64,000 bases of DNA, taken from assembly GCF_963921235.1 (NCBI RefSeq), contig NC_086097.1, positions 173,788,001 to 173,852,000 of the forward strand, read 5' to 3'. Origin of the DNA: Mobula hypostoma. Lineage: Eukaryota. The notes under the pieces were generated by a model, which was not told where the DNA came from, searched no databases, and was given only the letters and a program-made list of their open reading frames with translations. The position numbers and the translations under genes were made by a program. This document shows, piece by piece, positions 1 to 64,000 of this stretch (within the stretch, counting starts at the first letter, position 1; each line of letters opens with the position of its first letter).

Positions 1-1191
1 TCAATATTTTGCTCTCTTTTTGCACTATTTCTTATAAATTCTAACTTTAACTTACAATAATTTTTATGTATTGCACCATACTGCTATCTCAAAAGAACAA
101 ATTTCACAACATATATCAGTAATAATAAACCTGATTCTGATTGCATTAAACTTCTTATTCTTCTAAATTAGGATGACGGAAATTAATTAATATCAAATAT
201 CAAAAATGCTGTTTTAAAAATATGCAATTCAGAATCCAACTCCTCCTAGTTACCACATATTGCATTTCTTGCTCTTGAAAAGTATTCCTTGGAGCTCTAC
301 ATTATGAACACAAACAGCACCACCTACAAGCATAGGCATGGGCAAAGGCTGTGCCCTTTTATATTATAAATAAACATGACCAGATCTACTGATAAATCAG
401 CAAGGATTATGGAAAAAGTTACTGGCACCTTGGGAAAATAAAATTTACCAAAATAGTATATTTTTCAGCACGATTTCCTCCAAAGGAAACAAGGAGAATA
501 CATCTTAAACACACAATGGGTCTTGTTTCCTTATACTTTGAAGCATTTTAGATCAAGATAGTAAAATGATAAATAACATTCATTGAGTGGTATTGATTTT
601 CACTGACAAAAGTTCTCGCCATTGGCTATTCTTAACCATGTACCTAAATATATTAAATATTAAATTGTGAATTGTATGAACTTCCAATAAAATCAATTGT
701 CACATCACTTTATATATACTAACTTATTTCAATAAAACATATTCAGTCTTATCCAAATTCTGTTTCATTATGATTTTGAACTTTTGCATAATAAATTTAG
801 TTTCAAAGCCAGATTTCAACCTCTTATCTCAACATATGATGAAAGTCTGATGTTACAAAGGGTAATAATGACTTCACCCTTGGCTATTTCTCACAAATCT
901 TACTGCCAATTGAGAGCATTGCACCTACTTTTAATGGAAACAATAGATTTTCATTGGCACTTGCTACTTTTACAGAGATTTCTACATATCTGTCAGCTCA
1001 TAAAATAGAAGTCCCTCCGCAAAATAATCAATCAAAGTAATTTTGATGTTTTTCTCATATAGACATTTCAGAAAACACATTTAAATGTGTCTTCAATACT
1101 TCCATATAGATAATGCTAAATTAATACATAAATGACGAAATGCTACCAAAGGAAGCTTTGATATAACTTTGGGCAAAAAATTGATGAATAC

Positions 1192-1287
1192 CTCAACAGT
1201 AGTTCCTTCTTGCTCCCAGCAAAGCACTTCTTTGGATTTAACTTTCTGAGGGCTGTAATAGCTGCTCTCTGTTTGCATTTCCGTCAA
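1192..1287 (-). CDS. VPS13B: VPS13B internal coding exon (equivalent to human exon 9), 96 bp, phase 0/0
   Basis: Translates LTEMQTESSYYSPQKVKSKEVLCWEQEGTTVE, near-identical to recalled human VPS13B LTEMQVESSYYSPQKVKSKEVLCWEQEGTTVE. On the minus strand the acceptor is ttacag| and the donor is GAG|gtattc. Joins in frame to the 22377-22651 exon. Confidence 0.95.
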
Positions 1288-3044
1288 CTGTAATGAAATG
1301 ACAATACTTCATTTCAAGTACATTGTATATTAGCAATAAATAGTCATAACCTGTCATCTCAATACACAAAATTGCCACAGACAAATTAGTCTTTACATTT
1401 CAACTAAATTCTGTTATTACACAGGAAACAGGTGCAGAAAAACAGCTGCAAATTATTATCCACATCAGGATATAAGGTTCACTGTTGACTATGATTTAAT
1501 CACATCTAGATAATGACATGTATTTTGAACATAAGGTTAATGTTAAACTTCTCATGTTAACAATTTCTTTACATCTGCTAGTGAAATATCTTCATCACTG
1601 TCAAGTCTGTATCTTTATTTAACTGAATAATTATCCAACTTGATGTGAAAATAAAAAAATTGCAGATCAGAAATGGAAAATAAAAGATTCTTGGGAGTTA
1701 TTTTTATTATTTCAAAAGTCAAATCTGAACCAATAGCATCAAACTACAAAATACCATAATCAATCAGCAAGAATTATTAGAAATTGTCAAATTGAATTCA
1801 GATTCCGAACAATTACCAATGGTTAACTCACCCTTGACAATTATCTCAATTATACTGACATGATTGGAAGCAATATTCATTCCTACAGTATGGAAATACC
1901 CTCAGCTCTCATTACAAATCCATTTCCACTCCTCATGTTGTGTAACTCATATTACACATGCTGGCTTTACATAGCTATGTTAATATGCCATAAGGTAAAG
2001 AGTTATGCATAACGTAACCAGCTTCATCTGTCAGCAATTATTTCAACGGAAAGCAATTAATTGATTAGAGGAACTCAATCTAGAAGAACAATTTTAAGCA
2101 TTATTAAATCAACAGTAGGCTTAATTTGGCATCTTCTCATATGGAGTGATCTCAACAGCATACAACAATAATGCAGCAACTTGAGAGTATTTCTGACCCA
2201 AGTTAAGTGTAAATTAGTTTCAAACATTTTTTACTGGGCAATTAGAACAATTGTAAGTAATACTTCTGAAAATTGGCATGATCAGAAGAGGCTTGGTAAT
2301 CATAAATTGTGAATATTATGCAATTAGAGTTGGAGTCTTTTAACATATTAAATGAAAACAGAACAAAATGCCAAGATAAATTTTAAAATGACTTTGAAAG
2401 GTTGTAAAATTTATTCACAATAAAATATTATATTGCAATTTCACTAAATTAGGTTAAAAACTCAATCCATTCCAAATTGTTATAGTTCGTATTATTGCAA
2501 TTTTTTTTTAAAAAGCCACTACTGAAGCTACTGTTCTCGATCTGCCTCCCCAACACAGTATTTCTTTCAAATTGAACAAATCACACTGTCATGCTCAGCT
2601 ACTTTATTTCAGGAATGACACAGTAACTGTTTACCTATACTTGATAAAAGATTGTACAATAAGACTGCTCAATACTATTGTTCAATAGCAAACTCATAAA
2701 GAAATATAGCACAAAACAGACCTTCCACCCACCAAGGCTACAATTACTCATTTACACTAATCAAGCATTAATTCCATTTTTTATTCTTCCTATTAATTCC
2801 AAGATAAAATACACTGGAAACATTCAGCTGGACAGGCAGCACCTGTGGAAAGACACCAAAGACTTATTTTGACTTTCAAAAATGATGCCTGATGTGCTAA
2901 CATTTCCAGCAACATTGGTTTTATTTCAGTTTTCCAGTGTCTGAAATTTTAAATTTGCATTAAAATAACACAGCACACCTGGTTACCTTTCCCATAAAAA
3001 CACATTGGGAAAAATCAAAATGGTAACAGAGCTTAACTTGCATT

Positions 3045-3645
3045 GAAAATAGAAAAAGAACAGTACAGACAGAAACTTACCCTTTAGTCCATAATGTCTA
3101 CAATGGCCATAATGACAATTCAAACAAATTTCATCTGCCTGTACAAGGTCTACTTCACTCTTTTTCTCTCCCTATTCATGTATCTATCGAAGTGCATCTT
3201 AAATGTTGCTATAGTCTCTGCTTCCAACACTTCCTCTGGCAATGCTTTCTAAGCAATTACCTGTGTAAAAAACATACCCTATAATACTCCTTTCAACTTT
3301 TCCTTCTTTAAACTAAAAGCTGTGCCCTCCAATATTTGACATTTGCTCCCTTAGAAAAGGACTCTATCCACACCTCTCAAAATTTTATATATCTTTAACC
3401 TCTGGCGCTCCAGAGAAAACAACCCAAGTTTATCCAACCTCTCCTTATTGTTAATACTCTCTGATCAGGCAACATTCTGGAGAATTTCCTCTGTACCCTC
3501 TCCAAAGCTTCCACATCCTGCCTGTAACGTGGCAACTAAAACTGCACGCATTTCTCAAGGTGTCCCAACCCAAAGTTTCACACAGTTTTGATTTCCTGAT
3601 ATTTATACGCAACTGATTAAGTATGTTGTATGCCTTCTTGACTAC
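3045..3645 (-). mobile_element. CR1 LINE, degraded 3' part (partner of 5183-6830)
   Basis: Minus-strand remnants of the CR1 ORF2 C-terminus (VVKKAY.., KLWRGYRG..) and a CR1-type 3' tail resembling the better copies in this window. Confidence 0.7.
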
Positions 3646-3666
3646 TTCAAGGGGTGATGGACTTAC

Positions 3667-5182
3667 ACTCCAAAAACTGAGTGACTGTGCAAGGAGGGGA
3701 CTAGGCAGGGAGACCACCAAGAGACCTATGATAACTCTGGAGGAGTTACAAGCTTCAGTGGCTGAGATGGGAGAAACTACACATGCAACTATTGCCCAGG
3801 TACTTCAATAGTCACAGCTTTGTGGGAGAGTGGCAAAGAGAAAGCCATTATTGAAAAAAACTCGCATGAAATCTCGGTTAGAGTTTTCCAGAAGGCATAT
3901 AGGAGACTCTCAAGTCAGATGGAAGAAGGTTCTATGGTCTGATGAAACCAAAATTGAGCTCTATAGCCTTTAGACTAAAAGTTATGCTTGACGTAAGCAC
4001 ATCATTAAAAACACATCATCCCTACAGAGAAGCATGGCGGTGGCTGCATCATGCTGTAGAGATGCTTCACTGCAACAGGCCCCAGAAGGCTTGTGAAGGT
4101 AGAGGTAAAATGAATGAAGCAAAATACAGGGGTATCCTGGAGGAAAACCTGATGCAGCCTGCAAGAGAACTGCGACTTAAGAGAAGATTTGTTTTCCAGG
4201 AAGACAATGAGCTCAAGCATAAAGCCAAAGCTACACAGGAATGGTTTAAAAACAACGAAGTTAATGTCCTGGAGTGACCTAGTCAGAGTCTGGACCTCAA
4301 TCCATTTGAGAATTTGTGACGGAAGTTGAATCTGACAGAGCATAAGCAGTTTTATACAGAATGGGGAAAAATTGCAGTGTCCAGATGTGCAAAGCTGACA
4401 GAGACATATCTACATAGACTCAAGGTTGTAATTGGTGCCAAAGGTGCATCTGCTAAATACTGACTTGAAGGGGGTGAACACTTATGGGATCAATTATTTT
4501 GTGTTCTGTATTTGTAATTAATTTAGATCACTGACACAGAAGAGTCTTTTGCTGTTCATCAGTGTCAAAAGATTAACAAAACATAGAACATAGAATAGTA
4601 CAGCACAGTACAGGCCCTTCAGCCCACAATGTTGTGCCAACCTTCAAACCCTGCCTCCCATATAAGCCCCCACCTTAGATTTCTCCATATACCTGTCTAG
4701 TAGTCTCTTAAACTTCACTAGTGTATCTGCCTCCACCACTGACTCAGGCAGTGCATTCCACGCACCAACCACTCTCTGAGTGAAAAACCTTCCTATAATA
4801 TCCCCCTTGAACTTCCCACCCCTTACCTTAAAGCCCTGTCCTCTTGTATTGAGCAGTGGTGCCCTGGGGAAGAGGCACTGGCTATCCACTCTATCTATTC
4901 CTCTTATTATCTTGTACACCTCTATCATGTCTCCTCTCATCCTCCTTCTCTCCAAAGACTAAAGCCCTAGCTCCCTTAATCTCTGATCACAATGCATACT
5001 TTCTAAACCAGGCAGCATCCTGGTAAATCTCCTCTGTACCCTTTCCAATGCTTCCACATCCTTCCTATAGTGAGGTGACCAGAACTGGACATAAATCCAA
5101 TGATTCAATGTTGTAAACAAATAAAACATGAAAACGTGCAAACTTTCAAAGTGGGGGGGGGGTGAATTTTTTATAGGCACTG
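3667..5182 (+). mobile_element. Tc1 DNA transposon, 5'-deleted; frameshifted transposase at about 3667-4463
   Basis: Motifs KLSDCARR..ETTKRPMITLEELQASV, WSDETKIEL, KHGGGCIML, FQEDNELKH, PSQSLDLNPFENL and AKGASAKY-stop. The 3' terminal region ends ataggcactg at 5182 and is interrupted by the CR1 fragment at 4581-5091. Confidence 0.9.
4581..5091 (-). mobile_element. CR1 LINE 3' fragment inserted into the Tc1 3' terminal region
   Basis: ORF2 C-terminus VQFWSPHYRKDVEALERVQRRFTRMLPGL..RRMRGDMIEVYKI; (ACATAGA)n tail at 4581. Confidence 0.9.
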
Positions 5183-6830
5183 AACAACCACTTTCTGGTT
5201 TTTCCAATAAAGCCAATGACTAATCCAATCCAATTTACTACATCATCCTGAATGTCGGAAACAGAACCTTCGTAACCAACTTCACATGCAAGATGGTGTC
5301 AAATATCTTGCAAAAGGCAACTCAGGCAACATCAACTGCCTTGCCTTCATCAACTTTCCTGGTAATATCCTCAAAAAGCTCTATAAAATTAGACATGACC
5401 TATCACACACAAAGCCATGCTGACTATCCTTAATCAATCAATGTCTATCCAAATATTCATATATCCAGACCCTTAGAATACCTTTCAATAATTTTCCCAT
5501 TACTGATGTCAGGCTCACAAGCCTATAATTTCCTGGTTTATTTTAGGGCCTTTCTTAAACAGTGGAACAACATTAGCTATCCTCCAATCCTCCGGTATCA
5601 TACCCGTCGCTAAGGATGATTTAAATATCTCTGCTCAGGCCCCTGCAATTTCTGCACTTGTCTCTCACAGGGTCCAAGTGAACACCTTGTCAGGCCCTGG
5701 AGATTTATCCAACCTAATTTGCTTCCAGACAGCAAACACCTCCTGCGCTGCAATCTGTATAGGGTCCATGACCTTGTTGCTGCTTTTACTCACTTCTGTA
5801 GATTTTGTGTCTGAATCCTGAGTAAATGCAGATTAAAAAAATTAAGATCTCCCCCATCTCATTTGGCTCTACACATACATTACCATTTTGACCTTCCAGA
5901 GGACCAATGTTGTCCCTTTTACTCTCATCATATCTGTATAATTCCTTAGGGTTCTCCTTCACCTGATATGCTAATGCAACTTCATGTCTTCGTTTAGCCC
6001 TTTTGATTTCTTTCTTAAGTGTTCTCTTGCATTTCTTATACTCCATAAGTACTTCATTTGTTCCAACATGCCTAAAATTGTCATGCACCTCCTTTTCTTT
6101 CTTAACCAGAGCCTCAATATCTTTTGAAAACCAAGGTTTCATTAACCTGTTATCTTTACCTTTTATTCTGACAAACACATACAAGCTTTGTACTCTCAAA
6201 ATTTCACTTTTGAAGATCTCCCACTTACCAAGTATACCTTGGCCAAAAAATAATCTGTCCCAATCCTTTCTGAGACCATCAAAATTGGTCTTTCTCCAAC
6301 TTAAATTCTCAACCCGCGAACCAGAACCATCTCTTTTTTTCAAATTTACTTCTAAATTAATGGCATTATGATTAGATGCACAGCGTTCCCCAACACAAAC
6401 TCCTCCCAGCTGCCCTGTCTCATTCCCTAATAGCAGATCAAGTAGCACATACTCTCTCAATAGGACTTCTATGTACTAATTCTGGAAACCTTCCTGAACA
6501 TATTTCACAAACTCTATCCCATTTAGTACATTTACAGTATGGGAGTTCCAGTCAATATGTCGAAAGATAAAATCAACCACTCTAAAAACCTTATGTTTCT
6601 TGTAACAGACTGAGAACATTCTACAAATTTGTTCCTCCAAATCCTGCGGACTGTTTGGTGGTCTATAGCATAACCACATCAACATGGTCATAACTAACTT
6701 TTACATCATTTCCACCCATTGAGCCGAACTAAATGAGTTCTCCAGTCTGCCCCGACTGAGTACTGCCATGACATTTTCTTCTACAAATCCCCCTTTAATC
6801 CTTCCCCTCTATTGTGTCTAAAACAACGGA
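5183..6830 (-). mobile_element. CR1 LINE ORF2 (endonuclease to RT), degraded
   Basis: ORFs 6476-6691 (YRPPNS..DF..IDW) and 5786-6460 (LDLLLGNE..NHN..KENPK..Y) carry CR1 endonuclease and linker motifs. Confidence 0.85.
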
Positions 6831-7029
6831 ACCCCGAAATACTGACATTAGTCACACCATACTCAACCTTTTGATTCCTGATATCATCTGAGGCCTTACA
6901 ACATCTTATCTCCACAACCTCCCCAGTCACTATTCTGGCACTCATATTCCCATCCCTGCACCTCCAATTTAACCCCCCCTTCCCATATCAAACTCCTGCC
7001 TGAGAAGTGACATAGATCCCTTCCAATTT

Positions 7030-8606
7030 GCCTACCAGAGCAACAGGTCCACAGCAGAAGGCATCTCATTGGCTCTTCACTCAACTCTAGAACATTTAGA
7101 TGGCAAAGATGCTGGCTTCAAGATACACTTTTTCGAATACAGTTCAGCATTCAATACCATCATCCCCACAAAACTCATCGATAACCTCTAAGACCTTGGC
7201 CTCAATACCCCCTTGTGTAACACTCGCTTCGCCTAGCGGCTTAATATAAGGGGTGATAACCCCCCAGCCCAGCCAAACTTAAGAAACCTCATTTGGGTGG
7301 ACGTTGCGCGTTGTGTCCCTTGTTACAAATCAGTACCCCGAAATAACAAACAGTACACAATATGTGATTAAACGATTAAGCTTTATAACTCTTACTTTGA
7401 CTATAGGGTTAGTAGAGAAACAAAATATAAAAGAAAAAGGGCCCCAAATCTTATTAAACAGTTTGTGCTAAGTTGGAGATCACGGTTTCCCCTTTGCTGA
7501 TCCTCCGATCGTCGCTGCCCCTCGGACCCTCGCTCCGAGTCCACCCTGTCCAGCAGTCTACCAAATCTTGCCAATCGCGTCTTCTCTCTTCATCTCTCTC
7601 TCTGTCCCCCTCTCCAAAAGCCCATGAAATCAACTGCTTCCAGAATCACAACACAGGGCAACAAACTCCTGATGGGCTAACAGCTGCATTCCAAAGCCCT
7701 GTTATCTCTAGCCATAACCCAAACATTGCTGCTACAGAGAAACCATTACTTAAGCAGTGAACATTACAGAGAAGCTATTACATACATATTAGATCTTAGA
7801 TTTCCTCATTTGCAGACTTCAGTCAGTTTGCTCAGTCCCCTGCTCTACTCACTTAATGCTTATGACACCACGGCTAAACACAGTTTCAATGCCATATTCA
7901 ACTTTGCTGATGACACTACTGTCATATGCCAAATCAGAGGTGATGATGAATCAGCATATAGGAGGGAGATTGAAAATCTGGCTGATTGTTGTCTTAACAA
8001 CAACCTCATATTCAATGTCAGCAAGTAACTGATTATAGACTTCAGAAAAAGGAAACCAGAGCTCAATAAGCCAGCACTCAGAAAATCAGAGGTGGGAAGG
8101 GTTAGCAGCTTTCAGTTCCTCAAACTCTCCTGGGCACAGCATGTGAGTGAAAGCAAAGCAGGGCCTCTACCTCCTTAGGAGTTTCAGGAGGTTCGGCACT
8201 ACATCTGAAACTCTGACAAACTTCTATAGATGTGTAGTGGAGAACATAATAAGTGGCTGCATCACAGCCTGGTATGAAAACACCAATGCCCTTGAATGGA
8301 AAATCATACAAAAAGTAGTAGATATAGCCCTTTATCATGGATAAAGCCCTCCCAACCATTGAACATATCCACATGAAATGTTATCACAGGAAAGCTTCGT
8401 CCATCATCAGGGATCCCCACCCCCAGGACTTGCTCTTTTCTTGCTGCTGCCATGAGGAATAAGGCATAAGAGCCTCAGGACTTGCACTGCAGGGTTCAGG
8501 AATAGTTACTACCCCTCAATCAACAGGCCCTTGAACCAAGTGGGATACCTTCACTTAACTTCACCTCCCCATCATTGAAATGTTCTCACAACCAATGGAC
8601 TCACTT
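7030..8606 (+). mobile_element. Rex1/Babar-type LINE, degraded; interrupted by the solo LTR at 7216-7782, with its 3' UTR resuming at about 10090-10285
   Basis: Motifs LSPLLYSL..FADDTTVI..DDESAYRREI..NVSK and KAKQGLYLLRSFRRFG..FYRCVVENIISGCITAWY. Confidence 0.85.
7216..7782 (-). mobile_element. Solo LTR of a Gypsy family related to the LTR at 34838-35405
   Basis: Termini TGTAAC...TTACA. The reverse complement shares blocks with 34838-35405 (ttatggctagagataac, gtactgatttgtaaca, tccacccaaa). No clear TSD. Confidence 0.7.
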
Positions 8607-10088
8607 TAGAAACATAGAAAACCTACAGCACAATACAGGCCCTTTGGCCCATAATGCTGTGCCAAACATATATTTACTTTAGAAATTACCTAGGGTTACC
8701 CATAGCCCTCTATTTTTCTAAGCTCCACATACATATCCAGGAGTCTCTTAAAAGACCCTATTGTATCCGCCTCCACCACAGTCGCCTGCAGCCCATTCCA
8801 TGCACTCATCACTCTCTGCGTAAAAACTTACCCTTGACATCCCCTCTGTAACTACTTCCAAGCACCTTAAAACTGTGCCCTCTCATGTTAGCCATTTCAG
8901 CCCTGGGAAAAAGCCTTTGACTATCCACATGATCAATGCCTCTCATCATCTTATACATCATCATCAGGTCACCTCTCATCCTTCTTCACTCCAAGGAGAA
9001 AAGGCTCTGTTCAGTCAACCTGACGAAGGGTTCCAGCCCGAAACATCAACTGATCTTTTCCACTGATGCTGCCCGACCTGCTGAGTTCCTCCAGCGTGTT
9101 GTGAGTGTTGTTCAGTCAACCTATTCTCATAAGGCATGCTCACCAATCCAGGCAACATCCTTGTTAATCTCTTCTGCACCCTGTCTATAGTTTCCACATT
9201 CTTCCTGCAGTGAGGTGACTAGAACTGAGCACGGTACCCCAAGTGGGGTCTGACCAGGGACCTATACAGCTGTAACATTACCTCTCAGCTCTTGAACTCA
9301 GTCCCATGGTTAATGAAGGCCAATGGACGGTATGCCTTCTTAATCACAGTCAACCTGCGCAACAGCTTTGATGTCCTATGGACTCGGACCCCAAGATCCT
9401 CCACACTGCCAAGAGTCTTACCATTAATACTATATTCTGCCATCATATTTGACCTCCCAAAATGAACCACTTCACACTTATCTGGGTTGAACTCCATCTA
9501 TCACTTCTCAGCGCAGTTTTGCACACCACTGGTCACCAACCTCCATGCAGAATATGATCTGTCTACAACCACTCTTTGCCTTCAGTGAGCAAGCCAATTC
9601 TAGATCTTCAAATCAAAGTCCCCTCGGATCCCATGCCTCCTTACTTTCTCAATAAGCCTTGCATGGAGTACCTTATCAAATGCCTTGCTGAAATCCATAT
9701 ACACGACATCTACTGCTCTACCTTCATCAATGTGTTTCATCACATCCTCAAAAATTTCAATCAGGCTCATAAGGCATGACCTCCCTTTGATAAAGCCATG
9801 CTGACTATTCCTAATCATATTATGCCTCTGATAAATCCTGCCTCTCAGGATCTTCTCCATCAACTTAACAACCACTGAAGTAAGACTCACTGGACTATAA
9901 TTTCCTGGGCTATCTCTATTCCCTTTCTTGGAAAAGGGAACAACATCTGCAACCCTCCAATCCTCCGGAACCTCTCCCATCCGCATTGATGATGCAAAGA
10001 TCATTGTCAGAGGCTCAGCAATCTCCTCCCTCACCACCCACAGAAACCTGGGGTTTATCTCGTCCGGTCCCGGTGACTTATCCAACTC
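8607..10088 (-). mobile_element. CR1 LINE, 5'-truncated (RT domain plus 3' tail)
   Basis: Motifs KSPGPD..VPEDWRVA..QHGFIKGRSC..VYMDFSKAFDKV and MEFNPDKCEVVHFG; tail tagaaacatagaaa. Confidence 0.9.
9022..9108 (+). mobile_element. 87-bp Penelope-like terminal insertion with hammerhead core, 14-bp TSD
   Basis: Direct repeat tgttcagtcaacct at 9008-9021 and 9109-9122. Core CTGACGA-A-GGGTTCCAGCCC-GAAAC-ATC from 9020; the first two core bases overlap the left repeat. Confidence 0.8.
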
Positions 10089-10799
10089 GATTATTTGTTT
10101 ACATTTTTATTGATTGCACGATTTGTCTTTTTCGCACATTGGATTCTTGACAATACTGTGTGTGGTTTTTCATGGTGATTCTGGACTCTAACCCTAACCC
10201 TAATGCGTGGCTGCCTGCAAGAAGAGAAAGCTTAAGATTGCATTTGGTTTACATACTTCGATAATAAATGTACTTTTAACTTTACATCCTATCCAAAGGA
10301 ATCCTCTCCAAGAGCTTCCCAACCAGTGACGTGAGGCTCACTGATGTATAGCTTCCAAGATTAATTACTCAAATATTTAACCATCTACAAATACAGAAAA
10401 TAGCTACTCAGTATTCCAAAGAAGAGGGTAAAACATGACTCAAGAAATGTAATTATGATCCTTTATCTCTATTAGTAAAATTTCAGTTTCAGTGCTGGGA
10501 TCTACAACTGAAAATTTCCAATCTCTTTGCTTTTTTTCACTTTTTGGCTATTAGTGACAACACCAGTTGATAAAAACACCCCTGTGACAACTATTCCAGA
10601 AAAGGCTCAAGAAACACAAGAGACTGCAGATACTGTTATTTGGAGCAAGAAAGTAAATTGCCTGAAGAACTCAGTGTTTCAAGCAGCACAAGTGGAGGAA
10701 ACAGAATAATCAATTATCACTTCGCCTCCACAGACTCTACTTCTTCAGTTATGTTCTTCTAGCAGTTAATTTTCTGCTCCATTAAAGATACAGCTCGGA

Positions 10800-11527
10800 A
10801 TCAACACCAAGCAACATAAATTGTTTGGATGGATTGTGGGGTCGTGAAAGAAATAGTATACAGCCATGTATCCTTCATGGGAACGTCTTTGCTGCCAGCT
10901 TGCCATCACATGGTTTCCAGATTTGTTTTCAAGCTTCTTGATTTGGATCTTCTGAGGGACCCCAGGTACTCACGTTCGATTAACTGCTTCTTCCACCGCG
11001 TTCTACATGCCACGCTTTCCACCATGAGGGGGTACATGGTGTCCCTATCCCAGTCACTTCCACAACTCCGGGATCCTCTCTTTGCTGCCTGTAATGGATC
11101 TGTCCACTACTTTATCCTCCGCTGGATCCACACTTTCAATCACTGATTCTTTGACTTTCTTATCGCCTGTCCATCACCTCTCTCTGGTGCTCCTCCTCCC
11201 TTTTCTTTCTTCCATGGCCTTCTATCCTCTCCTATCAGACTCCCCCTTCTCCAGCCCTGTATCTCTTTTACCAATCAACTTTCTAGTTCTTCAGTTCACC
11301 CCTCCCCCTCCCGGTTTCACCTATCACCCTGTATTTCTCCTTCTCCTTCCCCCACCTTTTAACTCTGCCGCTCATCTTTTTATTTTATCCAATCCTGCTG
11401 AAGGGCCTTGGCCCAAAATGTCAAATGTACTCTTTTCCATCGATGCTGCCTGGCCTGCTGAGTTCCTTCAGCATTTTGTGTATGTGCTGCTTGGATTTCC
11501 AGCATCTGCAGATTTTCTCGTTTGTGA
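10800..11527 (+). mobile_element. Penelope-like element fragments (internal piece plus 3' terminal repeat with degenerate hammerhead at 11390-11427)
   Basis: Pyrimidine-rich 3' region and terminus matching the GIY-YIG-bearing copies at 18519 and 47250. Confidence 0.7.
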
Positions 11528-11720
11528 AATAATACAGACTTTCTATTTTCAATCACTTTCCATTAGCTCCTACTGAAAATGCAGATATTAAAATACTAGG
11601 ATCAGAGATGTGCATCAAGGAATTCAAGAGTACCAGTCAATAACTACAATACAACCTCAAGAACCCCGATCATTAAGGCTTTACTGATTTGTGAACTTTG
11701 CTGTGTTCAGTTTTGGATAC

Positions 11721-12551
11721 TGTGACAAGAATTCACATAGATTAAGATGTAGCTGTCCTGTGCTGGCACCGGTGGGATCAGCAGTTGGTCTGCCACCTAT
11801 CTTCAGGAGAGAGAGAGATAAGGAAAACAATGGAGCAGCATTTGGAGATGTTAATGAATTTGGAGAGCTGGCAAGAGCGGCTCCCCCTTTGAACCCTGAA
11901 CTGTTTGAAGTGATGGACAGGCGATACCCCAGCAGGGGGATAAAAAGGGACAGGTTTGCTAAGGCAACACACACACGACACCCGAGGTAACGAGACCCTG
12001 GGAGCGGTGCGCCTCTCACAAGTCGGTGGGAAGTACCGGGCCATAACCGCACAGGGTGGAAAGGCACGATCGGCAGGAACCTGGTGTGTGTCCACCCTTG
12101 CCTGGGTGCCAGGTTCAGCGCCTGGAAACGATCATATCTGGAAACGGAGGGGTCATGGTCGGTGACCTCAGATGACATCACAAAGGACTCGCCCAAAAGC
12201 TGACTGCGAAGGTCTGTCTGGAAACCTTGAATATTCATTCGTTTTGCTCTCTCTCTCCTTCCCCCACTGTCCATCGCCACGGCAGCGATTACTGCGAACT
12301 GAACTGAACTTTGCGTCACTTTGAAACTGGTCATTTACCCCTAGACAACGATAGAGCTTGATTAATCCTGTTATCTTAATTCTGTGTACATGTGTGTTTA
12401 TCATTGCTGAACTGTTGCATTTATTATCCTTTTGATTAGAGTACTGTGTTGCTTGTTTCTTTAATAAAACTTTCTTAGTTCTAGTAATCCAGACTCCAAC
12501 TGAGTGATCCATTTCTGCTGGTTTGGCAACCCAGTTACGGGGTACGTAACA
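11721..12551 (+). repeat. 5' LTR (831 bp)
   Basis: TGTGACAAG...GTACGTAACA, with AATAAA near the 3' end. Differs from the 3' LTR by roughly 18 substitutions and 4 indels, counted by eye. Confidence 0.95.
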
Positions 12552-12555
12552 GAAG

Positions 12556-12581
12556 TGCGGTTCTCGTCCACGATTTTGAAC
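12556..12581 (+). promoter_or_regulatory. Degenerate tRNA-Pro primer-binding site
   Basis: tgcggttctcgtccacgattttgaac lies 4 nt after the LTR and resembles the tRNA-Pro complement TGGGGGCTCGTCCGGGATTTGAAC. Confidence 0.65.
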
Positions 12582-12683
12582 GCTAAATTTGGGACGGAGT
12601 AAATTGATTGGGTCAAAATTTCCAAAAGAAAGAAAAGACAAACAGCAGAAACGGAGGCTGAGGAATTTATAAAGGCGCCGACC

Positions 12684-15900
<3,217 letters not shown>

Positions 15901-16005
15901 TTCAAACTCGCTGTATTAGCCAAATAGCTGATAAAGATGTATATTTGTGTGTGTATCAAATAATGTATTCATGTTTGTAATTTTTACCCCCCGGTAAAAA
16001 TCCTT

Positions 16006-16018
16006 AAAGGGGGGAAAG
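16006..16018 (+). promoter_or_regulatory. Polypurine tract
   Basis: aaaggggggaaag immediately before the TG of the 3' LTR. Confidence 0.9.
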
Positions 16019-16867
16019 TGTGACAAGAATACACATAGATTAAGATGTAGCTGTCCCGTGCTGGCACCGATGGGATCAGCAGTTGGTCTGCCACCTATCT
16101 TCAGGAGAGAGAGAGATAAGGAAAACAATGGAGCAGCATTTGGAGATGTTAATGAAGGAAGGAGAGCTGGCAAGAGCGGCTCCCCCTTTGAATCCTGAAC
16201 TGTTTGAAGTGATGGACAGGCGATACCCCAGCAGGGGGATAAAAAGGGACAGGTTTGCTAAGGCAACACACACACGACACCCGAGGTAATGAGACCCTGG
16301 AAGCGGTGCGCCTCTCACAAGTCGGTGGGAAGTATCGGGCCATAACCGCCCAGGGTGGAAAGGCACGATCGGCGGGAACCTGGTGTGTGTCCACCCTTGC
16401 CTGGGTGCCAGGTTCAGCGCCGGGAAACGATCGTATCTAGAAACGGAGGGGTCATGGTCGGTGACCTCAGATGACATCACAAAGGACTCGCCCGAAAGCT
16501 GACTGCGAAGGTCTGTCTGGAAACCTTGAATATTCATTCGTTTTGCTCTCTCTCTCCTTCCCCCCACTGTCCATCGCCACGGCAGCAATTACTGCAAACT
16601 GAACTGAACTAAATTGAACTGAACTTTGCGTCACTTTGAAACTGGTCATTTACCCCTAGACAACGATAAGAGCTTGATTAATCCTGTAATCTTAATTCTG
16701 TGTACATGTGTGTTTATCATTGCTGAACTGTTGCATTTATTATCCTTTTGATTAGAGTACTGTGTTGCTTGTTTCTTTAATAAAACTTTCTTAGTTCTAG
16801 TAATCCAGACTCCAACTGAGTGATCCATTTCTGCTGGTTTGGCAACCCAGTTACGGGATACGTAACA
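16019..16867 (+). repeat. 3' LTR (849 bp)
   Basis: Direct repeat of 11721-12551 with three extra GAACT-like units. Confidence 0.95.
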
Positions 16868-17174
16868 ATACCATAGCTCCAACATTATTACACTGATTAT
16901 ACTTCTGAAGCACATTATTGGCAAGAAGATGTCATCCTAGGGGTATGAACACTATTCCAAGGCATCCTTCCTTTACATTATAACAAGAACTTTATAACAG
17001 TTTCATAGAGAATATTTTGAGGACCTTTACGTTATGTTTCTAATCCACTACATTGTTTTCTCATCATAAGTTCAAAATCAAGCAAGCAAAAAGATAATGG
17101 AATTCTAAAAGAAAATTGTATTCACTGGAAACTTCATTTATTTATTTCTTTTGCAATTTGTTTATTCATTTGTT

Positions 17175-17430
17175 AGAGCCCCACTGCCTCAGCAACCTTA
17201 CAACCTGGATTAACCCTAACCTTTTTGTAAGACAATTTATAATGACCAATTAACCTGCCTGGTACATCTTTTGGCTGTGAAAGGAAATCAGAGCACTCGG
17301 AAAACCCACACATTCCAAGGGTGGGACATACAGAGACTCCTTATAGACAGCACGGGAACTGAACCCTGAACTCCGGAACACCCTGAGCTGTAATCATGTT
17401 GCAATAACTGCTACACTACCGTGGCTCCCG
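17175..17430 (-). mobile_element. tRNA-derived V-SINE
   Basis: The reverse complement has a tRNA-like head (gggagccacggtagtgtagc..gttcag) and a V-domain-like core (gtgggttttccgagtgctctgatttcc..aggttaattggtcatt). Confidence 0.75.
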
Positions 17431-18034
17431 TGGTAAAACAGTTTTAAAAACATCACACCAGAAACAGGCCTACAATACCAGCCATCACCCCTGATTTATA
17501 ACCACTGGTTGTTTTTACTAACTGCAGACTTCAGAAAAAGATTTAAAAATTACAAAGGGCCTACAATTTATTGTCAGTCAATAAATTGGAAGCAAAACAA
17601 AGCAAAGTATACGTCTGGACACCAAAAATTGCTGATTGTGCAAAGACAATCTACTCATAAAACAAAGTCTGTCTAAACATGGGAGAAACAAAAAATCTTT
17701 CCAAATGAGAAAGGAGACAATATTTTTGGGTAATATCACCAGATAAATGCAGTGAGCAAGGAATGGTTACTTTGAAACTGTGTATAAGAAATAAATCTGC
17801 CATTTGTAGCAAAGCAGCAACAAGATTTGATTGGTAGGGGAATTATCCAATCACTATCGCACTGACCAGGTACAGTGCTGTCACAAGAAACGGGCCAAAA
17901 ATTAAAGGCTTTGAATGCACAGACCATGACAAGTACAATTTTAATTGTTTTCAAGGTATTCCTCTTTTAAATTTCTTGAGAAATTGATTATTCTCACCCA
18001 AAGTAATCAGAAAATAATTCAAAAACATTTTAAA

Positions 18035-18165
18035 GACAAGGAAGCCTGCAGATGCTGGAAATCTTAAGCAGCACACATAAATGCTAGAGGAACTCAGCAA
18101 GGGCAAGCAAGGAATAAACAGTTGACATTTCAGGCCAAGACCCCTTAAGAACTGGAAGGGAAAGG
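18035..18165 (-). mobile_element. Old Penelope-like terminal fragment with a destroyed hammerhead core
   Basis: Matches the PLE terminus at 18519-18660. Confidence 0.65.
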
Positions 18166-18518
18166 CCACTTGAATATGCACTTCTAACATTTAAAAAATT
18201 GTTACAAAAGGAATGGTAACAATAGCTTCACCTTTGCTGTAAGGTACTTCATGAGAATGCTACCATATTAGCTACAGAAGGAGATATGTAGAAGGCAGAT
18301 GACCAAGTATGTTCAGTGATGGATCTAAAGAAAAGTAAGAGGTGAACAGGGAGAAAGGTTTCAATATGAAATTACAAAGGTCAGAGATCTGTCTGTTAAA
18401 AATAATAACATTAATTTGGAGCAATCAAATGCAAGTATGATACGAAATTAGCAGATATCTAAAAAGAATTTAAATTGAGATAGATTATAGAGATATAGAC
18501 AGACTATATCAGGATAGG

Positions 18519-19331
18519 AACGCAAACACGAGGAAATCTGCAGATGCTGGAATTTCAAGCAACACACATACAAGTTGTTGCTGAACGCAGCAGGCCAGGC
18601 AGCATCTCTAGGAAGAGGTACAGTCGACGTTTTGGGCCGAGACCCTTCGTCAGGACTAACCGAAAGAAGAGCTAGTAAGAGATTTGAAAGTGGGAGGGGG
18701 AGGGGGAGATCCAAAATGATAGGAGAAGACAGGAGGGGGAGGGATGGAGCCAAGAGCTGGACAGTTGATTGGCAAAAGGGATATGAGAGGATCATGGGAC
18801 AGGAGGCCTAGGGAGAAAGACAAGGGGGGGGGGAGATCCCAGAGGATGGACAAGGGGTATAGTCAGAGGGACAGAGGGAGAAAAAGGAGAGAGAGAGAAA
18901 AAGAATGTGTGAATATAAATAAATAAATAATGGATGGGGGACAAGGGGGACGGGGGGGCATTAGCAGAAGTTAAAGTCGTCAATGTTCATGCCATCAGGT
19001 TGGAGGTTACCCAGACGGAATATAAGGTGTTGTTCCTCCAACTTGAGTGTGGCTTCATATTTACAGTAGAGGGGGCCGTGGATAGACATATCAGAATGGG
19101 AATGGGACGTGGAATTAAAATGTGTGGCACAGAGAGTGGTGAATCTGTGGAATTCTCTGCCACAGCAAACTGTTGAGGCCAGTTCATTAGCTATGTTTAA
19201 AAGGAAGTTAGATATGGCCCTTGTGGCTACAGGGGTCACGCCAATATATAGAAGGCCGCATCGGGAGCACCAGATGCAGTATATCACCCCAGCCGACTCA
19301 GGTGAAGTGTCGCCTCACCTGGAAGGACTGT
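18519..19331 (-). mobile_element. Penelope-like element, 5'-truncated: GIY-YIG endonuclease C-terminal part plus terminal repeat
   Basis: IYCIWCSRCGLLYIG..HFNSTSH..LEEQHLIFRLGNLQPDGMN is a PLE GIY-YIG signature. Hammerhead motif at 18621-18658; CR1 patch at 19128-19238. Confidence 0.9.
18621..18658 (-). ncRNA. Minimal type I hammerhead ribozyme motif (G12A mutant)
   Basis: Minus strand reads tagtc-CTGACGA-A-gggtctcggccc-AAAAC-GTC-gactg. Stems I and II pair; GAAA is changed to AAAA. Confidence 0.75.
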
Positions 19332-19494
19332 CATAGGTTTTAGTTGCAAAGCTTTCTTTCTTTCTTTCTGTCAATAGCAAAACTGTTCATTTTTCATATT
19401 GTCTATCTCTAATATTGACTCAGTTCTTTTTGCTATCAGTACAGCCTGGTCAGCAGGACATGTCCTACAGCCTTGCCATGAGCAACACATAATA

Positions 19495-19662
19495 AGAATC
19501 AGATTTAGGTTTAATATCACCAGCACATGTTGTGAAATTTGTTATCTTTGCAGCAGCAGTACAATGCAATACATGACAACACAGAAAAACTAAGTAAATC
19601 AATTTCAGTATAATTGATTTGTATATTATACTGTATACTTTGTATACAGTATATTTTTAAAT

Positions 19663-19695
<33 letters not shown>

Positions 19696-21270
19696 TATAT
19701 CTTTATTTTTAAAATTTAAATTGTCCAAAAACAGAAAAAATGAAAAAGTGAGATAGTGTTCATGGGTTCGATGTCAGATGGCAGAGGGGAAGATGCTGCT
19801 TCTGAATCAGTGAGTTTGTGTCTTCAGGCTTCCATACCTCCTGCCTGACGGTAGCAATGAGAAGACAGTATGTCCTGGGTTATGGGGTCCCTAATAATGG
19901 ACACTGCCTTTGTGGGTCACTGCTTCTTGAGGATGTCTTGGATACGATGGAGGTTAGTACCCATGATGGAGCTGACTAATTTTACAACTTTCTGTAGCTT
20001 CTCTCGATCCTGTGCAGTAGCGCCCCTCCCAATGATGCAACTTCTCAGAATGCTCTCCACAGTATATCTGTAGAAGTTTGAGTGTTTTAGGTGACAAACC
20101 AAATCTCCTCAAACTCCTAACGAAGTATAGCCGCTACCTTGCCTTCTTTATAGCTGCATTGATATGTTGAGACCAAGTTAAATCCTCAGAGATCCTGACA
20201 CCCAGGAATTTGAAATTGGTCACTCTCTCCCTTTCTGATCTCTCTATGAGGATTGATTCATGTTCCCTTGTCCTACACTTTTGAAGTCCACAATCAGCTC
20301 TTTGGTCTTACTGCTGCTGACTGCAAGGTTGCTGCTGTGACACCACTCATCTAGCTAGCATATCTTGCTGTTGTACGCCCTCTCGTCGCCATCTGAGATT
20401 CTGCCAACAATGGTGGTATCATTAGCAAACTTATAGATGGCATTTGAGCTATGCCTAGCCACACAGTCATGGGTATATAGAGAGTAGAGCAGTGGGCTAA
20501 GCACACACCCCTGAGGTGCGCCAGTGTTGATCGTCAGCAAGGAGAATATGTTATTACCAATCCATACAGATTGTGTCTTCCAGTTAGGAACTCAAGGATC
20601 CAAATACAGAGGGAGGTACAGAGGCCCAAGTTCCATAGCGGATCAATCAGGACTTTAGGTATGATGGTGTAAAATGCTGAGCAGTAGTCAATGAACAGTA
20701 TCCAGACATAGGTGTTTGTATTATCCAGGTGACCTAACGCCACGTGAAGTGCCATTGAGGTTGCGACTGTTGTCGACCTCTTGTGGCAATAGGCAAATTA
20801 CAGTGGGTCCAGGTCCTTGCTGAGGCTGGAGTCTAGTCATGACCAACCTCTCAAAGCATTTTATCACTATAGATATGAGTGCTACGGGACAATAGTCATT
20901 GAGGCAGCTTACGCTACTGTTCTTGGGCACTGATATAATTGCTGCCCTTTTTGACGCAGCTGGGAACTTCCAAACGTAGCAGTGAGAGGTTGAAAATGTC
21001 CTTGATATACCTGCCAGTTGGTTAGCACAAGTTTGCAGAGGCTTACCAGGTAACTCCATTGGGGCCTGCCACCTTGTGAGGATTCACCCTCCTGAAAGAC
21101 AGCCTGACATTGGCCTCTGAGAAAGAGTTCACGGGGTCACTGTGTGCAGCGGGGATCTTCACAGCAGTAGTTATAGTCTCCCTTTCAAACCGGGCATAGA
21201 AGGCCATAGAAGCTTGTCTGGTAGTGAAGCATCTCTGCCATTCATGATATTGGGTTTCATTTTGTAGGAA
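19495..21270 (-). mobile_element. Rex1/Babar-type LINE, 5'-truncated
   Basis: Motifs [61 protein letters not shown] and FYRYTVESIL; tail (CTGATT)n. Confidence 0.9.
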
Positions 21271-22376
21271 GTAATGCAAATAAAGGAGGCATAATCTAAA
21301 TGTAACTGCCACATGAACTCCTTTAGATTCATCCCAGCAAAAGATATTTCTACAACAGAAAACTGACTTGTTTTTTCTCTTTCCAAGTTCTGACAAAGCT
21401 ATTACACTTTTCGACAAAAGCAGCCTAACTTGCTGAGAGTTTCCTAAGTGTTCTGTTTTTGTTATGCTTCATCAATATTTTTACTAATCAACTGCATGAA
21501 CACCAAATCAAATTATTAACCATATTTTAAAATAGAGAATGCTTTTGACTTTTGATTAATGCATGTCTGCAAAGAATTTGCAAAATAATTAAATGAGCAT
21601 CTATTCCCTAAGCCTCCCCAAAAACACAGCCATTATAACTCCTTTTTCCCTCTGCAGGTTTAGTTAGTTTTCTCGCACTGAACTCTAATAACATAGGCAA
21701 GTGCATGATGCCAATTTAATACCAATGTCATTCTACATACACTACACAAATGATCCAAGGACAGTTGGTTTTAACCAGTCTTAAGTATTTGACCTGGTAG
21801 TCTTCTATATGCATATAAATTTCAATGGTAAAAGTACACAATTTTTTTTTAAATCAATGCTAAAGATCAGAGACCAATTTTCACACGATTATACTGACCT
21901 GGTGAGTATGGTCAGCTTATGGTTTTGATTTCAGAATTTCAGTACATTGCTTTAAATGCAGGGGAACAGGAGTTGTGAATAACGTGAATGCCTTGATTTA
22001 GTTCGTCAGCAATTACTTATACTTAGCGTATTGTACCTACTTTCCGTTGAACTGATATTGAGCCAAAGGAAGAAAGATGAGACCACGTAGATATTGGTTT
22101 TAAGGAATGTCAACAGGAAGAAAGGAGAAGCAATTCTGAAGCTGAAGATCTTGCTGCCAACCGCGATATGAAAAAAAAGGAGTGAGAAGTTTGGTGGTAC
22201 TTCAGGAGATTATCACCCTAGCTTAAAGGACTTCAACAGGCTACAGCATTACACTTCTAAATATAATATTAATGCCTAATGTAAAGCAATCGCAATTTCC
22301 ATCTATATTAGCATATCTAATTACTGGAGGTCACCTATGTCAAATAGTTGTCTACTACTGCCTGGTTCTCACAAAC

Positions 22377-22651
22377 CTTGAAAGTGACAGTTGCTTTGGT
22401 GCAATAGAATCCAACAGAGACCACTGGATCCTTGGGAGGCAATGATCTCAGATGATTTACTTTAATGCCATTTTCGTCGACTTCATGGTTCCCATCACCC
22501 TCATCAGAATAACTGACCAGTGCAGGAACAAGGGACCATGCCCAAGACACCCATCCTTGATCATCATCTTGATGCTGCAAAAACTGTTGAACATCAGCAT
22601 TCTGGTACAGGGTTCCATGTTGCCCTTGAATCCCTGCTTCAGATTCACCAC
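22377..22651 (-). CDS. VPS13B: VPS13B internal coding exon (equivalent to human exon 8), 275 bp, phase 1/0
   Basis: Translates ...QHQDDDQGWVSWAWSLVPALVSY...KDPVVSVGFYCTKATVTFK, matching recalled human QGWVSWAWSFVPAIVSY...KDPIVSIGFYCTKATVTFK. Acceptor gtgtctctccag|GT, donor AAG|gtttgt. Confidence 0.95.
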
Positions 22652-24151
22652 CTGGAGAGACACAGATACACAGTGAAATTTAATGCTGTGACAAAACACT
22701 TCAACTGGACAGCTTCATCAACCAATAACATTAACTTGGTTTTACTCACTCCATAAATGCAGTCGATTCCAGCATTCCTTTTTGATTCAAATTTGCAGGC
22801 AACAAGAACTTTAGTTTCTTTTCTTGTTTTAAATGAGTGCACCAAAATATTTAAGTTGCTGGGACAAACACTAACATGAACATTCCCTGTCCAACCTTCT
22901 CCCAACAATTTAAATTAGATTTATATTCTCATTATTCTAGTGCAAGTAAATGATTATTGACTCAAAAAAGTATTTCTTCCTCCACGACTGCTGTCTGACT
23001 CACCGAGTGTTTTTTTTTTGTTTCAGTTTCACATTCCAGCATTTGCGTGGTTTTTTGCTTCAATTACTATGGAAGCAGCACCAGACTATAAAGTAAAAAG
23101 GAAAAAAGCATCCTTATCAACCATGAGGTTAGATGTTGGGAAAGTGGAAAAGGACTGAAAGTTGTATTCTGAGAAGTTTAGAATCCAACATACGCAGGGC
23201 AAAATGGTTTTTTACAGCACTGGCCGTGCACAGTATTCCTGTTGCTTTCTGGAAATACAAATCCTTGACCAAGTAAAGCCATCCCAAGGAAAAGAAAAGA
23301 GATATCATCAAGAGAGGGGTATCACCCTCTTTCTGCATGACCAGCAATTATGTTCATCCCTAATCCCATGCAGTGCCATTTACATTCTTTACCATCAGCA
23401 CTAATCTCATTATCACTGACTTCACATTCTATTTCACTCAAAACCATGACAGATCACGTTTCCAATTCTTCAAATCAACAGATTGAAAAAAAAGATGCAC
23501 ATTCTCCCTGTAGATGTTCTTGATGTATATTAATATTGCAAAAGATTAAAATTAATTTATTAATGCACTCCAAGTGAGCCTGCCAATTTATAATATTTAA
23601 TAAAGATGAATTTCCATTAGCAAAATGCTTGAATTTCAGCAAAGTTTCCAACGTTTCACATTTTTAAAATCCTTAAGGCTCACAAGTGGCTCAGTAGAAG
23701 AAATTTTTAACATAATATAAATCAAAATAAAGAGGTGATAGACTGAAAAATAAATCTATTCTTGGTAACAGCTCTTGGCTGTCAACAAAGAAAGCAGAGC
23801 CATGAAGCGTGAGTAATCACATGTGACTGAACAGGAACAGCTTAGAACAGAAAACAGTTCTTGAACAACTGAAGTCACCAATGCACTCAAACTTTAGAAC
23901 TCGATCTCCAATTTCTTTCAAAAACTTTTGAATAAAACAAAATAAATTCTCAAACTGATTACAGGATGTTACAATACATCTTCTGTCACTCAATGTTGAG
24001 GCACTAACTTCATGCCAAAGAAACAATATTTTCAAGTTGCCTGGATAAATGCAGCTCTAAAATTGTTCGATATCAACCACATCCAGGACAAAGCAGCTGC
24101 TTGAACGACAGATACCCCATTCATTATTCTAAATACTCATTCATCTCCATC

Positions 24152-24905
24152 TCAAGTCCAGCCAAGTCAAGTCACTTTTTATTGTCATTTCGACCATAAC
24201 TGCTGGAACAGTACACAATAAAAACAAGACAACGTTTTTCAGGACAATGGTGCTACATGAAACAATACAAAAACTACACTGAACTACGTAAAAACCAACA
24301 CAAAAACTACACTAGACTACAGACCTAATCAGGACTGCATAAAGTGCACAAAATAGTGCAGGCATTACAATAAATAATAAACAAGACAATAGGCACAGTA
24401 GAGGGCAGGAGGTTGTTGTCAGTCCAGGCTCTGGGTATTGACAAGTCTGATGGCTTGGGGGAAGAAACTGTGACATAGTCTGGTCGTGAAAGCCTGAATA
24501 CTTTGGTGCCTTTTGCCAGATGGCAGGAGGGAGAAGAGTTTGTATGAGGGGTGCATAGGGTCCTTCATAATGCTGGTTGCTTTACAGATGCAGCATGTGG
24601 TGTAAAAGTCTGTGATGGCAGGAAGAGAGACCCCGATGATCTTCTCAGCTGACCTCACTATCCGCTGCAGGGTCTTGTGATCCGAGATGGTGCAATTTCC
24701 AAACCAGGCAGTGATGCAGTTGCTCAGGATGCTCTCAATACAACCTCTGTAGAATGTGGTGAGGATGAGGGGTGGGAGATGGACTTTTCACAGCCTTCGC
24801 AGAAAGTAGAGACGCTGTTGGGCTTTCTTGGCTATGAAGCTAGTGTTGAGGGACCAGGTGAGATTCTCCACCAAGGTGAACACCAAGAAATTTGGTGCTC
24901 TTAAC
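24152..24905 (-). mobile_element. Rex1/Babar-type LINE 3' fragment
   Basis: RSAEKIIGVSLP..SLLPSGKR..SFFPQAIRL; (GACTT)n tail. Confidence 0.85.
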
Positions 24906-25119
24906 GGTCTCTACGGACGAGTTGTCTTATACAATGTGGGAGCGATGTGTGTGTTACCTCCTAAATATCCTGCAATGAGGCACTATGACAGCATCTGCCA
25001 AACCCACATTCACTAACAACAAGGGTAACAACATCAGGCATACAAGATCATAAGAATGCAAGAACATAAGGAAAAGGAAGAAAAGTCAGCCACATTGCAT
25101 GTAGTACAAAGGGTTCATA

Positions 25120-25830
25120 TACAGGTGGAGCAATCTGGAAGTCAAATAGAAAATTACATGCACAAAATGCTGGAGGTACTCAGCAGGTCAGGCAGCATAT
25201 ATGGAGAGGAATAAAGATTCGAGTTTTGGGCCAAGACCCTTCATCAAGACTGGAAAAGAAGCCAGAATAAGATGGTGGGGTGAGGGGAAGGTGTACAAGC
25301 TGGAAAGTTTATAGTTGAAGCCAGATGAGAGGGAAGGCAGGTGGGTAGGGGAAAGGGAAGGAAGAGGGGGACCAAAAGAAGATAGGCAGATGAGAAGAGA
25401 AGGGGTAAGAAGAGAGTCAGAATGTAGAATGGAAAAGGTGAGAAGGAAGAGAAATTACCAGAAACTGGAGAAATCGATGTTCATGTCGTTAGATGGAGGT
25501 TACCCACACAGAATTGCTCCTCCAAATTGAGGGTGGCCTCATCATGGCATAGAGGAGAATAGAAATATTCTGAATAGGAATGGGAGTAGAATTAAACTGG
25601 TTGGCCACTGGGAAATCTTCTCTGTTGCAGATGGCGCCAAAGTGCTCAAGAAAGCCATCGCCCAATCTATGAAAGGTATCATCGATGTAGAGCAGAACGC
25701 ATTGGAAACACTGGATACAGCAGATTACCCCAACAGACTTGCAGGTGAAGTGTTGCCTCACCTGGAAGGACTATTTGGTGAGGAAAGAGGTGAATGGGCA
25801 GGTGTAGCACTTGTACCACTTGCAGGGATG
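25120..25830 (-). mobile_element. Penelope-like element (GIY-YIG remnant plus terminus with degenerate hammerhead at about 25215-25252)
   Basis: RQHFTCKSVGVICCIQCFQCVLLYIDDTFHRLGDGFLEH..PVANQFNS. Confidence 0.85.
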
Positions 25831-26469
25831 AATGCTAGCATTCAAAATGAGGATGATAAAAGAATGCAAGATTTAAATTTATAGTTATTTTAGTGAGGCT
25901 AACGAAAGAACTCCAAATAATTTTGGCCAACATATTTAGGAAGGGGTATATTTGCACTGGAAGCAATGCAGAGAAGATCAGCTAGTTTGAATCTTAAAAT
26001 GAAAAGATTGATATACAGGTTATACCTATACTCAGAGTACAGTACAAAGAGAATGACAATATTAAACATACAATGTTCTGAGAGGATGAACAGGTGGATA
26101 TCAAGCTTTCCCTTGAAGGGATTTCTCAAACTAAGGGACATAATTTCAGAAATATGAGTTACTATTCAGGCAGGTGATGAGGTGGATTTAGATTTTTCTC
26201 TGTGGATCCTGATTCCCTGAAATTTGAAATTCAGAGACTGAGGGTAGGTTGGGGGCTTGTGATTTGTGCACAGTATCCCAACACTGTCAGACAGGCAGGA
26301 AAATTAATCTGAGGCAATTCATTTTCTCAACAACTCCGAAAATTTATGACTCTTCATCTCAATCTTAAATGGGTGATTCCGTATTCTGAAACTATACCAC
26401 CTAATCTGGATTCCCCTGGATTTCCAATCCATTTGTTTACCTTCAACAAATTTACTTGATTCCTTCACC

Positions 26470-27370
26470 TAAATCAAAATCAGAAACAGGTTTAACATCA
26501 TCGGCACAAGTTGTGAAATTTGTTAACTTAATGGCAGCGTACAATGCAATACATTATAATATAAAATAAATAAACAGATATGTATTAAATAGTTAAATTA
26601 AAAATTGTGCAAAAACAGAAATAAAAATAAGGTAATGTTCATGGCCTCAACGTCTATTTAGGAACCAGATAATAGAGGGAAAGACGCTGTTCCTGAATCG
26701 CTGAGTATGTGCCTTCAGGCCTCAATGAGATAACAATGAGATAAGGGCATGTCCTGGGTTATAGGGATCCTTAATAATAGATGCTGCCTTTCTGAGGGAC
26801 TGCTCCTTGAAGATGTCTTGGATACCATGGAGGCCAGTACCCAAGATGGAGCTGTGTAATTTTACAACTTTTTGTAGTTTCTTTCAATCCTGTGCAGTAG
26901 CCCCACCACCCCTCCCCACCCCCTTCCATACAGTGATGCAGATTATCAAAATGCTCTCCATGCTACATCTGTAAAAGTTTTCGACTGTTTTAGGTGACAA
27001 ACCAAATCTCCTCAAACTCCTAATAAAATACAGTCACTGCCTTGCCTTCTTTATAGTTGTATAGATATGTTGGGACCAGGTTAGATCTTCAGAGATCTTG
27101 ACACCCTGGAACTTGAAATTGCTCACTGTTTCCACTTCTGATCCCTTCAACAGGATTGGTTTGTGTTGCTTTGTCCTACTCTTTCTGAAGTCCACAATCA
27201 GCTCTTTGGTCTGGCTGATGTTGAGTGCAAGGTTGTTGCTCAACAAGCTGGTATATCTCGCAGCTGTACACCCTTTTGCCTCCATCTGAGATTCTGCCAA
27301 CAACGGTTGTATCATCAGCAAATTTTCGATGGCATTTGATCTATGTCTTGCCACATAGTCATGAGTACAG
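26470..27370 (-). mobile_element. Rex1/Babar-type LINE 3' fragment
   Basis: NNLALNISQTKELIVDFRK..FKFQGVKISEDLTWSQHI..KKARQ. Confidence 0.85.
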
Positions 27371-27448
27371 AGGGAGGTTCCAAACTTTTTATGCATTGAC
27401 CAATACCGTTAAGCAAGGGGTTTGTGGACCCCAGGCTGGGAACCCTTG
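27371..27448. mobile_element. About 80-bp hAT-type MITE
   Basis: Imperfect terminal inverted repeats (gggaggttccaaac / gctgggaacccttg) resembling the caggggtccccaacc end at 33258. Confidence 0.55.
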
Positions 27449-28291
27449 AACTAACTCATGAATGCATGGCATATGTTTAAGAATCTAACACTGATTCCTG
27501 TGGCACTCTCATTAATTCAATCCCAACTCTGTTTTCCATCAGCTTTACATTCTTCTATCTATGCTATATAGTGTCACCAATACCTTGGTAACACTATATT
27601 AGTTCTTATCTTGGAGTGTAATTGTTTGTGTGCCTTACTGACTGCCTTCTAGATAACTGAATATACCACCTTCGCTGGTCCCCGGTATTTCTTCCCCCAC
27701 TCATTACATCTACAGTACCAACCACAAGTTCTCCTCTGGATCATACATCATTCTAACTTGTAAAGGTGCCCCCATTCCTTCACTAGCATTGAGCCTAAAT
27801 CCACAAGTGTTCTATCCAACACCATGGAAGATCAGCAGAAGGATCAAAGTAAACAGCAGCAATATGATAACATTGCATATTTTGATAATAAATTTACTTT
27901 GAACTTTACTGTGGGAAATACAAGCTACTCCTGCAAGCCCATATTCTATGACTAAATGGTGAGATTTTACAATCTATTGCAGGTGTTCTATATACATAAC
28001 TGCGAAGAAATTTGCACCTTTTCATTCTTTCTAATTTTAGTTACTGTTGAGATTTAGAAAAAGTTTCTTTTACATTTGCTGTCTCTATTGCCTCCCTTTG
28101 TTAATTCTCATTTTTCTTTCCTTCTCTTGATTAAAGTATTTGCCTTCAGATCAAAATAAGTATCTTTGTGCCTCAGCAAAAAAATTTCTATCTCCATTGG
28201 TTGAAAAGAAACACTGACCTTGGTCCCTGGTACAGGTCCTAATTCCTTTTCAGAAAATACTGGGGTTGCTTCCAAACTTCAATGACCTGAT

Positions 28292-28745
28292 GTGAACACA
28301 GCCCAGCACATCACACAAACCAATCTTCCATCCTTGGACTCACTTTACACTGCATGCTGTCGGATCAGTGCTGCCAGGATAATCAAGGACACGACCCACC
28401 CAGCCAACACACTTTTCGTCCCTCTTCCCTCTGGGAGAAGGCTCAGGAGCTTGAAGACTCGTACGGCCAGATTTGGGAACAGCTTCTTTCCAACTGTGAT
28501 AAGACTGCTGAACGGATCCTGACCCGGATCAGGGCCATACCCTCCAAATATCCGGACCTGCCTCTCGTTTTTTTTTTGCACTACCTTACTTTCCATTTTC
28601 TATTTTCTATTTATGATTTATAATTTAAATTTTTAATATTTAGTTTTGATTTGTACTCCATGGAGCGCAAAGTGCAGAATCAAATATCGCTGTGATGATT
28701 GTACGCTCTAGTATCAATTGTTTGGCGACAATAAAGTATAAAGTA
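28292..28745 (+). mobile_element. Rex1/Babar-type LINE 3' fragment
   Basis: AARIIKDTTHPANTLFVPLPSGRRLRSLKTRTARFGNSFFPTVIRLLN; tail aataaagtataaagta. Confidence 0.85.
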
Positions 28746-30429
28746 CTGCATAAGATCTAACTATGGCGAGTTGTAAGTCTTACTAAAGATGAACGTTATA
28801 TGTTCATTGCTTACAACAAAATGCAGATTAATGGCTGAGTAAACAACACTACATGACTTTTAATTACTGGTAGATAAGTATAAATGAAACTTAGCAGTAC
28901 AGTTAGACAACTTCAACAAATAGGCACAGTAATCCATCTTGTGTTCCTCAATTATTGACACTGCCAGTACTGAAAAGTCTAACATTTATATTTTTCTCTT
29001 TTTAATGGTCTTCACTTAAATTATCTGTCACCATGACAGATTTGAACAAATTCCCAAAACAATTGACTAATCCTTCCCCCCTCCAACCCCCACAAAGTTT
29101 ACAATTGCCAAAGAAAATGAGAACCATACTTTATAAAATGGGTCTAACCACAGGAGACTTCATACAAGTATCTTATTCCCAGGTTAAGTGAGAGAATAGT
29201 GGCAGATTCCTAGATGTGGTCAATTAGTATTTGGCAGAAATACACACATGTACAAATGAACGGCCATTAAGTAAATGTTCCTAAGGTGGCATAAACCAAA
29301 ACTGGTCCCATGATTAACATTTACTGTATTCCCTATACCCTCCCTTGACCAAGTTTTTGCCACTTTGGGACAGAAATATATTGATTCGTTCATATGTTTA
29401 TGAAGTATATGCAAGATATATTCCACCATGACATGTTTTATACTTGAAAGACGGAAATAAACACAAGTTCAGAGGAATTGTTTAGCCATCACAAAACCAA
29501 GATATCACCCATTAATTTTGTTTCTCTTTGAAATTAATATTTGCATCCAAATTATTTAAATCTTTTATCGTTACAAAATAATGTTTTGAATTGAACAAAC
29601 TTCACAACACATGGCAGTGATATTAAACCTGATTCTGATTCTGAATTTACAATCTAATAACCAGTTTTTCAAGATGGAATTATAATGTGTTTCTTTCAAC
29701 AATAGTGCAGAAACAGTGAAAAACTAACTGCTGGAGAACCTCAGTGGGTCGGGCAGCATCTGTGGAGGGAAATAGCCTGACCCACTGAATTCTGCCAGCT
29801 GGTCATATTCTTTGCTCAAGATATCAGCAACTAAAGTCTCCTGTGTCTCCTGAAGAAACAGTAGCTCTTAATGAAGGAAAAATCATAAATTCATAATCCC
29901 CAAAGACATTCCCCAAAACTTTGTCATTCTTGCAAACAATTTTGTCAAAACAGGGCAAGTTCCAAAGAGGAAAATCAAGCATCATTAAAGGGACTTAAAA
30001 GCAGGATATCGTGCTCCCAGCAACCAATCTCATGCCCCCAGAGTGCACACAAAATTTTGTAAATTTTCATCAAAAAAATTGTATCAGTACAAATTTATAG
30101 ACAGAAAGTCATGCTGTGATGACTATAAATTTGTTGTGATAGAAATAATGCTAGTAATAATATATTAATCATGTATTTAGAAATTCAATAAATTACATAA
30201 CTAATTCCACATATGCTTTCTTAGTACATCAATACAGTTGTAAAATTTTAACTCTATTTACATACTCAAAATACCATCTGTATTCTCTATAGAAAAAGAA
30301 AATTCAATTATCAATAATATGCATTTGAAAGGCGCCACTGGTTAGTGAGTATATACAGAAAGAGCAACATGCATACTAATACTGCACATCCGCACGCACG
30401 CACACGCATACACACACACGTGCGCACAC

Positions 30430-30830
30430 AAAATCAGAATCAGGTTTAATAGCATATGACATATGTCGGGAAATGTGTTGTTTTGCAGCAACAGTACATT
30501 GCAACACATAATAATAAACACTATAAATTATAATAAGTAGAAACATTTGAAAATTATCAAGTAAGTAGTGCAAAAAGAGAGGAAAAAATACAGGGGTAGT
30601 GTTCATGGGTTCATTCGCCATTCAAGAATCTAATGGCAGAGGGGAAGAAGCTGTTTCTGAAACACTGAATGTGTGCTTTCAGGTTCCTGTAGCAACTCAT
30701 TGATGGTAGCAATGAGACAAGGGCATGCTTGGGTGATAGGGGTCCTGAATGATGGATGCCGCCTTTTTCAGGCATCACCTTTTGAAGGTGTCCTGGAGGC
30801 TGGAGAAGCTAGTGTCCATGATGGAGCTGG
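30430..30830 (-). mobile_element. Rex1/Babar-type 3' fragment flanked by (CA)n runs
   Basis: Similar to 19495-19980 and 26470-26860. Confidence 0.7.
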
Positions 30831-31274
30831 CGCGTGTGCGCATACACACACACACGCACACACACACAAAATACTGTGGAAGTAGAGGTTGCTAATTCTC
30901 AAGGGAAGATAACAAGCATGTACAAATGATAATCATAGCAAAGGGAGATATGGCAAAGTTAGCCAAAAAGTGAAGTTGAAGTTAATGGGAGCTTGCACTT
31001 AAGTCTGCCGTTGAACAAAATCAACATGTGAAATCTGCAGTTAAGAGATAAGAAGTCTTTCACATATGAGCCTACACAGCAGAAAATGGAAGATATAACC
31101 CACAATGGATAGTAACAGTTAATACTTAGAATATGGCTAAAATATTCAAACATAAAAAATAACCAGTATGGGCAAGTGGTAAGGATATTGTTCACATGAC
31201 AGCGTGAATCAAACAAGGAATTCCCAGAAATAATTCTTGTTCAAAATAAAAATCCTGCACAAATGAAAGACTAC

Positions 31275-31690
31275 ACATAGAATATAGAACAGTAGAGCAC
31301 TATATGGGCTCTTCAGCCCACGATGTTTTGCCTCCCTTTTAATCTACTCCAAGAACAATCTAATCTTTTGTCCTACACAGCTAATAACCCTCCATTTTTC
31401 TTACATCTTTGTGCTTAAAAATTTAAGAGTATCTTAAATGTCCTTAATGTATCAGTCTCTCACACCACCCCTGGCAGTTTGTTCCAGGCACCTACCACTC
31501 TGTGTAAAAAACTTGCCTCTGACATCTCCCCAGAACTTTCCTCAACTCACCTTAAAAAGATGTCCTCTGGTATTAGTCATTCCAACTCTGGGAAAAAGGT
31601 GCTGGCTATCCACTTTATCTATGCCTCTTATCATCTTATAAACCTTTATAAAGTCACCTCAATTTCTCACTCCTTGGAGAAAAGCATTTG
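31275..31690 (-). mobile_element. CR1 3' fragment
   Basis: Similar to 4581-4960. Confidence 0.75.
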
Positions 31691-33257
31691 TTCAATCTTT
31701 CTTCATAATGCATCTGTTCCAAAAGCAGAAGTCAACAGCTATGCTGCTTAAAAGCAGTTCCTAACAATTAACAATGTTCAAAATGGCTGTCAAACACTAT
31801 CAATGCAACACTAGGAAACAACCACAAAACAACCAAGGTAAGGGAAGAGAGGTGGGAATGGGGGAGGGGTTGAGAGGGAGGGTGAGAGAAGGAGGGTGAG
31901 AGAGGGAGGGGGGAGGGTGAGAGAGGGAGGGGGGAGGGTGAGGGGGAAATAAACTCAACTTTGCAAAATACCAAAACAAATGAACTGTAAAACACCCTAG
32001 AACATGGAAAAGAATTACATTATTTTGGCATATTTCACAATCTTTAACAGTAGACAAATGAAACTTAAAGCAGATTCTGAAAGATCCCTCCTGTGGAGAT
32101 AGACATAGCCACACACTGGGTACAGAGTACAAAGAATAGGAATAGGCCCTTCAGCCCACGATGTCTGTGTCAACTATGAAGAACAAAGGTGAAGTTACTG
32201 AGGGAATTACCTGGAGCCAAGTTTAAATTCCACTGTGGCCAATGTGCAATTTAAACGCTGTTAATAATCTGGAATTTAATGAAAAATCACGGCAAACCTA
32301 ATTAACTCATATTTTCCAAGTAATTCAGTGCAGTAACATCTTCATCAGTTTTTCTAGTAACAGTGGAATTTAGGAAGAATATTTTATTGGGCCAAATTAA
32401 GATTCCATGACGGAGCAGAACCAGAACTGTACAAGCTGAAAATACATTGATTCCCAAGAAATAGTTCAGAAAAATTCATTAAAAGCTATGATAATTTACA
32501 GTCATATACCCTCAAAAGTGTAATGGCATTCACTTGTTACATTCCATTGATTTATTATTAAAATCCATCTATTTCACTAATGTTGTTCAGGCAGGGGAAA
32601 CTCAAAGTTCAAAGTACATTTGTTATGAAAGTACATATATGCCACCATATAAAACCCTGAAATTTGTTTTCTTACGGGCATACTCAGGGCACGGTTGTCA
32701 GATGTATTCATTCTTTCATTCTCTCATTCTCTCTCTCTCAGACACACACACACACACACACCCCCACTCACCCTGCAAAAACTAATTTCAGGGAGGCAGC
32801 ACTACCATTTGAGGCCCCCGCAACCCCATATTCCCTCCTCCCCCACCCCCGGTCAACCTCCAAGGGTGTATACAATACTTCATTTTGTGAGTTTGTCTAA
32901 TCTGTAAACAAGTTGGGTATATGCAGAAAATGTGACATTATAATATGTACTTACATTATATTATATGATCATATTTACTCTATTACAACTTTAAGCAAGT
33001 CTGCAGGGAGTTTGGCCTCATCACATGGGACATCAAGAGCATAGCTCCTTCGCAGCCAGCCAGCTAGTTTAAATAACGTTAGCTATGCTAATTAATGAAT
33101 GACACCTGTTAAACTCACCTCAACAAGTCTTTTACATTTTAACTCACCTTGGGCAATAGAAAAGTCACTGTTGCAGACAGTGCAGCAAGCAATACTGTCA
33201 TTACTTTTGAGGTCGACTGTAAAGCCCACCCACAGAGAAAACTGATAAGTCTACTTC

Positions 33258-33480
33258 GCAGGGGTCCCCAACCTTTTTTGCACTGCAGACTGGTTTAATA
33301 TTGACAATATTCTTGCGGACCGGCCGACCGGGGTTGGGGGGAGGTGGTGGAGTGTATTAATCATGACTAGAATATAGGTGATAAGTCAATTATGTCACTT
33401 ATAAGTGGCTAATACACTCAATTTCGTTTCTAAAAGGGTTTATCTAACAAATTTAATATTAAACACACAGCTCATATCTT
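33258..33480 (+). mobile_element. hAT/Charlie-like non-autonomous element, one end
   Basis: Begins caggggtccccaacctttttt, a typical hAT-Charlie TIR. Confidence 0.55.
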
Positions 33481-34357
33481 CCTCCGCCATCCGAAGGTAC
33501 AGCGTTCCTATGAAACGGTTCGTGAGCCGAAATGTCGTAAAGCGAAGAAGCAATTACCATTTATTTATATGGGAAAATTTTGTGAGCGTTCGCAGACCCA
33601 AAAATAACCTACCAAATCATGCCAAATAACACATAAAACCTAAAATAACAGTAACATATAGTAAAACCAGGAATGATATGATAAATACACAGCCTATATA
33701 AAGTAGAAATACTTTTCCACAATCATTACTGAACTGTTCTCCGGAGCAAAAATCTCATGCAAGCGCCGTTGGCAGAAAATCTCACACAAGTGCTGTTGGC
33801 AAAAACACTCTCTCCAGTAACCTTTAAGCTATGAAGCTGCCAAATCATACCAAATAACACGTAAAAATACACAGCCAATATAAAGTAGAAATAATGTATG
33901 TACAGTGTAGTATCACTTATCGGAATTGGTTCAGCGCCGAGCACACTGATGATGGTGTGTTAGACTGAGTCGTCGGAGTTTGGGTGGTGCAGTGGCCCCC
34001 CACCCTCCAGGCCGCTGAGCGATACATTGCCACGAAGAACACAGGGGTCCAGCAGTAGCCGGGAGGTACACAGCACATCTTTAAGAAAAAAGCCGAAACA
34101 AACATGCTAATTAATTAGGTGCTGCCCGTAATTGTCGGCCCAGATCAGTGCTGATTTCCGATTGCGTCGTCTCTGATCTGGGCCGACAATTACGGGCGGC
34201 ACCTAATTAATTAGCATGCTTGTTTTGGCTTTTTTCTTAAAGATGTGCTGTGTGCCTCCCGGCTACCTCTGCATTCTCCGCGAATCGGTATCTGTCCGTG
34301 GCCTGGGGGTTGGGGTGGTGGGACACTGGGGTGTCATCTCGTCGCCTGTTTCCATTA
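33481..34357. mobile_element. Probable Tigger/pogo-type non-autonomous element fragment with an internal 94-bp-arm palindrome
   Basis: CpG-rich subterminal motifs (ggttcgtgagccgaaatgtcgtaaagcgaa), an internal direct duplication at about 33610-33710 and 33840-33890, and inverted arms 34055-34148 / 34173-34266. Confidence 0.55.
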
Positions 34358-34837
34358 GAGCAGGAGGGTGAGGGGGGAGGGAGAGGGAGAAACTCTTGAT
34401 TCTGGATTCCGGGAACTGGAAATAAATGACGCTGCAGACTGCAACATCGAAACAATGAGCTGTTGTTTCTCCCCTTGCTGTGGCAGGAGCAATATCCCTC
34501 TTGTTAGTGAGAGGGGAGGGCCCGTTGAGATGTCGAAGTTGGGATGTACAGTAGTTTTTAATGGTCTATAGATCAAGGTCTTTGGGGGTTTGTTATTGCT
34601 TGGTGTGGGGTGGGGGGCTGATGCTTCTTTGCTGGAGCAAATGGGGGGAGGGGAAACTTAATACTTTACTGTGCATGGGAGGGGGCAGGGGTCTGTGGGT
34701 TTCTTACATTTTTTCTGTCATTTATTGCTTGGATTTTTTTTCTCTGTTTCATGGATGCCTGCAGAGAGCTTGGATTACAGGTTCTATACCATACACATTC
34801 TCTGACTTTAAACTGAACCATGGAATGACTGATAACA

Positions 34838-36463
34838 TGTAACACCCTGGGAAAGGTTTCACTGCTAATGTAATGGTCTTTCTGCAGAAGCAGTGTTTAG
34901 ATTATGGTTAGAGATAACAGGTGCTTTGGAATGTGAGCCGTCCAATGAAGGGAATGCCGTGTGCCTCACACAGGGGTGATCTGGGTCTTTGCTCAGCGGG
35001 AGATGAAGGGAGAAGACGCCAGAGTGGAGAGGTCGTAGCACTCCAGCCAGAGCAGTGCCATAATCCGACAAAGGTTGGGGAGATCGAAGGAGGATCGGCG
35101 AAGGGGAAACTACGATCTCCAACTTGTGCACATTAAACTGTTTCATTAAAATGCGCCCTCTTCTTTTTTTGCTTTTTCTTTACTAACCCTTTAGTCAAAT
35201 TAAGAGCTATAAAGCTAAATCATTTACTTGTGTATGGTGTACAGTCTGTTAGTTCATGGTACTGATTTGTAACAGGGTAACAAATCACATAGCATCCACC
35301 CAAACAGGGGGTTTCAGGTGAGTTTACATCTCAATCTCACACATTCGGCGGGACTAGAGATTTTCTTCCCTGGACTTGAGCAGCCGACAGAACCTGAGTG
35401 TTTCAATTGTGGGGGTATCGTCCAGGATCGATTTCGTTGGATGCTGTGTGATTGCCCTGAGCACTGACCCTCTGGGTTGTGTGTTTAAGTCTGTGCTAAA
35501 CCATTGACCGGTAAAGTGATTATGACACGTGGGTATGGATGCTGCCGGGGTTGAGTGGTGGTGTGAATCCACGGGGTTACTGGTAATGAATGCGATCGTG
35601 TTGAGTGGGGTAGATATTCATACTTCTGATGAGTTGTTAATTCCACTTTTAAGTACTGTTAAAGCCATAGGAAAGGTTACAATTGTGGGGCAGAGATTTG
35701 ATAAGATGGCAGGCAAAGACTTTCTTCTAGTTCTGACTAGTGCTGACATAACGGCAGTGGAACTGCTTAGTACTATTGGGGCCCTAGGAGAGGGGGTGCT
35801 ATGGACTGTCCATACTTTCTGGGAGGAGGAGAGTATAGAGGAGCGGTCCAAATCACAAATTGAGTTTCCTGTAGCTGGAGGGTGAGAATTCAAAGACAGG
35901 GTTCTCTTGGTTCTGCGGAGCGAGGAGAAGGAGTGGTCTGATTTGGAAAGTCTAATGAGTCCCCCAGTGAAGAGTAAAAATTCTGAGTTAGTATCAGCCC
36001 TTACCTCTCTGGCAAATAAATGGGGAAAAAAATGCCCAGGTTCAAAGTACCAACTGTTATAGGCTCTGCCTGTTCTCAGGAATGAAGCCCACCCCTAAAG
36101 GGGAAGAGGAGAATGAGATATGGGCAGAGCAGACCTCTCAGTTGTTAGATGAGTGGTAGTGCTCTGATGACGTAAAATGATAGTGACTGGCTGAGAGTTT
36201 GAGGGAGTGGGCTGCTGACATAGTGAGAGCCGTTAAGGCGCAGAACCCCCCCCCCCCGCCACTTCTGTGGCCTACATGCGAGCACTAGAAATGGTATTTG
36301 ATGTGACGGGAAGCCCAATGGAGCTCATGACGGGGTTTCAGAACATGTGTCAGGAGAAGGGGGAAAAGCTTTCTGCCTGCATCTTTTGCCTAGAGAGGCA
36401 GTTAAATTGCTTACAGCAGAGAGGGGCCAATCAGACGGCTGAGGTGGATCAGTTAAGAATGGA
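34838..36463 (+). mobile_element. Gypsy LTR retrotransposon, 3'-truncated: 5' LTR 34838-35405, tRNA-Pro PBS 35410-35428, PNMA-like gag
   Basis: TGTAACA...TTTCA LTR; tgggggtatcgtccaggat PBS; gag follows. Confidence 0.85.
35535..36463 (+). pseudogene. PNMA (paraneoplastic Ma antigen)-like Gag with several stops and frameshifts
   Basis: N-terminal MDAAGVEWWC..IVLSGV..GKVTIVGQRFD..EGVLWTV; capsid LFSG..PTPKGEEE.E.W, LAESLREWAADIVR, YMRALEMVF, QEKGEKLSACIFCLE. Confidence 0.8.
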
Positions 36464-38722
36464 CTTTTTTTACCGTGCCCATGGTCTGCTCTTTATCAAA
36501 TTATGGTATTGCTTTGCACTGTTGTAACTATATGTTATAATTATGTGGTTTTTGTCAGTTTTTCAGTCTTGATTTGTCTTGTGTTTCTGTGATATCATTC
36601 TGGAGTAACATTGTAACTAAATGACAGTAAAAGAAGACTGCGTGTCCTCATAATCTAAATAGCAAAAGGCGCCCAGTCCTAAAACCTGATCGCTTGGGGT
36701 CTCCAACTGTCTCATAAGACGTGTCCCCCTCCCTTGTTTGTTGTACCTCAAAGAGGTGTCATTAATCATTGGGGACCCTCTTCTCATTACTGCCATCATC
36801 GTACTGTGACTTCACTCAAAGTTTTAAAAACAGATTCTTCCGCACCGCCATCAAATTTCTAAATGGTCCATGAACCCTCACTATTTTGCTATCTTTTTGC
36901 ACAACTAATTTATTTTCATATACTTCTTAGTGTAACTTATAGCATTTTTAATTTATTGCACAATACTACTACCACAAAATAACAAATTTCATTACATAAA
37001 TCAATGATATAAGCCTGATTCTGATTGGATTGTTCATGTCTACATTTTTCATGATATTTCCAGAGTCAACAATTGTCACACATATTGCGAGTTGTGCATC
37101 TCTTGGTAAATTTTACATACCTATCAACCCTCCAGTGAAGTTAAAATTATCTATGCTTTATTTGCCACAGTTTAAGACAGACAGACAAGGTTGTCTTTAT
37201 TTAGTGCCTTTCACAACTCCAAGGCATTCCAAATAATTTCAAAAAGGATTAAGCATTTTTGAACCGTGGGCACTGGGAATATAACAATTTCTGTCCAACA
37301 AAGTCCCAGAAAAATCAATGTGACAATAATTGGTATTGTCTAAGTTATATTGATAGGGGGATAAATGTTGACCAGGGCATGAGGGGTTCAACTTCAAATC
37401 TAAAAGTAGTTGCACAATATATACCAGACATCTGCTACCATTCAATGGGAAGAATAATAAAAAAAAAATTAGAGGCTGGATGTTATGAATAATGAGGTGC
37501 CCAGATTGTCATGTCCAAATTCATTAGAAAGCTCTAAAGATGTGGAGTCTAAGTAGCAGACACTTTTGAGTTTCCAAAACAGACCAACATTACAGTAACA
37601 CAAAATTACAAGCCAGGAAGCAATGTAAGCTTTATCCATCGCCATAAAAGATGTAATTTTTCACCACTCAATGTGAAGATTGACTAACTTTCCAAGCGAT
37701 CATCTAAAATCCAAGGCAATCTAAAGCAATTGAAGCATGGCAAATCATCTGTAAATTGCATTGTGTTCAAAGAAATGAGAACTATTAAATTGCAAAGGAA
37801 CATATGCATCTGCTTTCCTTGGATTTGGAAGTAAAATTTAGAAACAGTATTTTGGACAATTTAATATTCCACAATGGAGTAAATCTGAAATTGTACAAAC
37901 TGAAAACACATCAATTCCCATGAAAATGCCAAAATATGAACATCACAAACTCATCCATGATTAAGATGGGATAATGTCATCCATATTTGCTACTACAAGA
38001 GCACTCAATTCATTAACTATGAAATGACCTGTTATCGTCTTTACTGACTAAAATTATTTGGGATTAATAATATAGATAAGCTGGAAGTGTGCAGAATGTT
38101 TTAGCAAAATAAACCTCTCAAGACCAACTTTTTAAATAAAAGATTCAGTTTCAATGACGACAAACTGGAAAGGGCAAATTAATCAAAGAAAGCTGATGAA
38201 GTATAAATTTAGTTCAATAAAATATATAAGGAAATACAAAAATGACTTTTGAATTGGAATTAAGAGAAATGTGAAGTCCTGCACGAGGCCAGCGGAGAGG
38301 ACGCCAGACGCAAGATGGGGAGCAGAATATTTTATGGTGCTAACTTCCAAATTACTGAAAAATTGATGATAATAGTGACAGAGATGTACTTATACTACAA
38401 CATTTGTAACCAAACCAAAACAACAACTAGCCATATGGTCACTTAGTAAAACACTCTGTCTACTAAGGTGTGCTTTGGTTAGACTGTAAATAGACTTTGT
38501 ACACTGACCTGGCAAGCTGGTCATGAAGAAGACAGTAAAACGCTGATGACAGTGCAGAAAGGAACATCAAGATTGACTCTCGGTGTCAAAGGTATGTGGA
38601 AGTTGATGAGAAACTTGTGTTTATCTGTATTGTTGAAGTTTGCATAATAGGGAATGTAAACTTGGGAAACAAAACTAAAAAGAAAGATTACAGTAGTTTA
38701 AAGTAAATATTAGACTGATGTT

Positions 38723-41283
38723 ATAGACAACAGACAATAGGTGCAGGAGTAGGTCATTCGGCCCTTCAAGCCAGCACTGCCATTCACTGTGATCATGGCT
38801 GATCACCCACAACCAGTACCCCGTCCCTGCCTTCTCCCCATATCCCTTGACTCCGCATCATTAAGAGCTCTATTTAACTCTTTCTTGAAAGCATCCAGAG
38901 AATTGGCTTCCACTGCCTACTGAGGCAGAGCATTCCACAGATCCACAACTCTCTGGGTGAAAAAGTTTTTCCTCAACTCCGTTCTAAATGGCCTATCCCT
39001 TATTCTCAAATTGTGGCCTCTGATTCTGGACTCCCCCAACATCGGGAACATGTTTCCTGCCTCGAGCATATCCAATCCCTTAATAATTTTATATGTTTCA
39101 ACCATATCCCCTCTCATCCTTCTAAATTCCAGTGTATACAAGCCCAGTCGCTCCAATCTCTCAACATATGACAGTCTCGTCATCCCAGGAATTAACCTCG
39201 TGAACCTACGCTGCACTCCCTCAATAGCAAGAATGTCCTTCCTCAAATTTGGAGACCAAAACTGTACACAATACTCCAGGTGTGGTCTCACCAGGGCCCT
39301 GTACAGCTGCAGAAGGACCTCTTTGCTCCTATACTCAACTCCCCTTGTTATGAAGGCCAACATGTCATTAGCTTTCTTCACTGCCTGCTGTACCTGCATG
39401 CTTACTTTCAGTGACTGATGAACAAGGACACCTAGATCTCGTTGTACTTCCCCTTTTCCTAACATGACACCATTCAAATAGTAATCTGCCTTCCTGTTCT
39501 TGCCAGCAAAGTGGATATCCTCACATTTATCCACATTAAACTTCATCTGCCATGCATCTGCCCACTCACCCAACCTGTCCAAGTCATCCAGCATTATCTC
39601 AACATCCTCTGCACATTTCACACTGCCACCCAGCTTTGTGTCATCTGCAAATTTGCTAATGTTACTTTTAATCCCTTCATCTAAATCATTAATGTATATT
39701 GTAAATAGCCGTGGTCCCAGCACCGAGCCTTGCGGTACCCCACTAGTCACTGCCTGCCATTCTGAAAGGGACCTGTTAATCCCTACTCTTTGTTTCCTGT
39801 CTGCCAACCAATTTTCTATCCATGTCAGTACCCTACCCCAATATCATGTGTTCTAATTTTGCCCACTGATCTCCTATGTGGGACCTTATCAAAGGCTTTC
39901 TGAAAGTCCAGGTACACGACATCTACTTGGCTCTCCCTTGTCTATTTGCACAGTTACGTCCTCAAAAAATACCAGAAGATTAGTCAAGCATGATTTCCCC
40001 TTCGTAAGTCCATGCTGACTCAGACCAATCCTGTTACTGCTATCTAAATGTGTCGCTATTTCATCCTTTATAATTGACTCCAGCATCTTCCCCACCACTG
40101 AGGTCAGGCTAACTGGTCTATAATTCCCTGTTTTCTCTCTCCCTCCTTTTTTAAAAAGTGGGATAACATTAGCTACCCTCCAGTCCTCAGGAACTGATCC
40201 TGAATCTACAGAACAGTGGAAAATAATTACCAATGTGTCCACAATTCCAGAGCCACCTCCTTAAGTACCCTAGGGTGCAGACCATCAGGCCCTGGGGATT
40301 TATCAGCCTTCAGTCCCATCAGTCTATCTGCCTATTTTCTGCCTAATGTGAATCTCCTTCAGTTCCTCTGGCCACTATTACATCTGGGAGATTGTTTGTG
40401 TCTTCCCTAGTGAAGACAGAACCAAAGTACCTGTTCAACTCGTCTGCCATTTCCTTGTTCCCCATAATAAATTCATCCGTTTCTGTCTTCAAGGGCCCAA
40501 CTTTGGTCTTAACTAATTTTTTCCTCTTCACATACCTAAAGAAGCTTTTACTATCCTCCTTTATATTCTTGGCTAGCTTGCCTTCGTATCTCATCTTTTC
40601 TCCCCGTATTGCCTCTTTAGTTATCCTCTGTTGCTCTTTAAAAGTTTCACAATCCTCTAGCTTCCTGCTCGTCTTTGCTATGTTATATTTCTCTTTTATT
40701 TTTATACTGTCCTTGACTTCCCTTGTCAACCACGGTCGCCCCTTACTCCCCTTAGAATCTTTCTTCCTCTTTGGAATGAACTGATCCTGCACCTTCTGTA
40801 TTATTCCCAGACATTGTTCCACTGTCATCTCTGCTTGGGCATCTTTCCAGTCAGCTTTGGCCAGCTCCTCCCTCATGGCTCCATAGTCCCCTTTGTTCAA
40901 CTGCAATACTGACACTTTCGATTTTCCCTTCTCCCTCTCAAATTGTAGATTAAAACTTATCATATTATGGTCACTACCTCCTAATGGCTCCTTTACCTCG
41001 AGTTCCCTTATCAAATCCGGTTCACCACACAACACTAAATCCAGAATTGCCTTCTCCCTGGTAGGTTCCAGTACAAGCTGTTCTAAGAATCCATCTCGGA
41101 GGCACTCCACAAACTCCCTTTCTTGGGGTCTAGTACCAACCTGATTTTCCCAGTCTACCTGCATGTTAAAATCCCCCATAACAATCGTAGCATTACCTTT
41201 GTGACATGCCAATTTTAACTCTTGATTCAACTTGCACCCTATATCCGGGCTACTGTTTGGGGGCCTGTAGATAACTCCCATTA
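38723..41283 (-). mobile_element. CR1 LINE, 5'-truncated within the endonuclease; few frameshifts
   Basis: ORFs 40343-41281 (GVIYRPPNS, MGDFN, GGSDH), 39889-40242 and 38917-39807 (GVPQGSVLGP, FADDTKL); tail tagacaacagacaatag. Confidence 0.95.
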
Positions 41284-42305
41284 GTTAACTCCCATAACTC
41301 CCATGTTGAAAGGGTTAAGGCACAAGGAGCAACAAATGCACAGAATATATTGAGAAGAATATACTGTACTATAATATAATATATACTATACTATAATATA
41401 ATATACTAAAGTACTATTATGAAATAATTTGATTAAATGGGAAAACTTGAGAATTCCTCTGTATATACAAAACAGAATGACCTAGTTTGTAGCCTTCAGA
41501 TTTGCCCGATGAATCTATCATCTAGTATGAATGACAAACTTAGTTCACATAAATTATTTTGCAAAATGCCATTAACATTTTTGTATGATAGAAACAACCT
41601 ACCAACATTGATCAACTGAACTGAAACTTTTCATTGAACAAACTTAATTTTTTCTCAAAGTTAATAGCTTTTCAATAACTGTCATTTCTAAAGAATTTCA
41701 GAATACATTGTCCAGCAGATGCAGTACATCCTTTCTCTCTCATTTCACCAACCCACCCCCACTACTGCCTGCCAATTAAATAATTGTTGCCTGCTTGAAA
41801 CACTTTCCAGCATGAAGGTCAGCTGTGAAACAATTCTGCTCTGTCTTGACTTTTTTCACAGATCAATCCTAATATAGCACTGATTTCTACCTCAAAAAAT
41901 GTATATATTTAACCACTTCCACATCATTAACTACTTTGGCCCATGAGTAATAAGCAAGTCAACTATTCTGCAAAGAAATTTCCTTTGAGAACTTTCTGTA
42001 CCTCCATGTAAAAAAACTCCCCCATACCAATTCTCAGAAAACTTCTGTAAGCAGTTCCCCATAGCTTCCATGTAACAATATCATCAAATTACAAAACAAT
42101 GCTTTTGAATAAGCCAAGTTATTCCATGGGATAATTTTAATTCCATAGCTCTCGGAAGTGCCAACTAAAGAGAACAATTGGGTATTAGAGTTGGACACAT
42201 AATCCACAAAACAATCAATAAGGACTGAATAATGCATGTTCAATTCTGCACATAACAATAAATTATCAAGGTATATTAAATAAATTAACATAATTAAGAC
42301 TTAAC

Positions 42306-43570
42306 TTCCCAGTGGCCAAACATTTTAATTCCGAATCCATTCCGACTTGTTGGTCCATGGCCTCCTCTTATGCCACCTTGAGGCCACCCTCAGGGTGGAG
42401 GAACAACACTTTATAGGAAAGATTTTAGCATCAATGAAGCATTGGCTGATTGGCAGGAGGTAAAGAGTGGGAATAACTTTTACTGGTCGGCTGCCGGTGA
42501 CTAGTGGCATTCCACAGGAGTCTGCGTTGGGACCGATTCTTTTTACAACATATGTTAATGATTTGGATAAAGGTGGAATTGATAGTTTTGTTGCAAAGTT
42601 TGCAGATAATATGAAGATAGGTCAAGGGGCAGGCAGTTTTGAGGAAGTACAGAGGCTACAGAAGAACTTAGAGAGATTAGGAGAATGGGCAAAGAAATGG
42701 CAGATGGAATAGTGCAGGAAGTGTATGGTCATACGCTTAGTAGAAGAAATAAAAGGGTTGATCATTTTCTAAATGTACAAAAGACTGAGGCACAAAGGGG
42801 CTTGGGACTGCTTGTGCAGGATTCCCTAAAGGTTAATTTGCAGGTTGAGTCTATGGTGAGAAAGGCAAATGCAACCTTGGAATTCATTTCAAGAGGACTA
42901 GAATGTAAAAGCAAGGACGTAATGTTGAGACTTTATAAAGCACTGATGAGGCCTCACTTGGGAGTATTGTGAGCCGTTTTGGGCCCTTTATCTTAGAAAG
43001 GATATGCTGAGGTTGAAGAGGATCAAAGAAGGTCCACGAAAATGATTCCAGGATTGAACGGCTTGTCATATGAACAGCATCTGATAGTCTGGGCCTCTAT
43101 TCACTAGAATTCAGAAGAATGAGGGTGACCTCATTGAAACCTATCAAATAGTGAAAGGCCTTGATAGAATGGATGTGGAGAGGATGTTTCGTACGGTGGG
43201 AGAGTCTAAGACCAGAGGACACAACCTCAGAATAGAGAGGCATCCTTTTAGAATGGAGATGAGGAGGAATTTCTTTAGCCAGACAGTTGTGAACTGTGGA
43301 ATTCTTTGCCACAGGCATCAATGGAGGCCAAGTTTTAATGTATATTTAAGGCAGAGTTTAATAGATTCTTGATTGGTCAGGGCATGAAGGGATACAGGGA
43401 GAAGGCAGGAGATTTGGGCTGAGAGGAAAATTAGATCAACAATGATGAAATAATGGAGCAGACACGATGGGCTAAATGGCCTAATTCTGCTCCTATATCT
43501 TATGGTCTTATATTCCGTCTGGGTAGCCTCCAACCTGATAGCATGAATATCGATTTTTCCTTCTGATAAA
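42306..43570 (+). mobile_element. Penelope GIY-YIG C-terminal fragment (42306-42415 and 43509-43570) split by a CR1 insertion
   Basis: PVAKHFNS..VHGLL..LRVEEQH stops at 42415 and resumes as IFRLGSLQPDSMNIDF after 43508. Confidence 0.8.
42416..43508 (+). mobile_element. CR1 LINE 3' part
   Basis: VTSGIPQESALGP..KFADNMK..LYKALMRPHL; tail tcttatggtctta. Confidence 0.9.
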
Positions 43571-45665
43571 TGTTTATCATAATTAAAGATATTCCTTACC
43601 CTCAACATTGAGGAGAACCAAAGGAACGACTTTTCAAAGTACAATAATATCTCTGGTTGCTCCAAGGGTCACATAACATGTCAATGAATACTTTGTGCCA
43701 ACTAGACCACAGTCATTAATTGTTAGATTTGTCAAATTTCTCAGATTATTTTAGCCATTTGTAAAAGAAAATGAAATACCAACTTGCCAAATTTAATGAT
43801 AGGGCTATTCTCATCAAAAGAAAGTTGGAAGACAACATAGCTCATGTGTAGTAACTATTTAGATGATAACTATAAAATCAGCAAGAAAGAATTCAGCACA
43901 AATTATGGTCATCAAATTAGAAAAAAAAATGTACTCCCATTCGAAGCTATCAAGTCATTACATCTTGTTAGAAAAGTATGCACAATGTAGTGATATTTCA
44001 AGGGTCAACATGAACAGTACATTAAAGATTTGCTTAGTAAAAAGTATTAAGCCCAATCCAAATTAGCTCTCTTAGCAAAACTCATTTTAACAGATGTGGC
44101 TGCTCAATTCAGGGTCAAATACCCAAAAAGATACTAGCTGTCAGAACTAATTTAGTTCTACTCAAAAGTAGCTGTGGATAGCTGCTATTTCATCCTAATT
44201 GGTTTTACTTAGTTTAACTGATTGCTTAGTTAAGTCAGTCACCTATGCGGCAAACACGAGCAGCATCTTTATCTTTTTCCTGATCTAGTGAATGCAAATT
44301 TTAGATCAATTTCAGCTGTCTAACAGATGTTAGTCACACAAATGTTGCAAAATATCAAGTATAATTCTGGCTTCTTAAACTTACTCCACAAGTAAATGGG
44401 ATGACCACAGTAAAGGTTGTTTAGAAATGTTTCATCCATCCTGCTGTTCCAAGTCAAATGGTTTTATGGGCATGATAATGAGCCAATTAAGTTGTCTTAT
44501 CTAACACAGTCAGTATTCGTTTAATTTTATCTTTTGGTTGTCTGCCTAATAGAATCACCTCAGATTACAAATGAGCAATCATTCCTCTTGCTGTGTGCTT
44601 TTAGTTAATGTCTGACACAGGGCTGCCCTTTTTTCTATATTCACTTTAAATTTATTCTGGCTACAGTTAAAATCAAAATTCAAGTTACTCCTCCACACTT
44701 GCATTTTCCAATGAGGATTTTAAATGTTCCATACAATTTACTGCTATATCCACTGCATTAGTGTACTGTGTTACTGGTTTATGTCTCACAGCAGAGTTTT
44801 TTTTTATTAGACTGCTATACAAGCTCGACAAACTCCTACCACTCATCGTCTCACATTTATATAGCACCTTTAGAGTAAACACACCACAGTGTCTTAAAAA
44901 GGCGAAAAATAAGTGCCAAGTAGTAATAAAAGAATAAAGGGAATCTTAATCTAAGAGACAGATTTTGAGCAGACCTTGAAAATAGAAGAAAGTATAAGGT
45001 AGAAAAGTTAAGGAGAATTTCAAAGTTAGAGACTTTGCAAGAATATGATTTTCAAAATAGATTAAAGGAAAGCGTGGAAATGTAAACTTAGCAGAGATAT
45101 GCAAACTGTCAGGAAAATGGAAAAAAATTGTTGGTCTTTCAAAGAACCAGCACAGCTAGGTATCGGCAGTGCCACTATTATTCTGAGATCCTCTGCTGCA
45201 AAGCAAGTTGTATTCTATCAGGAGAAGATTTTAGGAGGAAAGTGGGCAAAATTCTAGATATCATTTGCAAATGTATAAATAGATTTTAGAAGGAATAGGT
45301 GTAAAATAAAAAGAACAGAAAGGGTTGGACATCCATATGAATAGCTATATTAAAGTCAGTGATTGTAAATAGTTTCAATGTGCTTTAAGAACACCTTTTC
45401 CCGACAGTAGCTCTGAATAACCTTACATCCTTTTGAGGGAGCCATTTGCCTTATACATCACACAAAAGCTAAATATCTCAACTGCAGGAGATCCGATATA
45501 AAAACTGAAAATATTGAGGACACTCAGCTGAAGAGAGAAACGGTGTTAATGTTTCAAGTTCACCAGTATCTTCAACACAAAATACTCTGCAGATACTGGG
45601 GTCAAAGCAACACTCACAACACGCTGGAGGGACTCAGCAGGTCGGGCAGCATCCATGGAAACGAT

Positions 45666-45703
45666 CAGTCACCGTTTCGAGCCGGAACCCTTCGTCAGGA
45701 CTG
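45666..45703 (-). ncRNA. Minimal type I hammerhead motif, non-canonical GGU triplet
   Basis: Minus strand reads cagtc-CTGACGA-A-gggttccggctc-GAAAC-GGT-gactg. Confidence 0.7.
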
Positions 45704-45783
45704 AAGAGGGAAGGGGCAGAGGCCCTATTCTCCTTCCCACACTCTCCCCACCTTCTTTATAGGGCCTCTGCCCCTTCCCTCTT

Positions 45784-45821
45784 CAGTCCTGATGAAGGGT
45801 TCCGGCTCGAAACGGTGACTG
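45784..45821 (+). ncRNA. Minimal type I hammerhead motif, non-canonical GGU triplet
   Basis: cagtc-CTGATGA-A-gggttccggctc-GAAAC-GGT-gactg. Confidence 0.7.
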
Positions 45822-46849
45822 ATCGTTTCCATGGATGCTGCCGACCTGCTGAGTTCCTCCAGCGTGTTGAGTGTCACCAGTATCTTCCAAGCTTTTTAAA
45901 TACTTAAACTGTAATGTACCATTACAATCTATTCAAAATAAAATGCTTCATATGTCGTGTGTTTATAATTACTAGGTCCACACATGAAGTTCACAGTGAG
46001 CCAAAGAACAGCACAGAAGCAGTCCTTTAGGCCCAACTGGTCCATGTCAAACAAGGTGACCATCCAAGCTAGTCCTATAACTGTAAACCTTTCCTATCAA
46101 AACACTACAAGTCAACAGCACATGTCTACCTTGTAAGATTCTTAGGTTAGAATTATGAGCAAGTCTATCAATCAACTAATGTATCTAGTAAGAAAACTTT
46201 TAGCAAGGCCAGTTAACTTTGCCTGAGCTTTTAAGAAGTTAGAAATCTGATCAGTGGATCTAAATTTACAAAGCAGAATGTGATCAAGTTAAAAAAAAAA
46301 GCAGAAAATAAAACTGGCTACTTTAGATACAGCTTTGAATGCCACAATGACAATCATTCAAAGGGAAGCTAACAGGAAAATCAGACCTAATTCCTTGATG
46401 CTGTTTCATCAGTTTATCCAAGCAAAGCACCAGCATAATTCAGTTGACCCATCTCAGTCAAATACACTAAAGACACAAGCACATAGTAAGATCATACTCC
46501 ACCACAGTACAGAGGAAGTTTCCAAAGTACAGTAAATGAGACAATTAACTTTGTCTGCCTGTTCTAATCAGCCATTTAAACATCTATGAAACATCTATAA
46601 CAGAATATCTTCAAAAACACTCCATCATCATTAACTATCACCAAAAAAAATCCTAGATTATTATCAAATCTTCATTATTTCTTTTAATCCATAATATTAT
46701 TCTGATGTATCTTGCTACATTCAGTCCATGACATCCTGAGGAACTGTACACAAAACTTTATAACTAATACATAATTTCCTCTTTTTCACACGCCATCTTT
46801 CCAGGTAAGGCGACAAAGATTAATTTTCTTTTTTTTCATCAGTTCTTGG

Positions 46850-48200
46850 TTTTCAGTGATTTGTTCACTTGGACATCCAAAGTAATGCTACACACAGAAG
46901 TGACTGTACATAAAGTGATTTGAGAGAAAATGATAAAGTAATGGTGGCTGGGGGTATGAAGGAGTGGAATGGTGGGTGGAGGTGTTGATCAGCATTACTG
47001 CTTGGGGAAGGTAACTTTTTAAAGTCTGGCAGTCCTAGTGTGGATGTGACACAGTCTTCTCCCTGATGAGAGTGCAACAAACAGTCCATGAGCAGGGTGG
47101 CTGGGACCTTCATGATGTTACAAAACCTCTCTGTACATACATCCTTTATGGCAGGTAGGCTGTTGCACCTGTGCATCTGTAGAATGGTGCAAGTATTAAT
47201 GGGCATAGTCCAGCTATCTTCAGCCTTCTCAGAGACTAACAACATTGGTGCACTTCCCATTCCAATTCCAATATGTCTATCCATGGCCTCCTCTACTGTC
47301 GTGATGAGACCACACTCAGACTGGAGGAACAACATCCTATTTTCCATCTGGGTAGCCTCCAGCCTGATGGCATGAACATCAATTTCAGGAACCTCAGGTA
47401 ACACCCCCTCTCCTTCACCATTCCCCATCCCATTCCCATCTCTCACCTTATCTCCTTGCCTACCCCTCCCCTCCCTCTGGTGCTCATCCCCGCTTTTCTT
47501 TCTTCCATGGCCTTCTATCATCTCCTATTAGATTCCCCCTTATGCAGCCCTATATTTCTTTCACCAATTAACTTCCCAGCTCTTTACTTTACCCCTCTCC
47601 CTCCCTGTTTCACCTATCACTTTGGGTTTCTCCCTCCCTTCCCCCCACCTTTTAACTACACACCTCATCTTTTTTCCTCCAATCCTGCTGAAGGGTCTTG
47701 GCCCGAAATGTCGACTGTACTCTTCTCCATATTTGCTGCCTGACCTGCCGAGTTCCTTCAGCATTTTGTGTGTGTTGCATTGGTGCACTTCCCTGATTTC
47801 CACTGCTGTGCCATCCATGTAAAGAGTGGTGTGAGTGGTCCGAGTTCCTCGGATAATTAATTCCTTTGTCTTGTTGACATTGAGGCAAGGATTATTTTGG
47901 CACCAGGCCTCGAGCTCCACTCTGTAGGTCATCTCATTATTGGTGATGAGCTCCACCACAGTCTTGTCTTTGGCAAACTTAACAACATGATTACTCGGGT
48001 GATTGGCCATGCAGTCATTGTGAGCAGAGTGTACAGTGATGGGGTCAGTACACAGTCCTCTGGGGCAGCCGTGTTGACAATGATAGGGGAGGAGGAGCCG
48101 TGTGCATCCTGATTATTCTGAGGTCTGTTGGTTCAGAAGGCCAATACCCAGTTGAACAGTGGTGTATTTAGACTAAGGAGTAGGGGTTTGTTCACCACGT
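46850..48200 (-). mobile_element. Old Rex1/Babar-type LINE interrupted by the PLE at 47250-47780
   Basis: SNHVVKFAKDKTVVELITNNEMTYR..WCQNNPCLNVNKTKELII at 47800-48010; 3' part at 46850-47245. Confidence 0.7.
47250..47780 (+). mobile_element. Penelope-like element 3' fragment (GIY-YIG C-terminus plus terminus with hammerhead at 47680-47717)
   Basis: MSIHGLLYCRDETTLRLEEQHPIFHLGSLQPDGMNINF; caatc-CTGCTGA-A-gggtcttggccc-GAAAT-GTC-gactg. Confidence 0.85.
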
Positions 48201-48214
48201 CTGTGGGACAAAGG

Positions 48215-51190
48215 CTGAATCAAGGTGGTGATGAATTAGCATACAAAAGGGAGACTGAAAATCTGGCTGAATGGTGCTGTAACAACAACCTCTTACTCAA
48301 TGTCAGCAAGCCGAAGAGCTGATTATTAACTTCAGTAGGAGGAAACTGGAGATCCATGAGCCAGTCCTCAACAGGGGATCAGCAACTTTAAATTCCTTTG
48401 TGTTATCATTTCAGAGGACCTGGCCTGGGTCCAGCACATAAGTGCAATTACAAAGAAAGAACAGCAGTACCTCTACTTCTGCAAAGATTCGGATGATATC
48501 TAAACCTTGGACAAACTTCTGCAGATGTGTAGTACAAAGTATACTGACTGGTTGTATCACAGCCTGGTATGGAAATACCAAGGCCCTTGAATGGAAAATC
48601 CTACAAAAAGTAGTAAATATGGCATCACAGGTAAAGCCCTCCCCACCATTGAGCACATCTACATAGAGCCCAGTCGCAGGAAAGCAGCATCTATCATCAG
48701 GGATCCCATCAGCCAGGTCATGCTCTCTTCTCGCTGTTACCATCAGGAAGAAGGTACAAGAACCTTTGGAATCAAACCATCAGATTCAGGAATAGTAATT
48801 ACCCCTCAAACATCAGGCTCTTGATCCAGAGGGGATAACTTCACTCGCCCCCATCACTGAACTGCTTCCACAACCTAAGGATTCACTTTCAAAGACTCAT
48901 CTCATGTTCACAATATTTCTTGCTCGCTTGCTTGCTTATTTATTTATTTATTTATTTATTATCATCGTCAACAAGGGAAATTAGGGATAGTATCAATTCC
49001 AAAGAAGAAGCATACAAATTAGCCAGAAAAAGTGGCTCACCTGAGGACTGGGAGAAATTCACAGTCCAGCAGAGGAGGACAAAGGGCTTAATTAGGAAGG
49101 GGAAAAAAGATTATGAGAGAAAACTGGCAGGGAACATAAAAACTGACTGTAAAAAGCTTTTATAAATATGTGAAAAGAAAAAGATTGGTTAAGACAAATG
49201 TGGGTCCCCCACAGACAGAAACAGGTGAATTGATTATGGGGAGCAAGAACATGGCAGACCAATTGAATAACTACTTTGGTTCTGTCTTCACTAAGGAGGA
49301 CATAAATAATCTTCTGGAAATAGTAGGGGACAGAGGGTCCAGTGAGATGGAGGAACTGAGGGAAATACATGTTAGTAGGAAAGTGGCGTTAGGCAAATTG
49401 AAGGGATTAAAGGCAGATAAATCCCCAGGGCCAGATGGTCTGCATCCCAGAGCGCTTAAGGAAGTAGCCCAAGAAATAGTGGATGCATTAGTGATAATTT
49501 TTCAAAACTCTTTAGATTCTGGACTAGTTCCTGAGGATTGGAGGGTGGTTAATGTAACCCCACTTTTTAAAAAAGGAGGGAGAGAGAAACCGGGGAATTA
49601 TAGACCGGTTAGCCTAACATCGGTGGTGGGGAAAATGCTAGAGTCAGTTATCAAAGATGTGATAACAGCACATTTGGAAAGCAGTGAAATCATCGGACAA
49701 AGTCAGCATGGATTTGTGAAAGGAAAATCATGTCTGACGAATCTCATAGAATTTTTTGAGGATGTAACTAGTAGAGTGGATAGGGGAGAACCAGTGGATG
49801 TGGTATATCTGGATTTTCAAAAGGCTTTTGACAAGGTCCCACACAGGAGATTAGTGTGCAAACGTAAAGCACACGGTATTGGGGGTAAGGTATTGATGTG
49901 GATAGAGAATTGGTTGGCAGACAGGAAACAAAGAGTGGGAATAAATGGGACCTTTTCAGAATGGCAGGCAGTGACCAGTGGGGTACCGCAAGGCTAAATG
50001 CTGGGACCCCAGTTGTTTACAATATATATAATGACTTAGATGAGGGAATTAAATGCAGCATCTCCAAGCTTGCAGATGACACGAAGCTGGGCGGCAGTGT
50101 TAGCTGTGAGGAGGATGCTAAGAGGATGCAGGGTGACTTGGATAGGTTAGGTGAGTGGGCAAATTCATGGCAGATGCAATTTAATGTGGATAAATGTGAG
50201 GTTATCCACTTTGGTGGCAAGAACAGGAAAACAGATTATTATCTGAATGGTGGCCGATTAGGAAAAGGGGAGGTGCAACGAGACCTGGGTGTCATTATAC
50301 ACCAGTCATTGAAAGTGGGCATGCAGGTTCAGCAGGCAGTGAAAAAGGCGAATGGTATGCTAGCATTCATAGCAAGAGGATTCGAGTACAGGAGCAGGGA
50401 GGTACTACTGCAGTTGTACAAGGCCTTGGTGAGACCACACCTGGAGTATTGTGTGCAGTTTTGGTCCCCTAATCTGAGGAAAGACATCCTTGCCATAAAG
50501 GGAGTACAAAGAAGGTTCACCAGATTGAATCCTGGGATGGCAGGACTTTCATATGATGAAAGACTGGATCGACTAGGCTTATACTCTCTGGAATTTAGAA
50601 GACTGAGGGGGGATCTTATTGAAACATAAAATTCTAAAGGGATTGGACAGGCTAGATGCAGGAAGATTGTTCCCAATGTTGCGGAAGTCCAGAACGAGGG
50701 ATCATAGTTTGAGGATAAAGGGTAAGCCTTTTAGAACCGAGATTAGAAAAAACTTCTTCAGACAGAGAGTGGTGAATCTGTGGAATTCTCTGCCACAGGA
50801 AACAGTTGAGGCCAGTTCATTGGCTATATTTAAGAGGGAGTTAGATATGGCCCTTGTGGGTAAAGGGATCAGGGGGTATGGAGGGAAGGCTGGTACAGGT
50901 TTCTGAGTTGGATGATCAGCCATGATCATACTGAATGGCGGTGCAGGCTCGAAGGGCCGAATGTCCTACTCCTGCACCTATTTTCTATGTTTCTATGTTT
51001 CTATCATTGTGATTTTTTCTTTCTTTTTGTATTTGCAGTTTTTTGTATTTTGTGCACTGTGTCTCTACCCTGTTGGTATTTCATTGATTCTATTATGGTT
51101 ATTGGATATATTGAGTACGCCCACAAGAAAATGAATCTCAGAGTGGTATGATGACATATATGTAGTTTGATAATGAATTTACTTTGAATG
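48215..51190 (+). mobile_element. Rex1/Babar-type 3' fragment (48215-48960 and 51005-51190) split by a CR1
   Basis: GDELAYKRETENLAEWCCNNNLLLNVSK; FCRCVVQSILTGCITAWYGN; the 3' UTR resumes after the CR1 tail. Confidence 0.8.
48971..51003 (+). mobile_element. CR1 LINE, 5'-truncated, young (RT domain nearly intact)
   Basis: ORFs 49170-49997 and 49898-50629 (QHGFVKGKSCLTNL, YLDFQKAFDKV, GVPQG, LADDTKL); (TTTCTATG)n tail. Confidence 0.95.
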
Positions 51191-52176
51191 AAAGAGTGAG
51201 TGTTTGTTGGCTCTGGGCCTGTACTCACTGGAGTTGAGAAGAATGAGCTCATTGAAATCTACCAAATCTTCCAAATATTGAAAGGCCTGGATAAACTGGA
51301 GATAGAGAGAAAGTTTCCAATAGTAGGAGAGCCTTGAACCAGAGGGCACTGATCATAAATAGCAGTATTTAGTATTTCACCTCTGTAATTCAGTCCCAGA
51401 CCAATACTCAAAGAAAACCATGTCAGAGCACTGGGTTGACTAGACTTGCAGATCTTCTTAATAGACCTTATAATTGGGTCAATTCTTTTCCAAGATATCT
51501 TGATCCTGGTGCGCAACCTTGGTCAAGATTTACTTAAATTCCAAGATTTACTTAAAATTTTGATGTCCTCTGGGTGCAAAATTTTTTTCAGACTGCGGAA
51601 AGATGGCTTAGTGAGTGTAAATATTTTTACCATTTACACATAGAATCCTGTAGAAGGTCACAAAATTAATGCAAAACCATTTATAATTGCTTTTTAATTA
51701 AGGGTCCAAATTTTCTGCTTCAGACATCTTTCAACCATCTTTTTATTACTCCATCTATCTTTATCACATATGCATACTGTGAAGCTACCAGGCATCTTCT
51801 CTTGTAGGAGTCTTCCTTTGAAAATAATAACAGTTTCAGCTCTGTTTCATCTTAGCAAAGTGCAAGGATTACAGTGAAGTGTGCCCTGAAGCTTTTACCT
51901 GAATGGTTTTCTCTCCAGCTTTGTTTCTGAACTGTCCAAGCTCACTGTTGTTTCTTACTTCCATTTCTATAAGGGATCCCTGAATCCAGTAGTCACCTTC
52001 ACAAGGGAAATCCTTTCTTCCTCTGAGCCTTTCATACCTGCTAAGACTATCTATAGTGTATGAATGGCCAAGTTTTGTTGGTTACTGACACTACTTTCAT
52101 TCTTACCATCACGTTGACAGGGGGCATGTTTGCTTGCTGCCATTCAACTCAGTCCAAACACAGGATATCTATATTG

Positions 52177-52315
52177 TAAACACGAGGAATTCTGCAGATG
52201 CTGGAAATTCAAGCAGGACTGACGAAGCGTCTCGGCCCGAAACGTCGACTGTACCTCTTCCTAGAGATGCTGCCTGGCCTGCTGCGTTCACCAGCAACTT
52301 TGATGTGTGTTGCTT
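52177..52315 (+). mobile_element. 139-bp Penelope-derived insertion (inverted tip plus hammerhead-bearing terminus) with 13-bp TSD
   Basis: TSD gatatctatattg at 52164-52176 and 52316-52328. Confidence 0.85.
52219..52251 (+). ncRNA. Hammerhead core with intact conserved nucleotides; 5' strand of stem I lost by truncation
   Basis: CTGACGA-A-gcgtctcggccc-GAAAC-GTC-gactg; one stem II mismatch. Confidence 0.7.
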
Positions 52316-53544
52316 GATATCTATATTGGTTTGGAAGCAATCTTTCCCACTATCAGCCTGCTTCTCGAGGCTTCTTTTACACATTATTTTACTTTTGCCT
52401 CCAGTCATGTATGGTCTTTCCAAAAATGCCAAACTATTTCCCAGTCTGGCAATTTCTATATATTCCTGCAAATTTCATGATAAAGAATTGCAATCCAATT
52501 GTGCATCTCACTTTCTTTCTCACTGAAGCTGCACATAGGTAGATAGCCTTAACTAATTCACACCTCACACATATCTCTTCCAACTTCCTCTTTTCTAGAG
52601 CTCCTTGGTATTCAAATTACCAATGTTTGACCTTCCTCCTTACGTGAAGTCCATGTATGTTAGTATACAGCTGGACTTTCACCATTAAGACAACAAGGCT
52701 GGAGTGGATACTACTAACTGTTAATTATTCCCCTCTGTCCAACTGTAGAGAGACATGATAAGGGACATCCTAAATTCATGGGCTAATGTGTGAGAATTGG
52801 TTCTAATGACCTGGGTTTTAGGGTGTGAACAGTAAGCACGGGAACCCTGGACAAACAGCAGAGGTGGACAGCCTAGCCCAGTGGTGGGAGAGACCATTCT
52901 GACACCTGCTGGACAAATAATCTAATGACTATGACAAAGTGGCAGTTACTGCAGTTCCAGCTAGCACTGCAGTTTGGAAAAATTTAACAATGAGACACAT
53001 CGATTCTACCTCCTTCAAAAGAAAAAGAATCCAAAAACATTGCCTTATGCACACGATTTTGCGGTAATTTATAAACTTAATTCATTTATTTCAGTTAGTT
53101 GCCACAAAAGGAAGTTGAGAAAAGTTTCTGTTCAGATTTTAAGCAGAAAACAGAAATATTCTGGACATTTATGGCTTTGCAACAGATCTTCTAACTCAAA
53201 TAATTGCTCTTTTCATTCTCCTGTTACTTAACTTCTGCTTCTACTAACATTATTTCTTGAAGTTGATTAGTAATTGTAATCTACACAAGGTCAGTCTAAG
53301 CAGTAAAGCAGATGGAAATTTGAGAGGTACTGTATGTGGGATTTGCTCACACTTAGTGGATGAGCTAAATCATGTGGATTCCTTTAAAAGAAAACTAAAC
53401 ACATAAAAGAAGAAAGAAGTTAGTTGATGTGATGATTGGTTGAGACAGAGAGAGAGGCGGCAAATCCCAAATTACTGGCCAACGAGAACAAATTACTTGT
53501 AGTTTCCACAATATAATCAGTAATAAGACTTATGTTCAAGTCAC

Positions 53545-53890
53545 AAGAGGCACAACTAGTGGAGTTGCTGCCTCACAGCACCAGAGACTGGTGTTCATTC
53601 CTCATCTCAAGTCCTGTCTGTGGGGAGAGTGTACATTCTTCCTATATCCAGGTGCATCTCCCCAGGTGCATCAATTTCCTCCCTTATCCCAAAGATGTAT
53701 GGATTGGTAGCTTGTCCAGTGTAAATTGTCCAGAATGTGTAAGTGAATGTAGGGAATGAGGTCCGTTGACAGGGATGTGCAGAGAATTTTTAAAAATGGA
53801 TTAATGCAAGATTAGTGTAAAAAGGTTACTAACTGTTGGCCTGAGCTTGACAGGCTGAAGGGCCTGTTTCTGTGCTGTAGCTCTCTCAAT
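53545..53890 (+). mobile_element. tRNA-derived V-SINE with a CR1-like 3' tail
   Basis: Head ctagtggagttgctgcctcacagcaccagagactggtgttca; V-like core; tail ggctgaagggcctgtttctgtgctgta. Confidence 0.7.
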
Positions 53891-55979
53891 GAATGTTCCA
53901 TCAGATAAAAACAGTTACCATTTCCAAAGTACAATTATAATGATATACTTTTTGTTTGTTTACTCATTTAAGAAAATTATTTCAGAGAGACTGGGTCATC
54001 TTTTAATTCCTATTATGCTAGGGTTTTCTCTAGCCACATATTTTCAGGATTTTATGCAGGTCTGCTTTTTCAAGGAATAATGCTGTAGATTATACTGGCC
54101 ATATTTTCTCACTGGCAAAAATTACTTAGCATGTGGCAATGTTGTAGTTGTATAATTTTGCCTACCTTGAGTTAAATCTGAATGTAACATAATGTTGGAA
54201 AGAAAAGAAATCATCTGCAGCATGGAAAAGATTTTGAGGAAAATTATCTGGACAGCATATGAATTAAAACAGATTATGTATTCCACAGCATCAAAGAAAT
54301 GTTGCATTTCCATCATTTGCCCTCGAGATTTTGATCAAAGCCCCTTCACAAACACTTCAATGCTTATACTGCAAATCAAATAACTGTTAATATTTATAAC
54401 TTTTAGTCAATTCGCTAAGCTTGCTCTTCTCATATGCTGAAGTGAGCATCTTGCATTTTCCACTTGTTTCTTTTTCAAGAATACCGTTAGATTCCTGCAA
54501 GTAAATTCTCCACATGGTAAACAATTACACATGCGTTCTGAATTTTGCTAAGACACATTGTCTTGGAAAAAAACTGGTAATCCCCATTAGTTGTTTTTCC
54601 TCATTGATACTTACATTGACATGGACATGATGTTGCAACACTGTTTTGGCAACCTTGAGCCAGTACGTCACATAAAGAGCAACAAATCTTTTTCAGCAAG
54701 GAAAAATTATGTTAATGCTGCCAAAGAGCTGATAATAGCGTATCCTTTCACTCAATTTTCAAATCAAGTCTGACTGAATTGTAGTTAATCTGAAAAGCCT
54801 TGGTTATTGCAGCCAAATTTGTAAGGAACAGACAAAATGATATTGCTTCCTATAACATTTTAAGCACCAACATGAAACTCAAGAACATATACTTCCAAAG
54901 TAATTTCAGAGATTTTAAGTCTCCCCCCCATTCAAACTTAAATATAAAACCTCTTAAAGCAATACTGAAAGATCTTTACAACATAAGCTATCCTAGAAGA
55001 TACAAATAGGGCATGCATAAAAGTGAAAATGTTAAGGTAATTTAATTTTATATATTTTTATTAATGTATTTTAATAAGATTAGTATAGCATCACGACTAC
55101 CGAATGTTATAGGGAAAAGATGCATACAAAAATAAACTATTTTCAGCTATTTTATCAACAAATTCTTTCCATCATAAAGTCATAAATGGAGATGTTCACT
55201 AAATACTGAACAATGCTCAATTCCCTCAGCCATACTCCAATCCAAGAAGAACCAGACAACAATCACACCACAAAAATGCAAGACAACAGCCATCTCCAAA
55301 AAAAAAGTGTCTGAACACTCCCCTTGACATTCACTGGCATTGCTTTCAATGCATCTCCCCACCATTAAGATTCCACAGGTCAGCATTGACCAGAAACTCA
55401 AATGGATCAGCAGGTCAGAGACTGGGTATCTTGCTGTGAGTGACTCCCCAGGGTCATTCCCATTATTTACAAGGCCCATGTCAGGAATGGAGGGAATGCT
55501 CACAATTTCCCTGAATAAGTTCAGTATCAACATTTTTCAAGAAGATCAGCATTACCTTGGACAAATTGCCACCTTGGCTGAAACCCCGTCAACCATTTTA
55601 AATATTCATTCCCTCAATCACATGAAAATTTCACTGCAGTTACTTACTCCGGACTACTATGACAGCATTTCTCAAACACGTAACCTCCAGAACCAAGAAA
55701 GGTAAGGGCAGCATATGCATTAACCTCATTGTCACTGGGTCTAAATCCTGGATTTTCCCCAACTTACCCCATTCTATTGTGGTTGTTACAAGTTAACTCT
55801 GCTAATAACCTGCTTCAACATCAAACCAATCCCGTGGCCCTATCATAAAAAGGCCACCAGGTATAGTTGAATAGCACAGAAAGTCAATCAAGAGATGGTG
55901 CACAGGAAGCAAATAAGAATGTAATGGTAGTCTAAGTGTTGAGTGGTACTCACCACCACACAGGCAAGTTGTGATTAGG

Positions 55980-56440
55980 TGACAAGGGGTGCAGAAAACA
56001 TTTGCAAGGACAATGCCTGGATTAGAAGGCTTGAGTCTGTTTTACTTGGAGCGGAGGAAACTGAGAGGTGACATGATAGAGTTATATAAAAGTATGACAG
56101 CCATAGATATGGTAGATAGCAGAGTTGTTTTCCCATGGTCAGGATTTCTAAAATTAGAGGGCATAGGTTTAAATTGAGAGACAGGAGGTTTAAAGGCAAC
56201 CTGAGAGGCAAATTTTGCACATAAAGTGTAGTTTGTATCTGGAATGAGCTGCCAGAGGAGGTGATGGAGGCATGAACAGCAACAGCATTTAAAAGGCATC
56301 TTAACATGTACTTTGAATGAGGAAGACGTAAAAAAAATATGGAAGGATTGCAGTCAAGTGGGATTGGCAGATATAGACATGCTGTGAGGCATTGACACTG
56401 GGCCAGATGACCTGTTTCTCTTTTTTACACTATGACTCTA
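55980..56440 (+). mobile_element. CR1 3' fragment, degraded
   Basis: QKTFARTMPGLEGL..LERRKLRGDMIELYK. Confidence 0.75.
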
Positions 56441-56963
56441 CGGGGGCAGTAGAGTGAGAGGGATTCTCACTCTACTCTCTGCAGCAAAGAACAAGAGCCC
56501 ATAAGACCATACAACCTGCCCAGTGCCAAGGCTCAGGACATCTCATTGGAACAATATATTGAGGTACAACAACAGGACAAGGAAATCAGAATCCAAAGGT
56601 AAACAAATTAAGAAGTAGGAGTTCAAATGTAATAACATCTAAATTACTACCAAGCCACAAACAATTGGTAAATAAAATTGGAGAAATAAAGGCATGGTTC
56701 GATGACTGATGTGGTTGGAACAAGTTTCAGTTAATGGGGTACTGGTACTGGTACTGGGGAAAATGTGAACTGTACCACTGGGATAATCTACACCAGAACT
56801 GTTCTTGCAGTGATTATCTATAAAACTGCATAAATACTGAAGCAGATAGGATTTTAAGCAAATTAGTATCAACAAGGAAGATATGAATACTCAGAAAGCA
56901 CACAAAAGACAAGTGAGGAAGGTCATAAGAAGTAAAGGACTGTGAAATTATAGAATAATATAT

Positions 56964-57220
56964 GGGGTGCTACGGTAGCATAGCGGTTTGTGCAATGCTA
57001 TTACAGCTCAGAGCCTTACAGTTCAGAGTTCAGTTTCAGCACCTATAAGAAAGTGTGTACGTTCTTCCATGTGCACATGGGTTTACTTTAAGTGCTCTGG
57101 TTCCTTCCCAAGTCCAAAGACATACTGGTTAGTAGGTTAATTGGTATTGTCAATTGTCCTGTGATCAGGCTGGGGTTAAATCGGTGTGTTGCTGGATAGT
57201 GCAGCTCAGTGGGCCCTGGA
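56964..57220 (+). mobile_element. tRNA-derived V-SINE
   Basis: Same family as 17175-17430, in the opposite orientation. Confidence 0.75.
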
Positions 57221-57426
57221 ATATATCAAAAAAAAAATTCACAAATCCAGCAGTAAATCTGAAACTAAAGTATGAGATTATGAAAATATCAAAAGGACAA
57301 AATTAAGGGTGACTCATCTGAATATACACAGAATTGGAAAGAAGTAGATGAACTGAGAAGATAAATTAGAAATAAGTGTGATATAATAGACATTTCTGCA
57401 TTCTGACATAGACTGATACCTGAATA

Positions 57427-58125
57427 CAATGGATCTTAGTTAATTGGGACACATCAGGACCAGTACATTTTGGCCCAGTTTGAACAGCTGCCCCAATTAG
57501 TCGAAGTATCATGGAAATAGTTAAAAGGTATAAAAAAAAAGCAAACTACCACTTAACTGAGTAACAATATGTATTTAACTGAAAAACAAAACAAATTAGA
57601 ACACTACCTATACCACGACAGTACGATAAAACTGTGTAATAGTACCTAATAGTCATCAACAGAGGAATTAATCCAGTGTATACTACCGTGTTCTTTTGAT
57701 TGACTGAAAATGAACAAAATCAGTACGGACACGTCATACACATAATACACTGCCTTCATACAATGCTTTCGACGAATGCATCCTCCAAATCTTCATTTCC
57801 ATTGTAACATGCAAGATGATTGCTGATACTTTCAAATTCTTCAGAGTTCCTCACTTGAAGTAGAGAAACCATTTAATTTTTACTCCTGGCTGCTTCTGGC
57901 ATCTCAAAGCCTAAATGCTTCAAAGCACAGTGAACAAATAATGCTATTTAAAAACTGTTCTCTCTAAGCATGGTGTATTGTCTGATAAGCCGTACAAGTG
58001 CACGCAACTGATGCTAGTTGGAAGCTGTTTGGCAACAGCCTCCTGTCCCAATTAAAAGAAGGGAATCCCGGCTATTTTCTCAATTAGTTTTTGTTCTAAG
58101 AGTTGTCCCAAACTGGAATCCACTG
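57427..58125. mobile_element. Tigger/pogo-type MITE
   Basis: Imperfect TIRs caatggatcttagtt / aactggaatccactg, TA before the left end, and subterminal aattgggaca / tgtcccaatt motifs. Confidence 0.65.
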
Positions 58126-58166
58126 CATTCAATGGAAAAGATATTTATAAAGGAGAAGAAGCAAGG

Positions 58167-58414
58167 GAACTTCACAGTTCTTTACTTCATCCCTCCCCCT
58201 CCCAGTTTCACCTATCATCTGGTGTTTCTTTCTCCCCTCCCCCCACCTTTTAAATCTACCCCTCAGCTTTTTCTCTCCAGTCCTGCTGAAGGGTTTCGGC
58301 CTGAAACGTCGACTGTACTTTTTTTCCATAGATGCTGCCTGGCCTGCTGAGTTCCTCCAGCATTTTGTGTGTGTTGCTCGGATTTCCAGCATCTGCAGAT
58401 TATCCCTTGTTTGT
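58167..58414 (+). mobile_element. Penelope-like terminal repeat
   Basis: Near-copy of 11270-11527 and 47570-47780. Confidence 0.8.
58278..58315 (+). ncRNA. Minimal type I hammerhead motif, CUGCUGA (A6C) variant with complete stems
   Basis: cagtc-CTGCTGA-A-gggt-ttcg-gcct-GAAAC-GTC-gactg. Confidence 0.7.
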
Positions 58415-58806
58415 AACCATCAACAAAGATCCTCATCACCAAATCCAAGCTCTTTTGTCTCTGCTGCCATCAGGTAGAAGGTACAAGTGCCTGAGAACTC
58501 ACAGCACCAGGTTCAAGAACAGTTACCACCCCTCAACCATCAGGCTCTTGAACAGAAGAGGATAGCTACACTCATTCTATTTCTGGTGTTCCCACAACCA
58601 AAGATCTCACTTTAAAGACTCCTTATCTTGTTATTTCATGCTCCCATTATTTATTGCTATTTATTTATATTTGCATTTGCACAGTTTGTTGTTTATTGAT
58701 TCTGTTTATAGTTACTGTTCTATAGATTTGCTGAGTATGCCCGTAGGAATATAAGGATCGTACATGGCAACACATATGTACGCTGATAATAAATTTTACT
58801 TTGAAC
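58415..58806 (+). mobile_element. Rex1/Babar-type 3' fragment
   Basis: KDPHH..LLSLLPSGRRYKCLRTHSTRFKNSYHPSTIRLLN. Confidence 0.8.
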
Positions 58807-58879
58807 TCTTTTTTTTCACATTTGCCTAAGAGAAACATTAGCAAACAAATGGACAGTAAATAGCCCTCAAATGTAAAAA

Positions 58880-59330
58880 GTCATAAAGCCATAAAACATG
58901 GAAACAGCCCCTTCAGCCCAAATGGTCTATGCCAACCGAAATTCAAATCTGAACTAGTATCCATCACCTATCCACGTACTTGTTCAAGTTATTTTTAAAT
59001 ATTGCTCATGCCTTAAGCACATCATCTGGCACCTCCTTCCACATACTGACCACACTCTTGAGTGAAAATGTTGCCTCCAAATTCCTATTAAGTGTCTGCC
59101 CCTCACCCTATCTTCTCTAGTTCTTAATTTTTCAACCCTGGAAAAGTCTGTGTGCACTCCCCCTGTCTATGCCCCTCATGATCTTATACATCTCCGTAAG
59201 ATCACCCCTCGTTCTCCTATGCTCTAATAAATAAAATCTCAACATGCTCAACCTCTCTTCATAAGTCAGTTCCATGAGTCCCAGCAACCTCTTCGGAAAT
59301 CTTCTCTGCATTCTTTCCAGCTAAATGGAA
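58880..59330 (-). mobile_element. CR1 3' fragment, degraded
   Basis: Similar to 4581-5050. Confidence 0.7.
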
Positions 59331-60099
59331 ATCAAAACAGCTGCCAATACGTGAAAATCTGAAGTAACAGGGAATGATGAAGGGCCTTTGACCAAAACAC
59401 ATTATCTGCTCCTCTTTCTACAAATTATGCTTGACTTGCCAAGTGTTTCTAAAATTCTCTATTTTTATTTCTGCCCTTAGTAGTATTTTCTACATTAGGA
59501 TAATTCACTAGAAATAGTTGTTCTACACTTCTCTTCCTTCATTTGTTACCAATTATATCCTCCATACATCTATCTCCTCCGGACTCAATCTTCCAATGCT
59601 TTTCTGGTGTGATCCCCATACTCCACTAAGATCAGTTTATTCGATGCAATAGTATGAGATTACAAGGCAAAGTAAAATAACATGTCCAGCAGCTGGAACA
59701 GAATGAGCATTTCAGAGAAAACTAAGTCATAATGTCTAATTTTCCAATTATAATTCCATGTTAACTTCAAAAAGTATTTTGCAATACACAGTGTCTTATT
59801 ATTGTGTTATGATACCCTGCTGACCTCAAATATCACATTAATTAACTGATAAATTTGAGGGATTTTTAAGCTGTTCTCATTCCACTGAGAACTAGATGGA
59901 AGACAGCCAGAACTCTTTGTACTTGTGATCCTTAATAGCCACTTATTGAAGCTAAATTTAACACCATGCCTTTGAATAAATAGTTTTGCAAGCCATTATA
60001 ACAATTAGTGTGGAAAAACATAAACAGAAACCAATAATTCTGAACTGTTGGCTCATCTCCATTGTTTCAAAATGACAACTGGCAAGTGGGAATCTTTTA

Positions 60100-61680
60100 A
60101 GTCAGAATTAATATCAGTTCAGAACCAGCATGTTTCCAGTAACAGTGAAGGACAAAGATGGCAAGATTAGGGATTCTTGGATGACAATGAATGTTGAAGG
60201 TTTGATGAAGCATATAGTGGGTCTAGGAACTGGCATCAAGGGGATCTCTTGAGATGTTAGATAAAACTTAAAAAAATAAATTAGGAGGGCAAAGGGGGGC
60301 TATAAAATTTTCTTGGTAAGTAAGGCTGAGGAGAATCCCAAGACATTTCATATGTATAACAGAAGTCATAGTCATACTTTATTGATCCCGAGGGAAATTT
60401 GCTTTCGTTACAGTTGCACCAACCAAGAACAGTATAAATATAGCCATATAAAACCATAAATAATTAAATAATAATATGTAAATTATGCCAGGAAATAAGT
60501 CCAGGACCAGCCTATTGGCTCAGGGTGTCTGACCCTCCAAGGGAGGAGTTGTAAAGTTTGATGGCCACAGGCAGCAATGACTTTCTATGACGCTCGGTGT
60601 TGCATCTCGGTGGAATGAGTCTCTGGCTGAACGTACTCCACTTGGGAACCAAAGAGAGTAATGTACGTGTAGTGCCTGGTAATCTGGGAAATGTCCTAAA
60701 TGCTTCTCATATTTTCCTGTATTTGTCAAGGAAAAGGACGTGGAATACATTGACTTCAAGGAGAGGTACATGGAAAATGTATCCTTAACAAAGAATTTTT
60801 CCAATATCTAGGACAAGGCAGTGTTAAGGAGAAAATGTAAACTGTCATATGATACATAAGGGTTGATAAATCCCAAGGGCCACATGACATCTATCACAGA
60901 TTGTTACGGAAGGAAAGGGAGCAGCTAGCTTGAAAGTGAATGCTGGGCTCTGATGGATATTTTTGCACCTCTGTTAATCATAGATGAGATGCCAAAGACT
61001 TCTGGATTATTTATGTTGTTCCTTTACTCAACAATGGCAGCAGGGATAAAGCCAGGTAACTACAAGCCAATGAGCCTTACATCAGGGGTAAAGAAATTAT
61101 TGAAGAAAATCCTAAGGAATAAGATTTATGTACAGAGAAGCTAGAAAGTTTGTGAACCTTGTATAATTTTCTATATTTCTGTATACATATGACCTAAAAT
61201 TTGATCAGATCTTCACCCAAGTCCTAAAACTAGATAAAAAGAACCCAATTAAATAAATAACACAAAAAAAAATTATAATTGTTCGTTTATTCATTTCAGG
61301 CTTTGTGTAGGAGAAAACCTGCCTCAACAATTTGAGTGAGTTTTTCGATGAAAGCAGGATAGTAAAAGGACTTTAGTAAGGCATTTGACAAGGTCCTATA
61401 TAGCGGGCTAGCAAAGAATGCAGGATTTTTGACAAAGGAGTTAATTAATCCAAAAATGCTTTGGCAATAAGATGCAGAGGGTGATTGTGGAAGGGTACTT
61501 CTCTGATTGGAAATCTGTGAGCAGTCATGTACTACAGGAATTGGTGCAGGGACGCTTCTTGTTTTTTAATATTTATTAACAAACTGACTGCGGGAAGTGT
61601 GATCAGTCACTTTGTAGATGGTGCAAACGTTAAGCGTTATTGTGGAAAGCACAGAAGGTTATCAAAGGTGAGAGCAGGAT
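60100..61680 (+). mobile_element. Old CR1 ORF2 remnant hosting a Rex1 3' end (60365-60640, minus) and a Tc1 terminal fragment (61133-61295)
   Basis: KPGNYKPMSLTSGV, FSKAFDKV-like and GLVQG-like remnants; (GTCATA)n tail; TA+cagagaagctagaaagtttgtgaac Tc1-type end. Confidence 0.65.
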
Positions 61681-62094
61681 AAGATTGGTTATTGATTTGT
61701 TATTGTTCCATATAGTGAGGTACAGTGAAAAGCTTGTCTTGCATAATGTTCATACAGATCAATTCATTTCACGGTGCACTGAGGTAGAACAAAGTAATGC
61801 AATACAGAAGCTGAATAAAGTGACAGTTAGAGAAAAAGTGGTGCAGGAAAAACAATAAAGGTGCAAGGCCATAACAAGGTAGACTATGAAGTCAAGAGTT
61901 CACTTTACCATCCCAGGTAACAATATAGCAGTCTTGTAACAGTGGAGTAGAAGCTGTCCTTAAGCCTTGTAATACACATTTTAAGGCTTTTGTATGTTTT
62001 GTTCAATGGAAGATAGAAGAAGAGAGAATGTTTGGGCTGAGTGAGGGCTTCAATTATACTTTCTGCTTTACTAAGACATCAAGTCCATGGAGGA

Positions 62095-62385
62095 GAACAC
62101 AAAATACTGGAAGAACTCAGCAGGTCAGGCAGCATCTATGTTCAATATTCCAGGCAAAGACCCTTCATCAAGATTGGAAAAGATAGAGGAAGAAGCCAAA
62201 ATACAGAGGTAAGGTGAGGGGAAGGAGTCTAAGCCAGCAGGTGATATGCAGCAGTTAGCGTGGCATAAATAAGTAAATAAATAGGGTGAGAGGGAAAGTG
62301 GGTGGGGGAGGAGGGACAAACTGAGAGGCAGAGAGATGATAGGTGAAAGAGGGAAGGGGCTGAAGGGAAGGAATCTGATGAGAGA
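62095..62385 (-). mobile_element. Old Penelope-like terminus with degenerate hammerhead (62139-62176)
   Basis: Similar to 25160-25400. Confidence 0.65.
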
Positions 62386-62444
62386 GCTTTCTTGACCATG
62401 CTGTCAACACGGTTGGACCAGGCCAGGCTATTCGTGAGTTCACT

Positions 62445-63431
62445 CAACTTGAAGCTTTCTGTAGCCAGCTAAGAGTCTTTCAATTCTTGTTTGGGGGATT
62501 TTTGCCCATTCTTCCTTCCAAAAGACTTCCAGTTCTGTGAAATTCTTGGGCCGTCTTGCATGCACTGCTCTTATGAGGTTTATCCACAGATTTTCAATGA
62601 TGTTTAGGTCGGGGAGGACTGTGAGGGCCATGACAAAACCTTCAGCTTCCTCTTCTTGAGGTAGTCCATTATGGATTTTGAGGTGTGTTTAGGATCATTA
62701 TCCTGTTGTAGAACCCATCCTCTTTTCATCTTCAGCTTTTTTATAGACGGTGTGATGTCTGCTTCCAGAATTTGCTGGTATTTAATTGAATTAATTCTTC
62801 CCTCTACCAGTGAAATGTTCCCCATGCCACTGGCTGCAACACAAACCCAAAGCATGATCGATCCACCCCCGTGCTTAACAGTTGGAGAGGTGCTCTTTTC
62901 ATAAAATTCTGCACCCTTTTTTCTCCAAACATACCTTTGCTCATTGCAGTCAAAAAGTTCTATTTTAACTTCATCAGTCCACAGGACTTGTTTCCAAAAT
63001 GCATCAGGCTTGTTTAGGTGTTCCTTTGCAAACTTCTGACGTTGAATTTTGTGGTGAGGACGCAGGAAAGGTTTTCTTCTGATGACTCTTCCATGAAGGT
63101 CATATTTGTGCAGGTATCGCTGCACAATAGAACAGTGCACCACCACTTCAGAATCTGCTAAATTTTCCTGAAGGTCTTTTGCAATCAAACAGGGCTTTTC
63201 ATTTGCCTTTCTAGTAATCCTACGAGCAGTTCTCTCGGAAAGTTTTCTTGGTCTTCCAGACCTCAACTTGACCTCCACCATTCCTGTTAACTGCCATTTC
63301 TTAATTACATTACGAACCGAGGAAACGGCTACCTGAAAACACTTTGCTATCTTCTTATAGCCTTCTCCTGCTTTGTGGGCATCATTTATTTTAATTTTCA
63401 GAGTGCTAGGCGGCTGCTTAGAGGAGCCCAT
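62445..63431 (-). pseudogene. Tc1 transposase, open from ATG 63431 to a single 2-nt frameshift at about 62613
   Basis: HTH GEGYKKIAK..SSVRNVIKKW, GRPRK, WTDEVK, QQDNDPKH. After the frameshift comes PDLNIIENLW, with 34 residues between D and E once corrected. Confidence 0.92.
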
Positions 63432-63795
63432 GGCTGCTGATTGTTGGGACAAGGTTTGAGAATTCACGGTATTTATAAAGCTTTGAAATTTGCATCACCT
63501 GGCCTTTCCAAATGATGACTGTGAACAAGCCATAGCCCTAACAAGCTAATTAAGGTCTGAGACCTTGGTAAAAGTTATCTGAGAGCTCAAATCTCTTGGA
63601 GTGCCCAAATTTTTGCATGTTGCTCCTTTCCTTTTTTTCACTCTAAAATTGTACAAAACAAAAATAATACACTAATCTTGCTTAAAATTTTGAAAAGAAT
63701 GTTTTATCTTTAACTTTATGTCTTTTGGAGATCAGTTCATCTTCTACTCACTTAACTATTCACAGTAACAGAAATTTTGACTGGGGTGCCCACTG
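62445..63795 (-). mobile_element. Tc1 (DD34E) DNA transposon, 3'-truncated
   Basis: 5' end TA|cagtgggcacccc at 63795, followed by a long terminal region and the transposase. The right TIR is absent. Confidence 0.9.
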
Positions 63796-64000
63796 TATAT
63801 TTAAGGCGGAGGTTAATGGGTTCTTGATTAATCAGAGTGACAAAGGTTATGGGGAGAAGGCAGAAGAATGGCGTTGAGAGGGATAATAAATCAGCTATGA
63901 TGGAATAGTTGAGCAGACTCAATGCCTAATCCACTCTTACATCTTATGGTCTACTCCATTTAAAAGATACTTAGACATTTAGAGGGACACAAAAATCGGC

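Follow-up and report, generated by a model that had tools for sequence, protein, structure and literature searches.

The hammerhead motifs of the window, the whole 64-kb stretch of DNA analysed here, are best read as minimal hammerheads of Penelope-like terminal repeats, left in introns of VPS13B as damaged, 5′-truncated, and predicted-inactive insertions; in intact source elements, the motif probably serves a dimer cleavage that is slow, probably aided by protein, and probably not needed each time an element inserts (probability of about 0.85). The system itself is already known: it is the minimal hammerhead described earlier for Penelope-like elements.

All 11 motifs listed in the first-pass annotation occur at the positions and on the strands that it gave (Table 1). 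Ten of them lie within 15 mismatches over 39 nt of the copy at 18621, a match expected by chance 0.1 times per 64 kb (10 Markov shuffles), and the eleventh, at 62139, which has an internal deletion, was recovered by a profile search (E = 1e-18) that added three partial ends at 2808–2853 (−), 29722–29773 (−), and 59375–59455 (+). The annotation had also held that no copy is fully canonical; a strict minimal-hammerhead descriptor likewise matched nothing in the window or in any of five Markov controls, and it matched 24 sites in a further 800 kb of the same genome. A chance origin of the motifs was ruled out by the Markov shuffles and controls, the element density, and the strict descriptor. An Rfam scan of the window gave 18 matches with no hammerhead among them, up to E = 10, and its miRNA matches fall on two fold-back hairpins, one at 45.7 kb and one at 34.1 kb. 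The window copies are damaged minimal hammerheads, predicted from their letters to be inactive.

Table 1. Element-derived features and VPS13B exons in the window.
Feature	Position	Strand	Detail
Next VPS13B exon	1192–1287	−	
14-bp target duplication of 9015 copy	9008 and 9109		
Hammerhead copy, C-type subfamily	9015–9052	+	insertion begins at core; stem I 5′ strand missing, palindrome broken
N-terminal coding remnant	10832–11164	+	runs straight into terminal repeat; copy with internal deletion
Hammerhead copy, C6 subfamily (CUGCUGA)	11390–11427	+	also G12A; palindrome and stem I broken
Old hammerhead copy	18119–18156	−	2 nt deleted within core
Hammerhead copy, young A subfamily	18621–18658	−	G12A at a CpG is the sole defect
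GIY-YIG endonuclease remnant, upstream of 18621 copy	18967–19299	−	64% to L016 long ORF
VPS13B exon, divides the two copy-bearing introns	about 22373–22651	−	
Old hammerhead copy	25215–25252	−	C3U, G12A; stem I and cleavage site broken
Linker and GIY-YIG remnant, upstream of 25215 copy	25549–25860	−	
Fold-back insertion, two oppositely oriented element ends	45560–45887		14-bp target duplication, 45560–45573 and 45874–45887
Hammerhead copy, C-type subfamily, fold-back left arm	45666–45703	−	U16.1 is G, so NUH cleavage site absent
Hammerhead copy, fold-back right arm	45784–45821	+	U16.1 defect as in 45666 copy
5′-truncated element	47243–47793	+	endonuclease C-terminus (47252–47395), terminal repeat, hammerhead, tail; flanked by 16-bp target duplications
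Hammerhead copy, C6 subfamily	47680–47717	+	palindrome AUGU; one mismatch in stem I
13-bp target duplication of 52214 copy	52164 and 52316		
Hammerhead copy, young A subfamily	52214–52251	+	inverted tail replaces stem I 5′ strand; one stem II mismatch
Hammerhead copy, C6 subfamily	58278–58315	+	non-canonical only at C6 and U11.1; stems, palindrome, GUC intact
Old hammerhead copy	62139–62178	−	C3U, A13G; deletion across stem I 3′ strand

The architecture comprises an extra A after A9, a G10.1–C11.1 pair, and a palindromic stem III (ACGU). The extra A is present in four of four group majorities and G10.1–C11.1 in the BA, C6, and C groups, whereas the youngest subfamily has G–U (G10.1–U11.1 in 28 of 46 young copies). 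CpG decay was rejected as the source of U11.1, because both strands should decay alike, yet UG exceeds CA by 28 to 4; the other two CpGs stand at 6:2 and 3:4. The core CUGANGA ... GAAA ... UH is present at the family level in the majorities of the A, BA, and C groups, and the consensus of the first-pass annotation matches the motif incompletely, missing two inherited variants, namely, U11.1 of the largest young subfamily and C6 of an older one. Exact searches of the genome with three patterns returned 7,019, 73,541, and 70,620 matches, the reversed controls returned 0, and a pattern with altered stem II length returned 76, so the stem II length is fixed. Together with about 660,000 element ends, these counts and the A, BA, C, and C6 groups bear out the abundance and the several subfamilies that had been inferred.

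The minimal hammerheads of metazoan Penelope-like elements, as given in the excerpted text of Cervera and De la Pena (2014; PMC4209133), are likewise of type I with a stem I of 4–5 bp, an extra base between 9 and 10.1, G10.1–C11.1, and palindromic 15.2–16.2, and both sets occur mostly as single dispersed copies with some inverted pairs and several consensus families per genome. They differ in stem II, which is 4 bp here and 7–8 bp in schistosome families, in the core variant, A6C here and U3-A8 there, and in the G10.1–U11.1 of the largest subfamily here. At least 73,541 intact-core motifs are several times the vertebrate counts in those portions of this founding paper (about 4,000 in coelacanth and 9,000 in Xenopus), obtained by different methods.

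From their sequence, the motifs are identified as the 3′ ends of 5′-truncated Penelope-like elements that would encode a reverse transcriptase (RT) and a GIY-YIG endonuclease with a Neptune-type linker between them. The earlier reading, which took the motifs for type-I minimal hammerheads carried by the terminal repeats of Penelope-like elements, is supported by L016, a partial tandem outside the window with the order GIY-YIG end, repeat, hammerhead, ORF of ~3.3 kb (one frameshift), repeat, and hammerhead, whose motifs at 2307 and 6036 flank ORFs 2398–5738. The motif lies about 250–340 nt past the endonuclease end in 16 of 16 fetched long-ORF loci but in both repeats of only one (L016), the others being 5′-truncated or inverted. 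Three window copies lie downstream of GIY-YIG remnants, as the annotation had noted. Pfam matches in three ORFs were RVT_1 (E from 2e-4 to 2e-6) and GIY-YIG (E of about 2e-3), below curated cut-offs, and the L016 nuclease has the two-cysteine GIY...YIG motif GVIYCVWCSRCGLLYIG. RT and nuclease are separated by a CX4CxxC linker in both L016 and the C6 majority sequence; the CX2-5CxxC linker is a Neptune feature, common to Nematis. The first shared methionine is about 140 nt downstream of the motif. Hallmarks of EN+ Penelope-like elements are also seen, i.e., partial tandems, 5′ truncation, inverted ends, and target duplications, the last of 13–16 bp at four window insertions. Placement as Neptune-type is drawn from the linker motif and from the vertebrate clades reported as Neptune and Poseidon, not from a tree.

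Among known systems, the Neptune/Nematis-type C-terminal EN+ elements, as presented in extracts of Craig et al. (bioRxiv 10.1101/2021.04.23.441226), share with the present element the RT, the cysteine linker, the GIY-YIG domain with two cysteines, the pseudo-LTRs, and tandem and inverted insertions. Minimal hammerheads are reported in fish Xena, Poseidon, and Neptune elements (excerpts of PMC4209133). The Anolis Poseidon element PAc, in the sections available of Frangieh et al. (2024; PMC11167929), also has a hammerhead at the repeat–ORF junction, tails ending shortly downstream, and partial tandems; however, PAc belongs to the Poseidon clade with its start codon within stem II, while the element described here has the CX4CxxC linker and its methionine well past the motif, and PAc has been tested biochemically, whereas the present element is known from sequence alone. 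Animal non-LTR retrozymes, reported also in one cartilaginous fish, carry hammerhead sequences related to Penelope repeats as well but are non-coding tandem units (extracts of Li et al., bioRxiv 10.64898/2026.07.22.740005), in contrast to the dispersed truncated ends of coding elements in the window. Derivation of the motifs from a non-autonomous retrozyme or SINE family in place of autonomous-element ends is very improbable: the majority of copies are short, with no coding part, and animal retrozymes derive from Penelope repeats according to the same extracts, but the 3′ ends are common and the ragged 5′ ends run into endonuclease or RT sequence, and a separate target duplication or inversion marks every short insertion. 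Head-to-tail arrays of short units were not seen within the window.

The host gene had been named as VPS13B, and the copies do fall in two of its introns, the gene lying on the minus strand. A 92-aa exon product matches 97 proteins, the named ones being VPS13B or its Chorein N-terminal domain, with the best matches (82%–84%) in rays; the next 5′ exon falls outside the window. The density of element ends, 14 per 64 kb in the window and 153 per 800 kb elsewhere, is about the genome average, and 20 plus and 20 minus copies are found across 164 kb of VPS13B, so the location in this gene is incidental. That the host employs the intronic copies in the processing or regulation of VPS13B pre-mRNA is accordingly hard to credit and extremely unlikely, for although 5 of the 11 copies are on the transcribed strand, none in the window is canonical, and neither strand balance nor density departs from the background.

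Conservation of the motif exceeds that of its surroundings. Between the young A and old A6 majority sequences, the hammerhead agrees at 35 of 38 positions, the coding region at 274 of 326, and the rest of the repeat at 152 of 295, while the tail adjoining the hammerhead keeps 59 of 77. As to the proposed check for stem covariation, the subfamilies of this genome show none, their stems being near-identical, and covariation is seen only among distant relatives. Among 80 metagenome loci of 32%–62% identity, 10 yielded a total of 11 CUGANGA hammerheads, whose stems differ yet still pair, and shuffles gave 0–2 descriptor matches. All 11 have the extra A, G10.1–C11.1, and a palindromic stem III (ACGU, AAAUUU, ACGCGU, or AAGCUU), none of which the descriptor required. 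The other 70 relative loci yielded no hammerhead. As judged from these alignments, selection on the source lineages is shown to keep the motif. It could be kept as a structural or protein-binding signal beside the reverse-transcription start, and not as a catalyst, with which the conserved tail, the success of the C6 lineage, the G10.1–U11.1 pair of the largest young subfamily, and the very low published activity (excerpts of PMC4209133) would agree; this is nevertheless improbable, since the distant relatives keep exactly the letters of the catalytic core while their stems change completely, and a related element shows core-dependent cleavage (available sections of PMC11167929).

Folding speaks against unaided cleavage. 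In ViennaRNA, the best dimer fold lies at −24.5 to −34.1 kcal/mol and the hammerhead dimer at −11.5 to −19.9, and when 180 nt of context are folded, an upstream pyrimidine tract takes up the core in pairing, so that cutting without help seems unlikely; stems I and II both form in the monomer fold of six of six natural copies, as in a type I topology. Minimal hammerheads of the same architecture showed weak dimer cleavage (excerpts of PMC4209133), and in the sections available for PAc, cleavage is protein-assisted and catalytic mutants still insert in vitro (PMC11167929). In the proposed mechanism, a tandem source locus would be transcribed across repeat, ORF, and repeat, and the RT/GIY-YIG protein would nick DNA and begin copying a few dozen bases beyond the hammerhead, a position deduced from the ends of the copies and from the same sections of PMC11167929. 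With copying starting just past the hammerhead, nearly every insertion, however short, would have the motif. Two motifs would pair through ACGU to form stem III and be cut after GUC, as the sequence and literature suggest. The inserted copies then decay, often at CpG. One lineage amplified with A6C; its inheritance is shown, and its loss of activity would follow from the behaviour of other hammerheads.

The copies at 11390, 47680, and 58278 are assigned by sequence to this old subfamily, with an inherited A6C core, not decay at position 6. In the old upstream context, 3,933 C6 and 1,942 A6 matches were counted, and in the young-family context 146 and 70,620; post-insertion decay is ruled out by these proportions (67% C6 in the old context and 0.2% in the young family). 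C6 was found in 22 of 27 readable cores at 29 loci chosen by a query without the hammerhead, and the subfamily is estimated at roughly 30,000 copies. With C at position 6, its core is a variant of the canonical one. C6 monophyly has 94% support in one tree (14 tips, three C6 outside) and weak support in coding-only trees, and C6 and older A6 copies stayed mixed when only the tail sequence was clustered. Relative to the old A6 majority, the short C6 branch carries 11 synonymous and 12 non-synonymous differences. A weakly supported ladder would place the young family as a C6 descendant with A6 regained, but with three old outgroup copies, seven sites make C6 sister to old A6 and four make it sister to young, and such a reversion is not supported by these site patterns. 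Mosaic copies suggest recombination.

The same change, CUGCNGA, occurs in a phage Bcep176 hammerhead and in an engineered mouse-gut hammerhead, which are single-locus monomeric ribozymes, whereas here it is inherited by thousands of copies of a dimer-type minimal motif. According to the extracts of these two reports (PMC3088659, PMC7151607), A6C lowers cleavage, sharply in Mg2+, and self-cutting in the C6 subfamily is therefore predicted to be crippled by the core change. As such a lineage nonetheless spread, cleavage is likely dispensable for insertion, though the motif is conserved in the long term. Cleavage might instead be essential and have been retained in the C6 lineage, with A6 provided by the other repeat or by a neighbouring co-transcribed element, or with rescue by protein or metal (e.g., Mn2+). 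In a mixed dimer, the GUC strand can still come from a C6 copy. Retained cleavage would fit the intact stems, palindrome, and GUC of the C6 majority, the nearly intact Mn2+ cleavage of another A6C hammerhead (excerpt of PMC7151607), and the loss in C6, under ViennaRNA, of the inactive G5–G8/cleavage-site helix that A6/C7 copies form. It would also fit the age of the C6 lineage, whose copies lie 11% from their majority while the young burst came from an A6 lineage. A C6 source may have had an A6 motif in its other repeat, since the 20 extended loci included no full-length C6 element with both repeats. This reading is nonetheless doubtful, given that catalytic mutants of the lizard element insert normally in vitro, that both ends are C6 where paired C6 ends were seen in one insertion (L103, L177), and that coding changes go along with C6, a sign of more than one source generation.

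The C6 subfamily thus bears on the purpose of the Penelope hammerhead, a motif that is conserved yet not needed for insertion in vitro in the available sections of PMC11167929, and the spread of a damaged-core lineage offers a natural A6/C6 pair for side-by-side assay. Tentatively, and at somewhat less than even odds, an autonomous Penelope-like lineage in a ray genome reached copy numbers in the tens of thousands while carrying an A6C hammerhead unable to cut in Mg2+ (or able to cut only with Mn2+ or protein) and then died out, while the canonical-core lineage continued. If true, this would be an in-genome demonstration that cleavage is dispensable for Penelope insertion and selected in the long term.

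All 11 copies of the approximately 38-nt minimal hammerhead motif listed in the first-pass annotation were recovered at their positions and strands, and their anatomy was demonstrated. Ten match the copy at 18621 with up to 15 mismatches over 39 nt (0.1 expected by chance per window, from 10 Markov shuffles), while the eleventh, 62139, carries a deletion and was recovered by a profile search that adds three partial element ends in the window. Every copy is defective, and the annotation's statement that none is fully canonical was borne out by a strict descriptor that has no hit in the window or in any of five controls, against 24 hits in 800 kb from elsewhere in the genome; an Rfam scan of the window, followed to E = 10, matched no hammerhead family. 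The architectural features named in the annotation are all already described in Cervera and De la Pena 2014 (PMC4209133), where fish Neptune elements are named among the hammerhead carriers. The system itself is thus of a known kind, and the addition is a subfamily with a variant core, C6, having C instead of A at core position 6.

Features of the window, with hammerhead copies named by their start
Feature	Position	Strand	Description
Motif copy	18621	-	G12A
Motif copies	45666; 45784	-; +	no U at 16.1
Motif copies	9020; 52219	+	5' strand of stem I lost at insertion junction
Motif copies	18119; 25215; 62139	-	old, broken
Motif copies	11390; 47680; 58278	+	C at position 6
C6 copy	10832-11520		N-terminal coding sequence fused directly to terminal repeat, RT and nuclease skipped; no second instance of junction among fetched loci
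GIY-YIG fragments	42303-42424; 43507-43560	+	no adjoining hammerhead
VPS13B exon	~22373-22651	-	92 residues
Second VPS13B exon	1192-1287		next 5' exon beyond window
Gypsy-like LTR element	11715-16867	+	LTRs 11715-12551 and 16013-16867, 95% identical; gag-like frame (SCAN, zinc-knuckle matches) split by long GA/CA repeat; pol region shortened
Tc1/mariner transposase frame	62604-63494	-	296 aa; HTH_Tnp_Tc3_2, HTH_SB, and DDE_3 matches
Tc1/mariner remnants	near 3450-4400		smaller
Inverted repeat	34090-34230		~140 nt, near-perfect, MITE-like; source of a chance mir-549 match
Stretch unmatched in other fetched loci	35305-36527		two open frames
Open frame	35526-35885	+	no Pfam match
Open frame	36237-36527	+	resembles, we assume, PNMA/gag capsid end
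LINE fragments	4644-6475; 9600-10106; 38917-41284; 49092-50906		RT and endonuclease frames in translations; presumably CR1/L2-type

The carrier proved to be a Penelope-like element with reverse transcriptase (RT) and GIY-YIG domains, and three copies do lie downstream of GIY-YIG remnants, as annotated. Searching the 3.48-Gb genome with the remnant at 18961-19314 raised 318,094 first-look candidates, 150 of which were scored; the motif stands shortly 3' of the nuclease end in all 16 fetched loci with long open frames, and in a partial tandem (L016), it flanks both sides of an ORF interrupted by one frameshift. The element protein matches RT and GIY-YIG, both below Pfam cut-offs, and shares with Neptune and Nematis elements the CX4CxxC-type linker described as their mark (Craig et al., bioRxiv 10.1101/2021.04.23.441226). 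Its relatives include proteins of sharks and rays (67-92%) as well as many others near 50%. Two annotated ray isoforms, P0117 and P0150, of a kinase-domain gene and a chitinase-domain gene, include more than 400 residues of it, owing to exonisation or else to an annotation error. Four window insertions are bounded by target duplications of 13-16 bp; among them are a fold-back pair and an insertion whose tail is inverted. The window insertions are ordinary truncated Penelope-type insertions. The two arms of the fold-back at 45560-45887 carry identical non-consensus changes, affecting both stem II and the cleavage site, a pattern that points to a putative mutated template or conversion between the arms.

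Abundance was demonstrated by exact genome matches to a 34-nt pattern (7,019) and a 29-nt intact-core pattern (73,541), with none for either reversed control. In a sample of 80 stretches of 10 kb (10 adjoining the window, the other 70 placed at round coordinates of seven large contigs), a profile detected 153 element ends, 98 of which span the motif, and none when the sequence was reversed; this extrapolates to ~665,000 element ends (564,000-779,000) and ~104,000 descriptor-positive motifs (67,000-155,000) genome-wide. The placement of the copies in VPS13B introns was upheld: the larger exon has ray and shark VPS13B as its best named relatives (at best 82-84%), and because of the two tabulated exons, all 11 copies are spread over two introns. 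The host is probably a ray-like cartilaginous fish. The position of the copies within VPS13B is incidental; 164 kb of the gene hold 20 plus and 20 minus element ends, at a density equal to that of the rest of the genome.

Conservation was established by comparing the majority sequence of 17 copies from the young A group, a recent burst, with that of 9 copies from the older A6 group; the two agree at 274/326 coding, 59/77 tail, and 152/295 remaining repeat positions. The annotation had looked to stem covariation and core conservation: the stems barely vary and show no covariation in this genome, while the motif is conserved at 35/38 positions and, by these alignments, is the most conserved part of the compared regions. 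Related elements at 80 metagenome loci were screened as well, and 10 of these loci gave 11 CUGANGA hammerheads with unrelated stem sequences, 10 hammerheads being in coding-strand orientation. All 11 share the extra A, G10.1-C11.1, and a palindromic stem III, the descriptor having demanded stem pairing and none of these three (controls: 0-2 hits in shuffles, 1 in reversed sequence). Three more hits have the U3-A8 core reported for schistosome elements (PMC4209133). In metagenome locus L275 (minus strand, position 6092), a minimal hammerhead of the U3-A8 kind combines a stem II of 6 bp with an ACGU palindrome.

C6 outnumbers A6 in the older-family upstream context (3,933 vs 1,942 matches) and is rare in the young-family context (146 vs 70,620); for this reason, sequence comparison establishes C6 as an inherited core variant. 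When a C6 copy served as DNA query, 31 hits other than the query itself were fetched; 30 have a terminal motif, which is C6 in 21, A6 in 8, and U6 in 1. A second query ending before the motif gave 29 loci, four overlapping the first set, of which 27 could be read, 23 of these by script and 4 by eye: 22 C6, 3 A6, 1 U6, and 1 G6. One coding site is T in 20/23 C6-group copies vs 0/8 A6 copies. One tree joins 13 C6 and 1 U6 at 94%, leaving 3 C6 outside; trees built from coding sequence only are star-like and weakly supported. C6 copies lie 11% from their own majority vs 5% for the young group; since the majority sequence of 16 copies keeps an open frame of 239 codons that includes the linker and nuclease motifs, the C6 source likely encoded its own protein. 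Site patterns do not support descent of the young family from the C6 lineage. In the unbiased sample, C6 accounts for 9/98 copies, 7 in one tight group, or ~30,000 (12,000-63,000) by extrapolation genome-wide. G10.1-U11.1, carried by the largest young subfamily (28/46 young copies), is a second inherited variant. A literature search judged largely by titles and abstract openings found nothing on A6C in Penelope-like hammerheads; the variant may already be in print.

Hammerheads of other systems lose orders of magnitude of Mg2+ cleavage on changing A6 to C, and their Mn2+ cleavage is spared (PMC7151607, PMC3088659). None of 20 extended loci showed an element carrying C6 in both repeats, so an A6 partner may rescue the C6 motif. 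In folding calculations, stems I and II form in 6/6 natural copies, the core pairs with upstream sequence when folded in context, and A6/C7 copies favour a core-to-cleavage-site helix. The hammerhead dimer is feasible without a pseudoknot, its score well above (less favourable than) the best dimer fold; this result, from a model without tertiary terms, counts as weak but fits the published low activity (Cervera and De la Pena, PMC4209133) and protein dependence (Frangieh et al., PMC11167929). Copying would begin just past the motif, so that nearly every insertion carries it, and intact motifs would cut slowly as dimers with protein assistance. Such predicted cleavage would be dispensable for a single insertion yet favoured over long times.
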